Source: a virus (taxonomy: Duplodnaviria > Heunggongvirae > Uroviricota > Caudoviricetes). Taken from it: DNA of 40,732 nt. The translations under genes were made by a program, and so were the position numbers. The notes beneath the pieces were generated by a model, which worked only from the letters and a program-made list of their open reading frames with translations, made no database searches and was not told where the DNA came from. Shown one piece after another: positions 1 to 40,732 of the stretch. The stretch lies in the IMG/VR virus record IMGVR_UViG_2859827302_000005, positions 1 through 40,732 of that record; one strand, 5' to 3'. How positions within the stretch are numbered: position 1 is the first letter of the stretch; the number at the start of each line of letters is the position of its first letter.

Positions 1-171
1 TCAATAAATCCCATCATTGCGATCAACCTCATCCTTAACCATTGATGCGAGCAGTTCTTCCAGTTTCTGCGCTGACAGCTTTACCTGGTGATCTTCAGCA
101 TCTTCCCGGGCTATTGTGGTTCGCGCAGTGGCTGATTTTGCTGACATCACCACAGGGGGCAGACGGACCAT
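1..171 (-). CDS. hypothetical small protein (56 aa)
   Basis: ORF ending with a stop at window position 1-3; ATG at 171-169 preceded by GGAGG about 11 nt upstream. The longer 93-aa version in the ORF track overlaps the tfa-like remnant and is discounted. No family recognised. Confidence 0.3.
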   Translation of the reverse strand: MVRLPPVVMSAKSATARTTIAREDAEDHQVKLSAQKLEELLASMVKDEVDRNDGIY

Positions 172-233
172 TGAACCATGGCCTCCGGAACAAATAAGGG
201 CAAAAATAACAACCACTATCGAAAGCTCACAAA

Positions 234-554
234 CTAACCGCAGCACGTTCCTGCATACGACGTGTCTGCGGCATAATCCCAATGATTACTCCCTGACAGG
301 ATTTGCAGGCCACTCAATATCGGTGCAGTTGATGTATCAACACGATTCAACAATACCCGATATTTATTCCATGCCTCCAGCAACGATCTTTCTTCCTCCG
401 TTGCGATTTCCAGATCTACAGCATCCTGCAGTGGCGCAATATACTCACTGAATTCCTGGATGTAGAACTGTGTGGTGGCGGTCTTCCAGCCATTCGGCTC
501 CTGCTGTATCGAAGCATACCAGGCTATTTCAATATCGCTATGCTGCGGCAGCAT
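234..554 (-). pseudogene. tail fiber assembly (Tfa)-like remnant with a C-terminal frameshift
   Basis: Translation contains the Tfa motif [39 protein letters not shown]. Relative to the intact tfa at 1334..1918 one nt is missing (ccgatatt vs cctgatatt), so the reading frame runs into an unrelated tail. The N-terminal half differs from lambda Tfa. Confidence 0.5.
236..450. repeat. direct repeat copy A (tfa 3' end plus hairpin), about 215 bp
   Basis: Aligns by eye with 1285..1500 at roughly 85-90% identity. Includes the inverted repeat ccgcagcacgt...acgtgtctgcgg. Confidence 0.6.
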
Positions 555-622
555 TTAACCCCTTGTAATTCATCGCCATAATTGATTTAATTCACAAATA
601 AAACTATAACATGGTGAAATCA

Positions 623-1279
623 ATGAAAAAAAACACAGATGATGGGGCTAAAATTTACACACCACTTACCCTAAAGCTTTATGACTGGTGGGTTTTGGGA
701 GTATCAAATCGGCTTGCATGGGGATGTCCTACAAAGGAACACCTTCTTCCACACTTTCTGGAACATGTAGGTAACAACCATCTGGATATTGGTGTTGGAA
801 CTGGGTTTTACCTTACTCACGTACCTGAGAGTAGTCTGATATCTTTAATGGATTTGAACGAAGCTAGCCTGAACGCGGCATCTACAAGGGCTGGGGAATC
901 AAAAATTAAACATAAAATTAGCCATGATGTTTTTGAACCTTATCCCGCGGCGTTACATGGTCAATTTGATTCCATTTCCATGTTTTACCTTCTTCACTGC
1001 CTGCCTGGAAATATATCTACAAAAAGCTGTATAATACGCAATACGGCGCAGGCCTTAACTGACGATGGAACTCTATACGGAGCCACAATTCTTGGCGATG
1101 GAGTTGTGCACAATAGCTTCGGTCAAAAACTGATGCGCATTTACAATCAGAAAGGCATCTTTTCAAACACAAAAGATTCCGAAGAAGGCTTAACACATAT
1201 ACTCTCAGAGCATTTCGAGAATGTTAAAACCAAGGTTCAAGGTACTGTAGTAATGTTTTCCGCTTCAGGGAAAAAATAG
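623..1279 (+). CDS. class I SAM-dependent methyltransferase (moron; substrate unknown)
   Basis: Motif I HLDIGVGTGFY followed by an acidic beta-2 end (LMDLN). Visibly AT-rich, on the strand opposite to the phage late genes. GGTGA Shine-Dalgarno 5 nt before the ATG at 623; an alternative ATG lies at 611. Confidence 0.65.
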   Translation: MKKNTDDGAKIYTPLTLKLYDWWVLGVSNRLAWGCPTKEHLLPHFLEHVGNNHLDIGVGTGFYLTHVPESSLISLMDLNEASLNAASTRAGESKIKHKISHDVFEPYPAALHGQFDSISMFYLLHCLPGNISTKSCIIRNTAQALTDDGTLYGATILGDGVVHNSFGQKLMRIYNQKGIFSNTKDSEEGLTHILSEHFENVKTKVQGTVVMFSASGKK

Positions 1280-1319
1280 CATCCAACCGCAGCACGTTCT
1301 TGCTTAAGACGTGCTGCGG
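1271..1319 (-). terminator. putative intrinsic terminator downstream of tfa
   Basis: Perfect 11-bp stem ccgcagcacgt/acgtgctgcgg at 1287..1319, followed on the minus strand by a T-rich tract (ttggatgctatttttt). Confidence 0.4.
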
Positions 1320-1500
1320 CATAATCCCAATGATTACTCCCTGACAGGGTTCGTAGGCCACTCAATATCAGGTGCAGTTGATGTATCAACACGGTTCAGC
1401 AACACCCGATACTTTTTCCAGGCTTCCAGCAATGAGGTTTCTTCCTCCGTTGCAATTTCCAGATCTGCAGCATCCTGAAGCGGCGCAATATGCTCACTGG
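1285..1500. repeat. direct repeat copy B (3' end of intact tfa plus downstream hairpin)
   Basis: Homologous to 236..450; together the two copies flank the methyltransferase gene. Confidence 0.6.
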
Positions 1501-1918
1501 CTACCTGCATCAGGTTGTTTTTTGTTTCTTCCGCCTCCCGGATCCGGAACATTTTTTCTGCTTCCGTACCCTTCACCCAGGCTGTGCCGTTCCACTTCTG
1601 AAACTCCCCTTCCGGCGATAACCAGGTAACATTTTCCGGTAACGGACCGAGTTCAGAAATAAATAACTCGTCCCCTGACGCTACGTCATAAACCGTTTTA
1701 CCCCGATGGTCTTCAACGAGATGCCACGATGCCTCATCACTGTTGAAAACAGCCACAAAGCCAGCAGGAATATCTGGTGGTGCAATATCGGTACTGTTTG
1801 CTGGCAGACCTGTATGAGGCGGAATATATGCGTCACCTTCACCAATAAATTCATTAGTTCCGGCCAGCAGATTATAAATTTTTATGGTCCGTGCTTGTTC
1901 ACTCATTCTGAATGCCAT
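1334..1918 (-). CDS. tfa: tail fiber assembly protein Tfa (lambda orf-194 type)
   Basis: 194 aa, near-identical to lambda Tfa as I recall it (MAFRMSEQ...[12 protein letters not shown]). Its ATG overlaps the stf stop codon. Confidence 0.9.
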
Positions 1919-4893
1919 TATGCAAGCCTCACAATATAGTTAAATGCGATGTTTTTGACGGTGTTTTCCGCGTTACCAGCAGCGTTAACGGTGATGGTGT
2001 GTCCATGTGAACCAATCGCAACGGAGTGCGTATGCGCACCAATACCTACAGTATGTGCATGTGCGCCAGAACTTGCTGCAGTACCAGACAGCGAGTGGGT
2101 ATGAGCACCTGCTGACTGTGTCTGAATACGTTGATAATACGATCTACGGGAAGAAGTCCCCGGGCTTACTTGATACTGTGAATCCTGGACATAAGTGAAC
2201 CCACCGCCATCATAAAATGCTAACGCAGAACCGCCGCCTCCTGGCCAACGAATACCATTACCATGAGTATGATCACCGGCAGACCCCGTAGAGCCACTCA
2301 GACTGTGCGTATGCGCCCCGGTGTTATTCGTGGATTTGGTTCCGTAATCAAACGACGATGTGTTTTTCGTCCCCAAATCCGTACTGGATGCGCTGGCGCT
2401 GTGGGTGTGCGATTTAATGCCGTCCTGTTCCTGAGACAATACGGCACGACCACTGGCGGGTTTGCCCTTAATCGTCCAGCCACGCATATCAGGGATCACG
2501 CCTGACGGATAAGCGGCTGCAAGTTTCGGGTATGCAGATTTGTCAAAAGTCTGCCCCTGCATCAGGGCATAGCCAGACGGAACGGTATCTGATGGCCACG
2601 GGATTGGTGCGCCAGGCGGATAAAACTGCTCTGATGGCGTATAGAGTGCATAAACTGTACCGTCCGTTAACCCTTCCGGCTTATTAGCAGAATATGCTGG
2701 TGACGTATGAATCGTCACGCTGGCATTACTGGTATAATCCCATTGAATATTTACACCAGTCGCATAATTTCCGATTGCAACGTAAATATCGTAAGTATCA
2801 CCAGATGTATTGACCCAGGCAAAATTTGTAAACCCTGTCGATGTGCGCTGCCATAAAGCACCAGTAATCCCCTTCGGATTACCATTACCTGCACGCAAAA
2901 CAAGTTCAGATATACCTGCCTGTTGAGGTGACCCCACGTTAAATCCCGCACCACCAATCAACGTAATTGAAACAACAGAACTCGCCTGTGGCATGGTTAC
3001 CGTTGCTAATTTGAACCAACCAGCACCACCGCTGAATGACATTGTTGTTGAGTTAAGCGTACCAATATCTTTCGGCGTCAGTGTTATATCCGCTGAAAGC
3101 GCCTTACCATTCACCTTACGGGCAGAAGGTACCCGACCATTCGCATTATCATTAGCTGCTTTCACTGCTTTCGGTGTCGCGGCAAGCGTTTCAGATGCGC
3201 TGTTGGTTGCACTACTGAGCTGGACAATTCCTTTTTGTGCTGTCGTAGCGTCCTGAGCAGTATATTTCCCGTTAGCAAGGTCATAGGCTGCCTTTACCGA
3301 CTTTGGCGTTGCCGCCAGCATTTCAGATGTGCTGTTGGTCGCGTTGCTAAGCTGAACTATCCCTTTCTGTGCTGTCGTTGCATCCTGTGCGGTGTATTTC
3401 CCGTTAGCCAGCTCATACGCGGCCTTAACGGCTTTTGGCGTTGCCGCCAGTGACTCGGAAGTGCTGTTAGTCGCACTGCTGAGCTGTACTATCCCCTTTT
3501 TCGTCGTGCTCGCATCCTCAAGCGCCACGGCGGATGCAATATCCTCTGCCCGTTTTGCCGCTGTCTCAGCGCGCGTTGCCGCGGATTCCGCCGTACTTTT
3601 GCTCTGAGCTGCCGCCGTCGCACTGCCAGCTGCCTCTGTCGCCTTCGTGGATGCCGTCGTGGCGCTGCCCTTTGCTGCTGACGCCTGTCTGGTCGCCTCA
3701 TCTTTTGAAGCAGACGCAGATGATGCCGATGACGCCGCCGAACTGGCGGACGATGCGGCAGCCGTTTTTGAGGATTCTGCGCTGGTTTCCGACGCTTTCG
3801 CGTTCGTCTCGGATGTCTTCGCTGCGGAAGCAGACCTCGCTGCTGCGCTGGCCAGTACAGCGGCTTCGCCAGCCTTCGTTGTGGCTGTTGAAGCAGACGA
3901 TGCAGCACTTTCTGCAGATTTTCCGGCGGCGGTGGCACTGGCTGAGGCCTGCCCGGCACTTGTTGACGCGGCACTGGCAGATAATGCAGCCGCTGTTTTT
4001 GAGTCTGCCGCAGCTGAGGCGCTCTGTCCCGCTGCCGTTTCAGAAGACCTGGCGTTCGTCTCGGACGTTTTTGCCGCCTTCGCAGAATTTGCTGCCGCCG
4101 TTGCCGAGGAAGCTGCGCTGCTGGCGCTCGAGGCTGCGTTCGTTTCTGATGATTTTGCCGCCTCTTTTGAAGCCGACGCATCCCGTGCTGAAGTGGCTGC
4201 TTCTGACGCTTTCGTGGTCGCGGTGGATGCAGAAGTGGCTGCTGATTGTTGTGACGCTGCCGCATTCGTTTCTGACGTTTTCGCGGCACTGGCACTGGTA
4301 GCTGCCGCGCTTTTTGAGGACTCTGCAGCAGCAGCACTTTTCGATGCTTCACTGGCCTTTGTTGATGCCGCTCCTGCGCTGGAAGACGCTGACTGAGCCG
4401 ACGACGCGGCCTGTCCGGCTGACGTGCTGGCTGCGCGTGCTGAGCCTGCAGCATCAGTCGCATGGGTTGCCGCCTCACGGGCTGATGTGCGGGCATCGCT
4501 GGCTGACTTCTTCGCGGCTGCCGTGTTCTGTGCCACTGCGGACGCGTTACGCGCCACCTCTTCCACCATCAGTTCAAAACGGCGCAGTGCCTCTGGCCGG
4601 ACATCATCCTCCGTCATTGCACCGAGGAAATCATTCAGTGTGCCCGGCTTTGAGTCCTCATATACGGTGATAATCCCGGCGTGTGACGGCGGGAATCCCT
4701 CCACCAACAGACTGACGCTGTACTGACCATACTCGACGTCCATTGTATAACGCCCGGCTTCATCCGGATTTTCTGAGGCCACTGTGTTCACCACCACCGT
4801 GGTGCTGTTGCGCCTGGCCTTTAGCTGAATGGTGCAGTTTTGTATCGGCTTACCTGCACCATCTTTCAGTACACCTGAAATCAGTACTGCCAT
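1918..4893 (-). CDS. stf: side tail fiber protein Stf (StfR-like, 991 aa)
   Basis: Lambda Stf N-terminus ([32 protein letters not shown]). Long Ala/Ser/Thr-rich low-complexity shaft, three tandem 44-aa repeats, and a C-terminal tip with HTHSLSG/HxH repeats. Confidence 0.9.
3100..3500. repeat. three tandem ~132-bp repeats inside stf
   Basis: DNA repeat starts at about 3225, 3358 and 3489, encoding three copies of [44 protein letters not shown]. Confidence 0.5.
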
Positions 4894-4902
4894 ATTCCCC
4901 CC

Positions 4903-4931
4903 ACAAAAAAGCCCGCCTGAACCGGCGGGCT
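4903..4931 (-). terminator. intrinsic terminator downstream of lom
   Basis: Stem agcccgcc/ggcgggct with a 6-7 nt loop, followed on the minus strand by TTTTTTGT. Confidence 0.6.
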
Positions 4932-4957
4932 GTCATAACACTGTGTTACCTGGCTAA

Positions 4958-5557
4958 TCAGAATTTATAGCCGACACCAACGATGAAACTGTTGGTACGC
5001 CAGTCACCACTGCCGGAGCCTTCATAAGCAATATCAATGGCCACGGATTCGGTCGGGTTAAACTGCACGCCAGCCCCCCACGCCAGAGACGTGTTGCTGT
5101 GGCGACCGTCATCACTTCCGGTCAGCACATCGTGCGTTTTCCCCTTGTTGTCAGTTACACGGAGATAATCCCCGGAAAAAGTCGACACACGACTGTAAGT
5201 CACACCCGCCATCGCATACGCGCTGAACCATTCATTCACGCGCACAGACGGCCCCGCCATCACGCTGAACCAGCGGTTACGCACGGAATCTTCATGCCAG
5301 CGGGTATCGCTGTAATGCGTTTTTTGCTCATCTTTGGCATTGGCATAACTGAATGACGTCACCAGCCCCAGCGTGTCCGTAAACTCATAACGGTATTTCA
5401 CGTTAATCCCGTTCAGATCATCGCTGCCTGGCATATCAGTATGGGTCTGAAGATACCCGGCGCTTAGTGTGGACTGATGCTCTGCTGCGCTCGCTGGCAT
5501 ACCAGCGGCAACCAGCCAGACTACTGCGGACAGAATAACAGCACATAATTTACGCAT
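4958..5557 (-). CDS. lom: outer membrane protein Lom (Ail/Lom family)
   Basis: 199 aa with signal peptide and beta-barrel pattern ending ...FIVGVGYKF. Canonical position after J. Confidence 0.9.
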   Translation of the reverse strand: MRKLCAVILSAVVWLVAAGMPASAAEHQSTLSAGYLQTHTDMPGSDDLNGINVKYRYEFTDTLGLVTSFSYANAKDEQKTHYSDTRWHEDSVRNRWFSVMAGPSVRVNEWFSAYAMAGVTYSRVSTFSGDYLRVTDNKGKTHDVLTGSDDGRHSNTSLAWGAGVQFNPTESVAIDIAYEGSGSGDWRTNSFIVGVGYKF

Positions 5558-5624
5558 AATTACCTCTCGCTTTTCTGCAATAAAAAAGGCACCATTTCTG
5601 GTGCCCGTATCTGGGTTATAAAAT

Positions 5625-8600
5625 TCAGCTAATCGTGATGCCTGTAGTGGCTTTCTTCATCACCACAACCAGCAAATCGCTGATACTTGCTGTGGGATAC
5701 CAGTTATTTACCAGCCATGCTGACACCGAAAACTCCAGTGTCATGTGACCGTGACCGGCAGGCATATCAATAACGCCACTGTAAATCAGCGTATTATCCA
5801 GCGCGGTACGGTTATAAATTTCAGCACCGTTTTTCCGCACTATCAGACGGCATGAGGAGTAAATATCAGTATGCTCTCTCTCATGCTTAGCGCCACTGAA
5901 TGCCACCGCCGGAATAACAATTTGCCGGTCAAACGGCTGATCGTCATAAACCCTGACGGTAATGGTCCCTGATGGCCACCGCTCCGGTGCACGGGAGTCC
6001 CGGGGGAAAGCTTTGCCCACTGTTTTAACGAGATCGCCTTCAATCTGGTTGGCGGACAGTTTTCCCAGAACCCGACAGTTCTCGTTAATCGTGACGTTGT
6101 TGAGCGTCCCGGAGTTCGCATTCACGTTACCGCTAATATCGGCATTTTTCGCCGTCAGCCGCCCGTCCGGTGTCAGGGAAAATGCCGGAGGATTACCGCC
6201 GCTGGTAATGGTGGGAGCCGTCAGGCGTTTCAGGAACACGTCGTTCATGAATATCTGATCGCCCTGACCAACAAACATCGGCTTTGTGTTGCCATTCGCA
6301 GGATTAATCATCGCAATCCTGTCTGCCGCCAGCAGCACCTGACTCTGCATTCCTGCTGGCGTATTCTCAATACCGGCACCGATACCCGCAATATAAAGGC
6401 GTCCGTCCTTCATCTGTTGCAGCTTCACAGCCCACATGCTGTTCAGATTATTATTTGTATCAACCTGAACCTTCTGTATCTGCTGGATTGCCGCACTCTG
6501 GTCTTTCAGTTTCTTATTGACAGTCTGCGTGATTTCATTGCTGACATCCGTAATGGACGTCCTGATTTCAGCCAGGTCAGGCGCAAGCTGACCTTTATCA
6601 ATCTGCGTCCACAGCTCCTGAGCCAGATGGGTTTTCCCTATCTCGCCTTTGAAAAAATCCAGATAACCGGATGCATCATCACTCGGCTGACCAACAGCCT
6701 CCACGAATGCCGATTTGCCAACGGTGTTCACACTGCGAACGTAAAAATAATAATCATGGCCCGGTTTGATATTGATACTGGCGGCTATCCAGTACAGCCC
6801 CGTGCCAAGATAGCGCGCTGTGGTTTCAACCTTCCTGATATCGGTAATCCGCTTTTCCGAAAACCAGAACTCAAACTGTACCGTCGGGTCATAAACGGCA
6901 AGATGCGGCGTGGCGGTTATCTGAAAATAGCCCGACGTCAGCTCAATCCGCGACGGCGCTGCCGGTGCGGCAATCCGGAACGATACCGACGCCGGATCGC
7001 CCTGCTGTCCCCACGCATTTACCGCCCGGACCGTCAACATGTAACGCCCCAGCGCCAGCTGCCTGAAGCGGTATGTGGTTTCCGTCGTCCGGGCCGTGCT
7101 GACCAGCCGCTCACTGCCATCGTCCGCTGTCACGGTCAGGCGAAGCAGGAAGCTCACGCCCTTCACCACCTTCGGCGTGTCCCAGCGGGCCAGTACCTGA
7201 TACTCCCCGCTGTCTGCGGTGACTTCGGCAGTCAGGTGCTGCACCGCTGGCGGCGTGACACCATTCACCGTGCCGCTCTGGTCGCCGTCAAAGTGCGCCC
7301 CGTTATCCACGATGGCTTCTTTTTCCGGTACATGCTGCACGGCGGTGATGGCATACGTGCCGTCATCGTTCTCACGGATACTCACGCAGCGGAACAGGCG
7401 CTGGCGCAGCGTCGGCAGCTTCAGCCCCCACACGCTGTATTCGGCAACGCCGTCAGGAACACGGCTCACTTTCACCTTCACGCCGTCGGTGACGGACTGG
7501 ACCTCCACGCTGACCGGATTCCCCTGTCCGTCAACCAGGCTTATCAGCGTGGTGCCGGAGGATGGCAGCGTGATTTCACGGTCGAGCGTCAGTGTCCGCG
7601 TCTGGCTGTTCACCGCCAGCACGCGCCCGCCGATGCTGATACCCGCATAGTCATCATCACAGATTTCAATGACATCGCCCGGTACATGGCGAAGCCCTTC
7701 TGCACCCACGCTGAAGTCCACGGTCTGCGTTTCCAGCAGCTCCGTTTTAATCAGCCACAGCCCGGCGCGGTGTGCCTGCCCCCGGCTGGTACAGCCAAAG
7801 GCATCCATCTTCGTGACGTTACGACCGTAACGGGCAATGGCCTGCGTATCTTCAACAAGCTCTGTCGCCGTCTCCCAGCCGTTATCCGGGTCAATCCAGT
7901 TCACCTCAACGGCATTATGGCGGTCCTTCAGGGCGCTGAAGCTGTAGCGGAACGGCGCGCCATCATCCGGCATCACCACATTACTGCGGTTATAGGTCCA
8001 CACCTTATCCGACGGTCGGTCCTGCACGAACGTCAGCGTCTGCCCGTTCCATACCGGCATACAGCGCATCGCCGAACAGAAATCACTGAGCACATCCCAC
8101 GCCTTACGCTGTGTGGTCAGGTAAGCGTTACAGGTGATGCGCGGCTCCGTGCCACCAAAGCCATCCGGCACTGACTGATCGCAATACTGGCCGATGACAT
8201 ACAGCGCCCATTTGTCCACATCCGCCGCACCAAGACGTTTCCCCATGCCGTAGCGCGGGTGGGTCAGCATATCCCACAGACACCATGCCATGTTGTTGCT
8301 GTATGCCGGTTTAAACGTCCCGTCCCAGATACCGCTGTATTGCCGCGTCTGCGGGTTATAGTTCGATGGCACCTGCAGAATGCGCCCGCGAAGATGATAA
8401 TTACGGCTCACCTGCTGGCTGCCGAACTGTTCCGAGTCCACCTGCACGCCGACCAGTGCCGTGTTCGGGTAGCACTGTTTCACATCGATGATTTCAGTGT
8501 ATGACGACCAGAGCGTTTTGTTCTGCAGCTGGTCTGTGGTGCTGTCCGGCGTCATCCTGCGCATCCGGATATTAAACGGGCGCGGCGGCAGGTTACCCAC

Positions 8601-9104
8601 CACCACCGAGGCCAGATACTGCGAGGTGGTTTTGCCCTTAATGGTGATGTCTTTTTCCGTCACCCAGCCACCGTTACGTTGTATCTGAACCAGCAGGCGG
8701 ACTTCCGACGGATTCCTGTCACCCTTTGAGGTGGTTTCCACCAGTGCCTGCACACCGAAGGTAAAGCGCAGACGGTCGATGTTTGCAGACGTGATGGTCC
8801 GGGTGATCGGCGTGTCGTATTTCACTTCCGTACCCAGCACCGTCTCGGAACCGGAGGATTCAAATCCCTCCGGCGGTGTCTGCTCCTGCTCACCTGCCCG
8901 GAACACCACCGTAACACCGGAGATGTTGGTATTCCCCTCACTGTCCAGCACCGGTGTACTGTTCAGCAGCACGCTTTTTAATCCATCCACCGGACCTTCA
9001 ATCGGCCCTTCGCTGATGGCATCGATCACACTCAGTAATTGCGTGGATTTCAGGTTGTCCTTCGCTTCGCGCGGGGTATGCCCCTTACTGCTTCCTTTAC
9101 CCAT
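5625..9104 (-). CDS. J: tail tip / host specificity protein J
   Basis: 1159 aa; N-terminal about 800 aa near-identical to lambda J as I recall it. The C-terminal receptor-binding region (ends ...[14 protein letters not shown]) differs from my recollection of lambda J, so the receptor may differ. Confidence 0.9.
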
Positions 9105-9114
9105 TCCTCACACT

Positions 9115-9146
9115 CCATAAACAACAAAGCCGCCCAAAAGGCGGCT
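9115..9146 (-). terminator. putative intrinsic terminator between lipoprotein moron and J
   Basis: Stem agccgcc/ggcggct with a short loop, followed on the minus strand by TTGTTGTTTATGG. Confidence 0.45.
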
Positions 9147-9170
9147 CATGAGTTACGGCAGGATTAACTA

Positions 9171-9509
9171 TTATTTACATGCATTAACACTATCAGCAAA
9201 AATTTTTGGCGTTAATGCTGGTACACGTTCATAAAGAGTAAAACTACTGCCATTTCCTGCTTTTTTGATATCAAGCACAATATCATATCCCCCCATAGCC
9301 TGTGGAACTAAAAGGCTTACCCCATTCTCAATAGGAAGGGATGTTATAGGTGTTCCATTACCAGCCCATTGTCTGGATATGCAGCCTGACAATTCATCAA
9401 TATTTTTTAATGAATTACCTTCCATTACAGGTTTTCCGGATTTTACGTAATCCAAAGATTTACATCCTGTTAAGGCAATAATCGTGCAGAATAAAATCGT
9501 TTTGTTCAT
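9171..9509 (-). CDS. putative lipoprotein (moron between I and J)
   Basis: 112 aa from the ATG at 9509; the ORF-track start at 9521 is a TTG. Signal peptide with lipobox LTGC (MNKTILFCTIIALTGC). AT-rich; lambda has no gene at this position. Confidence 0.6.
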   Translation of the reverse strand: MNKTILFCTIIALTGCKSLDYVKSGKPVMEGNSLKNIDELSGCISRQWAGNGTPITSLPIENGVSLLVPQAMGGYDIVLDIKKAGNGSSFTLYERVPALTPKIFADSVNACK

Positions 9510-9581
9510 ATAGCTAACCAATAGAATAATTATCAGTGTTCGATATAAATATTAAATCAGTTAGAACATGAGTAAATAATA

Positions 9582-10230
9582 TTACCGCCCAATTACCACA
9601 ACCTGACCACCATCCCCTTCATCTGCCGTGCTGATCTCCTGAGATGCCACACGTGACCCCACGCGCATTTCACCGTACAGAACAGGCAGGACATTGCCCT
9701 GGGCAACCATGTTATCCAGTGAGGAGAAATAGGTGTTCTGTTTGCTGTTTGCCGTTATCCGTTGTCTGTGTACGTGGAGTTTTGGGTTTAGGGGCCAGCA
9801 TCTGTGCGACACCACCAAGCGTCATCGCTGCCCCCATAGAAAAGAGAATGTTACTGAAAGCGATACTGATTCCTGGCATCCAGATTGCCGTAGCAATCAG
9901 CGCCGCACCCAGCACTGCCTGAAAAACACCACCACTTTTGGCACCCGCCAGACGCGGTACGATGTGGATCACGGCACCATTTGCCAGCGGCTCATTAAGA
10001 CGGGCAGATAATTCGTTTTCGCCTGCATCACGCCCGGCAATGCGCACCTGATACCAGCCCTCATTCAGTTTCTGGCGAAACGCCGGGAGCTGTGTGGCCA
10101 GCGCCCGGATGGCTTCGGCCCCCGTTTTCACACGAAGGTCGATGCGGCGACCAAATCGTTGTAAATCCCCGTAAAGGCAGATGCGTGCCATGCCTGGTGA
10201 CGCCAGAGGGAGTGTGTGCGTCGCTGCCAT
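9582..10230 (-). pseudogene. I: tail assembly protein I, frameshifted by a 7-bp tandem duplication
   Basis: N-terminal 172 aa match lambda I and then stop prematurely. The lambda-like C-terminus (NTYFSSLDNMVAQGNVLPVLYGEMRVGSRV...VVVIGR) continues in another frame to 9582. Plus-strand TGTTTGC occurs twice in tandem at 9739..9752. Confidence 0.8.
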
Positions 10231-10871
10231 TTGTCGGTGTACCTCTCTCGTTTGCTCAGTTGTTCAGGAATATGGTGCAGCAGCTCGCCGTCACCACAGT
10301 AAATGGCGGCATGATTCGGCACCGATGAACCAAAACAGCACAGCAGCACATCGCCCGGCTGCGCCGCTGACAACGGCACCTGATACAGCCCTGTGGCCTC
10401 CAGATTATCCAGATAGAGATTCTGACCGTGACGCCACCAGTCATCCCCGCGATGAAAATCCGGCATCTCAATCCCCGCCAGATGATAAGCATCCCGGAAC
10501 AGCGTGTAACAGTCCGTCACCCCGTGCTCAAAGCGCCGCCCGGTGAGATGCGGCACACAGCGGAACTTGTGAATCGCCCCCCGGCAGACCAGCCACCACG
10601 GCAAATCACTCTGCACCTGCAGCCGCCGGTCAGCCTCACTCAGCCAGGGCAGACCACCGGGATGACTGTGGACCAGTGCCACAATCTCACCCTGCATCTC
10701 TGCCTGCAGCCAGTCCTCCGGAGCCATCCGGAAATAATCCTCCGGCTCACCGGAAATATTCACGCAGGGAAAATATCTTTCCCCCTCCGGCGCTCTCACC
10801 ACGAAGCCGCACGACTCCGCTGGCGCACATCGCCGGGCGTGCGCCAGAATCGCTGATTCTGTCTCTGTCAT
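10128..10871 (-). CDS. K: tail assembly protein K (NlpC/P60 and JAB/MPN-like)
   Basis: Strong match to lambda K (MTETESAILAHARRCAPAESCGFVV...). Start taken at the internal ATG at 10871. Confidence 0.85.
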   Translation of the reverse strand: MTETESAILAHARRCAPAESCGFVVRAPEGERYFPCVNISGEPEDYFRMAPEDWLQAEMQGEIVALVHSHPGGLPWLSEADRRLQVQSDLPWWLVCRGAIHKFRCVPHLTGRRFEHGVTDCYTLFRDAYHLAGIEMPDFHRGDDWWRHGQNLYLDNLEATGLYQVPLSAAQPGDVLLCCFGSSVPNHAAIYCGDGELLHHIPEQLSKRERYTDKWQRRTHSLWRHQAWHASAFTGIYNDLVAASTFV

Positions 10872-10875
10872 GGGA

Positions 10876-11574
10876 TTACTGCGAAAGTTTGTTAATGGAA
10901 AGGAAGCCGCCAAAGTTGCCGACGTTATTGCGAAACTTACAGCCGCTCAGGCATTTGCTGCATTTATCCTTCGTGATATCGGACGTCGGCTGGTCATATT
11001 CATCCGCGACTGCCGGACCGTGATAACCGCACTCATCACCGCGATAGGTCCAGGTGCAGGTGTTGGCCAGCATGATACGTCCCGGAAAAACAGCGCCATC
11101 CGTTTCCGTCGGCGTGGACAGTACAAAGGAGGCACTCACCGCGCTCAGTTCGCTGCACTGCTCGATGCGCCAGCGGCTGATCACCTCCTGCTCCGGATCG
11201 GCGTCACTGTTTCCGTTGACGAAGTTCACCGCATCCAGAAAACGGGCGTAAACCTTACGCCGGACCACCGTTCCGCCGACCAGACTCTGCATATCTTCCA
11301 CCATACCGGTGACCATACCGTACAGGTTAGAAACCGTCAGCGTGGGGCGCGTACTGGTGCCTTTGCCATTCAGTTCAAAACCACTCCCCTGAATGGGATA
11401 CGGCTGATACTGTCGCCCCTGCCAGGTGACCGGCTCACCTTTTTCGTTCTGCTCATTACAGAAAAAATAACGTTCTCCACCGACCTCTGTCAGATCGATT
11501 TCCCAGAGCACCACGCTGGCCGACTGCTCCGCACGGGTGCATTCATTCAGTGTTTCCTGCCGGATATCCTGCAT
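10876..11574 (-). CDS. L: minor tail protein L
   Basis: 232 aa, lambda L-like (MQDIRQETLNECTRAEQSASVVLWEIDL...). Confidence 0.9.
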   Translation of the reverse strand: MQDIRQETLNECTRAEQSASVVLWEIDLTEVGGERYFFCNEQNEKGEPVTWQGRQYQPYPIQGSGFELNGKGTSTRPTLTVSNLYGMVTGMVEDMQSLVGGTVVRRKVYARFLDAVNFVNGNSDADPEQEVISRWRIEQCSELSAVSASFVLSTPTETDGAVFPGRIMLANTCTWTYRGDECGYHGPAVADEYDQPTSDITKDKCSKCLSGCKFRNNVGNFGGFLSINKLSQ

Positions 11575-11903
11575 CAGTTCACCACCTGTTCAAACTCTGC
11601 GCTGAACTCAACACGCAGCATACTGACCCGCGACGACCATTTTGCGCAGGTCACCTTTATCTGCCGCCACTCATAAGGCGGCGTCCACAGAAAGGATTTC
11701 CAGCCCCCGTGCTCAGCCAGAAACGACTCAAGCGCCGTGGCCTCCCAACGGGGAACAGAAAGCGTCACGCTGTACGTTTTCAGGTCGGCATTCAGCCCGG
11801 CAGGCGCTCGCTGGGAATAGCCATCACCAAAGCGCACTTTCCTGACGGAAGGGGCTGAAGCCACATCCATACCGGGTTTCACTTTCCAGCGGAAGGTCTT
11901 CAT
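11574..11903 (-). CDS. M: minor tail protein M
   Basis: 109 aa, lambda M-like. Confidence 0.9.
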   Translation of the reverse strand: MKTFRWKVKPGMDVASAPSVRKVRFGDGYSQRAPAGLNADLKTYSVTLSVPRWEATALESFLAEHGGWKSFLWTPPYEWRQIKVTCAKWSSRVSMLRVEFSAEFEQVVN

Positions 11904-14473
11904 CGTCCACCTCCGGAGAACAGACCACCATCGCGCATCTGTGCCTGAATTTCATCACGGGCACCCTTGCGGGCCATGTCATACACTGCCTTCAGCATCT
12001 GTGGACCTGGCAGACCATTCGTACCGTCGTTCTGAATCACCACGTTGTTGTTCTGCTCAAATCTGATACCCTCTGAACGCCGCATTTGCGCCGGACTTCC
12101 GGTGCCACCGACATAACCGCCGGTGGCATAGCCGCGCATCAGCCGGTAAAGATTTCCCACGCCAATCCGGCTGGTCGCCTCCTTCGTGAAGACAAACTCC
12201 CCGCGATGAACAATCCCCGCAGGTTCATATTTACCCCCCGTCCCCGTAAATCCCCCGGTCGCGAAATGGAAGTTCGCCGCCGCAGCCTGAATGGCTGTAC
12301 CGCCTGACGCGGATGCGCCGCCACCAACAGCCCCGCCAATGGCGCTGCCGATACTCCCGACTATCCCCACCATCGCCTGCTTCAGAAAAATCTCTGTCAG
12401 CATGGACAGCACAGAACGGGTGAAACCACGCCAGTTCTGTTCGCTGCCGGTCAGCATCGCTGCCATATTCTGTACAATACCGTCAAAGGTCTGCGTGGCC
12501 GCGTTTTTAACCTGCGAAAAACTGTCCGTCGCACTTTCCGCCCACTCGCCCCAGCCGGACTTCATCCCGGCCATCCAGCTTCCACGAAGCTGCTCCTCCG
12601 CAGACCAGGTGTTCTTCAGTGCAGATGTGGCCTTCGCCAGCGCAGCCGGATTATCACCGTACACCTCACGAAGGCGCTGCTCTTCCGACTCCCGCTGCGC
12701 CTGACGGTCGGTGAGTCCGCGTGCTTTTGCGCTGATTGCCGCCTGCTTCGCGCTCTGCTGCTGTTCAAACCGCGCCGCCTGCTGTGCCAGCTCATTCAGC
12801 CGTTTCTGGTGTTCAATCTTGTCGCCCAGCTCAGCCAGCTGGCGTTTGTACTCCAGCGTTTCTTTCTCATGGGCCAGCAGGGATTTTTCCTGCTCAGATA
12901 ACTGCCGTTTCGTGGCGGCCTCTTTCAGGACCACATACTGATTTTCCGCTTCCCATAAATCCCGGCGCTGCTGGCTGATTTTCTCATTCACACCGCTGTG
13001 TTTTTCCAGCGTCCTGAGCTCGGTTTCAAGCGCCAGCATGGCTGCATGCGCCCGGTCTTCCTGGCGCTCACCGGCAGACACCTTCACACCTGACGGCTTT
13101 TTCAGCGTCGATTCATAATCCTTTTTTGCCGACGCCATCAGCGTGTTGTAATCCGCCTGCAGGATTTTTCCGTCTTTCAGGGCCTTATTCAGCTCTTTCT
13201 GACGGGCGGTATATTTATCCAGCGGCGTCTGCAGGCGCTCATACGCCTTCTGCGCCTCTCCGGTATACTTCAGCTGTGACGCCTCACGCTCAGCCCGGTC
13301 CCTTGCCGCCAGTTCACCGGCTTTTTCCATATCCGACTGCAGCGTGGCCGCTGCCAGACCCAGACGGGCATTTTCCCGGTCATCCCATGCCCCCTGAAGG
13401 TTCGCACGAAAAGAGGAGGTCTTTCCCCGGCGCTGGCTCCGGCTCTGGTACCACTGCCATTTTTTATCCGCCTCATCAAATGCCTTCTGCGCACTGGCGA
13501 GCATATCCGCTGAGGATTCAGGACGACCGATATCCAGAATGGCATCCCACATCGATTTGAATGCCTTCCCTGTTTTATCCGCCCAGGTCTCCAGTGTTCC
13601 CATGTTTTCTTTCAGGCGACGGGTCTGCTCATCAAAGCCTTTCGTGGCGATATCGTTCGCCGCCTGCAATGCCCCGGCCTCGTCTCCGGAACGCTGCAGC
13701 TGTGCAACATACGCAATCTGCTCTGCCGTCACGTTACGGAACTGGCGCGCCATCGCCATCAGTCCCGACGTCGGGTCAGTGGTCAGCTTCCCGAAGGCTT
13801 CAGCGACTTTATCCACCTCCACACCGGATGCAGACGCAAAACGCGCGACACTCTGGTTGATGGCATCAAACTGTTCACCACCACGCACACCGGCATTCAC
13901 CAGGGCTGCCAGTGACTCTCTCGCCTGGTTAAACGTCAGCCCTGCTGCCTGCCCGGCTCTTGAGAGAGTCAGCATACGATCGGCAGTCAGTCCGGACTGA
14001 TTACCGGAAAGAACCAGGGTTTTATTAAACGCTGAAAGCGTGGAATCTCCCTGGTACCAGGCGTACACCAGCGCACCTGTCGCCACCGCCAGCGAGGTGA
14101 CTCCGACCATCGGCAGGGTGATCGCACCGGCGAGCCCCCTGAACATGGGGATCATCCCGCCGAAGGAGTCCTTCACCTGACCGCCCTGTTGCAGCAGGAT
14201 CAGCCAGGGATTCTGACCACCGGCAAGCTGCGTGGCGATATCCGTAAACTGTGCGGGCAGGGTTCGCATGGCCGCTTTATACTGCCCGACGGAAATCCCG
14301 GCTTTTTGTGCAGCCAGCGCCTGGCGGCTCAGGCCCTGTTCAACAGCACTGGCGGTTTTTCTGGCGTCGGTATCCATACCTGAAAAATGACGCCTTACCC
14401 GGCTCATCTGCTCATCGAAACGGACAGCATCCAGACTCAGGTCAATAACAAGATCACCAACCGGCTGGGACAT
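11900..14473 (-). CDS. H: tail tape measure protein H
   Basis: 857 aa, lambda H-like, with coiled-coil middle and Gly-rich C-terminus. Confidence 0.9.
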   Translation of the reverse strand: MSQPVGDLVIDLSLDAVRFDEQMSRVRRHFSGMDTDARKTASAVEQGLSRQALAAQKAGISVGQYKAAMRTLPAQFTDIATQLAGGQNPWLILLQQGGQVKDSFGGMIPMFRGLAGAITLPMVGVTSLAVATGALVYAWYQGDSTLSAFNKTLVLSGNQSGLTADRMLTLSRAGQAAGLTFNQARESLAALVNAGVRGGEQFDAINQSVARFASASGVEVDKVAEAFGKLTTDPTSGLMAMARQFRNVTAEQIAYVAQLQRSGDEAGALQAANDIATKGFDEQTRRLKENMGTLETWADKTGKAFKSMWDAILDIGRPESSADMLASAQKAFDEADKKWQWYQSRSQRRGKTSSFRANLQGAWDDRENARLGLAAATLQSDMEKAGELAARDRAEREASQLKYTGEAQKAYERLQTPLDKYTARQKELNKALKDGKILQADYNTLMASAKKDYESTLKKPSGVKVSAGERQEDRAHAAMLALETELRTLEKHSGVNEKISQQRRDLWEAENQYVVLKEAATKRQLSEQEKSLLAHEKETLEYKRQLAELGDKIEHQKRLNELAQQAARFEQQQSAKQAAISAKARGLTDRQAQRESEEQRLREVYGDNPAALAKATSALKNTWSAEEQLRGSWMAGMKSGWGEWAESATDSFSQVKNAATQTFDGIVQNMAAMLTGSEQNWRGFTRSVLSMLTEIFLKQAMVGIVGSIGSAIGGAVGGGASASGGTAIQAAAANFHFATGGFTGTGGKYEPAGIVHRGEFVFTKEATSRIGVGNLYRLMRGYATGGYVGGTGSPAQMRRSEGIRFEQNNNVVIQNDGTNGLPGPQMLKAVYDMARKGARDEIQAQMRDGGLFSGGGR

Positions 14474-14867
14474 ATCTCACACCTCCCGGAATCCCCGCTG
14501 AAGCCATCATTAATGCGGCATCATCCACCATGACATCCGCCACATCCGCAGACGATAAAATATCGCGCCCTCCGTCCCCACCGAACCGGACGCCTCCGGC
14601 AAGTCCTGCCGCTTTCTGCATCAGCATTTTGTCCTCATCCGGCCTCTCCACCTGCTCTTCCTCATGCCGGGGGACAAGCAGACTGAAATCAGAGGGATGC
14701 ATATCCGGATCGCAAAAAAACAGGCTGAGTACAGCGTACGTCAGCCCGGAAAAATGCATATCCAGCTGGGTATCCTGAAAATAATGCGTGCGGTAAAAAC
14801 GGTGCCAGTCGGCATATTCGGTGGATGTCATCCCGGCAAGCATGGCGCGCCAGTCGGGTCTCCCCAT
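14454..14867 (-). CDS. T: tail assembly protein T (T portion of the G-T fusion)
   Basis: The -1 frame downstream of the G slippery site encodes ...GKVFDGELNFALRLAREMGRPDWRAMLAG... Confidence 0.8.
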   Translation of the reverse strand: MGRPDWRAMLAGMTSTEYADWHRFYRTHYFQDTQLDMHFSGLTYAVLSLFFCDPDMHPSDFSLLVPRHEEEQVERPDEDKMLMQKAAGLAGGVRFGGDGGRDILSSADVADVMVDDAALMMASAGIPGGVRYVPAGW

Positions 14868-14893
14868 CTCACGCGCCAGTCTGAGGGCAAAGT

Positions 14894-15325
14894 TCAGCTC
14901 GCCGTCGAAGACTTTCCCGCAGAAAAATCATCATCAGTCAGCGTGTTATTTTTCGCCACTTCAGTAATATCAGTATCCGGACGAACAGCTTCGATCATCC
15001 CGGACAGGCACAACACCACGTCTTCCGCCCGGGCAATGGCATCGGCAGGCCAGGTGGTGAGCACTTCCTGCTCTATCTTCATCACGGCCTCATTCATTGA
15101 CGGTGACTGCGTTTTCTGTGGATGGTTATGCCACAGGGACATCGCCACCAGAAACGCGCCGGTTCTGACGAGATCTTCCACGCTTACCTGCAGGTTGCCG
15201 CAGGATTCTGCCTGTTCTGCACGCCGTTTCAGGAGGGCAAGATGCTCGATACGCTGCAGCGCAGACAATTCGGAAAGCGTGACAGACACACCGTTATATT
15301 CAAATTGTTCTGTTTTCAGAAACAT
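14894..15325 (-). CDS. G: tail assembly chaperone G
   Basis: 143 aa, lambda G-like (MFLKTEQFEYNGVSVTLSELSALQRIEHLAL...). Confidence 0.9.
   Translation of the reverse strand: MFLKTEQFEYNGVSVTLSELSALQRIEHLALLKRRAEQAESCGNLQVSVEDLVRTGAFLVAMSLWHNHPQKTQSPSMNEAVMKIEQEVLTTWPADAIARAEDVVLCLSGMIEAVRPDTDITEVAKNNTLTDDDFSAGKSSTAS
14912..14918 (-). other. programmed -1 ribosomal frameshift slippery heptamer G GGA AAG (G to G-T)
   Basis: Plus-strand ctttccc is gggaaag on the minus strand, in the X XXY YYZ frame near the G C-terminus (…DDDFSAGKSSTAS). Confidence 0.7.
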
Positions 15326-15338
15326 GTATTACCTCCGT

Positions 15339-15944
15339 TTACCCTGCAGCGCCCGCTTCAGTAACGGTGACTTCAGCCACTGCGGCGAACTGACCATTTC
15401 CGCTCACCACAGGGATCTGCACCTTACCTGTCGCCACGCCGTTTACCGTAATTGTCATATCTTTCACACTAATGGTGGCTTTCGACGGATCGGCGGAAAC
15501 CGCTCTGAACGTCTTGTCGGTTGCACTTTCCGGCTCAAAAGAAACCGTCAGGGTGGTTGTTTTCCCTTTTGCCACCGTACCGGATGTCGGCGTCATCTTA
15601 ATCGCACTGACCGGCGTAATTTTGCTGCGTTCTTCCGCTACAGAAGGTTTACCCACGTTAGTGACTTTCACCGTGCGGGTGATCACTTCTTTCGCCGTCA
15701 CGGCCTTACCGATACTGCTGACCCAGCCACGAAACACATCCACCGTGCCATTCGGAAAACGGATTTTATAGGCCCGGACATCGCCGCTTTCAAACCAGCC
15801 TATAAGCCCTTTCTGGCCTTCCTCTCCCGGTTTCCAGGCCAGCGTAAAACTGGTATCACCTGCAGATTTCTGCCCCTGCCCGGTCGCGGTCCAGTCCGCG
15901 TCTTCATCATCCAGGTAGTTATCATCGTAGGATTCTGCCGTCAT
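15339..15944 (-). CDS. V: major tail tube protein V, N-terminally shortened relative to lambda V
   Basis: 201 aa, aligning with lambda V from about residue 51 (TAESYDD...). The ATG lies 7 nt after the U stop, with an in-frame TGA 11 codons upstream. Confidence 0.8.
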
Positions 15945-15951
15945 CTCGCCC

Positions 15952-16347
15952 TCACATCTCGTATGTAATGGAATAAGTCAGATCTGCAGAACTCCATAAC
16001 GCCATATCGTCATCACGACGATACTCATAGCCCTGCGTAACCATCGTGGTAATCAGTCCTGCCAGTGCCGGGATCGCGGTCATCGCCGGGTAAATCCGGC
16101 TTTCCATCCACTGTTCAAGCTCTGAATCCGGTACCTGTGCCGGTAAAAACACCTCAATATGCAGCGTGGCCCGCCAGGTATCTGCATCCAGCTCTTCACC
16201 GGTATACTCTGCATCCGTCAGATAAACCGCGATCGCAGGAAAATCCTCTTCGTCAAAAACAACGGGGCGACCATCAAACAGCGTCGCCCCGTGTTCATGC
16301 TGCTCGAGTGCATCCAGCACTGCGGCACGAATGTCAGTGTGTTTCAT
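15952..16347 (-). CDS. U: tail terminator protein U
   Basis: 131 aa, lambda U-like, ending ...LTYSITYEM. Confidence 0.9.
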
Positions 16348-16877
16348 CGTTTTATTGCAATCCTCAGTTGTTGTTTCAGCGCGTATGCCAGTTCTTTAGG
16401 CAGGCGTTCACGCCGGATACGGTCAACATTCTCATCAAATGCCTGTTTCAGTGGGGCCGCCATCGGGATTTTCACCACATCAATGGGGTAACGGTTTTTC
16501 CCGGCCACACGCTGCATGACATGCCAGCGACCATTTTTTAATCGCTGAATAAATGCCCGCTGATACCGATGCTGACCGGCTTTAAGTATGCTGTTCGGGC
16601 GACGCCCCAGCATCCTGATCCCCAGCTTAATCACAGGGAGATCACCGCGGTTAACGATAATTCTGGCATTCGGATTTCTGACCGTCGCCCGTTTCAGTCT
16701 GGACCGTTCCTTAACCAGTTTCCGGCGAACCTTTGTCTCCCGGGCAACCTGTGATGAAGACTGATTAATCGCCGTTGTGGCCACGCGGTTAATGGCCATT
16801 GCTGAAGCCGCCGGAATGGCGTTTTTACGAACCCGGCTCAGATTGTCAATCGCCTGATCAAGCCCTTTTATCGCCAT
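16344..16877 (-). CDS. Z: tail completion protein Z
   Basis: 177 aa, lambda Z-like (MAIKGLDQAIDNLSRV...). Confidence 0.9.
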   Translation of the reverse strand: MAIKGLDQAIDNLSRVRKNAIPAASAMAINRVATTAINQSSSQVARETKVRRKLVKERSRLKRATVRNPNARIIVNRGDLPVIKLGIRMLGRRPNSILKAGQHRYQRAFIQRLKNGRWHVMQRVAGKNRYPIDVVKIPMAAPLKQAFDENVDRIRRERLPKELAYALKQQLRIAIKR

Positions 16878-16892
16878 AATTTCACCCTGCGT

Positions 16893-17246
16893 TTATCGTC
16901 GCCGGTTAACTGCGGGTAGTTGACCACGGTTGAGCCAGAGATAACAGCTGCCCCCGTCATCCGGAGAAATACGATCCACCCAGAACATCTCGCCGTTAAT
17001 GGTCAGCGTGTCACCACGCCGCACGGCACGCACCGTATCCGTCCGCACAAATAATGACGGGCTGCTTCCTTCAATACGGACCCCGCCACCGGCAAAACCC
17101 AGCGACTCCGGATCGTCAAAAACCCCCTGAACTTCGCTTCCACGCTGTGCTCCCGAGGTGAACTGCGCACAGAGCCCCATCACTTCAACAATCGTGCTGT
17201 CCACCCCGGCAAGGGCAGCATCAAAGGCATTCTGAAAATCACGCAT
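16893..17246 (-). CDS. FII: head-tail joining protein FII
   Basis: 117 aa, lambda FII-like (…GDTLTINGEMFWVDRISPDDGGSCYLWL…). Confidence 0.85.
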   Translation of the reverse strand: MRDFQNAFDAALAGVDSTIVEVMGLCAQFTSGAQRGSEVQGVFDDPESLGFAGGGVRIEGSSPSLFVRTDTVRAVRRGDTLTINGEMFWVDRISPDDGGSCYLWLNRGQLPAVNRRR

Positions 17247-17622
17247 GCTCAGCCGTTCCGTGCTGTATCATGGCTGTCGCCAGTGGTGATGGCACCATAA
17301 CACGCATGCCCCGGTACGTCAGTTCAACGGGACGGCCTGTCTCCGGGCAATACCCCATCACATGCAGGCATTTCCGCACACGGACCGCTTTAACATCATC
17401 CGTAGCATCCGTGTTGTTCAACTGCTCACCATCGTCTGTGTGATTTTGATCAGCCCCGCTCTCATCAGAGTGCATAATGCCCTCCGGGGAAACAGCAAAC
17501 TCCTCTTCCCACTCAGACACACGTTGAGCAATATCCGCAGCACTCCCCGACATATCCGCCTCGCGCCCCAGCAGGCCAGCCAGTTGACGAAGACGATTCA
17601 GATTTTCTTCTTTTGTTGCCAT
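17239..17622 (-). CDS. FI-position protein (putative DNA packaging protein; positional analog of lambda FI)
   Basis: 127 aa acidic protein between E and FII. Sequence does not match my recollection of lambda FI, so the call is by position only. Confidence 0.5.
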   Translation of the reverse strand: MATKEENLNRLRQLAGLLGREADMSGSAADIAQRVSEWEEEFAVSPEGIMHSDESGADQNHTDDGEQLNNTDATDDVKAVRVRKCLHVMGYCPETGRPVELTYRGMRVMVPSPLATAMIQHGTAEHA

Positions 17623-17672
17623 CTCAGCCTCCTGTGAAAAAAGACACGGGGCATTTCGCCCCCGCTCACGGA

Positions 17673-18701
17673 TTATTTCACCTGTACCACCACAAACTCA
17701 TCCGGATCCGGCAGCACCATCAGCGGTGCGGACTGCGTCATGGTGAATTCACGGGCCGGATCGCCCACAGTCAGCCAGTGTTTCGGATAACGGGAAGAGG
17801 CCACCACACCTTCGGACAACGCCTGCGCATCCTGAATGGCACCATAGCAACGAATGCCCTCTGCTGCCGTATTCCCCAGGACCAGTGTGCCCTCCGGCAG
17901 ATAACGTTTTTCGGTACCGTCCTCTGCCACATAAGACGTTTTCGCCACCACAATGGCCAGATCGCCGTAATACCCCTTGAAGGACACCACCGCCCCCAGG
18001 TCTTTCACTGCCGTTTCGAGTTGTGAATTTGAGCCGCGACGGGTATCCAGTTTTTCGCGGAACAGCTTAAAGCCATTCAGCAGACGCCAGACCGTACCGT
18101 CCATAATGGCGATATTCACAAGGCCGCTGGCCTGATCGCAGTAGAGGTCAATATCATGCGTCGGATCAAACGTATCACGGTCCTGCTCAGACCATTTTTT
18201 ACCGTCAGCCAGCTCAATGTTATTTCCTTCAGAGCGCCCGAAATCCACCTCGACAGTATCAAACTGATCCCCTTCCATGGTGTATTTGCCATACAGCACG
18301 GCATTCACCGCCTGCATTTCTTCCACCTGGACAATGGCGTGCTCTTCCTGTTTGAGGTTATCGGTAATGATACGCAGACGACGGTAGGCCGGGTCGTTCA
18401 GCTGAGCCGGATCTTCACCAGGAAGGCGCTCAACCGCCTGCTGGTAATTAAATTCGTGTTTGGGCTTGACGTAGCCCGGACGTAACACGCGGGTTTCACC
18501 ACCGCGATGGCGAAGCACTTTTCCTTCAACGATCGGGGAGACATAGGCCGCCACCGGCGTTTTTCCGGTAATTTTGTCCAGCATCACCTCTTCGGTGTGG
18601 AAATTCACCGTACGGCGGAAAAACAGCTCCAGAAACAGCGCACGGAATTTAACTTTTTGTTCGGTATAACCGAGTAACTGGCGGGTCGTAAACAATCCCA
18701 T
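17673..18701 (-). CDS. E: major capsid protein E
   Basis: 342 aa, lambda E-like (…YVSPIVEGKVLRHRGGETRVLRPGYVKPKHE…). Confidence 0.9.
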   Translation of the reverse strand: MGLFTTRQLLGYTEQKVKFRALFLELFFRRTVNFHTEEVMLDKITGKTPVAAYVSPIVEGKVLRHRGGETRVLRPGYVKPKHEFNYQQAVERLPGEDPAQLNDPAYRRLRIITDNLKQEEHAIVQVEEMQAVNAVLYGKYTMEGDQFDTVEVDFGRSEGNNIELADGKKWSEQDRDTFDPTHDIDLYCDQASGLVNIAIMDGTVWRLLNGFKLFREKLDTRRGSNSQLETAVKDLGAVVSFKGYYGDLAIVVAKTSYVAEDGTEKRYLPEGTLVLGNTAAEGIRCYGAIQDAQALSEGVVASSRYPKHWLTVGDPAREFTMTQSAPLMVLPDPDEFVVVQVK

Positions 18702-18758
18702 AAATCAGTTCCTTTCATTAAGAAATCAGTCAGGCCAACGCGGTGGCCTGATAACGTG

Positions 18759-19106
18759 TTACGGCAGCGCCGCGTGACTCAGGGCGGTGCCGGCAAAGGC
18801 ATTTGCCTTTTTGTGTTCATCCACACTGTCAGGCCAGCGGATTGCCTCCGTCGCAAAGGTCCCCGACTTGTAATACGTCAGCACCGCCTCTGTGCCTTCA
18901 AGCGGCAGTACCAGTATGCCAACCGCACTACCGGCTTTCTGTCCGTCCCAGACCACCAGTTTCCCGGTGGCCCCATCCAGCATCAGGGGTGTCAGTGCCG
19001 GTGTTGCCGAGGAAATCCCGCTGCTGCCTGTGGCGGTGTGAGCCGGATCATTACCGGCAAAAATACGTACTTCCGCACGCTGTTCAGTGATGGTTTTCTT
19101 CACCAT
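18759..19106 (-). CDS. D: head decoration protein D
   Basis: 115 aa, lambda D-like (…DPAHTATGSSGISSATPALTPLMLD…). Confidence 0.9.
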   Translation of the reverse strand: MVKKTITEQRAEVRIFAGNDPAHTATGSSGISSATPALTPLMLDGATGKLVVWDGQKAGSAVGILVLPLEGTEAVLTYYKSGTFATEAIRWPDSVDEHKKANAFAGTALSHAALP

Positions 19107-19176
19107 ATTGTTAAAACCTCGTATTGATGTTCAGCACTGACTTCATGGCATGGCCATGAGCATTTTCACGTCCGCA

Positions 19177-20649
19177 TCACCGTCTTCTGACGCCTGTGAC
19201 ACGCTCCCCCTGGACCGCAGCCGGTGAATGGTTCGCCATGAAATGTTCAAACAGGGCGGTTGTGGATGCAGAGACCGGTTCTGCCTTACCTGATCCCGCA
19301 GCCAGCACAGCCCGGGCGCTCTCCACGGTCATTCCCGGGCAGGCAGCCAGCTGTTCAGCCTGCGCCTCAGCCCCTTTTGCCTCATCCAGTGCCATGATCT
19401 GATCACGGAGTGATGGTCCGGCATTCGCCTGCGGTGAAGCAGCCAGGATCGGGCGGGCTTTTTCCACCGTCATCTCCGGCATCGCCGCCAGCGTTGCTGC
19501 CAGTTGTTCACGACCGTTCGCTTCTTCACACGCCATAATGCGATCGGCTTCACTCTGCGCGGATGCCACCGGCTGCTGCGGTGCCGCCGCGGCCAGAATC
19601 GCCCGGGCCTGTTCAACGCTCATGCCCTGTTGCCCTGCCAGCATCGTGGCAAGCTGTTCACGTCCTTTCGCTTCCTGGCATGTCAGGATCCCCATCACTC
19701 GCTGGTTCTCCTGCACGGCGGCTTCCGTTGCAGTTAATTGCGGCATAGTGCCTCCTCTGACATTACTGTTCAGCGCCGTGGCCATCACACTGATGGCATC
19801 CGACGCATTGATTAATTCATCCGCCAGCCCGGCCTCAATGCCGGACTGACCTTCAAAAACGGCGGCCTCTGTTCCCGTGACCGCATCCACAGACAACCCG
19901 GTATACATCGCCACTTTTTCGGCAAACATCCGGTGCGCCGCATCAATCCGCTGCTGCATATCCTGGCGAACCTCTGCCGGCAACGCTTCAAACTGATTGC
20001 CATCCACCTTGTGCGCCCCGGCATAAATCAGCGTGATATCCACACCGGCCTGCGCCAGATGACCGGCATAGCTGACATGGCTCATCATCACGCCAATGGA
20101 GCCGATACGGGATGTCTGGGTAACCAGCCGTCGGGAGCAGGCCGACGCCAGCAGCATGGCTGCAGAACAGGCCGTGTCATTGCACAGTGCCCAGACCGGC
20201 TTCTGCTGACGGAGGCGGTAAATCATGTCAGCGCAGTCAAACGCGCCGGCGGCCTGCCCGCCCGGACTGTCAATGTCCAGCAGTATGCCCCGCACCTGGC
20301 TATCTGCCATTGCCTGCTGAAGACAGGCGACAATGCCGTCATAGCCAGTCATTCCGGAAAATGGCCGCATCCCCCCCAGCCGGTGCACCAGCGTGCCGGT
20401 CACCGGCAGTACCGCAATACCGTTCACCACCCGGTAAACACGGGCCGGTCGTTTACCTCCGGCCATGTACTCGTCCGTTTCAGCCAGCATTCCGGGAGCA
20501 TCAAGCTGTACCTGCTGTTGTGGTACCGAAAGACTTGCTGCGCCCATCTCGCGCCCGAGCGCGCAAAAGAAAACCCGCGCATAGGCGGGCTCCAGAAGCA
20601 GCGGTTCATTGAATGCTGCGGCAATAATGTGTGAAAGATTACGTCTCAC
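19177..20649 (-). CDS. C: head maturation protease C (S49 family) with nested scaffold Nu3
   Basis: 490 aa. N-terminal ClpP/S49-like protease region; C-terminal scaffold region with three tandem ~45-50 aa repeats. Confidence 0.85.
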   Translation of the reverse strand: MRRNLSHIIAAAFNEPLLLEPAYARVFFCALGREMGAASLSVPQQQVQLDAPGMLAETDEYMAGGKRPARVYRVVNGIAVLPVTGTLVHRLGGMRPFSGMTGYDGIVACLQQAMADSQVRGILLDIDSPGGQAAGAFDCADMIYRLRQQKPVWALCNDTACSAAMLLASACSRRLVTQTSRIGSIGVMMSHVSYAGHLAQAGVDITLIYAGAHKVDGNQFEALPAEVRQDMQQRIDAAHRMFAEKVAMYTGLSVDAVTGTEAAVFEGQSGIEAGLADELINASDAISVMATALNSNVRGGTMPQLTATEAAVQENQRVMGILTCQEAKGREQLATMLAGQQGMSVEQARAILAAAAPQQPVASAQSEADRIMACEEANGREQLAATLAAMPEMTVEKARPILAASPQANAGPSLRDQIMALDEAKGAEAQAEQLAACPGMTVESARAVLAAGSGKAEPVSASTTALFEHFMANHSPAAVQGERVTGVRRR

Positions 20650-22231
20650 GTGGTGTTGTCTCCTCTTCCTGCCTGCGACTCTCCGCTATCTGCTGCTGAT
20701 ACGCCTGCGCTATCCACACCGGACGTGAGAGTCCGGCTTTTTCCCGCTCTGCAGATTCCCTGACCTGCTGGCGGAAAATGTCCTGATAATCCTCGCCCAT
20801 CAGCGCCAGCTCTTTCTCATACGTGCTCAGTCCGGCCTCAATGCGCATCACTGATTCCTGAACCTCCTTGAGCCCGTCAATGGCCATTCTTCCGGCTCCA
20901 ATCCACTCAGCCCGTGACCAGGCTGATCGCGCCTGATAAAAATCAAAACGTGCCCGTGGCGGACGAATAATCCCCCGAAGAAGTGCCTCTTCCAGCCAGC
21001 AGGAAAACATCTGCGTGGCCAGCCGGGACGCAATAAATTTTCGCCGCCCCATAAAATAGCGCCACGACTCATTGGCGGATGCGCGGGCACTTGAATAACT
21101 GACCTTCGAGTAATCACGGGACAACTGTTCGTAGGAAACGCCAAGACCGGCGGCGATATACCGCAGCAGCGCCTGTTCAAGCGCCGAAAATCCATTGTCT
21201 GAATCCTGCGCGGTCTGAAGTTTCAGATCATCACCGGGGAAAAGGTGCGGAATTTTGACACCGCCCAGCGTCACGCTATTCGTGTCATACCAGGTGGAGA
21301 ACTTATCCAGAATATTAATAAGCGGATTATCCTTCTGCCCCTGCGGCGCACCGGCGATATATTCAAAGGCCTTTTCGGTATCAAGGTCACTTTCAATCGT
21401 CGCTGCATACATCGCCTTCACTATGGCCGACTGAAGCTGTGTTGCCTGCAGGGAATCCAGCATCTTCAGCCGTTCCATAACGCTGTAAAACTGATTGGCT
21501 CCACGGGTCTGCCCGTCCTCCACCGGCTCGAAAATATGCAGCATGGCCGGACGCCCGGTGGGTAGTTCACGCGGGATCCGTTCCCATCGTCCACTCCCGG
21601 AGCGAGGAAAATCATCCTCACAGATATGGTACGCAACGGCACGGCCATATCGATCAACCTCCACACCAGCCCGCAGAAAACGGTTCCCGATACCGTGTCC
21701 TGGCGTGTCCACCCGTTTCGGACTCACGGCTTTAAAACGCGTACGAAACAGTTGCGTACTCTCCGTATCCCAGACCGGCTGCACAAAGATTTCGCCGTTA
21801 AACGCATGAACGCCCACACCTTCACGGATAAATTCCGTAAACGTGCGTTTCCCTTCCACGTCGATCTCACCAAACATCCCTTCTGCGTATTCTGACCAGG
21901 CCGCCTCCACCTCATCGACAAAACTTTTTGCCGCGGTCTCCCGCATCCCCAGCCAGCGCCAGTTCGGACGGTAGCTAATCAGAAACATATGCCCGACAAT
22001 GTGATCCTTATGCAGGGCCACCGCATTGGCCGCTATTCCGTTATTGCGCACCAGATCATCTGCACGGGCATTCCCCAGACGCAACGCGGGCAGCAGGGCC
22101 GCATCGGCACTCTGCGAGGGTGGCAACCACTCTGCCATTTGCCCGCCAAATCCTGCACCGCCACCGGTGTAGCTGAGGCTCTCCCGAAGCGGAACGCCGT
22201 TCACATCAATCAGGACAGGCGTTCGTTTCAT
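20639..22231 (-). CDS. B: portal protein B
   Basis: 530 aa, lambda B-like. Confidence 0.9.
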   Translation of the reverse strand: MKRTPVLIDVNGVPLRESLSYTGGGAGFGGQMAEWLPPSQSADAALLPALRLGNARADDLVRNNGIAANAVALHKDHIVGHMFLISYRPNWRWLGMRETAAKSFVDEVEAAWSEYAEGMFGEIDVEGKRTFTEFIREGVGVHAFNGEIFVQPVWDTESTQLFRTRFKAVSPKRVDTPGHGIGNRFLRAGVEVDRYGRAVAYHICEDDFPRSGSGRWERIPRELPTGRPAMLHIFEPVEDGQTRGANQFYSVMERLKMLDSLQATQLQSAIVKAMYAATIESDLDTEKAFEYIAGAPQGQKDNPLINILDKFSTWYDTNSVTLGGVKIPHLFPGDDLKLQTAQDSDNGFSALEQALLRYIAAGLGVSYEQLSRDYSKVSYSSARASANESWRYFMGRRKFIASRLATQMFSCWLEEALLRGIIRPPRARFDFYQARSAWSRAEWIGAGRMAIDGLKEVQESVMRIEAGLSTYEKELALMGEDYQDIFRQQVRESAEREKAGLSRPVWIAQAYQQQIAESRRQEEETTPRET

Positions 22232-22434
22232 AACCTCACTCCCAGCGGACGACGGCGACGGCGGGTTGTCCCCAGTACCGACTCCGCATCATTGATCGCC
22301 CGGTTAAGCTCATCCAGAGAAGCTGCCGTATATTCAATTCTGCGACCATCTTTCTGGACAGACACCACCCGTTTACCGGTTAATAAATCAAGGCGCGCCT
22401 GACGCAGCGCCTGCAGTTCAGCGACTGTAACCAT
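22228..22434 (-). CDS. W: head-tail joining protein W
   Basis: 68 aa, lambda W-like (…LTGKRVVSVQKDGRRIEYTAASL…). Confidence 0.85.
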   Translation of the reverse strand: MVTVAELQALRQARLDLLTGKRVVSVQKDGRRIEYTAASLDELNRAINDAESVLGTTRRRRRPLGVRL

Positions 22435-24346
22435 TCACTCCTCCGGACAGCTTCGCTGCCAGTTCTTTAAGGGTTGGCCGGGTCGTCTCTTCTTCCCGGG
22501 ATTTTGCCAGTACAGCCAGATCAAGCTGCCAGCGTTGCACGGACACACGTAATGCCGCGTAGGCATACACCAGGCAGTCCAGCGCTTCGTTACGCCGCTT
22601 TTTGTTATCCCACAGCAGACGCATCTTTCCTTTTTCCCACTTCTCCACAAGCTCTTCCGCCACCAGTTGCTGCGCCTCTGTCTGCGAAAAAATCTCCGGA
22701 TCATCAGGAAAACGGATGGCATACGACGTGGCTTCATCCACAGGCGTGGGATCGGCTTTCATACGGGCATAGAGAATTTCTTTTGCGGTGTCCGTCCCCA
22801 CTTCACACAGATACACGCCCCGCTGATTGCGGGTTTTTGGCATGGTGATCACCGGCTTGCCATAGACAGATGCGCCTTTTACCGGCAGCACCCGGAAAAC
22901 ACCGTGTTTTTTTGACCTCTGATAAACGATTTCGCCATCAATCCCCCCGATGTCCCAGCAGACACGGGAAATAGTCATTTCGGTTCCGTCTGCATGGCGG
23001 TATTTTTTGTTGATCGCCGCATCCACACGTAATAGCGTCTCTTCCTCATCGGGACGCCCCATAATGATGATTTTATCCACCAGAAAGGCTTCCTCTCCCG
23101 GAGCCCATCCCCAGACATACATCTCAAAACGGTTTCGCTGCGAGTCAATGCCCGCCGTCAGATAAACCACCCGGGCAGGCACCGCCGTCGTGTAACGCAC
23201 AACCTTATCCATCAGTACCTGGTGATCGAGTTTTTCGCCCACGGCCTCTTCCCAGGTCTCGCCCAGCGTGGTGTTCACAAAGGTTTTCAGGCCGTTGGGA
23301 TCTTTCAGTGCATCCAGCCAGTCATAGACAATCTGTACCCAGGTGGTGAACGGACTGTACGCCGTCCAGATATGGAAAGTGATGGAGCGCGGCGGTGGAA
23401 TTTCATCACCCCGGGCGCTGAAAAACATCAGGCCGTCACGGGTCCACATGCCCGTGTTTTCACAGATCCACCGCCCGTTACTCTGGTCAAGCTCAGACTG
23501 ATGGATCACACAGCCATGATGCTCACAAAGGTAGAAAACACTTTCTGGCTTATTCTTCTCCCACTTAAGACCGAAAGGCGAGGCATCATCGCCAAATTTC
23601 AGATACTGCTCCTCCCCACAGTGCGGACAGGGCACATAAAAACGCATGAAGTGTGCCGACTCGTTAGCGGCTTTTTCGATCTGGCAGGAGCCTTTGATTT
23701 TAGGCGTCGAGCCGCGAATGGATTTTGGCCATACAGAGCCCTCAATACGTTTATCCCCCAGCAGGGTTGGCGAACCCTCTTTTTCAACATCCGGTTCGAA
23801 CGAGGAAAGCTCGTCATAACAGACCACATCCACGGATTTTTCACGGTAGTTTTTTGCTGCCGCACCACCCAGACACCAGAACCCCACACCGGAGGAAAAA
23901 CGCTTCAGGGTGAGCGTATTATCGCGGTGTTTTCTTCCGAACCATGGAGCCAGCTCCAGCAATGCAGGAACATCCCTTATCGTTGGCTCAACATGAGATT
24001 TCATAAAATCTTCAGCAGCTGAGTCCGTGGGCTGAAAAAGAAGGCTGTTGCGTGATTTATGCTCAATAAAATAAGCCTCCACTCCCAGCAACATCTTTGT
24101 ATAACCAACACGGGCAGATTTAATCAGGTTAACCGTACGAATCAGATCGTTGCCCATACAGTTCATGATGCCAACCTGAAACGGCAGTGTTTCCCACCGC
24201 CCCGGGGTATAAGACGACTCTTTAGGAAGGTAATAATGTTTATTGGCCCACTGAACTGTCGTCAGTGGAACAGGAATAATGAGAGATAAAAGCCCTGTAG
24301 CTATCGCACCGGCTGCATTAGCTGCCTTCTGCGCGTCTGAAATCAT
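22418..24346 (-). CDS. A: terminase large subunit A
   Basis: Lambda A-like throughout (…[25 protein letters not shown]…). Start taken at the internal ATG at 24346, overlapping the Nu1 3' end as in lambda. Confidence 0.9.
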
Positions 24347-24866
24347 CGATCCACCCGCCCACGTTTTCACCGGCCTTAGCTGAAACATTGGAGGCTTTCG
24401 CGATTTCAGTTTTCACCACATCAAGGTGTGATGGTGAAATGTCCGGATATTTACGCTGTAATGTCAACGGCACACGCACAAGTATCCCCGAAATCTCCTG
24501 TGCCACACGTTGCAGAATGAAGGTAAACAGTTCAGTTTCCAGCACTACTCCGTCTTCACGGGCATTTTTCAGTTCCTGCGCATCTGCCTGCGCTTTTGTG
24601 AGCCGGTAGCGTTCATAGTCAATGGTGCCGGGTTGTAAATCTGACTCCGCTGCCGCACGCAAATCGTCCAGTTCTTTGCGGAGCTTTTCGTTTTCGATAT
24701 CAGTTTCCCTCTGCGCATACCACTGAATTGCCATGGCAGTATCAAATACAGATTCAATGCCCTTACTACCTTTGGAGGCGCAAGGGAGTCCCTGAGACTG
24801 CCAGCGTTCAATCGTCCGCGGGTCCACGTTGAAAATTTCGGCAAGCCTCTTTTTATTAACCTTCAT
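24318..24866 (-). CDS. nu1: terminase small subunit Nu1
   Basis: 182 aa, lambda Nu1-like ([28 protein letters not shown]…). Confidence 0.9.
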
Positions 24867-25043
24867 GAAAACAACCCATTATCAAATACAAGGCCCGACA
24901 TGAAAACGCCAGAAAAAGGCATTTTCGGACACTTTCATGTCGGACCTTTACGGATGCAATATTAAAAAAAAACAAAAAGTTATATTCGAGAAGTACCGAC
25001 ACGATTTTCCCTGAAAAATTTTCATAAATAGTGAAAAACCGCG

Positions 25044-25055
25044 AGGTCGCCGCCC
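25044..25055 (-). other. cosN cohesive-end sequence (GGGCGGCGACCT on minus strand)
   Basis: Minus strand reads ggggcggcgacctcgcggtttttcactatttatgaaaatttt, matching the lambda left end as I recall it. cosB would extend toward Nu1 (about 24867..25043). Confidence 0.65.
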
Positions 25056-25308
25056 CGTAACGGCCCGGATCGCCGGAAAGGACCCGCAAAAATGATAATG
25101 GTTATCATTTTCAATGTAGTCCGGTTTCTTCCACCATCGCACCGGACAGGCGACTATGAGGGGACAACGCCGCGCTCCGTTAACGCGGTAAACCCCGGTG
25201 TGTATCGTTTTTGATTATCCCCGCACACTCGCGCAGAGGAGTCTCCCGGTCGGGCTGCGGTCTCTGTTAATGCGGGGATACGGCGACAATACCGCGCATC
25301 AGCAAAAC

Positions 25309-25776
25309 TTATTTCAGGCACTGAGTGCGGATATATTCCTGCGCCACTTCCAGCTGCTTCTGCATCAGCATCAACCGCTCTCTGAGAGTGAAATAATCCC
25401 GTTCAGCGGTGTCTGCCAGTCGGGGGCCGGTTGCATTATCCACGCCGGAGGTGGTGGGGGCTTCACGCACGGTACCGGGGCAGGTGGCGTTGATCCGCAG
25501 GCGCTTACGACCAGCGGCAACGTCAGCGCGCAGAGTTTCATTTTCAGCTCTCGCATCGGCTAATTCCCTCGAGTATCTGGCATCAAGTGCAGCAACATCA
25601 CGCTGGCGCTGCTGCATATCAGTAATGGTTGCATTTGCCTGCTCCAGCTCACTGACTTTTTTATCGCGCTGCTCTTTGTAGGTTATGGCGTTATCACGGT
25701 AATGATTCAGCCCCAGACTAAGCGCACCACAGGCCACCAGCAGGGCAATGATGACCACGCACAGTACGCGGTTCAT
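25309..25776 (-). CDS. Rz: i-spanin Rz
   Basis: 155 aa, lambda Rz-like (…NHYRDNAITYKEQRDK…). Confidence 0.9.
   Translation of the reverse strand: MNRVLCVVIIALLVACGALSLGLNHYRDNAITYKEQRDKKVSELEQANATITDMQQRQRDVAALDARYSRELADARAENETLRADVAAGRKRLRINATCPGTVREAPTTSGVDNATGPRLADTAERDYFTLRERLMLMQKQLEVAQEYIRTQCLK
25371..25541 (-). CDS. Rz1: o-spanin Rz1 (lipoprotein embedded in +1 frame of Rz)
   Basis: MKLCALTLPLVVSACGS lipobox followed by a Pro-rich region, nested inside Rz. Confidence 0.8.
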   Translation of the reverse strand: MKLCALTLPLVVSACGSTPPAPVPCVKPPPPPAWIMQPAPDWQTPLNGIISLSESG

Positions 25777-25942
25777 TTCACCACCAGCGTATCTGACCGA
25801 TGAAATAACCGGAGGCCATAATCACAAACACCAGCCAGATAAGAATGAACTTCCAGGTGGATAATTTTTCAGCCATCTCCCGAATCAGTTTGCTAAAATC
25901 AAACACACTTTCTCCTTTGACTTTTCCAGAGTCAGGAAACAC

Positions 25943-25976
25943 AAAACCCCGCTTGCAGCCAACAAACGGGGTTTTT
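25943..25976. terminator. hairpin with flanking A/T runs (possible bidirectional terminator) between R and Rz
   Basis: aaaaccccg...cggggtttt with a roughly 15-nt loop, flanked by A-run and T-run. Confidence 0.35.
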
Positions 25977-26065
25977 ACTTTTATTCACTTAGTTTTTGTC
26001 AGTTCGCAGGATTTCGTGTTATCCGTCCGTGTAAGCAAACCGCATTTTTCAGCAAAATATTCTGC

Positions 26066-26599
26066 TTATCTGTCGATACCCCAGCACGCCAGCGCGCTCT
26101 CCTGGTCACGACGGGATACCTGACCGTAGCAGTTGTTTGAACGAATACGGCAGTCTCTGCCACCGTCCTTAATCCACCAGCGAATCGCCTCACACGCTCC
26201 CCTGCGATCACCTGCATTAATTCGTTTATAAAACGTCGACGGGAAACACTTACCGGGACCAATGTTGTACGGACAGAATGACGCGATCCCCGCTTTCTGG
26301 GGTTCGCTCAATGGCACTCTGATGTTTTTCTCCACCCATGCCAGCGCCTTATCACGCTCAATGGCGTTAACCCGGTCGCATTTTTCCTTCGACAACTTCA
26401 TGCCCGGAACGACAGGTTTGCCATCCACCAGGATGGCACCGCGGCAGATGGTCCAGATACCCGCGCCATCACGGTATGCCGTGGTGTGGTTACCTTCCTT
26501 TTCATCCAGAAACTGGTCGAGAATGTCAGGCGCAGGCGCACCAGCGGCAATCAGCGCCAGAACGGCAGCCGACAGGCCGTATCTGATTTTTGCGTTCAT
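26066..26599 (-). CDS. R: SAR endolysin (lysozyme), RrrQ-like
   Basis: 177 aa, near-identical to my recollection of the E. coli Qin-prophage lysozyme RrrQ, with an N-terminal signal-arrest-release segment. Confidence 0.9.
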   Translation of the reverse strand: MNAKIRYGLSAAVLALIAAGAPAPDILDQFLDEKEGNHTTAYRDGAGIWTICRGAILVDGKPVVPGMKLSKEKCDRVNAIERDKALAWVEKNIRVPLSEPQKAGIASFCPYNIGPGKCFPSTFYKRINAGDRRGACEAIRWWIKDGGRDCRIRSNNCYGQVSRRDQESALACWGIDR

Positions 26600-26704
26600 G
26601 GATATTTATCAGGATTTATCGGTTTCTGAGCCCTGGATATGTTTATCAGTTCCAGCCTGTTGCCTCAGGCTGCTAACAGGTCAATACAATCATGAGGATT
26701 ATTT

Positions 26705-26977
26705 ATGGACAATAACACCATTTCTCTACAGGAGTTGCTCGACAGCATTTCCAGGCTTCGGGAAGACGTGAATACCCTTACCGTCGCCTTCTCATATCTG
26801 GCATTCTCAATTCCAAGGGAACAGATGCAATCAACGCTGGCATCAATCCAGTTTGAATCATGCAATCCCAAATGGTCTCAGGAACAACAAGACTCTTTCA
26901 GGCGGCTTGCTGTATTACTGGATGAAAAATATGCTGGTAAAATTACCATTTCGGCGGACTCTTCAGAGAACCCGTAA
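26705..26977 (+). CDS. hypothetical 90-aa protein, convergent ORF inside the lysis cassette
   Basis: Strong GAGGA Shine-Dalgarno 7 nt before the ATG, with a possible TTGCCT/TACAAT promoter upstream. 3' end overlaps the ydfR-like gene by 35 nt. No family recognised. Confidence 0.4.
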   Translation: MDNNTISLQELLDSISRLREDVNTLTVAFSYLAFSIPREQMQSTLASIQFESCNPKWSQEQQDSFRRLAVLLDEKYAGKITISADSSENP

Positions 26978-27287
26978 TTATTCCCGGTAGTTTTCCTCTG
27001 TAGGTTATCAACACATCCTGCGCCTCTAAAATTACGGGACGCTTTTCCGGCGACTGCTCATCCCCTTCACATAACCCGGCAGCAACATCCAGGAAGACCT
27101 GTCTGATGCTCCTTCTGGCTGCTGCCTCATAAAACTCCAGCGCGGCACCTTCAACACGGTCCAGCGCGATGTCCAGGTCAAAAATTTCACCGTCAAAGCG
27201 TTTTTTGTCCCGTAACGCTAAAGTTACCGTAACTTTATTCTCAAAATTGCGGATCCCTTTCACAATCAGTTCATAGTTTTGAGTCAT
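26943..27287 (-). CDS. ydfR: YdfR-like lysis-cassette protein (DUF1327-like)
   Basis: 114 aa between holin and endolysin, as in the Qin essQ-ydfR-rrrQ arrangement. GGAGAG Shine-Dalgarno. Confidence 0.6.
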   Translation of the reverse strand: MTQNYELIVKGIRNFENKVTVTLALRDKKRFDGEIFDLDIALDRVEGAALEFYEAAARRSIRQVFLDVAAGLCEGDEQSPEKRPVILEAQDVLITYRGKLPGIITGSLKSPPKW

Positions 27288-27291
27288 TGAA

Positions 27292-27507
27292 TTACTCTCC
27301 CCGTGCCGCCTTACGACGGTCCTCTCTGATTTTGAAATACAGGTTAGTCAGATATGTCAGCAGCCCAAACAGCAGACTCCCCAGCACGCCTATTGCCGCC
27401 CACTGAGACGGGGAAACCCTGTCCAGCAACTGCAGGAACCAGTAGCCCGTTCCCACCGCTGACGTGGTGTATGACACACCTGTTGTGATTTTTTCCATCT
27501 GGTACAT
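27292..27507 (-). CDS. S: class II holin (S21/EssQ-like) with dual-start motif
   Basis: 71 aa, [28 protein letters not shown]…, two transmembrane segments. Dual starts at Met1 and Met4. Confidence 0.8.
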
Positions 27508-27618
27508 ACCCCGTCTCCCGTTATCCGGAAGCTGACAACAATAAAAAAAGCCACCAGTTAAGTACTGATGGCTCTGATAACTCATGCAGGCCTCTCAGAC
27601 GACCCACTGGATTTGCCC

Positions 27619-28524
27619 CTATATTTCCAGACATCTGTTATCACTTAACCCATTACAAGCCCGCTGCCGCAGATATTCCCGTGGCGAGCGATAACCCAGC
27701 GCACTATGCGGATGCCATTCGTTATAATGCTCGAACGCCTCTGCAAGGTTCTTTGCTGCCGTTAACCCGTCTGGTTTGGGCATGATACTGATGTAGTCAC
27801 GCTTTATCGTTTGCACGAAGCTCTCTGCTATTCCGTTACTCTCCGGACTCCGCACCGCCGTGTTCTTCGGTTCAAGTCCCAACATCCGGGCGAACTGGCG
27901 TGTTTCATTAGCCCGGTAGCATGAACCATTATCCGTCAGCCACTCCACTGGAGACGACGGAAGATCGTTGCCGAAGCGGCGTTCCACCGCTCCCAGCATG
28001 ACGTCCTGTACTGTTTCACTGTTGAAGCCGCCGGTAGTCACCGCCCAGTGCAGTGCCTCACGATCACAGCAGTCCAGCGCGAACGTGACACGCAGTCTCT
28101 CTCCGTTATCACAGCAGAACTCGAACCCGTCAGAGCACCATCGCTGATTGCTTTCTTTCACGGCCACTCTGCCTGTATGTGCCCGTTTCGATGGTGGTAC
28201 AGCAGGTTTTCGCTCAAGCAACAGCGCATTCTGGCGCATGATCCGGTAAACACGTTTGGCATTGATCGCAGGCATACCATCAAGTTCTGCCTGTCTGCGA
28301 AGCAGCGCCCATACCCGACGATAACCATACGTGGGCAGCTCTCCGATAACATGGTGTATACGGAGAAGCACATCCGTATCATCAGTGTGACGACTGCGGC
28401 GGCCATCCATCCAGTCATCGGTTCGTCTGAGAATGACGTGCAACTGCGCACGCGACACCCGGAGACAACGGCTGACTAAGCTTACTCCCCATCCCCGGGC
28501 AATAAGGGCGCGTGCGCTATCCAC
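27619..28524 (-). CDS. insD: IS2 transposase OrfB (InsD)
   Basis: 301-aa ORF with DDE integrase-like sequence; in IS2 it is expressed as a frameshift fusion with InsC. Confidence 0.9.
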
Positions 28525-28847
28525 TTTTTTGCCCGTCCATATTCAACGGCTTCTTTGAGGAGTTCATTTTCCATCGTTTTCTTGCCGAGCAGGCGCTGGA
28601 GTTCTTTAATCTGCTTCATGGCGGCAGCAAGTTCAGAGGCAGGAACAACCTGTTCTCCGGCGGCCACAGCAGTAAGACTTCCTTCCTGGTATTGCTTACG
28701 CCAGAGAAATAACTGGCTGGCTGCTACACCATGTTGCCGGGCAACGAGGGAGACCGTCATCCCCGGTTCAAAGCTCTGCTGAACAATTGCGATCTTTTCC
28801 TGTGTGGTACGCCGTCTGCGTTTCTCCGGCCCTAAGACATCAATCAT
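28482..28847 (-). CDS. insC: IS2 OrfA (InsC)
   Basis: 121 aa, [41 protein letters not shown]…, helix-turn-helix. Confidence 0.9.
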
Positions 28848-28993
28848 CTGTACTCCAATGACTAGTCTAAAAACTAGTATTAAGACTATCACTTATTTAA
28901 GTGATACTGGTTGTCTGGAGATTCAGGGGGCCAGTCTACCCACTGACACTACCGGTGAGTTTAACGATACCTTCCATTTGACTGGCTCACTTT

Positions 28994-30850
28994 TTATGAT
29001 GATGCCGGTGCATTTATCTCCAGCACCAGACTTTCTATCTCAACGCCATACGCTGCATTTTTGGTAATATCCGTCAGCGTCAGCGCATTCAGCCCCAGTG
29101 TCAGACTGTCTTTTATGACCTGGAATGCCGGGCCAGCCACTCCATTCAGTTTCGGAGTAACCGTGGCACTGCCGGCGGTGAACACCAGCTCCAGCGTCTG
29201 CCAGTCGTTACTGTAATTCCCGAACTCGCCCAACTTTGTGTTTCCGGCTTTCTTGTGATGCATCAGATTCAGTTTGCCGTCTGTGGTCTGGGTGAAGAAC
29301 GACATCAGGAACGGGTTACCAGTCCCGGTCATCGCCACGACGTCAGGTAACGCTACATCGGTATACAGATAAATTCCCAGACCGAACTGGTTGTTGGTCA
29401 GTGCGCCTGACAGTCGAAACTTACAGCTCAGTCTGCCACCCCGTGTCAGCAGGGAGACTGCGTCATCCACCGGATGCATCAGGGACCAGGTTTTATTGCT
29501 CTGCTTGGTAACCTTAAACACACCATCTTCCAGCGCAACACTGCCGCCGGTGATGGTCCAGCCCTGCGCAGCAGCCTCTCCGGCTGTCGGCAGCAGGGAG
29601 ACTGTACGAACGGATGTGTCACCATCAGACGGCCCCGATGGCGTGTCGCCGCCGGGCGAGGGTTTAATCTCCGGTGCGGTACCGCTGATGAAGGCGCTGG
29701 TTCGACCAACTGCGTTCAGAATAGCGGTTGCCAGGCGATCCGAAATAATGCCCCTGCGCGCCCATGAACTGAAATGTGTCGGACGATTTGACGATACCCA
29801 ATTACCATTACTACGGGATTGCGCGCCGTAATAACCTGCATCAGCAATATCCGGGTCTTCTGCCGGTAAGTTGGTGGGCGTGTTGTTGCCGTTACCGTCG
29901 GTCATGAACGGCACAAAGAAAACGTTGTCGCTCTCCCTGTTTTTGTACGCGCCGTAGACGGAGTCATACTGTGTGCCGTATGTGTTTTTCCAGTAATACG
30001 TCGTGTCGCCACAAATCCACGGTACAACTGCAGCACTGCCGCCATGGCACTGCGCGTTAAATCCGGAAAGGTCAGTACGGAACTGCTTCAGCATGGCCGT
30101 GAACAGGTCCGGTTGCTGTGCGTAGGTGGCAGCGCTCATGTCAAATTCGCCCTGCATCCAGCACACCGCCAGCAACACATTTTTCGGGTTCTTCTGTAAT
30201 GCCGCTTTGGTGCGTGCGATCAGGTCCTGATATAACGGTTTACCCACACCCCAGCGTGCCGAATCCTGGCTGGCCCCCGTGTCCGCACTGAATGTCCCCT
30301 CCGCGCCCTGGGTGAATGCCGAACCACCACGACAGCATGGTACCAGCAGGATCCCCGCGTTATTCGGGATATACGGAAGCAGTTTTTTGGCAATATGTAA
30401 GCCCTGGCCGACACAGCCGTACTGCCCTTTGCTCAGGTCTGCCTTCGGATGATTCAGTGCGCTCATATCCTGAACATCATGCAGGCAGTGGTCTGCCGGA
30501 ATGATGTCGTTAAATGCGCATGCTTTACCACCGGGAGTCACTGTGTTGCGACGGGCCAGTTGCTTAATACGTGGGTGGGGCGCATCGTAAGAATCCGGAA
30601 GCGGAAGCCCTTCACCGTAAGCCATGGCATTGGATTGCCCGGCCAGTACGATGACGTAGTACCACTCCGGCTCAGTTGCACCACTGACGACCACATCACC
30701 TTCTGCTGCAATCGCCTGCATCAGGGTATAAGGGGTTATGGCCACCGGACTACCAAACGGCTGCCAGCCCTCTTTCAGTTTATGTGTCAGCTTTTCCGCA
30801 AGATCTGACGGCGACGCCGCCCTGACAACATCATAGTGTTTAAATGCCAT
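28994..30850 (-). CDS. nanS: prophage sialate O-acetylesterase, NanS-p-like (SGNH hydrolase plus C-terminal domain)
   Basis: 618 aa from the ATG at 30850 (alternative ATG at 30865; the ORF-track start is a TTG inside IS1). SGNH motif VIVLAGQSNAMAYGE. Sits between the tRNA/stx slot and the holin, as nanS-p does in Stx phages. Confidence 0.7.
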   Translation of the reverse strand: MAFKHYDVVRAASPSDLAEKLTHKLKEGWQPFGSPVAITPYTLMQAIAAEGDVVVSGATEPEWYYVIVLAGQSNAMAYGEGLPLPDSYDAPHPRIKQLARRNTVTPGGKACAFNDIIPADHCLHDVQDMSALNHPKADLSKGQYGCVGQGLHIAKKLLPYIPNNAGILLVPCCRGGSAFTQGAEGTFSADTGASQDSARWGVGKPLYQDLIARTKAALQKNPKNVLLAVCWMQGEFDMSAATYAQQPDLFTAMLKQFRTDLSGFNAQCHGGSAAVVPWICGDTTYYWKNTYGTQYDSVYGAYKNRESDNVFFVPFMTDGNGNNTPTNLPAEDPDIADAGYYGAQSRSNGNWVSSNRPTHFSSWARRGIISDRLATAILNAVGRTSAFISGTAPEIKPSPGGDTPSGPSDGDTSVRTVSLLPTAGEAAAQGWTITGGSVALEDGVFKVTKQSNKTWSLMHPVDDAVSLLTRGGRLSCKFRLSGALTNNQFGLGIYLYTDVALPDVVAMTGTGNPFLMSFFTQTTDGKLNLMHHKKAGNTKLGEFGNYSNDWQTLELVFTAGSATVTPKLNGVAGPAFQVIKDSLTLGLNALTLTDITKNAAYGVEIESLVLEINAPASS

Positions 30851-30930
30851 GGTTCTTTCCACCATCTGAAAAATGGGTGATGCTGCCAACTTACTGATTT
30901 AGTGTATGATGGTGTTTTTGAGGTGCTCCA

Positions 30931-31206
30931 GTGGCTTCTGTTTCTATCAGCTGTCCCTCCTGTTCAGCTACTGACGGGGTGGTGCGTAACGGCAAAAGCA
31001 CTGCCGGACATCAGCGCTATCTCTGCTCTCACTGCCGTAAAACATGGCAACTGCAGTTCACTTACACCGCTTCTCAACCCGGTACGCACCAGAAAATTAT
31101 TGATATGGCCATGAATGGCGTTGGATGCCGGGCAACTGCACGCATTATGGGCGTTAGCCTCAACACGATTTTACGTCACTTAAAAAACTCAGGCCGCAGT
31201 CGGTAA
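30931..31206 (+). CDS. insA: IS1 InsA
   Basis: 91 aa, [43 protein letters not shown]…. Confidence 0.9.
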
Positions 31207-31250
31207 CCTCGCGCATACAGCCGGGCAGTGACGTCATCGTCTGCGCGGAA

Positions 31251-31628
31251 ATGGACGAACAGTGGGGATACGTCGGGGCTAAATCGCGCCAGCGCTGGCT
31301 GTTTTACGCGTATGACAGGCTCCGGAAGACGGTTGTTGCGCACGTATTCGGTGAACGCACTATGGCGACGCTGGGGCGTCTTATGAGCTTGCTGTCACCC
31401 TTTGACGTGGTGATATGGATGACGGATGGCTGGCCACTGTATGAATCCCGCCTGAAGGGAAAGCTGCACGTAATCAGCAAGCGATATACGCAGCGAATTG
31501 AGCGGCATAACCTGAATCTGAGGCAGCACCTGGCACGGCTGGGACGGAAGTCGCTGTCGTTCTCAAAATCGGTGGAGCTGCATGACAAAGTCATCGGGCA
31601 TTATCTGAACATAAAACACTATCAATAA
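31251..31628 (+). CDS. insB: IS1 InsB frame (C-terminal part of the InsAB' transposase)
   Basis: …[51 protein letters not shown]…; expressed by -1 frameshift from insA. Confidence 0.8.
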
Positions 31629-31886
31629 GTTGGAGTCATTACCTGAAAAATGATTCTTTAAAATACCTGACATGTAATACAGAAAAAAACAAAACCATAC
31701 CTTAAATAAAAACCTCATCATCAAGCAGATATGCATGGATAAACTACAAGACGAGATATAAACCACCATGCATTTAAATAAACAATAAACAACATCAGAA
31801 AAATAATTCTGCTCTATGGTTTACAATCAAAAATATCATTTATACTTTTCAGAACATCACCAGCAAGACATAAACAAGGAAACTAA

Positions 31887-32222
31887 ATGAAGTGGATTGT
31901 GATTGATACAGTTATCCAGCCATCATGCGGAATATCTTTTTCAGTCATATGGAGTAAAATAAAATTAATAATCTGGTATCAATCGGATGCTTTCTTACCT
32001 CCTGAAAGTATATTTACACTGACTCACACAGGCATCATGCTCAATAACAAAGTGCTACCTGTAACCATTTACAACGTAGTGCCATTCAATAAAACATTCT
32101 GGAATTTAATCAAAAACAGCCAGGAATGCCCTACAAATACAGATAACGTATTGAATGAATGCTTTAATAACCGTTGCACTCTGCAAATATGTCCTTATGG
32201 ACTAAAACAACAAAGTCCATAA
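31887..32222 (+). CDS. hypothetical 111-aa protein, AT-rich, Cys-rich C-terminus
   Basis: AAGGA Shine-Dalgarno 7 nt before the ATG, very AT-rich upstream region, opposite strand to the late genes. Five Cys in the last ~35 aa. No family recognised. Confidence 0.45.
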
Positions 32223-32257
32223 GGAGTTTACTCACATCTGACAAAATCAATATAAAC

Positions 32258-32455
32258 AGCCCCTCCGTAGAGGGGCTGGAGAGTGGCGCTATGTGCCATT
32301 GCATGGTGCCGGGTGCCTCCCGGTGAATTCAGTACCAGCACCTGAATCCGCGATTATCCCATATACCTACTCGCTGATTGCCCCTCCGCACAGGGGGATT
32401 CACCATGCGAAATTTTTTAACAAACTTCCCGCTGGCCAGACAATAATCGCCAGCC
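32258..32455. repeat. structured non-coding element, paralog 1 (candidate sRNA or recombination element)
   Basis: Shares ordered conserved blocks with 32721..32920: GC hairpin agcccctccgtagaggggct, gcatggtgccgggtgcctcccggtgaattcag, a hairpin attcag-N9-ctgaat, agggggattcaccatgcga, and ttttttaacaaa…gccagacaat. No conserved ORF. Confidence 0.4.
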
Positions 32456-32720
32456 TGAATTATGAGCAACGTAGCATTTTACGGGAAAACTGTTTTCTGC
32501 AGTAAAAAGGCCCGCCGGAGCGAGCCTGGAAGGATAGCGGTCATGTGATGCCGGTTTCCCGGTAACTCAGCATCGGTATCTGAGTCAACGTTTTCTCTAC
32601 TGGGTCATTTCCGATACGTTCCGCCTTCCGGCAGACTTTCATCACGTCAGAAAATATAGCACCCTGAGTAACAGGACAGTACTCAGAATTCAGGAAACTG
32701 TGACACATCCTGCACAGAAA

Positions 32721-32920
32721 AGCCCCTCCGGAGAGGGGCTGAAGTATAGCCTAATTTCTGTCTGTCGCATGGTGCCAGGTGCCTCCCGGTAAATTCAGCC
32801 TGTCTACTGAATTTGCATGTTCTCTGGATCATACACTTTGCCAGATGCCCCGCCGCTGAGGGGGATTCACCATGCGATGTAATTTTTAACAAATTCTCCG
32901 GCAGCCAGACAATCATCAAG
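32721..32920. repeat. structured non-coding element, paralog 2
   Basis: Same block order as 32258..32455. The internal hairpin keeps its stem but changes its loop (aaattcag-N8-ctgaattt). Confidence 0.4.
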
Positions 32921-33109
32921 CTGTGGAATTGTGAGGTATTTAAAAATTTCAACGGGTAACTGATACCCTGCTAATCGCCTGATGCTTTCTTTTTCAGCAA
33001 CGGGAAAGCAACAACCACCACACCCGCCACCAAAACATCATCAGACAGCACCGACATTATCCGGCTGCTGAAGTCCACCATCACCACCAGAAACAACAGG
33101 AGTGCAACC

Positions 33110-33157
33110 ACAGCTGCTTAGAAGGCAATTGCTCTGTCCGGCTGAGCTAACAACGCA
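33110..33157 (-). pseudogene. tRNA-Arg(UCU) argO-like remnant (5' half only)
   Basis: Minus strand GCGTTGTTAGCTCAGCCGGACAGAGCAATTGCCTTCTAAGCAGC gives acceptor 5' strand, D-arm and anticodon arm (loop CTTCTAA). No T-arm or complementary acceptor 3' strand follows. Confidence 0.3.
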
Positions 33158-33170
33158 GAATACCGATAAA

Positions 33171-33247
33171 TGGACCGCCATCGAGAACTCGAACCCCGCG
33201 CAACCAGCTTCGAAGGCTGGCGCTCTATCCCGATGAGCTAATGGCGG
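33171..33247 (-). tRNA. argN: tRNA-Arg (anticodon UCG), argN-like
   Basis: Manual fold: 7-bp acceptor CCGCCAT/ATGGCGG, D-stem GCTC/GAGC, anticodon stem CCAGC/GCTGG with loop CTTCGAA, T-loop TTCGAGT (T-stem with two G-U pairs), 3' CCA encoded. Confidence 0.7.
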
Positions 33248-33254
33248 TATGTGA

Positions 33255-33330
33255 TGGTGGCCCTTGCTGGATTTGAACCAGCGACCTGGCGATTATGAGT
33301 CGCTCGCTCTCACCACTGAGCTAAAGGGCC
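33255..33330 (-). tRNA. ileZ: tRNA-Ile2 (anticodon CAU, lysidine type), ileZ-like
   Basis: Minus strand GGCCCTTTAGCTCAGTGGTGAGAGCGAGCGACTCATAATCGCCAGGTCGCTGGTTCAAATCCAGCAAGGGCCACCA, close to E. coli ileX as I recall it. Confidence 0.85.
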
Positions 33331-33370
33331 GGGAGCCGCATAATAACGACGCGTAATTAATTCTGCAATA

Positions 33371-34429
33371 TCATCCGTTCTGGCTGACTAAATCCTGTAC
33401 TTCCCGAACCGTCTGCTCAAAACGTCCGGTCTCCAGCTCAACGCCAATCGCACGACGCCCGAGCGCCAGTGCCGCTTTTACCGTTGAACCTGAGTCCATA
33501 AAAAAATCTGCAACCAGGTCACCCGGACGACTGCTTGCGCTGATTATCTGCTGCAGCATTTCTGCCGGTTTTTCGCACGGATGTTTCCCGGGATAGAACT
33601 GCACCGGTTTATGTGTCCACACATCCGTGTACGGCACCTGCGCCGTCACACCAAAATACCGCCGCAGATGCTTATATTCACTCTGCAGCTCCACATACTG
33701 CCGGTTCAGTGACGTATACGTATCCACCAGCTGGTAGTGGGGCTTTTCCAGTTCACCGCGCTGATGTTTCTCTTCTGCCACCCGGGCAAACAGCGACTGT
33801 AATTTCAGATAATCGCTTTCGTTCGGTAGCTGCCACTGACTGGCACTGAACCAGTGCGACACCATGTTTTTCTTTCCTGTGGCATCTGCAATCTGTTTTG
33901 CCGTTATCCCCAGGGCCGCGCGCGCATCACGAAAGTAAGAAATCAGCGGGGCCATCACATGCTGTTTCAGTGCACTGCCCTTCGCCGCATACCCGGCATC
34001 TTTCGGACGATACGGCCCCTGATAATGTTCCGCGAACAGAATGCGCTCTGTGGCGGGGAAATACGCCCGCAGGCTTTCCTTGTTGCATCCGTTCCAGCGT
34101 CCGGACGGCTTCGCCCAGATAATATGGTTCAGCACACTGAAGCGTTCACGCATCATGATTTCGATATCAGATGCCAGGCGATGACCACAGAACAGGTAAA
34201 GACTTCCGGCAGGTTTCAGCACCCGCCAGAACTGCGCCAGACACTGGTCCAGCCACTTCAGGTAATCATCGTCGCCCTTCCACTGGTTATCCCAGCCCTC
34301 AGGCTTCACTTTAAAGTACGGCGGGTCCGTGACTATCAGGTCAACAGAATTTTCGGGTAACGACCGGATAAATTCCAGGCAGTCGGCGTTGATTAACTCA
34401 CAACTGGATATTTTTACAGTATTAGCCAT
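33371..34429 (-). CDS. orphan DNA N6-adenine (or N4-cytosine) methyltransferase, beta class
   Basis: 352 aa with an N-terminal DPPY motif (LIVTDPPYF) and a C-terminal SAM motif (DLVADFFMDSGST). No adjacent restriction endonuclease gene. Confidence 0.85.
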   Translation of the reverse strand: MANTVKISSCELINADCLEFIRSLPENSVDLIVTDPPYFKVKPEGWDNQWKGDDDYLKWLDQCLAQFWRVLKPAGSLYLFCGHRLASDIEIMMRERFSVLNHIIWAKPSGRWNGCNKESLRAYFPATERILFAEHYQGPYRPKDAGYAAKGSALKQHVMAPLISYFRDARAALGITAKQIADATGKKNMVSHWFSASQWQLPNESDYLKLQSLFARVAEEKHQRGELEKPHYQLVDTYTSLNRQYVELQSEYKHLRRYFGVTAQVPYTDVWTHKPVQFYPGKHPCEKPAEMLQQIISASSRPGDLVADFFMDSGSTVKAALALGRRAIGVELETGRFEQTVREVQDLVSQNG

Positions 34430-34565
34430 AGATCAATAAGCACTTCTCTGATAGGCTCATACCGCTTTTGCGCAAAGCAGATGGGCCTGAGGTTTGCTTG
34501 TGAATCCAACGCATGAGCAGATGGCTGGTGGGTGCCCCTAACACCCACCAGCCGCCCATTTACCA

Positions 34566-34594
34566 CAAATAAAAAAGCCTTCACTGCGGAAGGC
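34566..34594 (-). terminator. intrinsic terminator immediately after the small ORF
   Basis: Stem gccttc/gaaggc with loop actgcg, followed on the minus strand by a long T-run (plus-strand aaataaaaaa). Confidence 0.5.
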
Positions 34595-34778
34595 GTCTGT
34601 AACAACCGAACTGATAGTCTGCCAGACCCGCCATAACCAGCTGGGTCAGTATTAACTGGCAGCGTTCGCGTGAAAGGTAAGTATTCTGCGCAATCTCCCC
34701 GACTGTCGCCGGGTCGTTAACGCTTAATTCATTAAACACCACTCTGGCGGTTTCTGTCATATCCTGCTGTTTTAGCAT
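34581..34778 (-). CDS. hypothetical 65-aa protein
   Basis: MLKQQDMTETARVVFNELSVNDPATVGEIAQNTYLSRERCQLILTQLVMAGLADYQFGCYRRLPQ; GGAAAAGGG Shine-Dalgarno-like sequence upstream. Lies between two terminators. Confidence 0.4.
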   Translation of the reverse strand: MLKQQDMTETARVVFNELSVNDPATVGEIAQNTYLSRERCQLILTQLVMAGLADYQFGCYRRLPQ

Positions 34779-34898
34779 GTCTTTTTCCCTTTTCCGGTTA
34801 ACGTGACACACCAATAACTCTTGTCGAAAAAGCCAGCAAGCTGAAAGACAGGTATTCACCGCCACCAGCGCGTTTACTGTACTGACGCGATTTCAGTC

Positions 34899-34923
34899 AT
34901 AAAAAACCCGCCAGGCGGCGGGG
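34899..34923 (-). terminator. tR'-like intrinsic terminator downstream of Q
   Basis: Stem cccgcc/ggcggg with a 4-nt loop, followed on the minus strand by TTTTTT. Lies about 80 nt after the Q stop, where pR' and a short leader are expected. Confidence 0.55.
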
Positions 34924-35004
34924 TGTAAAAAATCTTCTAACGTCAGGCATAAAACGCCCATCGTTAGAGCAAATTTACCACAGATTCGGGAAAAATCAAC
35001 AACA

Positions 35005-35826
35005 CTATCGCGTTACCCTCTTTAACTGCCGCTCCGCCCATGCCTCTTCAATGTCAAACCGAACCACCAACGTATCGTAAAAGCGTTTCACTGATTTTTT
35101 CCACGTATCAAGCGTGATAGCACTCGTCACTTTGCATATGGCATTAAATGCCTCCGTTGATGGTAGTCTTTCACAGCCACGACCACCACAACGCTGGCAG
35201 TCTCTGATAACAGGCATACCACGTTTTACCGACTCTTCACGATGAATGGCGACACCACGCCCACGGCAATCCTTACAGGCGGTGGAAACCTCACCCTTTC
35301 CGCCACACTCCGGACAGGCAACTTTTACCACCTCCCTGACTTTTTTCCATTCTTCCCAGTAAGACGGATACACACCTTTCGTACACTTTGCCCATACCGG
35401 CGGCTTACCATCCGGATACTGGACCTTGTTTGTAAAAACTACGCTTTCAATAAATTTTTCCCCATAGCAACAAGGGCACTGCTTTTTACTCGCTGCGCTG
35501 CGGGCATAATCCTCAAAAGCGTACGAAGCCATAATGCGCATCACTACCGGTTTTATTTCTGCCGGAAGTTTTCTCAACGCCGCCACACGATCGCACCGAC
35601 TGAGTGCATAATCTGCCAGTAATTCTGTTGCCCGCGCCCTGTCATTCATACTGATGCCCATTTTCCCCAGGAACGCAGAAAACCCCATCTCAGCCCGATT
35701 CTGTGTCATGCCCTGCGCGGCCATCACATCAGTGATACTCAGCGCATCTTTTGACGTTGAGGCCGATACATCGGTCAGGCCAGGGGATTTTGGGGAGTAG
35801 TATTTCGGTAAATCTTCCAGTTTCAT
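35005..35826 (-). CDS. Q: late antiterminator Q (Q82/YdfT-like, zinc-finger)
   Basis: 273 aa with CxxC…CxxC motifs (CPECGGKGEV…CKDCRGRG, CQRCGGRGCERLPSTEAF) resembling the phage-82-type Q family as I recall it. ATGA overlap with the rusA stop. Confidence 0.65.
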   Translation of the reverse strand: MKLEDLPKYYSPKSPGLTDVSASTSKDALSITDVMAAQGMTQNRAEMGFSAFLGKMGISMNDRARATELLADYALSRCDRVAALRKLPAEIKPVVMRIMASYAFEDYARSAASKKQCPCCYGEKFIESVVFTNKVQYPDGKPPVWAKCTKGVYPSYWEEWKKVREVVKVACPECGGKGEVSTACKDCRGRGVAIHREESVKRGMPVIRDCQRCGGRGCERLPSTEAFNAICKVTSAITLDTWKKSVKRFYDTLVVRFDIEEAWAERQLKRVTR

Positions 35827-36197
35827 TTTTTGACCTGCTCTTCATGCATTATGGGGTAAATCTTCACCCCCATACGTCCACCAGATACTGGCTGACCACG
35901 AACGATATTGATTTCATCAAACTGCTCATCGTCCATTAACACTCCCGCATGCGTCAGCGCATCCAGCGGTGCTTTCAGGATATTGTCCAGGTCGCGACGA
36001 CGCTTATCCGGTGGCTCTGCAATCACCTTTATCGCCAGCCTTCCGGACAGGCTTAATTTCAGCCGCTGCTGGCGAACAATAAGCGCCACAGCCCGGCGAT
36101 AACGCTTTCCCTCCTCCGAGATAAAATATGTGCTGCCACGGCGTCGCCAGTAAGTGTTCACCGTCGGCGGGTAAGGTAAAACCAAATCTATGAGCAT
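35823..36197 (-). CDS. rusA: Holliday junction resolvase RusA
   Basis: 124 aa with the RusA signature …PDKRRRDLDNILKAPLDALTHAGVLMDDEQ…. Confidence 0.85.
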   Translation of the reverse strand: MLIDLVLPYPPTVNTYWRRRGSTYFISEEGKRYRRAVALIVRQQRLKLSLSGRLAIKVIAEPPDKRRRDLDNILKAPLDALTHAGVLMDDEQFDEINIVRGQPVSGGRMGVKIYPIMHEEQVKK

Positions 36198-36209
36198 CAG
36201 TCACCTCTT

Positions 36210-37256
36210 TTACCCAAGCACGCCAGTTGCAAAGGCGTGATCAAGAAAACGAAAAATTAAATCAACCTGAGAACCATGCTTTTCTTCGAACGCCAGAGGA
36301 TCCGCATGAAGCTCGTTGTGATGCTCCCGACACAGCGGTAGCGTGAAAATATCGTGAGATTTTGTCCCCATTCCGCCCTGACCATGACCAATCAGGTGAT
36401 GGGGATCGTCGGCTGGCTTACCACAACACGCACACGGCTGTGTCTTCACCCAGCGTGTGTATTTCTCGTTAACCCAGCGGCGACGTTTAGGTCGTTTCAT
36501 GAAAGATTCCGGAGACTCAGGATCAACGGCAATGCTGACCACCGTCTCTTCCTGTGGCGGGTTTTGCTGGTGGGCGTGAGGCAGCGGCGCAAGATTTTTT
36601 GTGCGCTGCTTCAGTATGCTGGTGGCGGTCTGCTCTCCCGGTACGATGTCGCTTTCACGGTACATTGAGCGGATTTTTTCCGCACGCAACCCCAGCGAAC
36701 GACGTAATACCGCTTCCGGTAGCGCGTCCGCCACCTGATTGCGGACCGCCCACCAGGATAATTCAGCCAGCGATAATTCCCGTTCCTGCGAGCCATTCAT
36801 TGCATGGCGTATGACGTCAATCATCCATGCAGACAGGTTTTGGTGAGCAAGTTGCCCGAGTGATTCGGAGGTCTGGTCGCGCAGCTGGTTGTCGCAGTGC
36901 CAGCACAACACCATTGCGCCGGTACCATAACGGTGAATGACGGTTTCACTGTGGTGATAATCGCCGTGTGGCCACTGGCAGGATTTAACATGGCGCAGTA
37001 ACCAGTCAGACAATGCGCCAGCGCCACCAGCAGCACGAATCACTCGTTCGTCGCTGAAAAATGGCAGTAATGATTTATCCTCCGCCAGCGGCTGGCGAAC
37101 GGCAGGAACGACCCCGGACGGCAGATTACGCATGCTTTTCGGTTCCGGCTCCACCAGTACCCGGGTATTGTGGAATACCGGCATGGATTCACGGCCCGGC
37201 TTAACGATCACCAGCCCGAGTTCCGGTACCAGAACAGGTCGAAGTAATACCCGCAC
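36210..37256 (-). CDS. ydfU: DUF968/YdfU-like protein with C-terminal HNH-like motif
   Basis: 348 aa. C-terminus CACCGKPADDPHHLIGHGQGGMGTKSHDIFTLPLCREHHNELH has Cys and His-Asn-His motifs. ORF-track start is a GTG; an ATG lies 24 codons in. Confidence 0.7.
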   Translation of the reverse strand: MRVLLRPVLVPELGLVIVKPGRESMPVFHNTRVLVEPEPKSMRNLPSGVVPAVRQPLAEDKSLLPFFSDERVIRAAGGAGALSDWLLRHVKSCQWPHGDYHHSETVIHRYGTGAMVLCWHCDNQLRDQTSESLGQLAHQNLSAWMIDVIRHAMNGSQERELSLAELSWWAVRNQVADALPEAVLRRSLGLRAEKIRSMYRESDIVPGEQTATSILKQRTKNLAPLPHAHQQNPPQEETVVSIAVDPESPESFMKRPKRRRWVNEKYTRWVKTQPCACCGKPADDPHHLIGHGQGGMGTKSHDIFTLPLCREHHNELHADPLAFEEKHGSQVDLIFRFLDHAFATGVLG

Positions 37257-37257
37257 G

Positions 37258-37536
37258 TTATCTCCAGATGCGTTGCTGGTATGTGCGGGACAGACGCGGT
37301 GGGCGTTCGGAGTAAGGAAGCCTGACGGAGATTATCCAGTGACGGTAGTCGAGGCTAAGGGCTTTTTTAACCTCGCATCCGCGCCTGCGGTAACACTGAA
37401 TGAGCCATTCGGCCTGTTCTTCAGTGCATGAGGGATGCTGGTACCAGTCTGACTTAAATGCGTGAGAATACCGCTCGTGCGTGTGGGCAAGAACGGTCGA
37501 ATTATCATGTTTGTAATATTTTGCGTTGCGTGCCAT
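37258..37536 (-). CDS. hypothetical 92-aa phage protein
   Basis: ATG with GGAGA Shine-Dalgarno; its stop abuts the DUF968 start. No family recognised. Confidence 0.5.
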   Translation of the reverse strand: MARNAKYYKHDNSTVLAHTHERYSHAFKSDWYQHPSCTEEQAEWLIQCYRRRGCEVKKALSLDYRHWIISVRLPYSERPPRLSRTYQQRIWR

Positions 37537-37602
37537 CGGTTTTCTCCGGTGGCACGGTGTTACTCAGCGGGAGTTCAGCCCCGCGCAAGATTGTAGATGA
37601 GT

Positions 37603-37854
37603 TTATTCTTCTGAAAAAGCAGAAAAGCCAGCTTTTATTCCGATCTCTTTCAATACCTGTAATGAAGTGACAAACTCACCGTCGCGCAAGATAAATCCGT
37701 CCGTCACTCGGGCATCCACAAAATTAATTAACGCAGCCCCATTTTTTTGCAAACACACAATGCGGTAATGACTAACAATATTTCCATTTTCAACGCACAC
37801 AGCATAGAGGCCATCTTCACAAAAAATTTTACGCAGTTCTTCGATGTTCATCAT
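37603..37854 (-). CDS. rem: Rem-like small prophage protein (83 aa)
   Basis: Same size as the Qin-prophage Rem and adjacent to hok, as in Qin. GGAAGG Shine-Dalgarno. Assignment by size and position only. Confidence 0.45.
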   Translation of the reverse strand: MMNIEELRKIFCEDGLYAVCVENGNIVSHYRIVCLQKNGAALINFVDARVTDGFILRDGEFVTSLQVLKEIGIKAGFSAFSEE

Positions 37855-37965
37855 CAGAATCCTTCCGGATAATTAGCTCTCCCCTTTAAGGGACCATCCC
37901 TCTTATCCCTGCGCGCTACTTAAGTATTTTTGATTCTATTCCGGCACCGTCCAGAACTTCAAATG

Positions 37966-38000
37966 CGTTGAAAATAAAAACAAAAACCCGCCGAAGCGGG
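37966..38000 (-). terminator. intrinsic terminator at the 3' end of the hok mRNA
   Basis: Stem cccgc/gcggg with loop ttcg, followed on the minus strand by TTTTTGTTTTTATTTT. Confidence 0.65.
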
Positions 38001-38070
38001 TTAAGTGCGGGTGCGTTGAGAATGCCTGCCACATCAGAGGTGGCGAGGGATTTCTCCCTCGCCGGGTCTC

Positions 38071-38226
38071 TTACTCCTCAGGTTCGTAAGCTGTGAAGAC
38101 AGCGACCTCCGTCTGGCCGGTTCGGATTCGTACCTCGCAGAGGTCTTTCCTCGTTACCAGTGCCGTCACAATGACGGTTAAACAGATGACGATCAGGGCG
38201 ATTAGCATCGCCTTTTGCTGCTTCAT
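38071..38226 (-). CDS. hok: Hok-family type I toxin
   Basis: MKQQKAMLIALIVICLTVIVTALVTRKDLCEVRIRTGQTEVAVFTAYEPEE, 51 aa. Confidence 0.9.
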   Translation of the reverse strand: MKQQKAMLIALIVICLTVIVTALVTRKDLCEVRIRTGQTEVAVFTAYEPEE

Positions 38227-38283
38227 AGCCTGCTTCTCCTTGCCTTTCGGCACGTAAGAGGCTAACCTACGTGTGTAGAGCAT
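38071..38283 (-). CDS. mok: Mok (overlapping reading frame that drives hok translation)
   Basis: 70-aa ORF in the same frame, extending 19 codons upstream of hok. Confidence 0.6.
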   Translation of the reverse strand: MLYTRRLASYVPKGKEKQAMKQQKAMLIALIVICLTVIVTALVTRKDLCEVRIRTGQTEVAVFTAYEPEE

Positions 38284-38300
38284 AGATATGGCCTCAGATT
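38230..38300 (+). ncRNA. sok: predicted Sok antisense RNA (approximate position)
   Basis: Placed by analogy with hok/sok loci, antisense to the mok start region. Boundaries not determined from sequence. Confidence 0.3.
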
Positions 38301-38517
38301 AATGTTAAGCGTCTTGCCGGACGCGTAATGTTAACTGGGGCTTTTCTCTATCTGCCTTTTGGTGTTCATGCCTGAGACAGATAGCCTCAAGCACCCGCTG
38401 CAATTCTACTTAACTCTCCTTTTCCCGCAAACCGTTTTTATCCCCAGCGGCAAATCGAATACACCACCAGCGCCACCGCCATCGCAATTCCTACCGTTGT
38501 TAATGCTTCAGGCCAGG

Positions 38518-38754
38518 TCATCGTAAAATATCCTCCACGCTTATCAGTCCGTTCCGCTCCAGATAACTCATCGCCTTATCCGGTAATTTGCAGTCTGGCT
38601 TCGCTTTCCTCAGTTGCCAGGTTAACTGCTTTACCAGCATGGTTAACTCATCGACCAGACGCTGATATCCCACTGGTTTGTATTCATGCAATTTACCGGC
38701 TGGCTCTGCTGCCAGCGATACCAGTGCGATTTCCAGAACAGCAATATCCATCTT
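38518..38754 (-). pseudogene. C-terminal part of a 114-aa gene split by IS2 copy 2
   Basis: Reading frame is continuous with 40091..40198 once IS2 and one TSD copy are removed (…IIRTYK|MDIAVLEIALVSLAAEPAGKLHEY…). Confidence 0.6.
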
Positions 38755-38765
38755 TGGATTTGCCC

Positions 38766-39671
38766 CTATATTTCCAGACATCTGTTATCACTTAACCCAT
38801 TACAAGCCCGCTGCCGCAGATATTCCCGTGGCGAGCGATAACCCAGCGCACTATGCGGATGCCATTCGTTATAATGCTCGAACGCCTCTGCAAGGTTCTT
38901 TGCTGCCGTTAACCCGTCTGGTTTGGGCATGATACTGATGTAGTCACGCTTTATCGTTTTCACGAAGCTCTCTGCTATTCCGTTACTCTCCGGACTCCGC
39001 ACCGCCGTGTTCTTCGGTTCAAGTCCCAACATCCGGGCGAACTGGCGTGTTTCATTAGCCCGGTAGCATGAACCATTATCCGTCAGCCACTCCACTGGAG
39101 ACGACGGAAGATCGTTGCCGAAGCGGCGTTCCACCGCTCCCAGCATGACGTCCTGTACTGTTTCACTGTTGAAGCCGCCGGTAGTCACCGCCCAGTGCAG
39201 TGCCTCACGATCACAGCAGTCCAGCGCGAACGTGACACGCAGTCTCTCTCCGTTATCACAGCAGAACTCGAACCCGTCAGAGCACCATCGCTGATTGCTT
39301 TCTTTCACGGCCACTCTGCCTGTATGTGCCCGTTTCGATGGCGGTACAGCAGGCTTTCGCTCAAGCAACAGCGCATTCTGGCGCATGATCCGGTAAACAC
39401 GTTTGGCATTGATCGCAGGCATACCATCAAGTTCTGCCTGTCTGCGAAGCAGCGCCCATACCCGACGATAACCATACGTGGGCAGCTCTCCGATAACATG
39501 GTGTATACGGAGAAGCACATCCGTATCATCAGTGTGACGACTGCGGCGGCCATCCATCCAGTCATCGGTTCGTCTGAGAATGACGTGCAACTGCGCACGC
39601 GACACCCGGAGACAACGGCTGACTAAGCTTACTCCCCATCCCCGGGCAATAAGGGCGCGTGCGCTATCCAC
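38766..39671 (-). CDS. insD: IS2 transposase OrfB (InsD)
   Basis: 301 aa; one amino-acid difference from copy 1 (K vs Q). Confidence 0.9.
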
Positions 39672-39994
39672 TTTTTTGCCCGTCCATATTCAACGGCTTC
39701 TTTGAGGAGTTCATTTTCCATCGTTTTCTTGCCGAGCAGGCGCTGGAGTTCTTTAATCTGCTTCATGGCGGCAGCAAGTTCAGAGGCAGGAACAACCTGT
39801 TCTCCGGCGGCCACAGCAGTAAGACTTCCTTCCTGGTATTGCTTACGCCAGAGAAATAACTGGCTGGCTGCTACACCATGTTGCCGGGCAACGAGGGAGA
39901 CCGTCATCCCCGGTTCAAAGCTCTGCTGAACAATTGCGATCTTTTCCTGTGTGGTACGCCGTCTGCGTTTCTCCGGCCCTAAGACATCAATCAT
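39629..39994 (-). CDS. insC: IS2 OrfA (InsC)
   Basis: 121 aa, identical to copy 1. Confidence 0.9.
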
Positions 39995-40090
39995 CTGTAC
40001 TCCAATGACTAGTCTAAAAACTAGTATTAAGACTATCACTTATTTAAGTGATACTGGTTGTCTGGAGATTCAGGGGGCCAGTCTAATCTT

Positions 40091-40198
40091 ATATGTGCGG
40101 ATGATGTCATGGTCGATTGTGCCCGGTATGCACAGTCTCTGTGCTTCAATAGTCTCCTCTGCGTGAGCTATTAACTGCTCTCTGGTAAAAGTCGTCAT
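40091..40198 (-). pseudogene. N-terminal part of the IS2-split gene
   Basis: [36 protein letters not shown], then the TSD; start ATG overlaps the stop of the upstream small ORF (ATGA). Confidence 0.5.
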
Positions 40199-40362
40199 GC
40201 CGTAGCCCCTTCTTGATATTTTTCAAACCAGAACACAACCGGCTCTGCTTCCAGCGATGCCAGCGCAATCCGTGCCAGTTCCATTTGTTCACCACGGGTA
40301 AGCCCGTTTTCAAGCGGGTTTTTAATGAACAATTCAATACGTTCTTTGGTAATAGTGGTCAT
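40195..40362 (-). CDS. hypothetical 55-aa protein, paralog-like to the IS2-split gene
   Basis: [55 protein letters not shown]. Below the ORF-track size cutoff. Shares the MTT…L(A/V)SL(E/A)AEP pattern with the downstream gene. Confidence 0.35.
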
Positions 40363-40364
40363 GT

Positions 40365-40732
40365 GTGAGGTAGCCTGAGTTTAACGGACACTCCTTCCTG
40401 AAATAGAATGGCATCAGAAGGAGCTAATAATGAGCAGAAAAAACCAACGTTACTCTAAAGAGTTCAAAGCCGAAGCTGTCAGAACGGTTCTTGAAAATCA
40501 ACTTTCGATCAGTGAAGGCGCTTCCCGATTATCCCTTCCTGAAGGCACTTTAGGACAATGGGTTACCGCCGCCAGAAAAGGGCTCGGTACTCCTGGTTCC
40601 CGCACGGTGGCTGAACTGGAATCTGAAATTCTGCAACTGCGTAAGGCGTTAAATGAAGCTCGCCTTGAGCGAGATATATTAAAAAAAGCAACAGCGTATT
40701 TTGCACAGGAGTCGCTGAAAAATACGCGTTAA
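40365..40732 (+). mobile_element. partial IS3-family element (IS600-like?), left end only
   Basis: Begins TGAGGTAGCCTGAGTTTAACGG… about 65 bp before an IS3-family orfA. The element runs off the window. Confidence 0.6.
40430..40732 (+). CDS. IS3-family transposase OrfA
   Basis: 100 aa, MSRKNQRYSKEFKAEAVRTVLENQLSISEGASRLSLPEGTLGQWV…, helix-turn-helix and leucine zipper typical of IS3-family OrfA. Confidence 0.8.
   Translation: MSRKNQRYSKEFKAEAVRTVLENQLSISEGASRLSLPEGTLGQWVTAARKGLGTPGSRTVAELESEILQLRKALNEARLERDILKKATAYFAQESLKNTR

Follow-up and report, generated by a model that had tools for sequence, protein, structure and literature searches.

An ordinary, insertion-sequence-riddled and probably defective lambda-like prophage in a Shigella chromosome

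The DNA analysed here, a stretch of 40,732 nucleotides (the window), holds a single lambdoid prophage whose late genes all lie on the minus strand (Table 1). Its genes run in the order hokD-rem-ydfU-rusA-Q-methylase-tRNAs-slot-nanS-p-holin-ydfR-R-Rz/Rz1-cos-Nu1...J-lom-stf-tfa, the slot being the cargo site downstream of Q where Stx phages hold stxAB. As a whole, this is an ordinary lambda-like prophage carried by a Shigella chromosome, riddled with insertion sequences and judged defective.

Table 1. Positions of genes and other features in the window.
Feature	Position	Strand	Evidence or remark
Distal prophage arm: tail-fibre-assembly, DinI-like and DUF4376 gene remnants	1-610		RefSeq annotation of GZ04-0086 prophage
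Class I SAM-dependent methyltransferase, low-GC accessory gene	611-1279	+	Pfam Methyltransf_12, phrog_2132; GC 0.44
tfa	1334-1918	-	93% identical to lambda Tfa, 95% to TfaQ
Side tail fibre (stf), 991 aa	1918-4893	-	Mosaic
lom	4958-5557	-	43% identity to lambda Lom
Tail tip protein J, 1159 aa	5625-9104	-	aa identity: phage 21 J 92%, lambda J 83%
112-aa gene, phrog_914	9171-9509	-	Low-GC insert between I and J; GC 0.36
Tail assembly gene I, frameshifted	9582-10184	-	tblastn: split across two frames
Tail genes K, L, M, H, T, G, V', U, Z	10128-16877	-	aa identity 68-99% to lambda and phage 21
V'	15339-15944	-	First 49 codons missing
Head/packaging genes FII, FI, E, D, C/Nu3, B, W, A, Nu1	16893-24866	-	Phage-21 type
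cos region	25031-25108		Phage 21 12-nt cohesive-end sequence GGGCGGCGACCT ends at 25055; then cosQ-like segment
Lysis cassette	25309-27507	-	Pfam Phage_lysis and DUF1327
Rz	25309-25776	-	Pfam PF03245; lambda family
Rz1, embedded within Rz	25371-25556	-	ORF with lipobox
Endolysin	26066-26599	-	aa identity: 933W 93%, Qin 88%
YdfR/DUF1327	26943-27287	-	Pfam DUF1327
Class II holin	27292-27507	-	99% to 933W allele, 79% to Qin's
IS2 copy 1	27608-28938	-	99.6% identical to annotated IS2 of Ec-2844; 5-bp target duplication CCCAC
nanS-p, prophage sialate O-acetylesterase, 618 aa	28994-30850	-	Intact ORF; Pfam DUF1737, SASA, DUF6645
IS1 (IS1SD type), 768 bp	30876-31643	+	Exact IS1 terminal repeat match; 9-bp target duplication TGAAAAATG
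iraM-family anti-adaptor gene, 111 aa	31887-32222	+	NCBIfam NF007393; RefSeq annotation of homologue
STnc100-family sRNA genes, two	32712-32905 and 32248-32436	-	Rfam RF02076
DUF3927 gene remnant, 5'-truncated, fused to argO'	32994-33114	-	L018 alignment: starts at about codon 4 of DUF3927
argO', first 42 nt of tRNA-Arg(TCT), ending just past anticodon	33115-33156	-	Alignment with 933W and LC567834
argN, tRNA-Arg(TCG)	33171-33247	-	ARAGORN, Rfam, annotations of relatives
ileZ, CAT-anticodon tRNA annotated tRNA-Ile	33255-33330	-	ARAGORN, Rfam, annotations of relatives
Late regulatory block	33371-35826	-	Pfam N6_N4_Mtase and Antiterm
N6/N4 DNA methylase	33371-34429	-	95% aa identical to Stx2_EH1910 protein
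65-aa ORF	34581-34778	-	Within Q-methylase block
Terminator-like hairpin	34907-34922	-	Terminator scan
Antiterminator Q	35005-35826	-	93% aa identical to Stx2_EH1910 Q
rusA, ydfU (DUF968), 92-aa ORF, rem, hokD and sok-family RNA	35823-38396	-	Qin comparison, Rfam sok
hokD with sok-family RNA	38221-38396	-	HokD 100% aa identical to Qin; Rfam sok
114-aa nin-region gene, split by IS2 copy 2, then 55-aa gene	38518-40362	-	IS junctions
IS2 copy 2, within 114-aa gene	38755-40085		Junctions; 5-bp target duplication ATCTT
55-aa gene	40195-40362	-	Intact 114-aa and 55-aa pair present in relatives
IS600 left end, abutting 55-aa gene and running off window	40366-40732	+	99.7% identical to 'IS3-like element IS600 family transposase'
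IS600 OrfA	40430-40732	+	NCBIfam IS3 family

The virion genes follow the lambda (NC_001416) order throughout, but the head and tail genes are not near-identical to lambda as a preliminary description of this DNA had stated. Head proteins are 27-69% identical to those of lambda (50-67% for Nu1 to E) and most tail proteins 68-83%, with M, L and K reaching 95-99% and Tfa 93%. The head is instead of the phage 21 (OL657228) type: from 17501 to 25055 DNA identity is 96.5% to phage 21 versus 66-74% to lambda, and Nu1, A, W, B, C, D and E are 93-100% identical in amino acids. Phage 21 also shares the virion gene order, J and the cos end; the alignment stops at phage 21 base 1, and 25066-25108 is 88% identical to the right end of lambda. 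FI (42%) and the tail shaft genes (68-82%) are less close to phage 21. An insert between I and J is absent from both phages (no DNA match in either for 9136-9585), and its 112-aa gene has no Pfam match. The tfa-stf-lom block (1334-5557) is annotated in the GZ04-0086 prophage (RefSeq), and 266-461 repeats the tfa 3' end (1314-1510; direct repeats D3/D4).

Phage 21 has a different Q, tRNAs Asn and Thr, neither methylase nor nanS-p, and a pinholin and SAR endolysin, of which S is 79% identical and R distantly similar (30%) to the window's proteins. Lambda shares the Rz/Rz1 family, but it lacks tRNAs, methylase and nanS-p, its Q is 30% identical, its S holin has no detectable similarity to the window's, and its R is a transglycosylase where the window encodes a lysozyme.

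The lysis genes had been matched to the cassette of Qin, the cryptic prophage of E. coli K-12. Gene order (holin-YdfR-endolysin-Rz/Rz1, essQ-ydfR-rrrQ-Rz in Qin) and the presence of ydfR bear this out, but the alleles do not: holin, endolysin and Rz are nearer to Stx-phage alleles than to those of Qin (EssQ 79%, RrrQ 88%). Assignment of Rz to the RzpQ type was rejected, as it has no similarity to RzpQ, a DUF2514 protein, and belongs to PF03245. Qin is closer in the ydfU-rem-hokD stretch (36210-38240, 89.5% DNA identity; YdfU 85%, Rem 93% in amino acids) and in tfaQ, and also has an IS2 fragment. Its Q (YdfT) is 40% identical to that of the window, and it has csp genes where the window has tRNAs and nanS-p.

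The Q-methylase-tRNA-nanS-p order does match Stx phages, specifically Stx2a phages of the LC567834 type. Over 33115-36527 (rusA-Q-methylase-tRNA) the window is 93% identical in DNA to this long-tailed phage (Stx2_EH1910), which has the same ydfU-rusA-Q-65-aa ORF-methylase-ileZ-argN-argO order, STnc100, iraM and nanS-p downstream, and holin, endolysin and Rz 87-99% identical in amino acids. Its NanS-p (60%) and YdfU (59%) are more distant, and its head genes are of another type: it has a prohead protease, and its terminase differs. The comparison with 933W/Sp5-type phages (short-tailed Sepvirinae) does not hold for the Q region: Q (157 aa) and methylase of 933W are unrelated to those of the window, its virion genes are completely different, it lacks ydfR, and ant lies between R and Rz. 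Only the tRNA block (91.6% DNA), S (99%), R (93%) and Rz (84%) match 933W well, alongside hok/sok (91.6%) and an STnc100 downstream of the slot; NanS-p is 53% identical. Of the ileZ-argN-argO cluster, ileZ and argN are intact, but argO survives only as its first 42 nt, and ARAGORN found no third tRNA gene in the window. The Q-methylase-tRNA block is covered at at least 80% in 1064 of 5426 complete E. coli genomes.

The slot contains the truncated argO fused to the DUF3927 remnant, two STnc100 genes (RF02076 scores 140.5 and 131.7 bits; gathering score 47), each closed by a terminator-like hairpin, and iraM (162 bits against NF007393, cut-off 121). In the homologue, RefSeq annotates a DUF3927 protein of 28 aa. 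Where LC567834 carries an entire argO and then stx2AB, the window has the fusion and a second STnc100 copy. As the preliminary description had said, stx is absent; tblastn of StxA2 and StxB2 against the window gave a best E-value of 0.46. One explanation is that this was a Stx-converting prophage whose stxAB operon was lost in the lineage, with other cargo now in place. The colinearity with LC567834 from rusA to argO, the STnc100 and iraM that this phage also carries downstream of stxB, and the truncated argO, which means that some deletion happened at the slot, would all fit, and a 2026 preprint suggests, as one possibility, that esterase-sRNA-lysis blocks without stx arose by losing it repeatedly.

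We nevertheless consider former Stx carriage quite unlikely. No stx remnant is present, and argO' is fused to DUF3927 of a terB-DUF3927 variant, not to Stx-phage sequence. Homology to Stx phages and to the non-toxin locus L018 ends inside argO at 33115, and L018 homology picks up again where DUF3927 begins, a jump of 654 bp in which terB lies. Apart from those 654 bp, the slot matches a non-toxin argO-terB-DUF3927-STnc100 arrangement in exact colinearity. This colinearity with L018 points towards a separation of stx-bearing and terB-DUF3927-bearing lineages earlier than the argO' deletion. In 933W and LC567834 an STnc100 gene follows directly after stxB, and in L018 one is found downstream of DUF3927. 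Many E. coli share the argO'::DUF3927' junction, which occurs in 6 unrelated E. coli loci among those fetched, including an induced phage, and of 5426 complete E. coli genomes, 1011 cover at least 80% of the slot. NanS-p is only 53-60% identical to Stx-phage proteins, and the head modules of LC567834 and 933W bear no relation to that of the window. Because of the colinearity, the shared junction and the genome count, the earlier reading of a Stx-like backbone with its toxin replaced is unsupported as a directional event. Some Stx phages share the late-gene layout, but so does roughly one in five complete E. coli genomes, with no toxin at that place, and nanS-p has been described in non-Stx prophages (PMC10462455, PMC8065619). 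We suggest that the ancestral cassette was argO-terB-DUF3927, a direction favoured by parsimony rather than by a dated phylogeny, and that a 654-bp illegitimate deletion would have cut argO just past its anticodon and removed terB, so that argO'::DUF3927' would be followed by two STnc100 genes, iraM and then nanS-p.

The closest relatives are non-Stx E. coli lambdoid prophages with the same gene order (ydfU-rusA-Q-methylase-tRNA-iraM-nanS-p-S-ydfR-R-Rz) and the argO'::DUF3927' junction, among them CP091401.1, Ec-2844, the GZ04-0086 ompW prophage and the induced phage vB_EcoS-640R1 (ON470612). CP091401.1, free of insertion sequences, is 97.8-99.8% identical to the late region barring an unaligned stretch around rem (99.8% in nanS-p), and GZ04-0086 is 98-99.4% identical in the virion genes and shares the ompW-side flank. 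Relative to these, the window adds IS1, two IS2 and IS600, its genes I, V and C/Nu3 are damaged, and the yciEFG-ompW' flank is gone.

The insertion-sequence load was described correctly: IS1, both IS2 copies and IS600 are present with their junctions. IS1 matches IS1SD from plasmids of S. dysenteriae and S. boydii at 100% identity and ends 25 bp upstream of where nanS-p translation starts, and IS2 copy 1 is a simple insertion between nanS-p and the holin. Insertion sequences, like prophage modules that are nearly identical, are a classic source of misassembly, and the mosaic could on that account be an artefact joining different prophages across repeats. This is almost certainly wrong: target-site duplications match at each insertion sequence (IS1 and both IS2 copies), IS-free relatives carry the flanks without interruption, independent genomes show the same module junctions, and 5339-25944 is 100% identical to CP026828.1, a closed chromosome.

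That assembly is labelled Shigella dysenteriae, in agreement with the Shigella host proposed earlier, for which non-O157 E. coli had been the alternative. Its left flank reads trpEDCBA, an IS1 fragment and then the prophage, with trpA adjoining the prophage and the flank rearranged by IS1; a partial ompW marks the junction of the 99.4% identical E. coli GZ04-0086 prophage. Very probably, the window covers the greater part of a cryptic, defective lambdoid prophage that occupies the ompW/trp locus of this chromosome, a patchwork of circulating E. coli/Shigella modules whose slot is a decayed non-toxin alternative. The mosaic architecture of the preliminary description stands, without several of its module labels and its toxin-replacement reading. 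By sequence comparison the prophage appears to be a typical recombinant patchwork of modules circulating among E. coli and Shigella prophages, comprising phage-21-type packaging and head, a lambda/21-like tail, a class II holin-YdfR-lysozyme-lambda-type Rz/Rz1 cassette, and ydfU-rusA-Q-methylase-ileZ-argN late control.

Most late ORFs are full length, cos is conserved, and the insertion sequences are all simple insertions that either fall between late genes or interrupt a small nin-region gene, as expected of an intact inducible temperate phage merely bearing insertion sequences. We hold this very unlikely. A 7-bp tandem duplication (CTGTTTG, 9738-9744; alignment with GZ04-0086) shifts the reading frame of gene I, V has lost 49 N-terminal codons (201 versus 250 aa, a 147-bp deletion relative to GZ04-0086), a +1 frameshift at 19205 affects the C-terminus of C/Nu3, IS600 stands in place of the sequence upstream of the nin region, and IS1 has rearranged the chromosomal flank. 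With two tail genes (I and V) and one head gene (C) damaged, the prophage is judged defective and probably can no longer make tails, although helper prophages could in principle complement it. Later decay in the Shigella lineage would have comprised the IS1, two IS2 and IS600 insertions, the duplication in I, the loss from V and the C/Nu3 frameshift. The IS600 junction and a related Shigella-like locus (L037) suggest that the early region outside the window (int, repressor and replication genes) was also lost. Accessory functions directed at the host could still act: those of both tRNAs and the sRNAs, of IraM, NanS-p and Lom, and of the methylases and hok/sok.

The element is an ordinary defective mosaic lambdoid prophage of a kind already known. 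Its large ORFs are all encoded on the minus strand; read in the direction of the phage, their order is hokD-rem-ydfU-rusA-Q-methylase-tRNAs-nanS-p-lysis-cos-head-tail-tail fibre. As another decayed lambdoid prophage in a Shigella genome, with modules already catalogued in E. coli, it has little significance beyond annotation. What is useful is a corrected module map, with phage 21 heads, Stx-phage-like lysis alleles and a Q region of the LC567834 type rather than the 933W type; a precise description of the stx-equivalent slot, where argO' (the first 42 nt of argO) is joined to what is left of a DUF3927 gene, along with a pair of STnc100 genes and iraM; and frequency data for the stx-free arrangement.

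The preliminary description, which holds up in part both as observation and as interpretation, had read the late region as an Stx-phage backbone whose toxin slot, downstream of Q and the tRNA genes, had received other cargo. The absence of stx is borne out: between the tRNA genes and nanS-p we found no stx gene, tblastn of StxA2 and StxB2 against the window gave a best E-value of 0.46, and stx operon DNA gave only chance-level matches of 14-19 bases, located elsewhere in the window. This element offers no evidence for a toxin replacement, however, and the slot is, as far as its sequence tells, a decayed copy of a non-toxin version. Three tRNA genes, ileZ-argN-argO, had also been proposed, but ARAGORN and Rfam each identified only two intact ones. 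In a multiple alignment with the short-tailed Stx2 phage 933W and with LC567834 (the long-tailed, Stx2a-converting phage Stx2_EH1910), argO keeps its first 42 nt, including the TCT anticodon, and then diverges; at the 33114/33115 junction it is fused to a DUF3927 gene from about codon 4. The non-Stx prophage L018 has three tRNAs and then terB and DUF3927; measured against it, exactly 654 bp are missing from the window, comprising the 3' half of argO, terB and the start of DUF3927, and the remainder is colinear. The identical argO'::DUF3927' junction is present in six other fetched loci (L001, L008, L021, L024, L030 and L035), among them the induced phage vB_EcoS-640R1.

The slot also holds a tandem pair of STnc100-family sRNA genes. 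In both 933W and LC567834, STnc100 comes immediately after stxB, and in L018 it lies 3' of DUF3927; because it follows either stxB or DUF3927, stxAB and terB-DUF3927 share one position, between argO and STnc100. AsxR, which adjoins STnc100 in 933W and L018, was not detected in the window. Downstream of the slot junction lies an iraM-family gene (NCBIfam 162 bits, cut-off 121), an ORF with no Pfam match at E <= 0.01. Two further ORFs (32293-32505 and 32683-32952) have no family matches, overlap or adjoin the STnc100 genes and were set aside as probably spurious. A more ambitious reading of the slot is that its limits are fixed to the nucleotide, on one side by the argO 3' end and on the other by the point where the first STnc100 gene begins, with stxAB (~1.4 kb) and terB-DUF3927 (~0.8 kb) as alternative cassettes and the widespread argO'::DUF3927' fusion as a deletion scar of the non-toxin cassette. 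We consider this quite improbable; if true and undescribed, it would supply an allelic cassette framework for how stx enters and leaves lambdoid backbones.

Features of the window and, where counted, the number of complete E. coli genomes carrying a segment (the stx2A junction is not part of the window)
Feature	Position	Strand	Annotation	Genomes
Slot	31644-33400			1011/5426
Q-methylase-tRNA block				1064/5426
Methylase-tRNA-stx2A junction				472/5426
STnc100-family sRNA genes, tandem pair	32248-32436, 32712-32905	-	Rfam RF02076, 140.5 and 131.7 bits	
Holin ORF	27292-27507	-		
YdfR ORF	26943-27287	-	Pfam DUF1327	
Lysozyme/endolysin ORF	26066-26599	-		
Rz ORF	25309-25776	-	Pfam Phage_lysis, PF03245, E 8e-49	
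Low-GC (0.36) insert between I and J	9105-9581		112-aa gene, phrog_914, function unknown	

The late-region backbone is not specific to Stx phages. Its order from Q through the methylase and tRNA genes to nanS-p, which had been likened to that of Stx phages in general, matches the LC567834 class but not 933W and Sp5. Alignment of the Q-to-nanS region with Stx backbones showed that they are related, with 93% DNA identity to LC567834 from rusA to argO (window 33115-36527, containing rusA, Q, a 65-aa ORF, the methylase gene, ileZ and argN) and protein identities of 93% for Q and 95% for the methylase. Beyond this shared block LC567834 continues argO-stx2A-stx2B-STnc100-iraM-nanS-p, and the window has its STnc100, iraM and nanS-p arranged likewise. 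By contrast, what 933W and Sp5 have in common with the window's late region is limited to the tRNA block (91.6%) plus the lysis alleles. The 933W Q protein had no blastp match in the window and the 933W virion genes had no DNA match there; with Q unrelated and the short-tailed virion module absent, a 933W/Sp5-type backbone was discarded. NanS-p carries DUF1737, SASA and DUF6645 domains, and its identity to its counterparts in Stx phages is no more than 53-60%.

We counted these arrangements in 5426 complete E. coli genomes, scoring a segment as present when its coverage was at least 80%. Because the stx-free arrangement is common (1011/5426), a backbone of this sort that lacks stx should not be taken to have lost the toxin. 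Enteroaggregative strain 55989 is among the 1064 genomes that carry the Q-methylase-tRNA block, and in related loci many other cargoes lie directly after Q or the tRNAs, including a kinase with a phosphatase, TfpB, AraC-type regulators and TolA-like proteins. The presence of nanS-p in non-Stx prophages has already been recorded (PMC10462455), and its occurrence outside Stx prophages is also documented elsewhere (PMC8065619). A 2026 preprint reports that chromosomal esterase-sRNA-lysis blocks seldom adjoin stx and considers rearrangement or the loss of stx. A literature search that combined ileZ, argN and argO with the word 'prophage' found nothing.

The lysis genes had been assigned to the cassette of Qin, a cryptic prophage of E. 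coli K-12. The Qin order of holin (EssQ-like), YdfR, lysozyme (RrrQ-like) and spanin Rz/Rz1 is indeed present, and YdfR has 82% protein identity to Qin's, but the remaining alleles point elsewhere: the holin is 99% identical to 933W S versus 79% to Qin EssQ, and the endolysin is 93-94% identical to Stx-phage alleles versus 88% to Qin RrrQ. Rz is 84-87% identical to Stx-phage alleles and has no blastp match to Qin RzpQ, which is annotated as a DUF2514 protein. Nested within Rz is an Rz1 ORF that has a lipobox, and Holin_2_1 and Phage_lysozyme domains are precomputed annotations on homologues. The stretch that is actually Qin-like, unmentioned in the preliminary description, is ydfU-rem-hokD, at 89.5% DNA identity. 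YdfU and the 55-aa protein encoded at the window edge are very widespread (6570 and 16806 index blocks, respectively).

The head and tail genes follow lambda's order exactly and completely on the minus strand (Nu1-A-W-B-C/Nu3-D-E-FI-FII-Z-U-V-G-T-H-M-L-K-I-J-lom-stf-tfa), but the near-identity to lambda that had been claimed for them does not extend to their sequence: the head genes have 66-74% DNA identity and 27-69% protein identity. Over the head and packaging genes (window 17501-25055), DNA identity is 96.5% to phage 21, with the alignment stopping at phage 21 base 1, the cos end, versus 66-74% to lambda. The Nu1, A, W, B, C, D and E proteins share 93-100% identity with phage 21 against 50-67% with lambda and, with the cos end, place this module in the phage 21 type; FI is a third allele (42% to phage 21, 27% to lambda). 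Among the tail shaft genes, which have about 83% DNA identity to lambda, the Z, U, V, G and H proteins are 68-82% identical to lambda and phage 21, and T, compared with lambda only, is 72% identical. M, L and K reach 94-99% protein identity to both phages, and J is closer to phage 21 (92%) than to lambda (83%); identity to lambda rises above 94% in M, L, K and part of J only. The window's Tfa shares 93-95% identity with lambda Tfa and TfaQ. The low-GC insert between I and J is missing from lambda and phage 21 and present in the ompW prophage of E. coli GZ04-0086; its 112-aa gene has no Pfam match. At the fibre end, the 3' end of tfa is directly repeated in a distal remnant (266-461 versus 1314-1510, 86-95% identity), and an Rfam 'IS009' RNA match (221 bits, 1377-1575) overlaps the tfa 3' end. 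The side tail fibre gene (991 aa) contains three tandem 132-nt (44-codon) repeats at 3137-3532 that are 62-100% identical.

A load of IS1, IS2 and IS3-family elements had been described, and we found one IS1, two IS2 copies and an IS600, all near-identical to their references. The IS1 (768 bp, with a 9-bp target duplication) matches IS1SD copies from plasmids of S. dysenteriae and S. boydii at 100% identity; it sits upstream of nanS-p, 25 bp from the start codon (gap 30851-30875), and probably cuts nanS-p off from upstream late transcription. Both IS2 copies are 1331 bp long with 5-bp target duplications. The first splits the ~150 nt of intergenic DNA that separate nanS-p from the holin gene (27508-27607 / 28939-28993), the position at which the 2026 preprint places the PasA/PasC sRNA genes in related prophages; the second interrupts a 114-aa nin-region gene. 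IS600 (99.7% identity) adjoins the 55-aa gene at the window edge, with only its left 367 bp inside the window. An E. coli locus (L021, CP091401.1) has a late region 97.8-99.8% identical and carries none of the IS1, IS2 or IS600 insertions.

A Shigella host had been suggested, and CP026828.1, a 4.64-Mb chromosome labelled S. dysenteriae (assembly GCA_002950015.1), matches window 5339-25944 at 100% identity. This assembly is tabulated as 'Shigella dysenteriae' and clusters with S. boydii genomes (PMC10501659). A plasmid of S. dysenteriae ATCC 12037 bears the accession that follows it, CP026829.1, and from this adjacency we infer the name of the host strain. An S. dysenteriae type 1 stx locus was ruled out, as stx is absent and the assembly clusters with S. 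boydii-like genomes. GTDB folds Shigella into E. coli. No complete RefSeq E. coli genome contains the whole element: the GZ04-0086 prophage is 98.9% identical to the left 20 kb of the window, and coverage of the right half is at most 78% in any such genome. In GZ04-0086 a partial ompW at the tail-fibre end adjoins yciE-yciF-yciG-trpA. In the Shigella host, DNA to the left of the window (L012 7103-9391) passes from trpA directly into part of an IS1, after which the prophage begins, and the yciG-yciF-yciE-ompW' segment of GZ04-0086 is absent from it. By these trpA-side flanks, the window holds the ompW-site prophage, its chromosomal flank eroded. A related IS-riddled remnant adjoins intact ompW in CP044151.1 (L037, 5733-10168); its few remaining early-region genes are broken up by IS1 and IS600, which hints that the integrase and immunity region of the ompW prophage have been lost in some Shigella-like genomes.

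Several virion genes are damaged as well. Gene I has a 7-bp tandem duplication at 9738-9744, the major tail gene V lacks its first 49 codons (15944 region), and C/Nu3 has a +1 frameshift at 19205, some 20 codons short of its end. L010 and L011 share the damage to V and C/Nu3, and L013 and L014 share the gene I duplication, these four being contigs of two other assemblies, GCA_039774585.1 and GCA_028435205.1. With these three lesions, IS600 at the edge of the nin region and no early region in the window, this is not an intact inducible prophage. Because of the IS insertions and the virion lesions, a productive lytic cycle would be very unlikely. Normally, Q would work from a late promoter located between its own gene and a terminator-like hairpin at 34907-34922, found by a terminator scan, and would drive a single long transcript through the methylase gene, tRNAs, slot, nanS-p, lysis and virion genes. 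The functions still able to matter would be host-directed: the two rare-codon tRNAs, the sRNAs, IraM, NanS-p, Lom, the methylases and hok/sok.

Follow-up and report, generated by a model that had tools for sequence, protein, structure and literature searches.

What is a methyltransferase gene doing at the tail-fibre end of a prophage, on the strand opposite the late operon and between two copies of the end of a tail-fibre assembly gene, and what might its product methylate? We addressed this question in a 40,732-nt stretch of caudoviricete DNA (IMG/VR record IMGVR_UViG_2859827302_000005, positions 1 to 40,732; hereafter the window), in which an earlier sequence-only reading had described positions 236 to 1500 as a methyltransferase moron embedded between duplicated tfa 3' ends. 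The parts of the locus are as follows.

1..233, minus strand: C-terminal scrap of a DUF4376 / tail-fibre-like gene (matches to PHROG 1141 and 7703; a pseudogene in the UTI89 annotation).
234..554, minus strand: tfaX-like chimeric ORF or pseudogene, 106 aa (Caudo_TAP over residues 29-78, E=9e-19; PHROG 2341, E=9.5e-55).
236..461, no strand: direct repeat, left copy, 88.1% identical to the right copy, with two 1-nt indels.
555..622, no strand: AT-rich divergent spacer between ybcY and the tfaX-like ORF, 27.9% GC.
623..1279, plus strand: ybcY, coding for a class I SAM-dependent methyltransferase of 218 aa; with the in-frame ATG at 611 as start, the product would have 222 aa.
1285..1510, no strand: direct repeat, right copy, made up of the hairpin and the final 58 codons of the intact gene tfa.
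1287..1319, no strand: hairpin between the convergent ybcY and tfa, with an 11-bp perfect stem.
1334..1918, minus strand: tfa, intact tail-fibre assembly gene, 194 aa (Caudo_TAP, E=8e-44).
1918..4893, minus strand: stf, side tail fibre, 991 aa; precedes tfa in the late operon (an ORF; UTI89 and related phages annotate a prophage tail fibre).

According to the ORF list, the minus strand of the left end of the window carries lom (4958..5557), followed by stf and tfa, and the ORF map agrees with the earlier placement of the methyltransferase gene on the plus strand, opposite the late operon. The gene is convergent with tfa and ends at the hairpin common to both. Its start was settled from an alignment of 37 homologues, in which the methionine at the fifth residue of the 222-aa ORF (611..1279, plus strand) is invariant; since all homologues begin at this residue, the true start is the ATG at 623 and the product has 218 residues. 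The AT-rich island seen by eye is borne out by base composition: ybcY has 40.9% GC (35.6% at third codon positions) and the spacer next to it 27.9%, against 48.0% for tfa, 54.7% for stf and 53.1% for the whole window.

What the segment holds is an already annotated element, the ybcY cassette carried by lambdoid prophages. What the sequence-only reading overlooked is that the locus is the long-annotated ybcY (tfaD-ybcY-tfaX in the DLP12 prophage of K-12) and not a new cargo gene. Positions 309-1772 of the window share 96.7% nucleotide identity with the DLP12 segment, and ybcY itself shares 99% with K-12 ybcY (b0562), a pseudogene in which a 2-nt deletion removes the ATG. The whole window prophage is nearly identical (99.7%) to a prophage of strains UTI89, S88 and APEC O1 that is located beside a truncated ompW, downstream of the trp operon; in the UTI89 annotation the prophage ends, on its ompW side, with the DUF4376 scrap, and the truncated ompW comes next. 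The annotation of phage PhiR26_1 names the methyltransferase YbcY, and PHROG 2132 ("unknown function") matches the protein end to end (1-218 of 218, E=3.3e-156). The order tfa, ybcY (convergent), tfaX is common to K-12 DLP12, UTI89, PhiR26_1 and phage 2G7b. As a genome feature the locus carries little weight: for decades the K-12 annotation has contained ybcY together with its gene arrangement and prophage setting.

The gene is widespread. At 95% identity or more, ybcY was found in 3798 of 5426 complete E. coli genomes (~70%), with up to 4 copies per genome, and a query with the cassette (225-1520) was covered over at least 80% of its length in 2736 of the same 5426. Carriers include UPEC, APEC, O157 and Nissle strains, together with about 15 sequenced phages, several of them lambdoid. 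It could be argued that such a gene has no current function in E. coli and is a hitch-hiking relic of a recombination-prone, frequently transferred tail-fibre region. The dead K-12 copy would fit this explanation, as would the truncated and IS-disrupted copies that exist elsewhere and the lack of a reported phenotype for deletion of the region in the papers found. Moreover, E. coli alleles are at least 97.9% identical, which implies a recent spread, so that selection within the species is not measurable (dN/dS 0.28-0.86 on 4-10 substitutions, too few differences to show selection). On the other hand, the window, O157, Nissle and 2G7b all have an intact ORF, the 90%-identity cluster of YbcY holds 6589 sequences, and an intact ybcY persists in a prophage remnant of Nissle 1917 (ompT-ybcY-tfa'-int'-tRNA-Arg) that lost almost all else. 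The wider family, to which we return below, shows a conserved protein length and signs of purifying selection. On balance, we regard a functionless ybcY as unlikely.

How did the gene come to lie between two pieces of tfa? The direct repeats, first put at roughly 215 bp and 85-90% identity, are real and their identity falls within that range, but they are longer than estimated: each copy spans 226 nt (236-461 and 1285-1510), with 200 of 227 alignment columns identical (88.1%), two 1-nt indels and an E-value of 5e-73 in self-BLAST. Each consists of the hairpin followed by the Tfa C-terminal domain, i.e. the 3' end of tfa, as had been proposed, except that the right copy holds 58 tfa codons instead of about 65. 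The assignment of the right copy to the intact tfa, and of the left copy to a tfa-like ORF with a different N-terminus and a 1-nt frameshift, stands. In the left copy the hairpin lies at 238-271 and has a bulged T, one of the two indels being situated there. The other indel leaves this copy one base short with respect to right-copy position 1370, about 11 codons before the tfa stop, and the missing base shifts the reading frame of the 234..554 ORF near its end. The 106-aa product of this ORF begins with 37 unrelated residues and continues with the Tfa C-terminal part; its counterpart is a pseudogene in UTI89 (RefSeq) and is called tfaX in K-12. We also considered an invertible host-range switch of the Mu G or e14 P type, and rejected it because the repeats are direct, because a frameshifted second tfa copy cannot serve as such a switch, and because the orthologous prophage end of UTI89 has no annotated recombinase gene.

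The hairpin itself (1287-1319) folds at -23 kcal/mol on the plus strand and -28.5 kcal/mol on the minus strand (z about -5), and is probably a bidirectional terminator or a stabiliser of RNA ends. In a junction alignment, the homology of lambda and of Salmonella phage SPF_0923 to the window stops at AACCGCAG, the foot of the hairpin just before the stem, and this is also the point where the two repeat copies of the window cease to match each other. By these alignments, the hairpin is the fixed distal boundary of the tfa module, with exchangeable cargo beyond it, and the junction provides a clean example of a tfa terminator hairpin in the role of fixed boundary of a lambdoid cargo slot.

What occupies this slot differs from phage to phage. 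Lambda, SPF_0923 and PhiR42_1 have closely related tfa genes (94% nucleotide identity between the tfa of lambda and that of the window) and no ybcY, and the cargo distal to their tfa is ea47 in lambda, sitABCD in SPF_0923 and the Pin recombinase gene (pin) in PhiR42_1. Because different cargo follows tfa in these three phages, the interpretation of ybcY as a moron holds. It is further upheld by the recurrence of the cassette beside unrelated tail fibres: in 2G7b both tfa pieces are present as mere fragments, next to an unrelated tail-fibre gene. Decayed remnants carry it too: at an O157:H7 locus a yciG-yciF-yciE-catalase block lies between ybcY and tfa, and another strain has a ybcY remnant at a potB-adjacent site. 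The cassette is thus shared by several lineages, as a conserved syntenic component of a tail-fibre module would be, but is absent from lambda, PhiR42_1 and SPF_0923. From sequence comparison, ybcY would be a one-gene moron located beyond the tfa terminator hairpin, in the variable region that corresponds to the lambda b region.

The recurrence of the cassette is in keeping with a mobile unit whose tfa-derived flanks travel with it. The sequence-only reading had put forward an exchange through recombination of tfa homologues, with which the data are consistent, although such repeat-mediated exchange is something that we infer and do not demonstrate. The gene may have been captured from an enterobacterial chromosome, in which case an unequal or illegitimate exchange would have brought it in and left 226 nt of the tfa 3' end in duplicate as its scar. 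The repeats and the conserved tfa sequence would then provide homology for movement of the cassette among lambdoid backbones, or for its loss.

We then turn to the enzyme. It had been described as a 218-aa class I SAM methyltransferase with the motif DIGVGTG, and both profile matches and predicted fold agree. Three Pfam profiles score above their cut-offs (Methyltransf_12, 36.0 bits against 30; Methyltransf_23, 27.4 against 27; Methyltransf_11, 22.5 against 21.2), motif I is present as LDIGVGTG, and its residues D59, G61, G63, T64 and G65 are invariant among the 37 homologues. An AlphaFold2 model built with these homologues as input (pLDDT 90.6) displays the canonical class I topology: helices flank a beta-sheet of seven strands, and beta-2 ends in an acidic residue of the kind that serves the ribose hydroxyls. 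Profiles and model alike thus give the SAM-binding class I fold, and no transmembrane segment is predicted. Taken together, the motifs and the model indicate that the ybcY product is a soluble class I SAM-dependent methyltransferase with an intact SAM-binding motif.

The protein had not been recognised as a known effector or resistance methyltransferase, and it has no match to a named NCBIfam family; the only hits were CpaM and RquA, at E about 0.006-0.009, and membership of either was rejected since the scores are far below the cut-offs of 175-180 bits. Searches of the sequences of solved structures, with the protein alone or with a profile, gave weak matches only (JHAMT, UbiG), and a structure search against BFVD returned only generic viral methyltransferases. 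By Foldseek against the PDB, the model is nearest to small-molecule and lipid methyltransferases, the top matches being Rt-PmtA, juvenile-hormone acid methyltransferase, phosphoethanolamine methyltransferases, SgvM and CysG. As a best guess, the enzyme would act on small molecules or on lipid head groups.

These structural neighbours also argue against methylation of a nucleic acid, be it DNA (for anti-restriction or as an epigenetic mark) or a nucleotide of tRNA or rRNA. YbcY matches no Pfam or NCBIfam family of DNA or RNA methylases, including no Pfam DNA-methylase profile, and a regular-expression search of the protein found neither (D/N/S)PP(Y/F/W) nor the PC...ENV pair. In the model the 218 residues form a single domain, with no target-recognition domain. 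The identification as a DNA methylase was rejected on the grounds of motif and domain content. The prophage, moreover, already has an N6_N4 DNA methylase, encoded by a separate gene at 33371-34429. All in all, activity on a nucleic acid is very unlikely.

The best Foldseek match in the PDB is more suggestive: Rt-PmtA in complex with DMPE and SAH (8ys9, E=3e-12, TM 0.62-0.67), an enzyme of similar length, with phosphoethanolamine N-methyltransferases close behind in the ranking. YbcY could accordingly be a PmtA-like phospholipid N-methyltransferase that converts the phosphatidylethanolamine of the lysogen to methylated PE or phosphatidylcholine, which would amount to lysogenic conversion of the membrane. 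A profile search does reach 8ys9, and a series of invariant aromatic residues (Y24, W26, W27, W37, Y67, Y126, Y178, F184) is as found in amine-methylating pockets. The profile match, however, has an E-value of 0.064, and identity in the structural alignment is 14-16%, so that membership by sequence fails. Furthermore, R-type PmtA enzymes have a conserved C-terminal helix that is needed for function (PMC11446283), whereas the YbcY model ends in the beta-strands 202-210 and 213-221 and lacks such a helix. In R-type PmtA the catalytic residue is Tyr10, and the head group is bound by Ser120, His117 and His147 (PMC11446283); Y16/Y24 and H129 of YbcY are invariant and may be candidates for the corresponding positions. 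This is the most interesting of the specific guesses, yet it fails the tests of sequence and of the C-terminal helix, and we consider it highly improbable.

Outside E. coli, homologues at 55-89% identity are spread across Enterobacterales and beyond (2296 matches). A profile run against 1.84 billion cluster representatives recovered 417 clusters at E<=1e-30, which puts the family at 417 or more clusters at the 50%-identity level. The distant clusters reach the Francisellaceae and a Bacteroidota species, and their representatives bear generic names only ("UbiE", "class I SAM-dependent methyltransferase"). In the alignment of 37 homologues, protein length is conserved and about 55 residues are invariant, among them Y16, Y24, D25, W26, W27, N33, W37, C39, H129, C130, N168, Y178, N179, N186 and D189; comparison with homologues from Citrobacter, Salmonella and Enterobacter gave dN/dS values of 0.11-0.23, i.e. 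purifying selection. Conserved length, invariant residues and these low dN/dS values together indicate that the family is functional, and the copy in E. coli phages has the look of a gene captured from the chromosome of an enterobacterium.

In Citrobacter, Salmonella, Enterobacter and Yersinia, the genes for homologues at 55-70% identity stand alone on the chromosome or on a genomic island, and the homologue of Aureivirga (Bacteroidota) is also solitary. No conserved neighbour gene was common to the eight homologue groups examined; the neighbours differ each time, and an assignment to a pathway through guilt by association was abandoned for this reason. As far as gene neighbourhoods can tell, the context would be the pattern of a stand-alone modifying enzyme.

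The same contexts bear on a further explanation, in which YbcY is an anti-phage or superinfection-exclusion factor, or a modifier of the tail fibre or its chaperone, which would account for its constant association with tfa. The gene does adjoin receptor-binding genes in a cargo hotspot, and prophage morons at such sites often target other phages. Against this, the homologues of other genera are solitary and have no adjacent tail-fibre genes, some of them residing on mobile islands; YbcY has no match among the component models of PADLOC-DB 2.0 at E up to 0.01; the gene lies on the strand opposite the late operon and is hence not co-expressed with stf and tfa; and phages with the same tfa work without ybcY. 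A role of this kind appears extremely improbable.

If ybcY is not transcribed with the late genes, it may have a promoter of its own. The spacer at 555..622 contains TTGATT (582-587) and TATAAC (605-610) separated by 17 nt, followed by a possible ribosome-binding site, GGTGA, at 613-617. The corresponding ybcY/tfaX spacer of K-12 carries a divergent constitutive RpoD-holoenzyme site and an H-NS mark by genomic SELEX (PMC3946193), and the ybcY-side promoter listed for K-12 is TTGATT-17-TATAAC (PMC3946193), with the same hexamers in the window. A scan for promoter consensus found only a weaker site, at 555-582, and did no better than on shuffled sequence. If used, the TTGATT/TATAAC promoter would leave a leader of only about 6 nt before the ATG at 623; the real promoter may be situated elsewhere. 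An independent ybcY promoter is plausible from the sequence, its position being uncertain.

Putting these elements together, we favour, at roughly four chances in five, the interpretation that the ybcY cassette is a captured one-gene moron coding for an independently expressed small-molecule or lipid-head-group methyltransferase, and reshuffled through tfa homology. Expression of the gene would not depend on the late operon: a separate sigma-70 promoter would drive it, subject to silencing by H-NS. In the cytoplasm of the lysogen, the enzyme would methylate small molecules or lipid head groups at an O, N, S or C atom, and not DNA, and the benefit would go to the host rather than to the virion. 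We found no functional study of ybcY in the literature searched (WP_000240999, b0562, tfaX/tfaD, moron methyltransferases), which contained incidental mentions only, and no characterised member of the YbcY family.

A more specific proposal is that YbcY is a lysogenic-conversion enzyme whose target is either the head group of a host envelope lipid or a compound from outside the cell, such as a toxic metabolite or an antimicrobial. We hold this to be doubtful; if it were true, about 70% of E. coli would carry a trait hidden from study by the dead K-12 copy. That copy may be the reason why nobody looked at ybcY, and identification of the substrate would give a function to a very common accessory gene.

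Four comparisons with known systems place the cassette. The first is with DLP12 of K-12, whose tfaD-ybcY-tfaX segment is like the window in gene order, orientation, AT-rich spacer and promoter hexamers. DLP12 differs in having a dead ybcY where that of the window is intact, a deletion of the upstream late operon, and appY-ompT after tfaX; the window, in turn, has a full stf-tfa module before the cassette, and the DUF4376 scrap and the ompW-side junction after it. The second is with class I enzymes acting on small molecules and lipids (Rt-PmtA 8ys9, JHAMT 7ec0, PfPMT, DhpI 3ou2, BelI/CysG, UbiG, Coq5), to which YbcY is only 11-21% identical. The third is with invertible regions (Mu G, P1 C, and the e14/Rac P region with Pin), which likewise have a partial second tfa-like sequence beyond the functional tfa, and related phages have a Pin recombinase at the same spot; in the window, however, the copies are direct, not inverted, and the second one is frameshifted. 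The last is with the morons of the lambdoid post-tail-fibre or b region (lom and bor of lambda, sitABCD, and the T3SS effectors of O157 prophages), which likewise deviate in base composition, lie between conserved modules and are missing from close relatives. Unlike these, ybcY codes for a cytoplasmic methyltransferase, and not for an envelope protein, a transporter or a secreted effector, and it is bordered by part of the adjacent tfa in duplicate.

In the E. coli O157:H7 strain SS TX 313-1, the methyltransferase gene ybcY is separated from the tail-fibre genes tfa and stf by a block of yciG, yciF and yciE paralogues and a manganese catalase gene (positions 3782-7862 of the compared locus, L021), and on its opposite flank lies an ISEc8 element. 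The equivalent post-tfa slot of Salmonella phage SPF_0923, catalogued as a complete genome, is filled by the manganese/iron transporter genes sitABCD (positions 1-2860 of the compared locus, L025).

Three further features lie around ybcY, tfa and stf in the window:

1-233, minus strand: C-terminal scrap of a DUF4376/tail-fibre-like gene (PHROG 1141, PHROG 7703)
1224-1361, minus strand: 45-aa ORF, hypothetical protein WP_001309429.1 (RefSeq annotation)
about 3400-4600, minus strand: long, repetitive Ala/Ser/Thr/Lys-rich tract in the N-terminal half of Stf

The DUF4376 scrap, annotated as a pseudogene in E. coli UTI89, occupies together with the tfaX-like ORF (a frameshifted Tfa C-terminal copy) the extreme end of the prophage, adjoining the truncated ompW, and the pair looks like what is left of a second module coding for a fibre and a chaperone. 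As the 45-aa ORF overlaps the 3' end of ybcY, the hairpin and the 3' end of tfa, it is probably an annotation artefact. Over the stf tract, GC content climbs to 60-66%, with a strongly negative AT skew; Stf is 991 aa long here versus 1035 aa in UTI89, and repeat number therefore differs among strains.

Elsewhere in the prophage, two copies of an insertion sequence, in direct orientation to each other, and two further genes were identified:

27608-28938: insertion sequence, copy 1 (1331 bp)
28994-30889, minus strand: 631-aa protein (domains: DUF1737; SASA, sialate O-acetylesterase; DUF6645)
33371-34429, minus strand: 352-aa DNA methylase (Pfam N6_N4_Mtase, E=3e-42)
38755-40085: insertion sequence, copy 2 (1331 bp)

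The insertion sequences, of a size consistent with IS2, are 99.8% identical, and each carries an HTH_Tnp_1 ORF (136 aa) and an rve integrase ORF (301 aa). They enclose about 10 kb of the early-to-lysis region, which could be deleted or transposed through the pair. Relative to the Q antiterminator gene (35005-35826), the methylase gene lies towards the late operon. The 631-aa protein resembles NanS-p esterases of lambdoid and Stx prophages.

What the first reader, a model, noticed from the sequence alone, without database searches (positions are those of the whole stretch)
9115..9580. Lipoprotein moron inserted between tail genes I and J, with its own terminator
In lambda, I is followed directly by J. 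Here an AT-rich 112-aa lipoprotein gene (lipobox LTGC) sits between them, followed by an intrinsic terminator hairpin just upstream of the J ribosome-binding site. Phage-encoded lipoproteins next to host-range genes are classically superinfection-exclusion factors that inactivate the phage's own receptor (Cor of phi80/N15, Llp of T5). This J has a C-terminal receptor-binding region that differs from my recollection of lambda J, so the lipoprotein may target whatever receptor this J uses.
Basis: partly seen in the sequence, partly recalled or inferred. Interest (0 to 1): 0.6.

Follow-up and report, generated by a model that had tools for sequence, protein, structure and literature searches.

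The report
Uncharacterised lipoprotein cargo gene in tail operon
A small, real and conserved outer-membrane lipoprotein gene of unknown function sits between tail genes I and J of an E. coli lambda-like prophage; it is unrelated to the known phage-exclusion lipoproteins, is not tied to the receptor-binding end of J, and in other phages almost always lies next to tail gene I.

Summary
On the minus strand, 9171-9509 encodes a 112-aa lipoprotein precursor (lipobox LTGC). It is 36% GC against about 57% in the flanks. It lies between tail genes I and J and is followed by a stable hairpin with a T-run before the J start.

It is a real gene: 112 homologous clusters, pN/pS 0.11, AlphaFold pLDDT 90.6. 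It belongs to PHROG 914 (function unknown) and is annotated "hypothetical" in 338 of 5,426 E. coli genomes.

- **The hairpin is not exclusive to the insert.** Lambda and VT1-Sakai have a matching hairpin at the I-J junction without this gene.
- **The receptor-matching idea is not supported.** The same lipoprotein (98-100% identical) sits with at least three J receptor-binding types. This J type occurs about 28 times more often than the gene.

There is no homology to Cor, Llp, Lpp010 or Bor. In other phages, relatives lie in the tail operon in 16 of the 19 contexts I could classify, and next to gene I in 13 of those 16.

Best reading, unproven: an envelope-acting exclusion factor, possibly aimed at entry steps rather than the receptor.

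Moderate interest; new variant of a known kind.

The parts
9171..9509 (-). Lipoprotein precursor gene, 112 aa, PHROG 914 family. The mature protein starts at Cys16. Residue +2 is Lys, so Lol sorting to the outer membrane is expected.
   Evidence: ORF and translation. PHROG 914 at E = 2.5e-32. No match in Pfam, NCBIfam or PADLOC. 112 homolog clusters. C16, C43 and C111 are invariant; W48 is in at least 90% of sequences. pLDDT 90.6. pN/pS 0.11.
9462..9509 (-). Signal peptide (codons 1-15) plus the lipidated Cys codon (9462-9464); lipobox L-T-G-C.
   Evidence: Read from the sequence. The lipobox Cys is invariant in 57 homologs. LspA processing itself was not tested.
9510..9581 (-). 72-nt AT-rich spacer between the I stop and the lipoprotein ATG. 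It holds only weak sigma-70-like hexamers: TTTAAT-16-GATAAT, with the -10 ending at 9529.
   Evidence: The standard scan found no minus-strand promoter at 9 of 12 matches or better. A relaxed scan gives 8 of 12. An own promoter is therefore not shown.
9117..9147 (-). GC-rich hairpin (9147-9127) and U-rich tail (9126-9117), 23 nt after the lipoprotein stop and just before the J ribosome-binding site.
   Evidence: -21.6 kcal/mol, z = -4.2. It aligns with a hairpin at the lambda I-J junction, and VT1-Sakai has a different one at the same place. Relatives of the lipoprotein are followed by such a terminator in 13 of 16 loci.
9582..10230 (-). Tail gene I, the upstream neighbour. Here it is a pseudogene, split by a 7-bp tandem duplication at 9732-9753.
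   Evidence: Two ORFs, 9712-10230 and 9582-9818. The duplication is in the window only; 40 related loci carry the unduplicated sequence.
5625..9104 (-). Tail tip / host-specificity gene J, the downstream neighbour, 1159 aa. Its C-terminal receptor-binding region is of the VT1-Sakai/PPompW type, not the lambda type.

Best explanation
The region is a cargo (moron-type) cassette: one low-GC gene for a small outer-membrane lipoprotein, placed between the stop codon of tail gene I and the terminator-type hairpin in front of J.

**Shown.**
- The gene is real, conserved and under purifying selection.
- It belongs to an uncharacterised family of about 112-aa lipoproteins with a lipobox Cys and two further invariant cysteines, probably a disulfide.
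- It is predicted with high confidence to fold as a compact alpha/beta domain.
- Family members sit, co-oriented, in the tail operons of lambda-like siphophages, mostly directly beside gene I, and usually with a terminator after them.

**Inferred.**
- The precursor is exported by Sec, lipidated, cleaved by signal peptidase II and sorted by Lol to the periplasmic face of the outer membrane (+2 Lys). It therefore cannot be a virion part.
- During lytic growth it is transcribed with the antiterminated late operon.
- In the lysogen, any transcript starting in the AT-rich 72-nt spacer would stop at the hairpin.
- Its most likely job is to act at the cell envelope as an entry or superinfection-exclusion factor against lambda-like siphophages.
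- Because it is uncoupled from the J receptor-binding domain, it probably does not mask the J receptor. It more likely interferes with a later, common step such as outer-membrane penetration by the tail-tip proteins.
For: - **Gene reality and family:**
- **Foreign composition in every phage locus but not in the chromosomal copy:**
- **Absence from lambda and VT1-Sakai at the same junction:**
- **Tail-operon placement in independent, divergent members (27-58% identity).**
  - T|x|H: L067-72. This is the slot of the HK97 gp15 exclusion moron (PMC3594210).
  - M|x|L: L006.
  - K|x|I or x|I: Fraca, LMessi, mEpX2, HK140, L007, L074, L075, L077-79, L087-93, L096.
  - I|x|J: this window and about 60 IMG/VR loci.
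- **Locations typical of genes that benefit the carrier cell:** beside a cI-like repressor and on a Rep3/ParA plasmid.
- **Precedents.** HK97 gp15 is a tail-operon moron that blocks DNA entry without blocking receptors, depends on the incoming tail, and has chromosomal relatives (PMC3594210). Lipoproteins encoded in the structural module of mEpimmI phages exclude phages (PMC11893012).
- **Uncoupling from the J receptor-binding domain:**
- **Coexistence with cor:**
Against: - No experiment or expression data exist for any family member. Literature searches found nothing on it.
- There is no match in the PADLOC defence models.
- The own promoter is weak or absent. In K|x|I phages the gene follows K by 29-40 nt or overlaps it. 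That implies late-lytic rather than lysogenic expression, which is an awkward time for exclusion.
- A non-phage chromosomal lineage exists in Shimwellia.
- In E. coli-type prophages the gene is not preserved better per base than I or J.
Confidence: 0.4

Rival explanations
1. Receptor-masking exclusion lipoprotein in the manner of Cor or Llp, matched to the receptor used by this J. The lipoprotein would bind the periplasmic side of the outer-membrane receptor and make it unusable.
For: - It is an outer-membrane-type lipoprotein encoded next to J.
- Lipoproteins in structural modules that exclude phages using a given receptor are documented: Lpp010 with LamB phages and Lpp021 with OmpA phages (PMC11893012), and Llp with FhuA (PDB 8a60).
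Against: - There is no sequence or fold relation to Cor, Llp or Lpp010.
- The gene lies at the 5' end of J, about 3 kb from the receptor-binding domain.
- The same allele occurs with at least three receptor-binding classes.
- This J type is about 28 times more frequent than the gene and occurs without it in VT1-Sakai and PPompW.
- Relatives lie beside I, M/L or H rather than beside receptor-binding genes.
- mEpX2 and Fraca have cor as well.
Confidence: 0.12
2. Lysogenic-conversion or fitness lipoprotein with no role against phages, like lambda Bor (serum resistance) or Lom (adhesion). It would simply ride in a permissive slot of the tail operon.
For: - Low GC, one gene plus a terminator, and presence/absence polymorphism are the classic moron signature.
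- lom lies just downstream of J in the same window.
- There are chromosomal and plasmid-borne relatives.
- The host strains are mostly human and animal isolates.
Against: - There is no Pfam Bor match.
- The family shows a strong preference for tail operons of lambda-like tails, and for the slot beside I: 13 of 16 tail contexts. This holds across Escherichia, Klebsiella and Pseudomonas phages and metagenomes. A host-niche factor would not be expected to show that.
- In most phages there is no room for an own promoter.
Confidence: 0.2
3. A late-lytic helper for the phage's own burst. It would be made with the tail proteins and alter the outer membrane of the dying cell, so that released progeny do not waste themselves on debris or vesicles. 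This is the second role proposed for T5 Llp. It might instead modulate lysis.
For: - The gene is co-oriented and tightly packed within late tail operons. The gap from K to the gene is 29-40 nt, and in L096 the two overlap.
- No convincing own promoter was found.
Against: - Members also sit beside a repressor, on a plasmid and on a chromosome, where late-lytic timing makes no sense.
- The gene stays intact in prophages whose I, K or J are broken.
- It is not in a lysis cassette and is unlike the Rz1-type spanins.
Confidence: 0.13
4. A decaying or functionless hitch-hiker ORF.
For: - It is annotated only as hypothetical.
- It has a weak ribosome-binding site and a weak promoter.
- Some copies are frameshifted: P0002, P0009, L063-65.
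Against: - pN/pS is 0.11 and 56 of 60 copies are intact.
- Three cysteines are invariant, and Trp48 is in at least 90% of sequences, across 57 sequences that are 16-61% identical to the window protein, apart from one 97%-identical near-duplicate.
- The predicted fold is confident.
Confidence: 0.03

Closest known systems
HK97 gp15 moron (superinfection-exclusion protein; Cumby et al. 2012, summarised in PMC3594210)
   Same: - One extra, compositionally odd gene inside the tail operon of a lambda-like siphophage.
- It encodes an envelope protein.
- Relatives exist on bacterial chromosomes.
- Some members of the present family (L067-72) occupy the very same slot, between the G/T chaperone genes and the tape-measure gene.
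   Different: gp15 is a small inner-membrane protein of the YebO family, not a lipoprotein. Its exclusion activity and prophage expression are demonstrated, whereas nothing has been tested here. No sequence comparison was run.
Cor (phi80 / N15 / HK022 / T1-like phages), the FhuA-inactivating exclusion lipoprotein
   Same: A small phage-encoded lipoprotein with a lipobox, located in the tail region of siphophages.
   Different: - hhalign aligns only the signal peptide and a few following residues, 30 columns.
- Cor lies downstream of J and the tail-fibre genes, whereas this gene lies upstream of J or beside I.
- mEpX2 and Fraca carry both genes.
T5 Llp (lytic conversion lipoprotein; PDB 8a60)
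   Same: An outer-membrane lipoprotein encoded by a siphophage, next to a host-range gene.
   Different: - Only the signal peptide matches (E = 1.1).
- Llp is an early gene paired with the receptor-binding protein. This gene is uncoupled from the receptor-binding domain.
Lpp010 / Lpp021 of mEpimmI coliphages (PMC11893012)
   Same: Lipoproteins encoded within the structural gene cluster. They are experimentally shown to exclude phages, and Lpp010 also excludes lambda.
   Different: - They are unrelated in sequence beyond the signal peptide.
- Lpp010 is 82 aa, lies downstream of J and is on the opposite strand.
Flpp3 / DUF3568 lipoproteins and the BamC N-terminal domain (structural neighbours)
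   Different: Sequence identity is 6-12% and there is no Pfam match. The similarity is at the level of a common fold and carries no functional inference.

Membership tests
Bacterial lipoprotein (signal peptidase II substrate) | A positively charged n-region, an uncharged h-region, a lipobox [LVI][ASTVI][GAS]C, and the Cys within residues 15-35 | tested here: met
   MNKTILFCTIIALTGC: K3, residues 6-11 uncharged, L-T-G-C at 13-16. The Cys is invariant in 57 homologs.
Bacterial lipoprotein (signal peptidase II substrate) | Actual lipidation and LspA cleavage, and outer-membrane sorting | not testable with these tools
   Only inferred, from the lipobox and the +2 Lys rule.
Moron (Juhala/Hendrix definition, as given in PMC3594210) | Extra DNA relative to related phages, with deviant base composition | tested here: met
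   About 430 bp is absent from lambda and VT1-Sakai at the same junction. GC is 36% against 57%.
Moron (Juhala/Hendrix definition, as given in PMC3594210) | Own terminator | tested here: inconclusive
   A strong hairpin with a U-tract follows the gene, and relatives have one in 13 of 16 loci. However, an aligned hairpin exists at the lambda I-J junction without the gene.
Moron (Juhala/Hendrix definition, as given in PMC3594210) | Own promoter and expression from the repressed prophage | tested here: inconclusive
   Only 8-of-12 hexamer matches were found in the 72-nt spacer. Expression is not testable here.
PHROG 914 | Full-length match to the family profile | tested here: met
   E = 2.5e-32, residues 1-112 against profile positions 1-118. 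The family has no known function.
Cor | Sequence homology to Cor in the mature part | tested here: not met
   hhalign of the family profile against Fraca Cor aligns only 30 columns, the signal peptide plus a few residues.
Cor | Inactivates FhuA and excludes FhuA-dependent phages | not testable with these tools
   This needs infection assays.
T5 Llp | Sequence or fold similarity to Llp (PDB 8a60) | tested here: not met
mEpimmI Lpp010 | Sequence homology | tested here: not met
   BLASTP and hhalign align only the signal peptide.
Lambda Bor (Pfam Lambda_Bor) | Pfam family match | tested here: not met
   No Pfam family matches at E <= 1.
Receptor-matched exclusion gene (functional class of Cor and Llp) | Co-inheritance with one receptor-binding domain type | tested here: not met
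   At least three J C-terminal classes occur with one lipoprotein allele. The J type is at 9,883 places against 350 for the gene.
Known anti-phage defence proteins (PADLOC) | Match to any PADLOC model | tested here: not met
   0 families.
HK97 gp15 / YebO | Sequence homology | not tested
   No gp15 sequence was at hand. The protein types differ: an inner-membrane helix protein against a lipoprotein.

The most novel reading that the evidence does not exclude
The lipoprotein is the cognate partner of tail protein I, and the two genes form a mobile entry/exclusion pair.

gpI is the trimeric plug of the lambda tail tip. Its two hydrophobic helices are proposed to insert into the outer membrane when the tail opens (PMC11101478, PMC12617516). 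A lipoprotein tethered to the periplasmic face of that membrane would meet the incoming gpI, or the gpH C-terminus, and jam channel formation. This would work whichever receptor J uses.

Evidence in favour:
- Family members are directly adjacent to an I gene in 13 of 16 tail-operon contexts.
- Pseudomonas phage phiAH14a carries a second lipoprotein + I pair outside its tail cluster, downstream of the repressor.
- Its P4-like satellite AH14b, which has no other tail genes, also carries I + lipoprotein, although the lipoprotein is of another type (PMC4936722).

Shared descent of the K|x|I arrangement and simple physical linkage could explain much of this.
Probability: 0.15. Interest if true: 0.75.

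Novelty: new variant of a known kind. Interest (0 to 1): 0.45.

Why it matters
Phage-encoded envelope proteins that stop further infection shape which phages can spread in E. coli populations, and they affect phage therapy. The known lipoprotein examples (Cor, Llp, Lpp010) all act through the receptor.

This family is uncharacterised, is present in about 6% of complete E. coli genomes, and occurs in phages of Klebsiella, Pseudomonas and uncultured hosts. It is decoupled from the receptor-binding domain and sits preferentially beside gene I.

If it blocks outer-membrane penetration by the tail-tip plug protein, it would give a genetic handle on a step of lambda infection that recent cryo-EM work describes but leaves mechanistically open. 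If it turns out to be a plain fitness factor, the finding is an ordinary moron.

Tried and rejected
- **Family libraries.** Pfam, NCBIfam and PADLOC gave nothing. NCBIfam offered only a VirB7 signal-peptide hit at E = 0.08.
- **Cultured phages.** Megablast against the phage collection found no match. tblastn with four family members found only eight named phages, none characterised for this gene.
- **Pattern scans.** Alignment-based scans failed with the diverse alignments. The scan with P0030 in viral contigs found nothing.
- **Literature.** No paper mentions WP_001332187. Two further searches found no study of a lipoprotein in the K/I/J slots, apart from the phiAH14a genome paper.
- **"The hairpin came with the insert" was rejected as stated.** Lambda has the hairpin too. 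The opposite claim, that the hairpin has nothing to do with the gene, was also rejected. Relatives carry a terminator in nearly every slot.
- **Preferential retention in decaying prophages was considered and dropped.** The gene is not better preserved per base than I or J.
- **Immunity protein against the NlpC/P60 domain of K was considered.** It was left aside because K has no shown periplasmic role, and its location is unknown (PMC12617516).
- **The 1047-aa repetitive protein P0039**, which hit the profile, looks spurious.
- **The I-allele test was uninformative.** Close physical linkage explains the result.

Full report
**1. What is there**

The feature lies on the minus strand. ORF 9171..9509 encodes 112 aa, MNKTILFCTIIALTGCKSLDYVKSGKPVMEGN...SVNACK. 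The N-terminus has the form of a lipoprotein signal: K3, an uncharged stretch, then the lipobox L-T-G-C with Cys16. Residue +2 is Lys. By the established +2 rule for E. coli, that predicts Lol sorting to the outer membrane. This is an inference.

The CDS is 36% GC against 56-57% in the 3 kb on either side, and a 200-nt window drops to 29%. Upstream, tail gene I ends at 9582-9584. Downstream, J starts at 9104.

A hairpin lies 23 nt after the lipoprotein stop, at 9147-9127 (9 pairs, 6 of them G-C), followed by UUUGUUGUUUAU. It folds at -21.6 kcal/mol, z = -4.2, and none of 200 shuffles is as stable.

In lambda, I and J are 60 nt apart. Alignment shows that homology to lambda stops at the I stop codon and resumes at about 9148. 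About 430 bp therefore replaces about 20 bp.

**2. It is a real gene**

- It matches PHROG 914 (function unknown) over its full length at E = 2.5e-32.
- Pfam, NCBIfam and PADLOC give nothing.
- An exhaustive profile search finds 112 clusters of proteins at E <= 0.001, mostly about 105-125 aa. The members I aligned are lipoproteins.
- In a 57-sequence alignment, the lipobox Cys and two further cysteines (C43, C111) are invariant. P27, W48 and G63 are present in at least 90% of sequences. The two extra cysteines lie in the two long helices of the model, so a periplasmic disulfide is likely. This is an inference.
- AlphaFold2 with that alignment gives pLDDT 90.6 and pTM 0.81. The domain runs strand, helix, four strands, helix.
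- Among 60 E. coli-type copies, 56 are intact. Thirteen nucleotide alleles give pN/pS = 0.11.
- The gene occurs at 350 places in 338 of 5,426 complete E. coli genomes. PGAP calls it a hypothetical protein, WP_001332187.1.

**3. The terminator**

- Lambda, which lacks the gene, has an aligned hairpin at the same place: AAACCGCC-UGCG-GGCGGUUU, then UUGUCAUUUAUGGAG and the J ribosome-binding site. VT1-Sakai has a different strong hairpin there.
- Relatives of the lipoprotein are followed by a canonical GC-stem and T-run terminator in 13 of 16 loci, whatever slot they occupy. That includes a copy beside a prophage repressor.

Gene plus terminator is thus the usual unit. Either the I|J hairpin pre-existed and the gene landed in front of it, or lambda keeps the scar of a lost cargo. 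I cannot tell which. The I|J slot clearly takes alternative cargo: nothing in lambda, a 39-aa ORF in VT1-Sakai, and the lipoprotein here.

An own promoter is not shown. The standard scan finds none on the minus strand. A relaxed scan finds only 8-of-12 matches in the 72-nt spacer.

**4. Not Cor, Llp, Lpp010 or Bor**

- A profile search of all PDB sequences hits T5 Llp (8a60) only through the signal peptide, at E = 1.1.
- hhalign against Fraca Cor and mEp010 Lpp010 aligns only the signal peptide region.
- There is no Pfam Bor match.

**5. The receptor-matching idea fails the tests I could run**

- The J C-terminus here does differ from lambda J: 83% identical overall and 44% over the last 170 aa. 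It is 98.4% identical to J of VT1-Sakai and the PPompW prophages.
- Those phages lack the lipoprotein.
- Across IMG/VR loci, lipoproteins 98-100% identical sit with at least three J C-terminal classes that are 44-64% identical to each other.
- In complete E. coli genomes, this J C-terminal type occurs at 9,883 places in 3,780 genomes. The lipoprotein occurs at 350 places in 338 genomes.
- mEpX2 and Fraca carry a family member and also a separate cor gene downstream of J.

**6. Where the relatives live**

I sampled independent, divergent members (27-58% identity) through encoding contigs, IMG/VR and GenBank phages.

| Context | Loci |
|---|---|
| Between G/T and the tape-measure gene H | L067-72 |
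| Between M and L | L006 |
| Between K and I, or directly upstream of I | Fraca, LMessi, mEpX2 gp19, HK140, L007, L074, L075, L077-79, L087-93, L096 |
| One gene upstream of I | L066 |
| Between I and J | the E. coli type |
| Next to a cI-like repressor | L097/98 |
| On a Rep3/ParA plasmid | L094 |
| On the Shimwellia chromosome, between yidB and eco | L080-82, L102 |

Three further contigs were too short to classify.

In every tail-operon locus listed above, the gene is co-oriented with the tail genes. In the phage loci measured, its GC is lower than that of the flanks, typically by 5-21 points. The exceptions are L075, L077 and L079, where one flank is about equal. The chromosomal copy is not lower.

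The gene is directly adjacent to an I gene in 13 of 16 tail-operon contexts. In the K|x|I phages the gap after K is 29-40 nt, or the genes overlap. There the gene must be co-transcribed with the late operon.

**7. A possible link to gene I**

Pseudomonas phage phiAH14a has a full M-L-K-(lipoprotein gp83)-I-J cluster. It also has a second pair outside that cluster, downstream of the repressor and on its strand.

- gp33 is annotated as 93 aa. Read from L100:4962 it is a full 115-aa family member (hhalign probability 99.6%, E = 5e-25).
- gp32, next to it, is an I paralog 79% identical to the tail-cluster I.
- gp83 is a different 140-aa lipoprotein, with no detectable homology beyond the N-terminus.

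The published description of this phage notes the duplicated I genes. It also reports that the P4-like satellite AH14b, which has no other tail genes, encodes an I homolog followed by a homolog of the 140-aa lipoprotein (PMC4936722).

Recent structures show gpI as the trimeric plug of the lambda tail tip. Its two predicted transmembrane helices are proposed to insert into the outer membrane on opening (PMC11101478, PMC12617516).

A lipoprotein on the periplasmic face of that membrane, encoded beside I, could plausibly interfere with this step in an incoming phage. This is inference only. Shared ancestry of the K|x|I arrangement and plain physical linkage are sufficient alternative explanations. 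My attempt to test allele linkage in E. coli was uninformative for that reason.

**8. Most likely function**

The closest precedent in kind is HK97 gp15. It is a moron inside the tail operon, in a slot that some members of this family also use. It blocks DNA entry without touching receptors, depends on the incoming tail, and has chromosomal relatives (PMC3594210). Lipoproteins encoded in structural modules that exclude phages are also documented (PMC11893012).

On this basis I favour an envelope-acting exclusion factor that is not receptor-matched, at confidence about 0.4. The sub-hypothesis that it targets gpI stands at about 0.15.

Weighing against it:
- There is no expression or phenotype data for any member.
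- There is no convincing promoter.
- Timing is implied to be late-lytic in most phages.
- The fold is uninformative.

The rivals are Cor-like receptor masking (0.12), a Bor/Lom-type fitness factor (0.2), a late-lytic helper that protects progeny or tunes lysis (0.13), and junk (0.03).

**9. Novelty and verdict**

The kind of element is well known: a lipoprotein moron in a siphophage tail region. This family is uncharacterised and unrelated to the known exclusion lipoproteins. Its association is with gene I and the tail operon at large, not with the receptor-binding gene. I therefore rate it a new variant of a known kind, of moderate interest (0.45). The I + lipoprotein pairing is the part worth an experiment.

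**10. Other observations**

- Gene I in this window is broken by a private 7-bp tandem duplication at 9732-9753.
- Other copies of the prophage also have broken I, K or J with the lipoprotein intact. Per base, however, the lipoprotein is not better preserved than its neighbours.
- The window also holds two identical IS3-family copies 11,147 bp apart.

Noticed in passing
window 9732-9753 (gene I, 9582-10230, minus strand): A 7-bp tandem duplication (CAAACAG) frameshifts tail gene I. It is private to this window: none of the fetched loci has it, and 40 carry the unduplicated sequence. The prophage is therefore probably tail-defective.
   Followed up: yes
window ~27608-28900 and ~38755-40050: Two identical copies of an IS3-family element (HTH_Tnp_1 ORF plus rve ORF), 11,147 bp apart in direct orientation. 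They bracket the lysis/Q-side region of the prophage.
   Followed up: partly
L085 (VT1-Sakai) 2041-2280; L076 (lambda) 2446-2505: The I|J junction is a variable cargo slot with a constant hairpin in front of J. Lambda has the hairpin only. VT1-Sakai has a 39-aa ORF (2086-2205) plus a different hairpin. The window has the lipoprotein plus a hairpin.
   Followed up: partly
L100 (phiAH14a) 4962-5948; L101 18239-19310: phiAH14a gp33 is annotated with a truncated start; the full ORF is a 115-aa lipoprotein of this family. It is paired with an extra gpI paralog (79% identical to the tail-cluster I), downstream of the repressor. According to PMC4936722, the satellite AH14b also encodes I plus a lipoprotein.
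   Followed up: partly
L096 3473-4966: One called product carries both a Lambda_tail_I domain (residues 8-88) and the FNIII-A domain of J (271-398). This is either an I-J fusion or a missed stop.
   Followed up: no
L077-L079, about 2400-6950: A block of about 4.7 kb holding Arc, Bro-N and KilA-N/ANT-type genes sits between K and the lipoprotein gene, inside a tail operon. The K-I interval is therefore a hot spot for inserted cargo.
   Followed up: no
L032 1350-2700: This is a copy of the same prophage type in which K and I are multiply frameshifted while the adjacent lipoprotein gene is intact.
   Followed up: partly
window 28994-30889 and 33371-34429: A NanS-p-like sialate O-acetylesterase gene (DUF1737 + SASA + DUF6645) and an N6/N4 DNA methylase gene lie in the same prophage. 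Both are ordinary lambdoid accessory genes.
   Followed up: no

What the first reader, a model, noticed from the sequence alone, without database searches (positions are those of the whole stretch)
9738..9752. Gene I inactivated by a 7-bp tandem duplication
Plus-strand TGTTTGC occurs twice in tandem at 9739..9752 (GCAAACA twice on the coding strand). Removing one copy restores the lambda I reading frame (…TDNGKQNTYFSSLDNMVAQ…). As it stands, I terminates after 172 aa and the conserved C-terminus lies in another frame. I is required for tail assembly, so the tail module is probably non-functional unless this is a sequencing artefact.
Basis: seen in the sequence. Interest (0 to 1): 0.5.

Follow-up and report, generated by a model that had tools for sequence, protein, structure and literature searches.

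The report
Frameshifted tail gene I in Shigella prophage
A 7-base tandem duplication breaks the reading frame of tail-tip gene I in a decaying lambda-like prophage of Shigella dysenteriae; the mutation is real and shared by a lineage, and it is an ordinary case of prophage decay.

Summary
Window 9738..9752 reads CTGTTTGCTGTTTGC, a heptamer twice in tandem. On the minus strand it shifts the frame of the lambda gene I homologue after codon 162. The ORF ends at 172 aa, and the last 51 conserved codons (NTYFSS…VVVIGR, 9582..9737) lie in another frame. Deleting one copy restores a 213-aa protein that aligns end to end with lambda gpI.

It is not an assembly artefact. The window is 100% identical to Shigella dysenteriae CP026828.1. 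The same duplication is present in all nine loci that reach this site, from eight S. dysenteriae assemblies. None of about 1,500 complete E. coli genomes that cover the site has it, and neither do IMG/VR, GTDB representatives or JGI metagenomes. The otherwise identical single-copy allele is on 979 contigs.

The lost segment is the part of gpI that anchors the protein in the gpJ hub of the lambda tail tip, and gene I is essential in lambda. Loss of function is therefore the best reading.

This prophage is damaged elsewhere too. Major tail gene V has lost 49 codons, and there are two IS2 copies and a third IS3-family element. A sister prophage (CP026807.1) shares those lesions but has an intact I, through a 218-bp mosaic patch over the site. 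This is routine prophage decay and mosaicism, of low novelty.

The parts
9738..9752 (-). Tandem duplication of a heptamer (GCAAACA x2 on the coding strand; the period-7 tract is 15 nt). It is the frameshifting insertion in gene I.
   Evidence: Read directly. It is the only difference from E. coli loci L001 and L002 in the I region. It is present in L003-L011.
9712..10230 (-). Truncated gene I ORF of 172 aa. Residues 1-162 are authentic: a Lambda_tail_I / ubiquitin-like N-domain, a hydrophobic segment and most of the 'plug'. Ten out-of-frame residues (QTEHLFLLTG) and a stop follow.
   Evidence: PF06805, residues 14-97, E 2.8e-24. Alignment to lambda gpI.
9582..9737 (-). Displaced 3' part of gene I: 51 codons plus stop (NTYFSS…VVVIGR*), now in the +1 frame relative to the upstream part. 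It corresponds to lambda gpI residues 173-223.
   Evidence: Lambda residues 135-223 are the part resolved in the tail tip (PMC10721106; PMC11101478).
10128..10871 (-). Gene K homologue (Prok-JAB + NlpC/P60), apparently intact, overlapping the start of I as in lambda.
   Evidence: PF14464, PF00877. Gene calls, and annotation of the relatives.
5625..9104 (-). Gene J homologue (central tail fibre / tip attachment protein), 1159 aa, intact. This is the partner to which the lost gpI C-terminus binds in lambda.
   Evidence: The exact protein is named Shigella dysenteriae host specificity protein J.
9171..9509 (-). Extra 112-aa ORF between I and J with a lipoprotein-like N-terminus (…IIALTGCKS…). It is absent from lambda but conserved in the related prophages; function unknown.
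   Evidence: exact protein on 114 contigs. phrog_914, unknown function. No Pfam or NCBIfam hit.
15339..15944 (-). Major tail protein V homologue lacking its first 49 codons (201 aa instead of 250). A 147-nt deletion between CGA(T/G)ATG direct repeats puts Met50 behind the original ribosome-binding site. This is a second tail lesion in the same prophage.
   Evidence: The 201-aa product is on only 3 contigs, all S. dysenteriae. V is intact (250 aa) in the other duplication carriers L007-L009 and L011.
27608..28938 (-). IS2 copy inserted between the SASA-family esterase gene and holin S, that is, inside the late transcription unit upstream of the lysis, head and tail genes.
   Evidence: IS2 TnpA/TnpB, E 4e-83 and 5e-219; end sequence TGGATTTGCCCC.
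38755..40085 (-). Second IS2 copy, in the early/nin-side region of the prophage.

Best explanation
The window is a lambda-like prophage at the ompW/trp locus of Shigella dysenteriae (identical to CP026828.1). Its tail-tip gene I carries a spontaneous 7-bp tandem duplication. The duplication arose once on an otherwise intact, common I allele and was inherited by a group of S. dysenteriae strains.

The insertion shifts the frame after residue 162, which corresponds to lambda gpI residue 172. The product keeps the N-terminal Lambda_tail_I domain, the hydrophobic helices and most of the plug. It loses the 51 C-terminal residues, which in lambda form the beta-strands that thread through the gpJ hub domains and hold the gpI trimer in the tail tip under the tape-measure C-terminus. 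Without that anchor the protein should not be incorporated, so this prophage cannot by itself build a tail tip (inferred). Gene I is essential in lambda.

The mutation is one step in ordinary prophage decay. The same element has also lost the 5' end of V and has acquired IS2 insertions. Patchy recombination with other lambdoid prophages reshuffles these lesions and can erase them.

Shown: the duplication, its reality across assemblies, the frame consequences, the homology and the other lesions. Inferred: loss of function, single origin, and direction of the recombination events.
For: The sequence and frames were read and recomputed. The repaired protein aligns 1-213 to lambda gpI 1-223 at E 1.4e-107, and the Pfam Lambda_tail_I domain is present.

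The closest E. coli prophages L001 and L002 differ in the 681-nt I region only by the 7-nt insertion. The exact single-copy 200-aa product is on 979 contigs. The window equals CP026828.1 at 100% over 20,131 nt. The duplication is present in L003-L011, from eight S. dysenteriae assemblies, and the truncated product is deposited as EFW51927.1 from S. dysenteriae CDC 74-1112. The I region is identical in all carriers but one SNP, inside a roughly 3-kb identical block in most carriers, which argues for a single origin.

The duplication is absent from 5,426 complete E. coli genomes: the best full-length match of a 60-nt probe is 88.3%, which is the 7-nt gap. It is also absent from GTDB species representatives, IMG/VR and JGI metagenomes. 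The single-copy 27-mer gives at least 120 IMG/VR hits.

For function: lambda gpI residues 135-223 form the trimeric plug or tripod bound to gpJ by three beta-sheet augmentations (PMC10721106). The plug is residues 159-175, and the following beta-strands pass through gaps in the gpJ hub domains (PMC11101478). Lambda I is scored essential in the literature, and its CRISPRi knock-down gives an EOP of 2.6e-5 (PMC10695390).

For the decay context: the V deletion and the IS2 copies.
Against: There are no functional data for this prophage. The truncated protein keeps about three quarters of gpI, and no experiment on C-terminal truncations of gpI was found. The CRISPRi result for lambda I is confounded by polarity on J.

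The stop codon of the truncated ORF is followed one base later by an in-frame ATG (UAACAUG). That ATG opens the last 42 codons, so some C-terminal peptide could be made by reinitiation. Other lambdoid prophages in the same genome could supply gpI in trans; this could not be examined from the window. Raw reads were not inspected; the case against an artefact rests on concordant independent assemblies.
Confidence: 0.9

Rival explanations
1. Sequencing or assembly artefact: the real genome has one heptamer and gene I is intact.
For: Only that small indels are a common assembly error and that no reads could be inspected here. The duplication is found nowhere outside a small set of assemblies.
Against: The identical 14-nt tract is present in eight assemblies: two complete chromosomes (CP026828.1, CP026840.1), a 3.27-Mb contig, the older CDC 74-1112 draft and four short-contig drafts. 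A 7-nt non-homopolymer duplication is not a typical platform error. Carriers differ from each other elsewhere, so they are not copies of one record.
Confidence: 0.02
2. The lesion is functionally bypassed. One route is a ribosomal +1 shift between the duplication and the stop codon. The other is termination-reinitiation at UAACAUG, which would make a separate 42-aa C-terminal anchor peptide. Either way enough gpI activity would remain for tail assembly.
For: A +1 shift anywhere in the 30 nt between the duplication and the stop would restore the frame. The stop of the truncated ORF lies one base before an ATG that opens MVAQGNVLPVLYGEMRVGSRVASQEISTADEGDGGQVVVIGR.
Against: By inspection of the sequence, there is no known +1 recoding motif (no prfB-like CUU UGA with an upstream Shine-Dalgarno), and only a weak GGA precedes the ATG. 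The arrangement is absent from every related phage or prophage, whereas programmed recoding sites are conserved. A split protein would uncouple the plug and membrane helices from their anchor and would lack residues 163-171.
Confidence: 0.03
3. Reversible switch: the tandem heptamer is lost and regained by slipped-strand mispairing, so that tail production is phase-variable.
For: Short tandem duplications can revert precisely. One sister prophage (L142) sharing the V deletion and the IS2 insertion has a single heptamer.
Against: In L142 the single copy sits inside a 218-bp patch with 54 differences (window 9730..9947). That is replacement by another I allele, not precise excision. All nine loci that reach this site show the same state. 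Two copies of a 7-nt unit are a poor slippage substrate compared with true contingency repeats. The prophage has other fixed lesions, so a switch would have nothing to control.
Confidence: 0.02

Closest known systems
Bacteriophage lambda tail tip assembly protein I (gpI; PDB 8IYK/8IYL/8K35/8XCG, 9E7M)
   Same: Same gene position (L-K-I…J) and the same N-terminal Lambda_tail_I domain. After repair the protein is collinear with gpI over its full length, at E 1.4e-107, and the C-terminal 60 residues are almost identical.
   Different: As it stands the gene is interrupted after the equivalent of lambda residue 172. The hydrophobic middle is 10 residues shorter than in lambda. An extra 112-aa ORF separates I from J.
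The frameshift in lambda stf (laboratory lambda lost its side tail fibres through a frameshift mutation)
   Same: A frameshift in a tail gene of a lambdoid phage that removes the downstream part of the protein (mentioned in PMC10721106, and PMC10695390).
   Different: stf is dispensable and the phage stays viable. I is essential in lambda, so here the expected outcome is a tail-defective prophage.
Defective lambdoid prophages of E. coli and Shigella (IS-riddled, frameshifted, mosaic prophage pools such as those described for E. coli O157 Sakai; from my own knowledge, not checked here)
   Same: Several independent lesions in one element (frameshift in I, deletion in V, IS2 insertions) and patchy exchange with related prophages.
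   Different: Nothing in kind. This is a specific, apparently undescribed allele in S. dysenteriae.
Programmed -1 frameshift between tail chaperone genes G and T of lambda-like phages
   Same: A frame change inside the same tail operon. The G and T homologues lie at 14894..15325 and 14454..14867.
   Different: The G-T shift is conserved in all relatives. The I frame change is a private insertion absent from all relatives and needs a +1 shift with no recognisable signal.

Membership tests
Lambda gpI / tail tip assembly protein I (Pfam PF06805 Lambda_tail_I) | N-terminal Lambda_tail_I domain | tested here: met
   PF06805, residues 14-97, E 2.8e-24, 85.8 bits against a cut-off of 23.8.
Lambda gpI / tail tip assembly protein I (Pfam PF06805 Lambda_tail_I) | Continuous ORF including the C-terminal tip-anchoring segment (lambda residues about 135-223) | tested here: not met
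   The ORF stops at 172 aa. The equivalents of residues 173-223 are in another frame. The feature is met only after removing one heptamer.
Lambda gpI / tail tip assembly protein I (Pfam PF06805 Lambda_tail_I) | Position in the tail operon between K (JAB + NlpC/P60) and J | tested here: met
   The order M-L-K-I-(112-aa ORF)-J was confirmed by domains and by the annotation of relatives.
Lambda gpI / tail tip assembly protein I (Pfam PF06805 Lambda_tail_I) | Required for, and incorporated into, the tail tip | not testable with these tools
   Known for lambda only. There are no data for this prophage.
Frameshift pseudogene (real mutation, not artefact) | Intact orthologues differ by the indel alone | tested here: met
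   L001 and L002 are identical over 681 nt except for the 7-nt gap. The intact product is on 979 contigs.
Frameshift pseudogene (real mutation, not artefact) | Reproduced in independent assemblies | tested here: met
   Nine loci from eight assemblies carry it.
Frameshift pseudogene (real mutation, not artefact) | Signs of relaxed constraint after the lesion (further substitutions) | tested here: inconclusive
   No further change in 681 nt in 8 of 9 carrier loci and one SNP in L008. The event is too recent to judge.
Programmed ribosomal frameshift / recoding site | Frame change conserved among homologues | tested here: not met
   Absent from all E. coli, phage, IMG/VR, GTDB and metagenome sequences searched.
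Programmed ribosomal frameshift / recoding site | Recognisable slippery or stimulatory motif | tested here: not met
   Inspection of the 30 nt between the duplication and the stop (CAA ACA GAA CAC CUA UUU CUC CUC ACU GGA UAA) shows no known +1 motif. This was by eye only.

The most novel reading that the evidence does not exclude
The frameshift does not kill the gene. Termination-reinitiation at UAACAUG would yield two polypeptides: a 172-aa N-fragment (ubiquitin-like domain, membrane helices, plug) and a 42-aa C-terminal anchor. Together these, or together with gpI from a co-resident prophage, would still support tail-tip assembly. That would show that the covalent link between plug and anchor in gpI is dispensable.
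Probability: 0.03. Interest if true: 0.4.

Novelty: already known. Interest (0 to 1): 0.1.

Why it matters
It matters little beyond annotation. Gene I at 9582..10230 should be annotated as a frameshifted pseudogene, and this S. dysenteriae prophage should be treated as tail-defective. In CP026828.1 that conclusion holds twice over, because V is also truncated.

The comparison gives a small, clean illustration of how lesions in resident lambdoid prophages are inherited, combined and overwritten by short recombination patches. All four combinations of I and V states exist, and a sister prophage carries a 218-bp replacement exactly over the duplication.

The heptamer duplication could serve as a lineage marker for a group of S. 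dysenteriae strains.

Tried and rejected
- Exact look-ups of the 172-aa and 159-aa truncated products found nothing, because gene callers used a later start. The 139-aa call was found through the neighbouring J protein.
- Scans for the duplication junction gave zero hits in GTDB species representatives, IMG/VR and JGI metagenomes. This is informative only as absence. A single-copy control worked.
- A look-up with the Nu1 protein, meant to fetch the late-operon side of other carriers, returned only unrelated E. coli prophages, because that protein is too widespread. The 490-aa C-gene product worked instead.
- Literature look-ups for the accession numbers gave no strain information. The Casjens and Hendrix lambda review is not held. 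A search for the classical amber-mutant literature gave only the CRISPRi essentiality table.
- Rejected readings are an assembly artefact, programmed recoding and a phase-variable repeat. The reasons are given under the rival explanations.
- I considered whether the +1-nt difference in the C/Nu3 gene (490 versus 501 aa) is another inactivating lesion. This is left open. The 490-aa form is on 97 contigs and is named an ordinary S49 family peptidase by its sources, while nearly all relatives have 501 aa.

Full report
**1. The observation.**
The plus strand at 9738..9752 reads CTGTTTGCTGTTTGC. TGTTTGC occupies 9739..9745 and again 9746..9752. On the minus strand an ORF runs from the ATG at 10230 to a TAA at 9712 and encodes 172 aa ending …PRTQTTDNGKQQTEHLFLLTG*. 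A second frame (9582..9737) encodes NTYFSSLDNMVAQGNVLPVLYGEMRVGSRVASQEISTADEGDGGQVVVIGR*. Deleting one heptamer joins the two into a 213-aa protein.

A perfect tandem heptamer alone is not beyond chance. The window has two such loci (five start positions), against 2.8 +/- 2.1 positions in shuffles. The case rests on the comparative evidence below.

**2. What the gene is.**
The ORF carries Pfam Lambda_tail_I (PF06805, E 2.8e-24). The gene upstream carries Prok-JAB plus NlpC/P60, as lambda K does. The repaired protein aligns over its whole length with lambda gpI from the tail-tip structures 8IYK, 8IYL, 8K35 and 8XCG (E 1.4e-107), and its C-terminal part aligns with the 90-residue gpI chains of 9E7M.

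The surrounding gene order matches annotated E. coli prophages inserted at ompW next to the trp operon. It runs terminase, portal, C, D, E, FI, FII, Z, U, V, G, T, H, M, L, K, I, a 112-aa ORF, J, lom, and tail-fibre genes.

**3. Real mutation or artefact?**
Among 5,426 complete E. coli genomes, the best matches to the 681-nt I region are 99.0% identical over 674 nt. That is identical except for a 7-nt gap. A 60-nt probe centred on the duplication finds no full match in the 1,535 genomes that cover it; the best is 88.3%, again the 7-nt gap.

The exact J protein of the window led to Shigella dysenteriae records. The window is 100% identical to CP026828.1 over 20,131 nt. All nine loci that reach this site carry the duplication and none has the single-copy form. 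They come from eight assemblies:
- GCA_002950015.1
- GCA_002950155.1 (CP026840.1)
- GCA_002968235.1
- GCA_000193895.2 (CDC 74-1112)
- GCA_028435205.1
- GCA_013997375.1
- GCA_047667435.1
- GCA_049894525.1

These assemblies differ from one another elsewhere in the prophage, so they are independent witnesses.

The duplication junction is absent from GTDB species representatives, IMG/VR and JGI metagenomes. The single-copy 27-mer gives at least 120 IMG/VR hits, and the intact 200-aa product is on 979 contigs.

The duplication is a real mutation restricted to a group of S. dysenteriae strains. The I region is identical in all carriers apart from one SNP in L008, and in most carriers it sits in a roughly 3-kb block free of differences. 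This points to a single recent origin.

**4. Consequence for the protein.**
The frame is lost after residue 162, which equals lambda residue 172. In lambda virions, gpI residues 135-223 form a trimer in the lumen of the tail tip. The trimer supports the C-terminal coiled coil of the tape-measure protein. [quoted passage not shown] A third resolves residues 134-222 bound to the tape-measure C-terminus (PMC12617516).

The truncated product therefore keeps the N-domain, the helices and most of the plug, but loses every strand that anchors gpI to gpJ. Gene I is listed as essential in lambda, and its knock-down lowers plating efficiency to 2.6e-5 (PMC10695390; that assay is polar on J).

Loss of function is thus a strong inference. 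It has not been demonstrated for this prophage.

**5. Context: a decaying, mosaic prophage.**
Several further lesions appear relative to the closest E. coli prophage (L002, 99.4% identity over window 1..15951):
- **V deletion.** The window lacks 147 nt at the 5' end of the major tail gene V. The deletion lies between CGA(T/G)ATG repeats and leaves a 201-aa protein that starts at Met50.
- **IS2 in the late operon.** An IS2 copy lies between the SASA-family esterase gene and holin S, at 27608..28938.
- **More IS elements.** A second IS2 lies at 38755..40085, and the start of a third IS3-family element lies at 40430.
- **C/Nu3 variant.** One extra base near the 3' end of the C/Nu3 gene gives 490 instead of 501 aa.

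The V deletion is not present in the other duplication carriers L007-L009 and L011, where V is 250 aa. Conversely, CP026807.1 (L142) shares the V deletion, the IS2 insertion and the 490-aa C gene with the window, with only 87 differences in 21.5 kb. Yet it has a single heptamer and an intact 213-aa I.

Of those 87 differences, 54 are packed into window 9730..9947, across the duplication site. This chimeric I allele has no match above 96.1% in complete E. coli genomes, whereas the window's backbone allele has exact matches. The patch therefore looks like the derived state, that is, a short gene-conversion tract from another lambdoid I gene.

All four combinations of I state and V state exist. 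Differences between carriers are clustered in patches, for example in H at 12.2..13.9 kb and in J. Recombination among resident lambdoid prophages has evidently reshuffled these lesions. Which event came first cannot be settled from these loci.

**6. Rivals.**
- **Artefact.** Rejected, see section 3.
- **Programmed recoding.** The frame change is not conserved in any relative, and the 30 nt before the stop show no known +1 motif.
- **Reinitiation.** The stop codon is followed one base later by an ATG (UAACAUG) that opens the last 42 codons. A restart peptide is conceivable, but it is preceded only by a weak GGA and would be uncoupled from the plug. I give this about 3%.
- **Phase variation by slippage.** The only single-copy relative is explained by a replacement patch rather than precise excision, and the element has other fixed lesions.

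**7. Comparison with what is known, and verdict.**
This is lambda gene I, inactivated by a textbook class of spontaneous mutation, inside the kind of IS-ridden defective lambdoid prophage that is typical of Shigella. The truncated product is already deposited as EFW51927.1, 'Phage tail assembly protein I', from S. dysenteriae CDC 74-1112.

Novelty and interest are low. The useful outputs are a corrected annotation, a lineage marker, and a small example of lesion shuffling and repair by recombination among prophages.

Noticed in passing
window 15339..15951 (V gene 5' end; junction about 15942..15951): A 147-nt deletion between CGA(T/G)ATG direct repeats removes codons 1-49 of the major tail protein V and places Met50 behind the original ribosome-binding site (201 versus 250 aa). 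It is present in CP026828.1, CP026807.1 and a few drafts or Logan assemblies, but not in the other I-duplication carriers.
   Followed up: yes
L142 (CP026807.1) 20420..21062, equivalent to window 9730..9947: A sister prophage sharing the V deletion, the IS2 site and the 490-aa C gene has an intact I gene. It owes this to a 218-bp patch with 54 differences exactly over the duplication site. The chimeric allele has no match above 96.1% in complete E. coli genomes. This looks like gene conversion from another lambdoid I gene that overwrote, or pre-empted, the frameshift.
   Followed up: partly
window 27608..28938 and 38755..40085; also 40430..40732: Two IS2 copies and the start of a third IS3-family element. 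The first IS2 sits between the SASA-family esterase gene and holin S, inside the late transcription unit, where it might be polar on lysis, head and tail genes. Polarity was not assessed.
   Followed up: partly
window 9171..9509 (-): A 112-aa ORF with a lipoprotein-like signal (…LTGCKS…) is inserted between I and J. It is absent from lambda and conserved in many E. coli and Shigella prophages (exact protein on 114 contigs). It matches phrog_914 of unknown function and has no Pfam or NCBIfam hit. It may be a moron gene, for example a superinfection-exclusion lipoprotein; that is speculation.
   Followed up: partly
window 19177..20649 (-), extra base at 19211: The C/Nu3 (S49 peptidase/scaffold) gene has one extra base near its 3' end relative to most relatives, giving 490 instead of 501 aa with an altered C-terminus. 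This allele is on 97 contigs (Shigella and some E. coli). Whether it impairs head assembly is unknown.
   Followed up: partly
L009 (S. dysenteriae CDC 74-1112, AERM01000035.1) 11028..14506 and 19615..20420: In this duplication carrier J is split into 791-aa and 368-aa ORFs, which is either a further frameshift or an error of the older draft. The tail-fibre region is different, and next to it lies a gene with reverse-transcriptase plus TIR domains, which may be a defence gene.
   Followed up: no
window 12.2..13.9 kb (H), 5..8.9 kb (J), 16.0..16.5 kb (Z/U): Differences between the window and the other S. dysenteriae and E. coli copies of this prophage are clustered in patches (for example about 60 differences in H at 12.2..13.9 kb), with kilobases of identity in between. 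There is also a 42-nt in-frame length polymorphism in Z (177 versus 191 aa). This is the pattern of mosaic recombination.
   Followed up: partly
window 9711..9717 (-): The stop codon of the truncated I ORF and an in-frame ATG of the displaced C-terminal segment form UAACAUG. This arrangement could allow termination-reinitiation of a 42-aa peptide.
   Followed up: partly
window 31777..31792: The only other perfect tandem heptamer in the window (AATAAAC x2) lies in an AT-rich stretch. There is no indel at this site relative to L002, so it is not a private duplication.
   Followed up: partly
window 611..1279 (+): A class I SAM-dependent methyltransferase-like gene (phrog_2132) is embedded among tail-fibre-assembly gene remnants at the prophage end. 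It is also present in the E. coli relatives.
   Followed up: no

Follow-up and report, generated by a model that had tools for sequence, protein, structure and literature searches.

A 147-bp deletion at the start of the tail tube gene V in a lambda-like, very probably defective prophage of Shigella dysenteriae

The 40,732-nt stretch of DNA analysed here (hereafter, the window) is very likely a lambda-like prophage from a Shigella dysenteriae chromosome that lost the start and codons 1–49 of its major tail protein gene V in a single 147-bp deletion, and that has since been inherited vertically as a tail-less, defective element. The ends of the deletion fall in two imperfect repeats, GGACGATATG, which ends in Met1, and GGGCGAGATG, which ends in Met50, with Met50 taking the place of Met1 behind the same GAGG ribosome-binding site. 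The resulting 201-aa protein, devoid of residues 1–49, would probably still be translated whenever the late genes are transcribed. It lacks the N-loop, beta1, the O-loop and beta2 and begins with the flexible E-loop of approximately 28 residues, and with the tube-forming beta-sandwich of the hexameric rings thus incomplete it is very probably unable to build a tube. Because the tail tube is very probably not formed, the prophage alone would yield no infectious particles. A V117M substitution in V, a frameshift in gene I and several insertion sequences (ISs) represent later decay in the lineage of the window. The locus fits the well-known decay of lambdoid prophages in IS-rich Shigella genomes and, in this respect, represents ordinary, already known biology.

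The truncated major tail (tube) protein gene V (15339..15944, minus strand) encodes 201 aa that correspond to residues 50–250 of the 250-aa V protein of this lineage. It is located between the intact tail terminator gene U (15952..16347, minus strand; 131 aa, with a PF06141 match over the full profile length) and the chaperone genes, namely the intact tail assembly chaperone gene G (14894–15325, minus strand; 143 aa) and gene T (14454–14867, minus strand; 137 aa), and upstream of the tape-measure gene H (11900–14473, minus strand; 857 aa). Together with gene Z (16344–16877, minus strand; 177 aa), these genes are arranged in the order Z-U-V-G-T-H, which, according to the ORF list and a Pfam scan, is the order found in lambda. 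The closest complete genome is that of Escherichia coli GZ04-0086, whose prophage adjoins ompW and shows 99.4% identity to the window over positions 1–15951 and 98.0% over positions 15942–25087. The U proteins of the window and this E. coli relative share 99.2% identity over 131/131 aa, G and T are 100% identical, H is 99.5% identical and all of them are full length.

The V protein of the window begins with MTAESYDD, and its ATG (15944–15942) follows the TGA stop codon of U (15954–15952) after a gap of 7 nt, exactly as an earlier note on this DNA had read it. On the minus strand, the U stop codon overlaps a GAGG Shine-Dalgarno sequence, which is followed by the spacer (15945..15954; read directly from the sequence). 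Upstream of the ATG, the V frame contains a TGA codon and then 11 sense codons with no ATG, GTG or TTG among them. An upstream extension of the ORF or an alternative V start is ruled out by this TGA and the 11 startless codons, as the same note had argued, and by the end of U only 7 nt before the ATG.

A DNA alignment of the window with phage 204576, PhiR12_2_star and lambda revealed a clean 147-bp gap at the start of the window V gene, and the same 147 bp are missing relative to the prophage of E. coli GZ04-0086. Matches to phage records that extend over both U and V always consist of two pieces, with 145–147 extra bases between them. The missing bases encode residues 1–49 of the 250-aa V protein of close relatives (lambda V has 246 aa). 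The protein and DNA alignments with lambda V and the V genes of related prophages thus give exactly 49 missing residues, where the earlier note had estimated about 50; they also place the window Met1 opposite L50 of lambda V and Met50 of the 250-aa V, where that note had put MTAESYDD at about residue 51 of lambda V.

The junction itself can be located precisely. The two BLAST segments obtained against the GZ04-0086 locus (L007) overlap by exactly 10 window bases, 15942–15951. This overlap, in agreement with the DNA alignment, defines the deletion junction (15942..15951, minus strand), at which a single repeat copy, GGGCGAGATG, is retained. Full-length relatives contain TGA-GGACGATATG at the V start, comprising the spacer and Met1, and CC-GGGCGAGATG 147 bp downstream, at codons 48–50; the window junction reads TGA-GGGCGAGATG. 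The two sequences form imperfect 10-bp direct repeats with 8/10 identical positions, and the unambiguous part of the crossover is the leading GG that adjoins the U stop codon. The complete 37-nt junction sequence is ACATACGAGATGTGAGGGCGAGATGACGGCAGAATCC. The proposal that a deletion had fused the 3' end of U to about codon 50 of V is therefore supported by a clean 147-bp gap with its junction next to the U stop. The deletion call is a deterministic comparison with relatives rather than a statistical pattern, and chance is irrelevant to it. One detail of the proposal needs to be modified: a replacement of CTG by ATG is apparent relative to lambda only, and codon 50 is natively ATG in this lineage. 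A CTG-to-ATG mutation as the origin of the V start is ruled out, as Met50 (in the context GEMTAE) is native in full-length relatives.

The most likely mechanism, as judged from the sequences at the junction, is replication slippage or illegitimate recombination between the repeats; the support for slippage is limited to 2 nt of unambiguous microhomology (GG) and six other identical positions of the 10-mer. With ATG at the end of both repeats, Met50 now occupies the former position of Met1 at the same distance from GAGG. The spacing between the Shine-Dalgarno sequence and the ATG is accordingly that of the wild type, and the calculated energy of the SD/anti-SD duplex is −6.1 kcal/mol in the window versus −5.9 kcal/mol at the wild-type V start. 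Since a repeat-mediated deletion yields these preserved start signals mechanically, selection is not needed to explain them.

We also considered whether the short V could reflect an error in sequencing, assembly or start-codon calling, which is hardly credible. Nothing was found in favour of this reading; some related records, such as that of phage 204576 and those of PacBio-sequenced Shigella chromosomes, do contain many 1-nt indels. A clean 147-bp gap is unlike a homopolymer error, no alternative start is present upstream, and the reading is refuted by the identical 37-nt junction, which was recovered from assemblies that different projects had produced independently (L004, L005, L006, L129–L135, L137 and L138). 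As for the error-prone records themselves, the record of phage 204576 (L001; CP025907.1) shows 29 gap openings in 3.6 kb relative to the window, including one of 1 nt within V; many single-base indels and many split genes are likewise present in the PacBio-sequenced Shigella chromosomes L131, L132, L134 and L135. The single-base indels in these five records are probably sequencing errors rather than biology, and some apparent further lesions in other deletion carriers may likewise be PacBio indel errors.

What the deletion removed can be judged from the lambda gpV protein (246 aa; PDB 2K4Q, 2L04, 6P3E, 7T2E and 8IYK). The window V is 77% identical to lambda gpV over the aligned part, and the PF16461 and Big_2 domains and the Z-U-V-G-T-H gene order are common to both; a full-length relative of the window V matches the lambda gpV chains at E ~1e-122. 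Unlike gpV, the window protein lacks residues 1–49 and begins at the equivalent of L50, the first residue of the E-loop. Its match to PF16461 (lambda tail tube protein; Phage_TTP_12) is strong (E = 2.1e-50, 170.6 bits against a cut-off of 26.1) and spans profile positions 33–135 of 135 only. The C-terminal Ig-like Big_2 domain (PF02368) is complete (residues 112–192, E = 5.3e-18), with AlphaFold pLDDT values of approximately 81–96. The window protein is therefore a truncated member of the gpV family: its sequence, synteny and Ig domain are those of the family, but the complete tube domain is not present.

In lambda gpV, the N-domain (residues 3–156) is a beta-sandwich flanked by a helix; residues 1–14 form the N-loop, the O-loop (24–38) sits between beta1 and beta2, and the E-loop (50–78) comes next (PMC10721106; PMC8718954). 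Six beta-sandwiches make up the core of each ring, and the N-terminal, E- and C-terminal loops mediate the contacts from ring to ring (PMC10721106; PMC8718954). When mapped on these published structures, the deleted residues 1–49 comprise the N-loop, beta1, the O-loop and the strand or strands before the E-loop, including beta2, and the window V thus has no complete tube domain. The missing segment belongs to the tube-forming N-domain, as had been claimed before. The AlphaFold (AF2) model of a full-length relative (mean pLDDT 66) places beta1 at residues 16–20, beta2 at 36–42 and a disordered stretch at 44–77. In the model of the window protein, residues 1–28 are disordered and the remaining strands are drawn as a partial sandwich; AlphaFold redraws the strands of a truncated protein from the alignment and says nothing on folding or stability, and the models were used only to place secondary structure.

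Conservation leads to the same view of the lost segment. Of the 49 alignment columns for residues 1–49, 24 are invariant in a set of 28 diverse full-length V proteins, compared with 52/107 in the rest of the tube domain (residues 50–156) and 7/94 in the Ig domain. The deleted segment is thus a structurally integral piece of the tube domain, as conserved as its remainder. From structure and conservation, we infer that the 201-aa protein is very probably unable to form a tail tube.

Shortened V proteins are known in other contexts, and the short V of the window could in principle be a functional tube variant that tolerates the loss of residues 1–49. Laboratory mutants of lambda V shortened by linker or C-terminal (Ig-domain) deletions were reportedly described by Katsura in 1981, and the existence of shortened lambda V proteins that still work lends this reading some support. 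Our database search also identified natural V variants of 212–233 aa in E. coli and Shigella prophages (P0034, P0086, P0089, P0105, P0106, P0117, P0123, P0130 and P0047 were aligned). These variants resemble the window V in that their genes have also been shortened by deletion within the same prophage family. However, they carry in-frame internal deletions either at the tube/Ig boundary (approximately residues 133–190) or in the E-loop, and all of them retain residues 1–49. To judge from the aligned sequences, the tube/Ig boundary may be a recurrent deletion hotspot at which shortened variants still function. In the window V, by contrast, the Ig domain is intact and the tube-forming end is lost; the deletion is not confined to the C-terminal third or linker, and the N-domain is not whole. 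In lambda, removal of the C-terminal V domain lowers activity but tails are still formed (PMC8718954), whereas the N-domain is the tube itself. The natural 212–233-aa variants are similar to such tolerated C-terminal deletions of lambda. The conservation of residues 1–49 described above and the lack of this form among deposited phages (see below) also argue against a functional tube variant, which we regard as very unlikely.

The distribution of the junction distinguishes propagated phages from a host lineage. The U-V region is present in 1,943 of 5,426 complete E. coli genomes, at 4,465 places (median of 2 and up to 7 places per genome with the region), and the junction was found in none of the 5,426. 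It was likewise found in none of the GTDB species representatives or metagenome contigs searched. The earlier note had raised the possibility that functional phages share the same short V; the junction occurs in 0 of the 119 matching phage records. In IMG/VR, two contigs contain the junction and at least 120 contain the wild-type sequence.

The exact protein of the window, which carries the database annotation 'phage tail protein', is present on only three contigs. Compared with residues 50–250 of the V protein of E. coli GZ04-0086, it contains a single difference, V117M; codon 117 (15594–15596) specifies Met in the window and Val in all other deletion carriers and in the intact E. coli relative. 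This non-synonymous change arose later than the V deletion. The ancestral short V without V117M was found on at least 53 contigs (75 index blocks) and constitutes a UniRef100 cluster of 127 members named 'Major tail protein V' (A0A3P6MB95_SHIDY). The idea that the deletion is a very rare or private allele was therefore rejected, because the apparent rarity of the window protein is due to the extra V117M change in an exact-sequence look-up.

Of ten inspected contigs that encode the 201-aa protein, nine contain the exact junction, including six complete chromosomes of 4.6–4.8 Mb; one of the junction-bearing chromosomes is CP026832 of S. dysenteriae 14 ATCC 49346 (PMC10132075). L136 (GCA_031945685.1) was rejected as a deletion carrier, since the same 201-aa ORF is called there from a broken full-length V with no deletion. 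At this locus (9867–10606), which belongs to a different prophage, the N-terminal part of V survives as a 45-aa fragment whose end overlaps the Met50 ORF by 4 nt. Because L136 is counted, short-V counts at the ORF level mix two kinds of lesion and slightly overestimate the number of deletion carriers.

The commonness of the 201-aa V, which had been left as a question, is thus answered: the short allele has become fixed in a lineage of Shigella prophages, carried by a group of Shigella chromosomes, and is absent from propagated phages. The lesion is inherited in the host lineage, and this pattern fits an allele handed down within a set of Shigella genomes, mostly by vertical descent. The 3–4 kb around V are nearly invariant, even in E. 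coli prophages without the deletion, and flanking SNPs therefore cannot separate a single from a recurrent origin of the deletion. The 37-nt junction provides a handy lineage marker for this group of Shigella dysenteriae-type genomes. The case also illustrates that a deletion between short repeats can leave an ORF with its start signals in place, which gene-calling programs take for a normal protein, as in the UniRef100 cluster described above. The gene should be marked as a (pseudo)gene truncated at its N-terminus instead of being called 'phage tail protein', and prophage-prediction pipelines should score the prophage as defective.

The persistence of an intact ORF raises the question of whether a new role has evolved for the truncated V, for example, as a dominant-negative subunit that would poison the tail assembly of lambdoid phages induced in the same cell or superinfecting it, or as a ligand whose exposed E-loop would be bound by the SecB-like chaperone of HigBAC. 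The latter idea comes from the HigBAC toxin-antitoxin-chaperone defence system, which senses unfolded gpV via residues 48–78; HigC binds these residues, and folded gpV is a weaker trigger than its unfolded fragments (bioRxiv 10.1101/2024.02.24.581848). With its start at residue 50, the window V retains the HigC-bound residues S54, D61–D64 (the DDED patch) and W67, which is a resemblance only. The ORF is intact, its ribosome-binding site has wild-type strength and an identical protein is encoded by many genomes. However, the start signals are explained mechanically by the repeat-mediated deletion, and an exact-sequence look-up finds unmutated copies only, so that the identity is no evidence of constraint. 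In addition, the single change in the window lineage, V117M, is non-synonymous, the gene belongs to the late operon and is silent in the lysogen, and HigBAC-type genes were not noticed on inspection of the window ORFs. Interference of a truncated V with the tails of other phages or with defence sensors would be new if true; the present data give no support to it, and we consider such a role very unlikely.

Returning to the defective prophage as the preferred explanation, the window contains further inactivating changes. The head and tail genes other than V and I are full length relative to the E. coli relative, but the tail-tip assembly gene I is frameshifted by a 7-bp tandem duplication (9738..9751; plus-strand sequence CTGTTTG CTGTTTG) that is evident in the comparison with that relative. 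As a consequence, gene I is split into two ORFs (9712–10230 and 9582–9818, minus strand). Two morphogenesis genes therefore carry inactivating lesions: V, by deletion, and I, by frameshift. The duplication is present neither in the E. coli relative nor in any of the eight further loci that carry the deletion and include this site, namely L006 and seven others. Because none of these eight other carriers contains it, the duplication is younger than the V deletion and private to the window lineage.

ISs were also identified inside the prophage, four in 40.7 kb, a density that is typical of Shigella. The first IS2 copy (27608..28938; 1331 bp) is flanked by a 5-bp target duplication, CCCAC, contains InsC/InsD-type ORFs and coincides with a break in homology with L007. 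It is inserted between the SASA-family esterase and holin genes, inside the late transcription unit and upstream of the lysis and structural genes. An IS1 element (30876..31643; 768 bp) with InsA/InsB ORFs and a 9-bp target duplication, TGAAAAATG, likewise coincides with a homology break and is located 25 nt upstream of the esterase start codon, in the leader region of the late operon. The second IS2 copy (38755–40085), flanked by the target duplication ATCTT, is located beyond the hokD/rem region and is 99.8% identical to the first. The target-site duplications of both IS2 copies and of IS1 are intact. Finally, an ORF corresponding to the first reading frame (orfA) of an IS3-family element, which we take to be of the IS600 type, starts at 40430 and runs past the window end (40430–40732).

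The combination of small lesions and ISs is reminiscent of lambdoid prophages of E. coli and Shigella described as defective or 'grounded', such as the defective Stx prophage of S. dysenteriae type 1, in which a resident prophage decays through small deletions, frameshifts and IS insertions and is inherited vertically in a Shigella lineage (PMC6379469; PMC7819885). The window differs from these prophages in that its structural module is still almost complete.

Decay is even less advanced in several other carriers of the deletion. In L129 and L130, the genes A, W, B, C, D, E, FI, FII, Z, U, G, T, H, M, L, K, I and J were all called full length, and in some carriers no lesion other than the V deletion is visible within the 20 kb inspected. 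V may thus have been the first gene to be hit. The minimal decay in L129 and L130 also speaks against the defective-prophage explanation, as the element could still be mobilised with V supplied in trans. It would then be a helper-dependent mobile element, defective in V and otherwise competent, that is packaged using the full-length V of a co-resident or superinfecting lambdoid phage. The full-length state of all other structural genes in L129 and L130 is in line with this scenario, and so is the presence of the U-V region at a median of 2 and up to 7 places per genome, by which near-identical V genes are often co-resident. The mosaic replacement of head genes among carriers, described below, shows exchange with other lambdoid elements and would suit it as well. 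In the window, however, gene I is frameshifted and three ISs interrupt the late region. Furthermore, all chromosomes in which the allele was seen are of the Shigella type, and neither the phage records nor the complete E. coli genomes contained it, a distribution that fits vertical inheritance and not spread. We therefore judge helper-dependent mobility to be improbable, and favour a defective prophage inherited in its host lineage.

The carriers differ from one another mainly outside the region around V. Compared with window positions 16300–18500 (genes FII, FI and E), L005 and L006 are identical around V and contain patches that are up to approximately 17% different. The head-gene patches reach 44 differences in one 250-bp bin and 130/250 in one L005 bin. 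Their sequences point to recombination with other lambdoid elements, which may have occurred after or around the time of the deletion.

A 1-bp indel at the 3' end of gene C, which encodes an S49 peptidase-scaffold protein (approximately 19205–19215; 19211), was examined as a candidate lesion and rejected, because the sequence patch around it is divergent and other carriers have it as well. The C product has 490 aa in the window and 501 aa in the E. coli relative; the indel is shared with L005, and the 490-aa form was found in several Shigella carriers. The 490-aa form is therefore probably an allele rather than a lesion.

Mosaicism is also apparent in the lysis region (25087–27036), where homology to the E. 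coli GZ04-0086 prophage breaks: the Rz-like gene is 56% identical and the lysozyme gene 91% identical to their counterparts. Two genes of the relative that separate Nu1 from the lysis cassette there, annotated as 'beta family protein' and 'sce7726', are missing from the window. This break represents a mosaic module exchange. In addition, the prophage contains two tRNA genes on the minus strand (33171–33247 and 33255–33330), an Arg tRNA (anticodon TCG) and a CAT-anticodon tRNA; the latter was assigned to Met by ARAGORN and is annotated as tRNA-Ile in the homologous E. coli prophage.

What the first reader, a model, noticed from the sequence alone, without database searches (positions are those of the whole stretch)
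26600..26977. Convergent, independently signalled small ORF inside the lysis cassette
A 90-aa ORF on the plus strand (26705..26977) has a strong GAGGA Shine-Dalgarno and a plausible promoter, sits between the YdfR-like gene and R, and overlaps the YdfR-like 3' end by 35 nt in convergent orientation. The canonical S-(ydfR)-R-Rz operon has no opposite-strand gene, so this may be a lysis modulator, a moron, or an antisense arrangement.
Basis: seen in the sequence. Interest (0 to 1): 0.45.

Follow-up and report, generated by a model that had tools for sequence, protein, structure and literature searches.

The report
Small accessory gene inside prophage lysis cassette
The 90-codon reverse-strand ORF between the ydfR-like gene and the endolysin gene is a real, selected, already annotated but uncharacterised accessory ('moron') gene carried by about a fifth of E. 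coli genomes; it is probably not part of the lysis machinery.

Summary
The ORF (26705..26977, +) is present as described. It has a GAGGA Shine-Dalgarno 6 nt before the ATG and overlaps the 3' end of ydfR by 35 nt. It is a genuine gene:
- dN/dS is about 0.2.
- The frame is open in 25 of 27 distinct alleles.
- The only other low-dN/dS frame is antisense and carries scattered stops.
- It matches PHROG 2411 over its full length, and RefSeq and UniRef already list it ('hypothetical protein', 'Ybl58').

It lies on a ~273-nt, low-GC insertion exactly between the ydfR stop and the R leader. This insert-specific DNA is in 1207 of 5426 complete E. coli genomes, and related cassettes lack it.

The product is a soluble, acidic, three-helix 10-kDa protein with no Pfam, PADLOC, PDB or fold match. 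It belongs to a wider Enterobacterales family. Members in Serratia and Winslowiella are chromosomal genes in the conserved order pyrC-dinI-X-bssS-solA. E. coli copies also sit beside iha and beside AIDA-type autotransporter genes.

The best reading is a moron expressed independently of late transcription, acting by protein binding on a host target. A role as lysis modulator or antisense regulator is not supported. The claimed promoter is no better than chance. This is an ordinary kind of feature with unknown function.

The parts
26705..26977 (+). Ybl58-family CDS (90 aa; PHROG 2411). The product is a small, acidic, three-helix cytoplasmic protein.
   Evidence: E 1e-58, full length; RefSeq CDS; dN/dS 0.21, frame open; AF2 pLDDT 85.6; pI 4.5, no TM; UniRef 'Ybl58'.
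26694..26698 (+). Shine-Dalgarno GAGGA, 6 nt before the ATG.
   Evidence: Conserved in 18 of 19 distinct upstream sequences and, as AGGA or AAGGA, in most other contexts.
26670..26942 (.). An indel of about 273 nt that carries the ORF. It is absent from related S21-ydfR-R cassettes and has 43% GC against 55% in R and Rz.
   Evidence: alignment with 675SK2; 1207 of 5426 genomes; GC.
26943..26977 (.). 35-nt convergent overlap: the last 11 codons plus stop of the ORF against the last 10 codons plus stop of ydfR. This sequence is also present in ORF-less cassettes.
   Evidence: dN/dS here is 0.44-0.53; pLDDT <50 for residues 86-90.
26660..26690 (+). Best promoter-like match, TTGCCT-19 nt-TACAAT. 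It is weak, not above chance, and would start transcription at or after the Shine-Dalgarno.
26943..27287 (-). ydfR-like gene (DUF1327, 114 aa), part of the late operon.
   Evidence: The K-12 YdfR protein binds the N-terminal half of RNase E (PMC13232886).
27292..27507 (-). Class II (phage 21 S-type) holin, 71 aa.
   Evidence: (PF04971, E 9e-33).
26066..26599 (-). Endolysin R (lysozyme, 177 aa).
25309..25776 (-). Rz spanin, with Rz1 embedded at 25371..25556.
   Evidence: PF03245, E 8e-49.
25943..25975 (.). Bidirectional terminator-like hairpin downstream of R. On the + strand it would stop transcription arriving from further upstream, so the ORF needs a start site between about 25976 and 26704.
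   Evidence: (z -3.2 on +, -4.0 on -; U-runs on both sides).

Best explanation
The ORF is a genuine accessory gene of the moron type. A low-GC segment of about 273 nt sits exactly between the stop codon of ydfR and the leader of R. It points against the Q-dependent late operon.

The segment encodes a 10-kDa, acidic, soluble three-helix protein. This protein belongs to an uncharacterised Enterobacterales family. In Serratia and Winslowiella the family member is a chromosomal gene between dinI and bssS.

Shown:
- The gene is coding and under purifying selection.
- It is an indel relative to related cassettes.
- It occurs in functional phages, in a pathogenicity-island remnant and on plasmids.
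- It is homologous to the chromosomal family.

Inferred:
- Because of its orientation it can be made only when late transcription is silent, that is in the lysogen, from a weak and still unmapped start site between the hairpin at 25943-25975 and the ATG.
- It acts in the cytoplasm by binding a host protein, in the manner of other roughly 80-110-aa connector proteins such as IraM, DinI and BssS, rather than taking part in lysis.
- The 35-nt overlap with ydfR is a by-product of the insertion. The E. coli ORF lacks the stop used by the Citrobacter homologue and runs 7 codons further into pre-existing ydfR sequence.
For: **Coding**
- dN/dS is 0.21 over codons 1-79, with variable sites 35/24/59 at codon positions 1/2/3.
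- The + frame is open in every full-length allele. The wobble-coincident antisense frame has stops at differing positions in most alleles.
- dN/dS is 0.08-0.37 between alleles from different genomic contexts.
- It matches PHROG 2411 over its full length and is called as a CDS in RefSeq.

**Indel and composition**
- Alignment with an ORF-less cassette defines the insert.
- The insert is in 1207 of 5426 complete genomes, whereas some part of the 1.6-kb cassette query (26000-27600) matched in 4408.
- GC is 43% in the insert and 55% in R and Rz.

**Independence from lysis**
- Intact homologues lie beside iha and beside AIDA-type autotransporter genes.
- A Citrobacter homologue lies upstream of a different holin and endolysin.
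- In Serratia and Winslowiella the homologue sits in the order pyrC-dinI-X-bssS-solA.
- Homology to that chromosomal group is supported by hhalign (98.8% probability, E 8e-17) and by direct tblastn (E 1e-9 to 1e-16).

**Compatible with working phages**: the isolated phage Chlobot and the Stx2k phage phiSTEC1575 both carry it.

**Protein**: the AF2 model has three helices and pLDDT 85.6. There is no TM segment and the pI is 4.5.

**Same prophage**: it carries another opposite-strand moron, an IraM-identical ORF.
Against: - No convincing promoter and no terminator of its own were found, so two classical moron features are missing.
- Expression in lysogens is not shown by any data I could reach.
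- In phages the gene sits in or next to lysis genes in three different cassette types. That could mean a lysis-linked role rather than a tolerated insertion site.
Confidence: 0.6

Rival explanations
1. Lysis modulator: the protein adjusts lysis timing by acting on the holin, the endolysin or YdfR (which may in turn act through RNase E).
For: - In phages it is always in or beside a lysis cassette. Examples are S21-ydfR-ORF-R, S21-ydfR-ORF followed by a second holin/M15 cassette, and upstream of a lambda-S-type holin in Citrobacter.
- In E. coli phages it is tightly linked to ydfR.
Against: - It is on the strand opposite late transcription.
- It has no membrane segment.
- Most cassettes lack it.
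- Intact, selected homologues occur with no lysis genes nearby.
- The convergent partner in Citrobacter is not DUF1327.
Confidence: 0.12
2. Antisense or transcriptional-interference element: what matters is transcription from this unit running into ydfR and S. This would damp leaky holin expression in lysogens or collide with late transcription.
For: - The orientation is convergent, with a 35-nt overlap.
- No intrinsic terminator follows the ORF on the + strand within ydfR.
Against: - Selection is on the amino-acid sequence.
- Homologues keep the protein without any convergent partner.
- No promoter stands out above chance.
- The overlap segment is the least constrained part of the ORF.
Confidence: 0.1
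3. Two-gene toxin-antitoxin or defence pair formed with YdfR.
For: - The two small genes are adjacent and overlapping.
- YdfR is reported to bind RNase E and possibly RNA (PMC13232886).
Against: - Neither protein matches a PADLOC model.
- YdfR mostly occurs alone, and the ORF occurs without YdfR.
- The genes are convergent, not co-transcribed.
Confidence: 0.04
4. Chance ORF with no product.
For: - No Pfam family matches.
- The antisense frame shows an equally low apparent dN/dS.
Against: - The frame is open across alleles down to 58% identity and in homologues at 25-38% identity.
- The antisense frame is broken in most alleles.
- The order of variability by codon position fits the + frame.
- The structure model is confident.
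Confidence: 0.02

Closest known systems
Lambdoid-phage morons on the anti-late strand (lambda bor, iss, the prophage IraM copy)
   Same: - It is a small gene inserted between late-region genes and oriented against late transcription.
- It is present or absent among otherwise similar phages and differs from its flanks in composition.
- The same prophage carries an IraM-identical ORF at 31887..32222 on the same strand.
- Relatives carry bor or iss just beyond Rz.
   Different: - bor and iss encode lipoproteins with their own promoters. This ORF encodes a cytoplasmic helical protein, and no promoter or terminator could be recognised.
- It sits inside the S-R block rather than at its end.
PHROG 2411 / UniRef 'Ybl58' / RefSeq WP_000369850.1
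   Same: It is the same protein: a full-length profile match and the exact sequence found on at least 1000 contigs.
   Different: Nothing differs. The family has no described function, and no paper mentioning it was found.
Uncharacterised ~92-aa chromosomal protein between dinI and bssS in Serratia and Winslowiella
   Same: It is homologous over about 81 residues, with a shared AFSYLAF motif and the same three-helix layout.
   Different: - Identity is only 25-38%.
- Those genes are vertically inherited in a fixed chromosomal neighbourhood.
- E. coli K-12 has no gene or remnant at that site.
Antiholins and lysis regulators encoded within lysis cassettes (the S21 dual start, P1 LydB, P2 LysA/LysB; from general knowledge)
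   Same: It lies between the holin and endolysin genes.
   Different: Those genes are co-transcribed with the cassette, and most are membrane proteins. This ORF is on the other strand and its product is soluble.

Membership tests
Moron (Hendrix/Juhala sense) | Extra DNA present between two genes that are adjacent in related phages | tested here: met
   675SK2 has ydfR, 63 nt, then R. The window has an extra ~273 nt. The insert is in 1207 of 5426 genomes.
Moron (Hendrix/Juhala sense) | Nucleotide composition differs from the flanks | tested here: met
   GC is 43% in the insert, 55% in R and Rz, and 53% over the window.
Moron (Hendrix/Juhala sense) | Own promoter and own terminator | tested here: inconclusive
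   - the best promoter-like site is within the shuffle range and is not conserved in all alleles.
- no clear terminator follows the stop codon.
Moron (Hendrix/Juhala sense) | Expressed from the repressed prophage | not testable with these tools
   This needs RNA-seq, start-site mapping or proteomics of a lysogen.
PHROG 2411 | Full-length match to the family profile | tested here: met
   E 1.1e-58, residues 1-90 on profile positions 1-90.
Enterobacterales dinI-bssS-linked small protein family (unnamed) | Significant profile-profile and pairwise similarity over the whole domain | tested here: met
   - 98.8% probability, E 8e-17, 81 columns.
- tblastn E 1e-9 to 1e-16.
- members found with the prophage-only profile at E 1e-6 to 1e-11.
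Enterobacterales dinI-bssS-linked small protein family (unnamed) | Location between dinI and bssS | tested here: not met
   The window copy is in a prophage lysis cassette, so it is a transferred relative and not the positional orthologue.
Holin / antiholin | At least one transmembrane segment and co-transcription with the lysis genes | tested here: not met
   the highest 19-residue hydropathy is 0.75. The gene is on the opposite strand.
Known anti-phage defence or toxin-antitoxin proteins | Match to a PADLOC model | tested here: not met
   no match for the ORF, YdfR or the Citrobacter partner at E up to 1.

The most novel reading that the evidence does not exclude
The prophage gene is a captured copy of a conserved enterobacterial stress-locus protein (the dinI-bssS neighbour). 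Lysogens would express it to rewire a host stress or RNA-decay pathway, possibly together with the RNase E-binding YdfR next to it. It would then be a new class of phage-borne host-physiology connector rather than neutral cargo.
Probability: 0.12. Interest if true: 0.6.

Novelty: new member of a known kind. Interest (0 to 1): 0.3.

Why it matters
- The gene is in about 22% of complete E. coli genomes, including ST131-type strains, BL21(DE3) derivatives and Stx2-converting phages. Even so, it has no assigned function.
- Showing that it is a selected gene, with chromosomal relatives in a fixed dinI-bssS neighbourhood, gives a starting point for testing what it does. Its Serratia homologue can be deleted and studied outside the phage setting.
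- For phage biology it is one more example of cargo tolerated inside a lysis cassette. It also warns against reading position within a cassette as function.

Tried and rejected
**Searches that gave no function**
- Pfam, NCBIfam and PADLOC gave no family. The only line was a 15-residue NCBIfam 'Mip' match at E 0.037, which is noise.
- A profile search of PDB sequences gave nothing.
- The afdb50 library was unavailable.
- Literature searches for 'ybl58', the WP accession numbers and DUF1327 found nothing on this ORF. A dinI/bssS search was uninformative.
- Rfam has no family at 25-28 kb.

**Ideas tested and dropped**
- The leader does not fold better than shuffles on either strand. The small CAGCCTG/CAGGCTG hairpin at 26654-26672 has no U-run and is only partly conserved.
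- There is no LexA box upstream of the ORF by eye. CTGT and ACAG are 15 nt apart, not 8.
- The antisense 68-aa ORF (26665..26871 -) gives a low dN/dS only because its third codon positions coincide with those of the real gene. It is broken in most alleles.
- The 238-aa convergent partner in Citrobacter is not a YdfR homologue by BLASTP or Pfam. Only its last ~10 codons resemble the ydfR tail.
- There is no remnant of the chromosomal homologue in the K-12 dinI-bssS spacer.

Full report
**1. The observation**

The window carries a lambdoid late region on the minus strand. In order of transcription it reads:
- antiterminator Q (35005..35826)
- a DNA methylase
- a NanS-p-type SASA esterase (28994..30889)
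- an IS2 copy
- a phage-21-type class II holin (27292..27507)
- a DUF1327/YdfR-like gene (26943..27287)
- lysozyme R (26066..26599)
- Rz and Rz1 (25309..25776)
- terminase Nu1

On the plus strand, 26705..26977 is a 90-codon ATG ORF. GAGGA sits at 26694-26698, and the last 35 nt overlap the 3' end of ydfR.

**2. Is it a gene?**

I collected homologous DNA from 102 loci: IMG/VR contigs, complete E. coli genomes, other assemblies, E. ruysiae and Citrobacter. These gave 27 distinct alleles.

Twenty-five alleles are intact. One has an internal stop and one is cut by an IS element.

Over the 79 codons that do not overlap ydfR, pairwise Nei-Gojobori dN/dS has a median of 0.21. Variable sites number 35, 24 and 59 at codon positions 1, 2 and 3.

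One antisense frame gives the same ratio. That is the frame whose third positions coincide with those of the + frame. It carries stop codons at different places in most alleles, whereas the + frame has none. Its implied order of variability by codon position is also atypical for a real gene.

dN/dS stays between 0.08 and 0.37 between alleles taken from different genomic settings.

The protein matches PHROG 2411 end to end at E 1e-58. RefSeq annotates it as a hypothetical protein in every genome examined. UniRef calls it 'Ybl58', and the exact sequence is on at least 1000 contigs.

It fails: the frame is conserved.

**3. Anatomy of the insertion**

Alignment with a cassette that lacks the ORF (strain 675SK2) shows that about 273 nt (26670-26942) are extra. 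They lie between the R leader and the stop codon of ydfR.

The sequence covering the last 11 codons of the ORF is ordinary ydfR 3' sequence. It is present in ORF-less cassettes too.

The Citrobacter and Logan homologues end at ...ITIS* and ...ITIREG*. The E. coli ORF lacks the stop used by the Citrobacter homologue and reads 7 codons further into ydfR.

That tail is disordered in the model (pLDDT below 50) and has the highest dN/dS, 0.44-0.53. The overlap therefore looks like a by-product, not a device.

The insert has 43% GC, against 55% in R and Rz.

Insert-specific DNA is found in 1207 of 5426 complete E. coli genomes. There are two main allele groups, at 99% or more and at 80-90% identity, plus 72 records at 60-80%. 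Some part of the 1.6-kb cassette query (26000-27600) matched in 4408 genomes.

**4. Signals**

The Shine-Dalgarno and its spacing are nearly invariant.

The promoter is not established:
- The consensus scan finds nothing between R and the ORF.
- A position-weight score picks TTGCCT-19 nt-TACAAT. Its score of 9.9 lies within the range of shuffled sequence.
- Its -10 ends 14 nt before the ATG, so its transcript would begin on or after the Shine-Dalgarno.
- Four of the 19 upstream sequences have G or C in place of the first T of the -10.
- In one locus an IS66 replaces everything upstream of position -41.

A strong hairpin at 25943-25975 has U-runs on both strands. It would stop + strand transcription coming from further upstream. 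Any start site must therefore lie within antisense R or the spacer.

No terminator follows the ORF. Rfam has no family here, and the leader does not fold better than shuffles.

**5. The protein**

The product is 10.2 kDa with pI 4.5 and no hydrophobic segment.

With a 79-sequence alignment, AlphaFold gives pLDDT 85.6 and three helices at residues 8-35, 38-51 and 59-76.

**6. Relatives and their settings**

The close family is confined to Escherichia, Shigella and Citrobacter.

In phages it sits in three cassette types:
- S21-ydfR-ORF-R (most loci)
- S21-ydfR-ORF followed by a second holin/M15 peptidase set
- in Citrobacter, upstream of a lambda-S-type holin, a CHAP endolysin and a DUF2514 protein, convergent with an unrelated 238-aa gene

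Phage Chlobot and the Stx2k-converting phage phiSTEC1575 both carry it, so it is compatible with a working lysis cassette.

Intact copies also lie outside phages:
- next to iha, among IS remnants, still flanked by a trace of the R 5' end
- downstream of AIDA-type autotransporter genes, one copy on plasmid pRM11911

An exhaustive profile search and a second indexed search extend the family to 238 proteins of about 90 aa. They come from Serratia, Erwinia and Winslowiella, Pantoea, Mixta, Sodalis and others, and all are unnamed.

In Serratia marcescens and in Winslowiella the gene lies in the conserved order pyrC-dinI-X-bssS-solA. E. coli K-12 has the same neighbourhood but an empty 286-nt dinI-bssS spacer with no remnant.

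Homology between the phage and chromosomal groups is supported by hhalign (98.8% probability, E 8e-17, 81 columns). Direct tblastn gives 29-38% identity at E 1e-9 to 1e-16.

**7. Interpretation**

The data fit a moron:
- cargo DNA inserted at a gene boundary of the late region
- oriented so that it can be expressed only when Q-dependent late transcription is off
- encoding a small cytoplasmic protein related to a chromosomal enterobacterial protein

The same prophage carries a second gene of this sort on the same strand, identical to the RefSeq 'anti-adapter protein IraM'.

I infer, but cannot show, two things. The first is that the product acts by binding a host protein. The second is that it is made in lysogens.

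A direct role in lysis is unlikely. The gene is on the wrong strand, the protein has no membrane segment, most cassettes lack it, and selected homologues occur far from any lysis gene.

An antisense-RNA role cannot be excluded as a side effect. It does not explain selection on the protein or the homologues that have no convergent partner.

The neighbouring YdfR protein was recently reported to bind the catalytic half of RNase E and perhaps RNA (PMC13232886). That leaves a small chance of a functional link, but YdfR and the ORF each occur widely without the other.

**8. Verdict**

The feature is an already annotated, function-unknown gene of an ordinary kind. The mildly new points are its link to a conserved chromosomal family next to dinI and bssS, and the finding that the overlap is incidental. 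Interest is modest.

Noticed in passing
window 27606-28936 (approx.): An IS2 copy lies between the NanS-p-type esterase gene and the holin gene, so it interrupts the late operon just upstream of S. It has orfA 28482..28892 and orfB 27619..28524 on the minus strand, 33-nt imperfect terminal inverted repeats, and short direct repeats 1336 nt apart. The close relative NCTC86 lacks it at this site.
   Followed up: partly
window 25943-25975: A strong bidirectional terminator-like hairpin lies directly after R, and R is separated from Rz by about 290 nt holding small ORFs (for example 25778..25942 -). In lambda, R and Rz are adjacent. RefSeq calls three tiny hypothetical genes here in NCTC86.
   Followed up: partly
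window 27547-27575 (- strand): A terminator-like hairpin with a U-run lies just upstream of the holin start, between the IS2 end and S. It may be a late-operon terminator read through by Q-modified polymerase.
   Followed up: no
window 31887-32222 (+): This 111-aa ORF is 100% identical to the RefSeq 'anti-adapter protein IraM' of NCTC86. It is a second gene on the anti-late strand in the same prophage. It had no Pfam hit at E <= 0.001 here.
   Followed up: partly
window 32248-32436 and 32712-32905 (-); 33174-33330 (-); 38221-38396 (-); 1377-1575 (-): Rfam matches above gathering score: two STnc100 sRNA copies, two tRNA genes downstream of the methylase, a sok antitoxin RNA (a hok/sok-type locus), and IS009.
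   Followed up: no
L085 4239-4955 (-), Citrobacter meridianamericanus: The 238-aa gene convergent with the Citrobacter homologue has no Pfam family and no similarity to YdfR, except that its last ~10 codons (..ITGSLRVPMKL) resemble the YdfR tail (..ITGSLKSPPKW). The conserved unit may therefore be the ORF plus the 3' tip of whatever gene faces it.
   Followed up: partly
L103 5001-5282; L104-L106 5001-5276: The distant homologues in Serratia and Winslowiella lie between dinI and bssS. The Serratia dinI has a clear LexA box and its own terminator. The homologue has its own Shine-Dalgarno and no LexA box.
   Followed up: partly
L099 2427-2501: In a Stx-phage contig an IS66 ends about 41 nt before the ATG of the ORF and replaces R and the R-ORF spacer, yet the ORF is intact. 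A similar ISEc52 insertion truncates the ORF in strain ECC-1470 (L089). This spacer seems to be a frequent IS target.
   Followed up: no

Follow-up and report, generated by a model that had tools for sequence, protein, structure and literature searches.

IS1 and IS2 in the late-operon gaps of a cryptic lambda-like prophage as probable near-neutral bystanders

The DNA analysed here (the window, 40,732 nucleotides) is part of chromosome CP026828.1 and belongs to a lambda-like prophage integrated at ompW. An IS1 and an IS2 stand upstream of its lysis genes on the late transcript path, and the best explanation overall, to which we assign a probability of roughly 0.7, is that they are near-neutral insertions in a prophage already dead from other lesions. 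The earlier note had argued for a cryptic prophage from these insertions together with a frameshifted gene I and a short gene V. The status is correct but, as read from the sequence, the crypticity was not made by IS1 or IS2: the stronger reasons are that the early region has been lost and that V and I are broken. The chromosome is probably that of a Shigella, judging from its sister CP026832, which is S. dysenteriae 14 ATCC 49346 (PMC10132075), and from its content of IS1, IS2 and IS600.

The loss of the early region is marked by an IS600, whose first 367 bp occupy positions 40366-40732 (plus strand). The element is 1264 bp long and continues past the window, where in CP026828.1 it joins a 281-bp stub of the nin region directly to what is left of int, a C-terminal piece of 160 aa; it is without a 3-bp target site duplication (TSD), TAC standing against CAC. 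Sister genomes keep the repressor, cro, O and P, the recombination genes, the nin genes, dicB and exo, all of which this prophage lacks; its left operon has also gone in the IS600-associated deletion. Within the window, both defects named in the earlier note are real. The major tail gene V (15339-15944, minus strand) encodes 201 aa and, when aligned with lambda gpV, is without residues 1-49, while the tail assembly gene I is frameshifted by a 7-bp tandem duplication, CTGTTTG/CTGTTTG (9738-9751, minus strand). With its early region absent, int reduced to that fragment, V short and I out of frame, this is not a complete, inducible lambdoid prophage. A 1-nt indel near 19205 in C/Nu3 was also seen. 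The compared record L016 is 100% identical to the window over positions 28518-40732.

The two insertions are ordinary elements. IS2 copy 1 (27608-28938, minus strand) is intact, with 1331 bp, imperfect terminal inverted repeats (IRL at 28938, IRR at 27608) and a 5-bp TSD, CCCAC, at 27603-27607 and 28939-28943. Its orfA (28482-28892, minus strand) matches the NCBIfam IS2 TnpA profile over positions 1-121 of 121 and its orfB (27619-28524, minus strand) the TnpB profile over positions 1-301 of 301, at 725.7 bits. The two frames overlap, with orfB in the -1 frame; the overlap contains, on inspection, an A6G slippery site (AAAAAAG), and the transposase is of the DDE (rve) type. Size, ends, TSD and coding arrangement are thus those of an IS2, in the IS3 family. 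The transposase is co-directional with the phage late genes and is read towards the holin gene S.

IS1 (30876-31643, plus strand) is likewise intact, 768 bp long with terminal inverted repeats (about 23 bp), and flanked by the 9-bp TSD TGAAAAATG at 30867-30875 and 31644-31652. It comprises insA (30931-31206, plus strand) and insB' (31251-31628, plus strand), and its Pfam matches are to the two InsA domains, N- and C-terminal, and to DDE_Tnp_IS1; an A6C motif, TTAAAAAAC, lies at the end of insA and insB' follows in the -1 frame, as is characteristic of IS1. The element is 98.7% identical to IS1B of E. coli MLI121. It lies antisense to the late transcript, with insAB' directed towards iraM.

Neither element breaks an open reading frame. 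IS2 copy 1 sits in the gap between nanS-p and S, ending exactly 100 bp before the start of S (ATG at 27507), and IS1 in the gap between iraM and nanS-p, ending exactly 25 bp before the ATG of nanS-p (30850); these distances and both TSDs had been given correctly, to the base, in the earlier note. The holin gene S (27292-27507, minus strand) encodes an intact class II holin of 71 aa with an MYQM dual start (MYQMEK...); the holin of GZ04-0086 has the same sequence (100% identity). Between the two IS, the nanS-p-like esterase gene (28994-30850, minus strand; 618 aa; Pfam SASA, DUF1737 and DUF6645) gives a full-length tblastn match and is 99.8% identical in DNA to L001 and to E. coli 266917_2. Divergent from it is an iraM-like anti-adapter gene (31887-32222, plus strand; 111 aa; NCBIfam NF007393 at 162 bits, cutoff 121), whose ATG lies 243 bp downstream of IS1 and whose protein is 100% identical to that of a relative. 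The earlier note saw the prophage as one kept for its cargo, which may or may not be so: iraM and nanS-p are intact, but most of the other genes are intact too. The window also carries rem and hokD, as these are named by PGAP in relatives.

Comparison with IS-free relatives, proposed in the earlier note, shows how the elements arrived. In E. coli 266917_2 both sites are empty, with one copy each of CCCAC and TGAAAAATG. The empty IS1 site, with a single TGAAAAATG, is likewise seen in L001, L007, L013-L015, L017 and L018, and L001 has a single CCCAC at an empty IS2 site. IS1 and IS2 copy 1 are thus shown to have arrived by simple transposition in gaps of the late operon. Among 5426 complete E. 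coli genomes, none carries the two IS together at these positions; the exact IS2-S junction had no match in the genome contigs scanned, nor the exact IS1-nanS-p junction in the viral contigs scanned.

A second IS2 (copy 2; 38755-40085, minus strand) has the same orientation as copy 1, a TSD of ATCTT on both sides and only 3 mismatches to copy 1 in 1331 positions. It adjoins the start codon (ATG) of a small ORF in the nin region, a junction common to 13 contigs, and an ORF fusing with the end of this copy is present; exact matches to the protein of that ORF and to the truncated V led to CP026828.1. L018 contains copy 2 and lacks copy 1, and the sister genomes show, at the level of sequence, that IS2 copy 2 was inserted first, IS2 copy 1 next and IS1 last. 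S. dysenteriae 14 ATCC 49346 carries IS2 copy 1 but not IS1, and its early region is intact. A near-identical pair of IS2 elements in direct orientation, bracketing 9.8 kb, might suggest a composite transposon that moved the segment with Q, iraM and nanS-p as a unit. This reading was rejected and its chance of being right is minimal: such a transposon has matching TSDs at its outer ends and none within, but here each IS2 has its own 5-bp TSD (CCCAC/CCCAC and ATCTT/ATCTT), the outer flanks CCCAC and ATCTT do not match, the bracketed DNA is collinear with that of IS-free relatives, and L018 holds one copy without the other.

The path on which the late transcript would reach the two elements is of the lambda type. 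The late antiterminator Q (35005-35826, minus strand; 273 aa; Pfam PF03589) matches PDB 7UBM at E = 5e-38, and both of its halves align to Q-lambda around an insertion of about 68 aa, which identifies it as a Q-lambda homologue. Directly downstream lies a pR'-like late promoter (34960-34999, minus strand), with a -35 element TTGATT (34999-34994) and a -10 element TAAATT (34977-34972), followed by the sigma-pause element AACGAT (34965-34960, minus strand) in the TAAATT-6 nt-AACGAT spacing of lambda; when aligned with lambda pR', GGTAAATTTG..AACGATGGG is conserved with spacing unchanged. Next comes a tR'-like intrinsic terminator (34900-34922, minus strand), comprising a hairpin at 34922-34907 of -12.6 kcal/mol and then U6. 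Q, pR' and tR', all on one strand, lie upstream of both IS on the late path, in agreement with the earlier note.

This path is rich in terminators even without the insertions. Two copies of the STnc100 sRNA (32248-32905, minus strand; Rfam, 140.5 and 131.7 bits) mark a region in which the late path has three more terminator hairpins (32740-32721, 32527-32508 and 32278-32257, minus strand), and a terminator-like hairpin with a U-run (27547-27575, minus strand; -17.0 kcal/mol, z = -5.5) stands between the IS2 site and S. Altogether, the IS-free path from pR' to S contains six stable hairpins of -8.9 to -20.2 kcal/mol on the late strand, each followed by a U-run; a scan of the same strand inside IS1 and IS2 found no terminator-like site. 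Since six terminators already lie between pR' and S, late expression would have to depend on antitermination by Q, that is, on a terminator-resistant, Q-modified RNA polymerase.

In this prophage the Q protein itself is probably not made. In the absence of pR and of early antitermination Q would not be made, and RNA polymerase leaving pR' would stop at tR', so that the late genes would be silent with or without the IS. Low-level expression of Q by read-out from IS2 copy 2 or from internal promoters is possible. Because the early-region deletion leaves Q without its normal promoter, the question of polarity is moot in CP026828.1.

The earlier note had considered that the two elements are likely to exert polarity on the lysis genes S, R and Rz and on every head and tail gene. 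If so, IS1 and IS2 would terminate the late transcript, and polar silencing of the lysis and morphogenesis genes would be a main cause of crypticity. Both do lie between pR' and the lysis genes, and the untranslated antisense strand of IS1 contains C-rich, G-poor 78-nt windows at about 31330-31485 that resemble Rho sites by a count of C and G, a crude proxy deserving little weight. IS1 and IS2 are moreover classical, strongly polar insertions (references in PMC12095673). The well-known cases in the gal and lac operons and in lambda r32 (IS2) involve the same elements, also placed between a promoter and the genes downstream, but gal and lac are transcribed by unmodified RNA polymerase whereas the present late transcript would use the Q-modified enzyme. 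The polarity of the classical IS1 and IS2 insertions is relieved by lambda N.

Several points stand against this claim. Antiterminated transcription must already pass the six terminators, Q-lambda is cited as a proven suppressor of polarity and the complexes of Q82 are Rho-resistant in vitro (review PMC12360218). Phages Sp5 and PST1-1, in which an IS629 occupies the corresponding position, still cause lysis and package their DNA; this precedent involves another IS (IS629) and another Q allele. Finally, the early-region loss and the lesions in V and I suffice for crypticity. We therefore find the claim of polarity unsupported, and consider it unlikely that polarity is a main cause of the prophage's condition. 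Were Q supplied, for instance by a co-resident lambdoid prophage, a complex of the Q-lambda type would most likely read through both IS, because it must already ignore six hairpins between pR' and S.

The insertions might instead have rewired regulation, with promoters at their ends driving nanS-p (from the left end of IS1), S (from the IS2 IRR) or iraM (by read-out from insAB') independently of Q. Hybrid and outward promoters are known at the ends of IS1 and of IS3-family elements (PMC12095673), and the orientations are suitable, insAB' facing iraM and the IS2 transposase facing S. However, a consensus scan found no promoter-like site at either junction on the late strand, although the scan has low sensitivity and missed pR' too; the -17 kcal/mol terminator separates IS2 from S; and the 25 bp between IS1 and the nanS-p ATG leave almost no leader. 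Such rewiring appears very unlikely.

The location of the elements close to S also raises the question of whether insertion there was favoured, as lowering the risk from holin and endolysin while iraM and other genes continue on their own promoters. Independent IS hits do cluster near S: an IS2 lies inside S (TSD TACAC) in the sister genome PSST01000003.1, in E. coli MLI121 an IS1 directly follows S, before ydfR, and an IS629 lies at the 3' end of nanS-p in Sakai Sp5. The complete conservation of iraM points the same way. Nevertheless, this sample of hits is small and unsystematic, IS2 copy 1 breaks nothing and a native terminator already stood between it and S, and the IS hits within iraM in AR_0058 and MRSN346638 argue that cargo is not being protected. 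In a Shigella genome rich in IS, besides, four such elements within 40.7 kb call for no particular explanation. Selection for disarmed lysis is therefore improbable here, and more doubtful again is the wider proposal that recurrent IS in and around the holin gene represent IS-mediated domestication sparing accessory genes such as iraM, in which IS2 would lower lysis-gene expression even under Q. On the preferred reading, IS1 and IS2 copy 1 would be bystanders, nearly neutral in effect, of the kind of IS expansion for which Shigella is typical.

The closest known systems are Sp5 of O157:H7 Sakai and the PST1-1 Stx2a phages. There, as here, an IS3-family element in a lambdoid prophage separates the moron region (stx2, nanS-p) from the holin gene S and lies on the late path that depends on Q. 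The IS629 is found between stx2B/nanS-p and S in the Sakai chromosome record and is absent from the VT2-Sakai phage record NC_000902. Sp5 is the dominant mitomycin-induced phage, forming particles and transferring to K-12 (PMC2669165), and from 13 PST1-1 Stx2a phages with IS629, phage DNA protected from DNase was obtained at 117-573x depth (PMC4587872). Sp5 differs in being complete and inducible, with an antisense IS629 that clips the 3' end of nanS-p; in the present prophage IS2 lies between genes in sense orientation, an IS1 is present as well, and the early region is lost.

Like the present prophage, defective lambdoid remnants in Shigella such as the Stx prophage remnant of S. dysenteriae type 1 are bounded and interrupted by IS1, IS2 and IS600, having lost regulatory and integration functions and kept accessory genes. 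Similarly, the cryptic DLP12, Rac and Qin prophages of E. coli K-12 keep Q, lysis and accessory genes (of the hokD, rem and dicB type) and have lost early functions. The present prophage differs from these three in its near-complete head and tail module and in its integration site, ompW. The Stx prophage of S. dysenteriae 1 is described as defective (PMC7819885); compared with that type 1 remnant, ours carries iraM and nanS-p rather than stx, and it still has its full lysis cassette and nearly all of its morphogenesis module. The case is one of ordinary IS-driven decay of a prophage, and its importance beyond annotation is small.

It does illustrate that the status of a prophage needs to be judged over its whole extent, the decisive lesion here lying just outside the window. 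The related records CP026832.1, CP176669.1 and LPSX01000243.1 differ only in which IS are present and so form a natural series for the readthrough of IS2 under Q. More generally, an IS on a phage late transcript should not be assumed to be polar, since transcription of the late genes is subject to antitermination.

Both insertion sequences on the late transcript path lie exactly where the earlier note had placed them, with the same target-site duplications and the same distances to the neighbouring genes. IS2 copy 1 (27608-28938; 1331 bp) has imperfect terminal inverted repeats and CCCAC at each flank; its two ORFs, on the minus strand and so co-oriented with the late genes of the phage, are full-length matches to the NCBIfam IS2 TnpA and TnpB profiles. 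Its end is 100 bp from the holin start (MYQMEK...) at 27507. IS1 (30876-31643; 768 bp) carries insA and insB' on the plus strand, is flanked on each side by TGAAAAATG and ends 25 bp from the nanS-p ATG at 30850. Each element shows all the structural features of its type, and neither breaks an ORF. In Escherichia coli 266917_2, which is 99.8% identical over nanS-p, the two sites are unoccupied and the duplicated sequence is single at each, so that both insertions are clean simple transpositions.

IS2 copy 2 (38755-40085) differs from copy 1 by three mismatches and has its own duplication, ATCTT. An IS2-flanked composite transposon was considered and rejected on this duplication pattern, CCCAC belonging to copy 1 and ATCTT to copy 2. 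At 38755-38781 copy 2 adjoins the ATG of a 77-residue nin-region ORF, with the result that gene callers add ten codons from the IS2 end and report an 87-residue product. This fused frame, used to trace the lineage, is carried by 13 contigs.

The IS2 copy 2 junction is thus present in 13/13 of the contigs found with the junction-spanning ORF. Copy 1 at CCCAC is present in the window's own chromosome (CP026828.1, stretch L016) and in the sister-genome contigs L013, L015 and L017, while its site is empty in L018 and L014 (PSST01000003.1). The last of these has an independent IS2 in the holin gene S (18736-20066 of that contig, after S nucleotide 41, duplication TACAC). Among the contigs compared, IS1 is found in the window's genome only. 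This pattern of presence gives the order IS2 copy 2, then IS2 copy 1, then IS1. A deletion at IS600 and another in gene V (see below) were observed in no genomes other than the window's own and those most closely related to it, the truncated V allele being confined to three public contigs.

That both elements lie downstream of Q and the tR'-like terminator is borne out by the arrangement of the late region on the minus strand. Q (35005-35826; 273 aa) is a homologue of lambda Q with an internal insertion (PDB 7UBM, E = 5e-38; Pfam PF03589). Directly downstream is a pR'-like promoter, whose -10 TAAATT and sigma-dependent pause element AACGAT are spaced identically to those of lambda pR' in an alignment, followed by a tR'-like hairpin and U6 (34922-34907); the sequence of the whole module is of the lambda type. 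Then come a small ORF, a DNA methyltransferase, two tRNAs, two STnc100 sRNAs, iraM on the opposite strand, IS1, nanS-p, IS2, a hairpin, S, ydfR, R and Rz, with the terminase, head and tail genes beyond. The tRNA at 33255-33330 (minus) is Met (CAT) according to ARAGORN and its homologue in relatives is tRNA-Ile according to PGAP; it is probably a lysidine-modified tRNA resembling ileZ, of the kind found in Stx phages. The tandem STnc100 copies (32248-32905, minus; Rfam, 140.5 and 131.7 bits), between the tRNAs and iraM, each end in a strong terminator hairpin. L014 appears to have one copy, since iraM there is 466 bp nearer the DUF3927 gene.

From this position the earlier note had argued that the elements are likely to be polar on the late genes, but the inference is not supported. 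Even without the IS elements, six stable hairpins, each with a U-run after it (-8.9 to -20.2 kcal/mol), lie between pR' and S, one of them between the IS2 copy 1 site and S, so that late expression in a phage of this type already needs a terminator-resistant, Q-modified polymerase. A scan of the late strand found no terminator-like sites within IS2 copy 1 or IS1, and any polarity would therefore be Rho-dependent; the antisense strand of IS1 does have C-rich, G-poor stretches by C/G count, a crude proxy for Rho sites. There is also a direct precedent in nature, the O157 Sakai prophage Sp5, where an antisense IS629 sits between stx2B/nanS-p and S. Sp5 is the dominant phage after mitomycin induction, giving abundant particles and transfer to K-12 (PMC2669165), and from 13 PST1-1 Stx2a phages with the same IS629, phage DNA protected from DNase was recovered after induction, at 117-573x depth (PMC4587872). 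Taken together, these comparisons make strong polarity of the elements under Q seem quite improbable.

In the window's genome the question is moot. Exact matching of its proteins traced the window to the 4.64-Mb chromosome CP026828.1, stretches of which are 100% identical to window positions 5339-25944 (L010) and 28518-40732 (L016), the latter running 8 kb past the right end; CP026832, from a sister genome, belongs to Shigella dysenteriae 14 ATCC 49346 (PMC10132075). IS600 begins at 40366 and runs past the window (1264 bp), without a 3-bp target-site duplication (TAC vs CAC). In L016 (1-8416) it joins a nin-region stub to a 160-residue C-terminal fragment of a phage integrase, which lies beside full-length ompW; a third IS2 is found just past ompW. 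At the IS600 position L013, L014, L015 and L017 have more than 8 kb of early-region DNA, encoding a cI-like repressor, cro, ydaT, a DnaT-like O, lambda P, nin genes, dicB and exo, the whole of which is deleted here. The prophage is without an immunity region, replication genes, a functional integrase or a normal Q promoter, and the locus does not qualify as an inducible prophage. The view that it is cryptic is right, for stronger reasons than those first offered.

The frameshifted I and the short V of the earlier note are both real when the window is set beside E. coli GZ04-0086 (L007; 98-99% identity, prophage at ompW), its closest complete relative. In gene I a tandem duplication of 7 bp, CTGTTTG, at 9738-9751 shifts the reading frame. 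Gene V (15339-15951) has lost its first 49 residues to a 147-bp deletion; in alignment with lambda gpV the loss is N-terminal, the remaining ORF starting where the full-length protein has Met50. The alignment pieces against the relative share a 10-bp overlap (15942-15951), which suggests that the deletion may have arisen at a short repeat. Between the window and GZ04-0086, C/Nu3, the S49 protease/scaffold gene, differs by a 1-nt indel close to the 3' end (near 19205), which affects about the last 20 codons (490 aa vs 501) and is common to L010-L012. Other compared proteins, including Q, S, R, nanS-p and iraM, match at full or nearly full length; YdfR and Rz are of different alleles, both open. 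An Rfam IS009 match (1377-1575, minus; 221 bits) falls in a duplicated tail-fibre-assembly remnant at the end of the prophage, whose repeats (236-461 and 1285-1510) are 86-95% identical, and the 991-residue tail fibre gene holds three tandem 132-nt repeats (3137-3532; 62-75% identical).

The S-nanS-p-iraM module is present in 593 of 5426 complete E. coli genomes, and in other strains it has received unrelated insertions: IS2 between nanS-p and iraM, IS1 after S, IS1A or ISApl1 within iraM, and ISEcp1-blaCTX-M-15. The last unit is annotated under the late-module match in NZ_CP145671.1 (E. coli S1-ZIM-01-A). The insertions first reported are confirmed, and the features of the locus are all within known biology, the closest known cases being Sp5 with its IS629 and the defective, IS-riddled prophages found in Shigella.

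Follow-up and report, generated by a model that had tools for sequence, protein, structure and literature searches.

Two IS2 insertions around native lambdoid prophage DNA, a pseudo-composite arrangement beside ompW

IS2 copies and the prophage segment between them

The window, a stretch of viral DNA of 40,732 nucleotides (IMGVR_UViG_2859827302_000005:1-40732), contains two copies of IS2 in the same orientation, with the transposase genes of both on the minus strand. The copies are 11,147 bp apart from start to start and bracket a segment of 9,816 bp (28939-38754), here called the cargo. The features of this region are the following, with target-site duplication abbreviated as TSD.

27292..27575, minus strand: class II holin gene S (27292-27507) and a terminator-like hairpin (27547-27575) that precedes S
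27603-27607 (left) and 28939-28943 (right), no strand: TSD CCCAC of IS2 copy 1, an empty site in relatives
27608..28938, minus strand: IS2 copy 1, 1331 bp, with orfA (28482-28892), orfB (27619-28524), and an A6G frameshift motif
28994..30850, minus strand: nanS-p-type SASA-family carbohydrate esterase, 618 aa (PF08410, PF03629, PF20350; RefSeq names)
30876..31643, plus strand: IS1, 768 bp, with the 9-bp TSD TGAAAAATG at 30867-30875 and 31644-31652
31887..32222, plus strand: iraM, anti-adapter protein (NF007393, 162 bits)
33171-33247, minus strand: tRNA-Arg(TCG)
33255-33330, minus strand: tRNA with anticodon CAT, a tRNA-Ile according to the RefSeq annotation of relatives
33371..34429, minus strand: N6/N4 DNA methyltransferase
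35005..35826, minus strand: late antiterminator Q (PF03589; RefSeq 'antitermination protein')
35823..37256, minus strand: rusA (35823-36197) and a DUF968 gene (36210-37256)
37603..38396, minus strand: rem (37603-37854), a hok ORF (38071-38283), and sok (38221-38396, Rfam match)
38518..38751, minus strand: 3' part of a split 114-aa ORF (C-terminal 77 codons)
38750-38754 (left) and 40086-40090 (right), no strand: TSD ATCTT of IS2 copy 2, an empty site in relatives
38755..40085, minus strand: IS2 copy 2, 1331 bp, with orfA (39629-40039) and orfB (38766-39671)
40088-40198, minus strand: 5' part of the split 114-aa ORF (N-terminal 37 codons)
40366..40732, plus strand: left end of IS600, cut by the window end and adjoining a 55-aa gene

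Both copies have the length of IS2 and imperfect terminal inverted repeats, which read TGGATTTGCCCC at the left (IRR end) and TAGACTGGCCCCC at the right (IRL end); we take these ends to be those published for IS2. In each, orfA (HTH) and orfB (DDE, rve) overlap, and the -1 frameshift motif AAAAAAG is found at IS position 409 inside the overlap; domain hits comprise PF01527, PF13276, PF00665, and PF13683 (HTH_Tnp_1, rve). Both genes are open in copy 1 and copy 2 alike, encoding full-length OrfA and OrfB. The copies are 99.6-99.7% identical to elements annotated as IS2 in RefSeq, and copy 1 is 99.6% identical to an element named 'IS3-like element IS2 family transposase' in the same database. Compared with IS2 of E. 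coli and Shigella (IS3 family), they are alike in length, repeats, orfA/orfB, A6G -1 motif, rve DDE domain, and 5-bp TSD, and no essential difference was seen. The only oddity is a K238Q substitution in OrfB of copy 1, which is absent from the other 15 IS2 copies compared and lies near the presumed catalytic glutamate. Of the 1331 positions, 3 differ between the two copies (offsets 206, 588, and 600), all of them internal, and the functional ends are identical. The identity of the copies breaks off precisely where the elements end and extends 0 bp into the flanks. An earlier note on this DNA had given the coordinates, orientation, and near-identity of the copies correctly to the base, and the cargo genes that it listed were recovered as gene, domain, and tRNA matches in the segment.

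The gene order of the cargo is the same as in an IS-free prophage of E. coli GZ04-0086. iraM is positioned between the tRNAs and nanS-p, in the slot that holds stx in Stx phages, and these phages have the genes flanking this slot in common with the cargo.

Over 12.2 kb, the window matches GenBank CP026828.1 at 100% identity; in that record IS600 is followed, beyond the window, by a fragment of an integrase gene, ompW, and a third IS2 in the same orientation. The lambdoid prophage beside ompW is IS-laden and defective. IS600 stands in place of the prophage early region (immunity, replication), and the remnant, judged by gene content only, is therefore probably non-inducible. The deposit series, which includes Shigella dysenteriae, and the IS content suggest a Shigella-type chromosome as the host; CP026832 is S. 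dysenteriae 14 (PMC10132075).

Insertion sites and order of arrival

Each copy is flanked by a matched 5-bp TSD of its own, as is expected of IS2, with a probability of ~1/1024 per element that such a 5/5 match arises by chance. Copy 1 is located in the intergenic region between nanS-p and S, just upstream, in the direction of transcription, of the hairpin and S. Copy 2 interrupts the 114-aa ORF, which belongs to the nin region, between codons 37 and 38, and in-silico removal of copy 2 together with one ATCTT gave an intact ORF encoding exactly the 114-aa protein of locus L026. The TSDs are also seen more widely: among complete IS2 copies for which the two flanks are present, 5 bp are duplicated in loci L001, L002, and L004, at the holin copy of L006, at the third copy and copy 2 of L008, and at copy 1 of L024. 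The exceptions are copy 2 of L006, which adjoins a partial IS2, and copy 2 of L005, L007, L009, and L024, which lacks one T at the boundary of IRL.

A stronger test of separate insertion than the TSDs is provided by the empty sites in relatives. The copy 1 site is unoccupied, with a single CCCAC, in E. coli NCTC86 (L001 3604-3608) and in L006, and the copy 2 site is unoccupied, with an exact 50-bp match, in L001, L015, L018, and L020. Both sites are occupied in five independent assemblies (CP026828.1, CP026832.1, UYIT01000009.1, CP176669.1, and CP026805.1), among which the cargo has diverged by ~0.2-0.25%. Copy 2 is present without copy 1 in some strains (PSST01000003.1 and LPSX01000243.1; loci L006 and L010), and the two insertions were therefore separate. 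IS1 is limited to the genome of the window, as sister strains with both IS2 copies lack it, and its site was also found unoccupied in related prophages. Copy 2 arrived first, splitting the nin-region ORF, followed by copy 1 in the nanS-p/holin intergenic region, and IS1, which is separated from the start codon of nanS-p by 25 bp on its upstream side, was the last arrival.

The best explanation, held at a probability of about 0.9, is two separate simple IS2 insertions into a lambdoid prophage beside ompW, in a Shigella-type chromosome under IS expansion. IS2 moves by a two-step mechanism in which IRR is the exclusive donor and IRL the exclusive recipient, and the E. coli element forms minicircles with abutted ends (PMC3299598). 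Following this published route, the IRR end of each copy would have been cut and joined beside IRL to give a figure-of-eight, which would then be replicated into a minicircle, and integration of the minicircle at a 5-bp staggered cut would produce the 5-bp duplication.

Matched TSDs and an independent arrival of the copies had already been proposed in the earlier note. The TSDs are present at both copies, and independent arrival is borne out by them and by both empty sites, the ORF restored without copy 2, and the strains with copy 2 only. The note had added that no later recombination took place between the copies, which is true in a trivial sense: both copies are still present, so no deleting crossover occurred, since crossover between the direct repeats would have removed the segment. 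The statement does not extend to gene conversion, which may have taken place between the copies, as orthologous IS2 copies of sister strains carry differing combinations of SNPs. For example, copy 1 of the window is without two SNPs common to the orthologous copy 1 of four sister strains, and this requires either early divergence or gene conversion.

It could also be considered that copy 1 hopped locally from copy 2, making the two a daughter and its parent, as they are near each other, share their orientation, and include in copy 2 the older element. However, the pair differs at three sites, copy 1 has a closer match (1 difference) in the third IS2 next to ompW and in the consensus of the 16 copies compared, and with 23-33 IS2 per genome, many other copies could have been the donor. 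Such a relation is rather unlikely.

Mobility and loss of the bracketed segment

According to the earlier note, the cargo is primed for deletion or for mobilization resembling that of a composite transposon. This view found no support. The TSD pattern shows that the segment did not come in as one piece, and the two copies occupy unchanged sites in all five independent assemblies. The segment between IS2 copies was looked for outside a prophage context in other genomes, and none was found. The inner junction occurs in 13 contigs, and all five of those long enough to judge (5/5) have the orthologous prophage context. Both exact junction patterns gave 0 matches among GTDB species representatives, and the 42-aa ORF at the outer junction of copy 2 has an exact protein match only in one 2.3-kb draft contig. 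No plasmid record covers at least 80% of the cargo as a unit; IS1 dominates the plasmid matches, and the best records are large 'plasmids' with lambdoid prophage DNA. Likewise, no phage record reaches at least 80%, the matches being mosaic and partial (at most 50%) and derived from lambdoid and Stx phages.

RecA-dependent recombination of the 1.3-kb direct repeats would be expected to delete 11,147 bp and to leave one IS2 with CCCAC at the left and ATCTT at the right. Using a chimeric query of 1200 bp, composed of the left flank of copy 1, the IS2 ends, and the right flank of copy 2, 0 places with at least 80% coverage were found in 5,426 complete E. coli genomes, a weak negative because none of these genomes has either exact insertion, and one that says little on the Shigella lineage. 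A 75% match of the query in DETEC-E223 proved to be a different IS2 insertion, inside a DUF1327 gene. Furthermore, the order 55-aa gene, IS2, holin of a deletion derivative was seen in none of the 24 blocks examined out of 16,806 with the 55-aa gene. A preprint (bioRxiv 10.1101/2020.08.10.243006) presents direct IS repeats around dispensable Shigella DNA as a known substrate of spontaneous deletion, including loss of the T3SS island of pINV by IS-IS recombination. Direct IS repeats similarly flank DNA here, yet in this case the deletion product was not found. If functional, hok/sok in the bracketed DNA would penalize loss of the segment.

A direct IS2-type pair around a passenger, with 5-bp repeats of its own, is known from the megacircle of Burkholderia thailandensis E264 (Ocasio & Cotter 2019, PMC6350997). 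This element of ~210 kb shows threefold read depth and a PCR-proven circular junction, depends on transposase, and was shown to be able to reach a new chromosomal location (PMC6350997). None of these circle features was seen for the pair described here, which is known from assembled sequence. Deletion between the copies or formation of circles like those of B. thailandensis may occur, also as rare forms within a population. In an active translocatable unit, the transposase of one copy would make a circle, outside the chromosome, in which the cargo is joined to a single IS2, and the segment could be multiplied or moved to other IS2 copies. The direct orientation and the 5-bp TSD of each IS match the architecture of this precedent (PMC6350997), both copies encode full-length OrfA and OrfB, and other IS2 copies nearby could serve as targets. 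However, the cargo-IS2 joint occurs in no other context (13 inner-junction contigs, plasmids, phages), and E. coli IS2 forms abutted-end minicircles, with IRR as donor and IRL as recipient (PMC3299598); the Burkholderia authors themselves regard the chemistry of their element as different, and its junction as unlike that of E. coli IS2 (PMC6350997). In addition, copy 1 carries K238Q near the presumed catalytic glutamate, and circle junctions would equal the chromosomal inner junctions, from which only long reads tell them apart. Such a unit is thus improbable, and action of transposase on the outer IRL and IRR ends, moving a 12.5-kb unit, would be much less likely than RecA-dependent deletion.

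It could be speculated, with slightly smaller odds still, that the IS2 pair, or the trio with the ompW copy, acts like the Burkholderia megacircle with hok/sok as an anti-deletion device. If so, the circle would consist of IS2 and the cargo with Q, two tRNAs, iraM, nanS-p, and hok/sok, and the anti-deletion device would explain the persistence of the direct repeats across diverged strains. Circle formation by the pair would extend 'megacircle' behavior to canonical E. coli IS2, which would be of moderate specialist interest.

The empty sites and the pattern of TSDs rule out that the whole IS2-cargo-IS2 block arrived as one composite transposon. The segment is indeed bracketed by the same IS on both sides, intact, co-oriented, and with intact outer and identical functional ends. 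However, no single TSD surrounds the unit, as CCCAC and ATCTT stand at its outer flanks and each copy has its own duplication. The cargo shows colinearity with the prophage DNA around it and with relatives that lack the IS, being neither a foreign passenger nor, in the contigs and the plasmid and phage records searched, present as a unit at other locations; some strains have a single copy only, and excision of copy 2 alone restores the host ORF. What lies between the two IS2 copies is 9.8 kb of native prophage DNA; the arrangement is pseudo-composite, not a moved-in transposon, and serves as a caution that 'IS-cargo-IS' alone does not define a transposon. Finally, while misassembly commonly stems from IS repeats, an assembly or duplication artefact behind one IS2 copy is hardly conceivable given three differences between the copies, unique flanks and an own TSD for each, and the same arrangement across five independently assembled genomes.

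IS expansion in Shigella

Shigella chromosomes carry 229-348 IS, of which 23-33 are IS2 (PMC7373316), and the reference chromosomes measure 4.4-5.0 Mb with 23-33 IS2 each (PMC7373316 S1 Table). If this number of IS2 is placed at random, ~2 neighbor pairs within 11 kb are expected per genome, and pairs such as the one described here are thus expected by chance. The locus resembles the IS expansion and decay reported for Shigella (Hawkey et al. 2020, PMC7373316), as IS1, IS2, and IS600 occur within 13 kb, insertions found in some sister strains are missing from others, and IS600 lies where much of the prophage has been lost. Unlike the populations of that study, the strains here are a CDC-type reference series including S. 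dysenteriae 14. The arrangement is real and of an already-known kind, and since there is no sign that the segment ever moved or was deleted, it is ordinary, with little significance beyond bookkeeping. Still, the locus offers a base-precise example of stepwise IS colonization, comprising IS2, IS2, and IS1 plus the IS600-associated loss of the early region, and the presence or absence of each insertion is usable as a lineage marker.

The two IS2 copies and their boundaries

The feature is real and ordinary, comprising two simple IS2 insertions together with an IS1 and an IS600 in a decaying prophage at the ompW site. The three elements with matched target-site duplications (TSDs) are:

27608-28938, transposase genes on the minus strand: IS2 copy 1, 1331 bp; TSD CCCAC at 27603-27607 and 28939-28943
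30876-31643: IS1; clean 9-bp duplication TGAAAAATG; empty site in three relatives
38755-40085, transposase genes on the minus strand: IS2 copy 2, 1331 bp; TSD ATCTT at 38750-38754 and 40086-40090

Read directly, both IS2 copies start with TGGATTTGCCCCTATATTTCCAGACA at the right terminal repeat (IRR) end and finish with ...GGGGGCCAGTCTA at the left (IRL) end. Comparison of the copies with each other places them in the same orientation, with three mismatches, all internal, and 0 bases of flank identity beyond the element ends. The start-to-start distance is 11,147 bp, and the segment between the copies is 9,816 bp long. When all four boundaries were re-read, the description in the earlier note proved exact in boundaries, orientation, near-identity, and TSDs, with CCCAC and ATCTT each present on both sides of its element.

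The features of a complete IS2 are present in both copies: neither OrfA nor OrfB is interrupted, an AAAAAAG slippery motif lies within the orfA/orfB overlap, and the HTH_Tnp_1, HTH_21, and rve domains are found as expected for IS2, while RefSeq elements named "IS3-like element IS2 family transposase" are 99.6-99.7% identical to both copies. Codon 238 of OrfB (27619-28524), four residues past the presumed catalytic glutamate, encodes Q in copy 1 and K in copy 2 and 14 further IS2 copies (…AESFVKTIK…). This change might make the copy 1 transposase weaker. Four sister strains (L005, L007, and L009 at 8696/8697; L024 at 1544/1545) lack one T where the IRL of copy 2 meets the flank and read AAGA|TAGACTGG, as opposed to AAGAT|TAGACTGG in the window, CP026828.1, and PSST01000003.1; the cause is either a genuine loss of 1 bp at the recipient end or a homopolymer error that the four have in common. 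In PSST01000003.1 (L006 8304-10027), a 394-bp IRL-proximal IS2 fragment abuts the full copy 2, which could stem from misassembly or from insertion of one IS2 into another with later deletion.

Separate insertions into a native prophage block

Related prophages with empty sites demonstrate that copy 1 and copy 2 are simple insertions. In the E. coli NCTC86 prophage, CCCAC occurs once at the copy 1 site, and the copy 2 site reads ...ATCCATCTTATATGTGCGG... without a break. The reconstructed 50-bp empty site 2 matches exactly in four loci, and empty site 1 was found with one SNP in NCTC86 and PSST01000003.1. Moreover, many E. coli prophages have an intact 114-aa ORF (e.g., L026 5165-5509), and in silico excision of copy 2 and one ATCTT restores this ORF with every residue matching; copy 2 thus split it, with codon 37 on one side and codon 38 on the other. 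Copy 1 sits in the intergenic space between nanS-p and the holin gene and, relative to transcription, immediately precedes a terminator-like hairpin and the holin gene. The IS1 lies upstream of nanS-p, at a distance of 25 bp from its start codon.

The bracketed cargo (28939-38754) is an ordinary lambdoid nin/late-regulation block, and each of its genes keeps the order seen in the prophage of E. coli GZ04-0086, which is free of IS elements. In minus-strand order, the cargo comprises hok/sok (38071-38396; Pfam and Rfam matches), rem, a 92-aa ORF, DUF968, rusA, Q, an N6/N4 methyltransferase, tRNA(CAT), tRNA-Arg, two STnc100 sRNA matches, iraM (plus strand), and the nanS-p esterase. Among the Rfam matches above gathering score, those to STnc100 (32248-32436 and 32712-32905, minus strand) flank the region beside iraM, and the sok antitoxin RNA (38221-38396, minus strand) overlaps the hok leader. 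The label "stx slot" is apt, as Stx-converting phages have the flanking genes in common and carry stx at the position held here by iraM; stx itself is absent. In other E. coli (CP102341.1, L016 6379-9151; and S1-ZIM-01-A), the slot between the tRNAs/DUF3927 and iraM holds an ISEcp1-type transposase and a beta-lactamase gene, and it has thus also taken up a resistance unit.

The TSD pattern speaks against arrival of the whole block as a composite transposon: the outer flanks of the two copies are unlike, each inner flank is matched by an outer one, and the cargo is native to the prophage. The proposal of independent insertions is accordingly well supported, each copy having its own TSD. Their distribution across strains gives the order copy 2, copy 1, IS1. 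Copy 2 is present and copy 1 absent in LPSX01000243.1 and in PSST01000003.1, where the CCCAC site is empty and the strain's own IS2 lies ~130 bp away within the holin gene (TSD TACAC). CP026832.1, UYIT01000009.1, CP176669.1, and CP026805.1 carry both IS2 copies at exactly the two sites of the window, and the IS1 is absent from all four.

Mobility and stability of the bracketed segment

In the two-step transposition of IS2, IRR acts as exclusive donor and IRL as exclusive recipient; the resulting figure-of-eight is converted by replication into a minicircle, and the abutted ends of the minicircle then attack a target (PMC3299598). The 5-bp TSDs of both copies fit this route. In principle, the IRL of copy 2 and the IRR of copy 1, which are the outermost ends of the pair, could synapse and give a 12.5-kb circle, and RecA recombination between the 1.3-kb repeats could excise an 11,147-bp circle, leaving one IS2 with mismatched flanks. 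The predicted junction is ...GACGACCCAC-IS2-ATCTTATATGTG... for the deletion product and ...ATATCCATCTT-IS2-CCCACTGACAC... for a circle or tandem (translocatable unit or duplication); a natural deletant would have a single IS2 between CCCAC and ATCTT. In Burkholderia thailandensis, an IS2-like pair yields a transposase-dependent "megacircle" and is thus a direct precedent (PMC6350997). As in the window, each element of that pair has its own 5-bp repeat, yet the authors stress that the megacircle junction is unlike that of the E. coli IS2 minicircle (PMC6350997).

The observed distribution points to a stable segment. Five independently assembled genomes retain both copies, with cargo ~0.2-0.25% divergent from that of the window. 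The idea that the segment is primed for deletion or mobilisation describes potential only. If functional, the hok/sok locus could act against loss of the segment. The 87-aa gene-caller ORF spanning the inner junction of copy 2, used as an exact-match probe, was found on 13 public contigs, and the context was orthologous in every inner-junction contig long enough to judge. The suggested non-prophage context was found neither there nor in plasmid or phage records, none of which held the cargo as a unit. The predicted deletion junction was absent from 5,426 complete E. coli genomes, a negative that says nothing about stability because all of these genomes lack both insertions. The related claim of no later recombination stands trivially for crossover, which between direct repeats would remove the segment. 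Gene conversion is possible: orthologous IS2 copies of sister strains differ in their SNP combinations, and copy 1 of the window lacks two SNPs common to copy 1 of four sister strains. On present evidence, the pair is not a mobile composite element.

Genomic setting and prophage decay

CP026828.1, one of the 13 contigs matched by the probe, is 100.000% identical to the window across 12,215 bases. CP026832, a sister record deposited in the same series, comes from S. dysenteriae 14 ATCC 49346 (PMC10132075), and we infer that CP026828.1 is likewise a Shigella-type genome, which its IS content fits. Shigella reference chromosomes of 4.4-5.0 Mb carry 229-348 IS elements, including 23-33 IS2 (PMC7373316). 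Random placement of about 30 IS2 in 4.6 Mb predicts, per genome, roughly two pairs of neighbours no more than 11 kb apart, about one of them in direct orientation. As insertions are also well tolerated in prophage remnants, the arrangement is expected in such a genome.

The prophage itself appears to be a non-inducible remnant. Positions 1-27,000 hold the lysis and lambda-like structural module. An IS600 starting at ~40366 (40366-40732 inside the window) abuts a 55-aa gene at a distance of 3-4 bp from the start codon and stands in place of the entire early region; sister strains retain the repressor, cro, and replication genes. Beyond the IS600, CP026828.1 (L008 4465-8352) has an integrase fragment and ompW, and a third IS2 in the same orientation, flanked by a TSD of its own (ATTTG), lies between yciC and ompW, giving three direct copies within about 16.5 kb.

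Across six independent IS2 insertions in the lambdoid nin/late/lysis module, the transposase gene is co-directional with phage transcription in 6/6 (two-sided chance about 0.03), and the TSD ends in AC beside IRR in 4/6. A regional hot spot, a bias in orientation, or selection for polarity could underlie this pattern. Insertions in other strains are:

L001 14414-15744: IS2 of NCTC86; TSD GTCGA; 26 bp from the copy 2 site
L002 5177-6507: IS2 of Ec-2844; TSD GAAAC
L004 6003-7333: IS2 of DETEC-E223; TSD GCGAC
L006 18736-20066: IS2 of PSST01000003.1; TSD TACAC

The tail-fibre region contains an IS009 Rfam match above gathering score (1377-1575, minus strand), and the tail-fibre end has a 140-nt direct repeat (322-461 and 1371-1510, 86%, 1049 bp apart) and three tandem 132-nt units (3137-3532; 100/75/62% identity).
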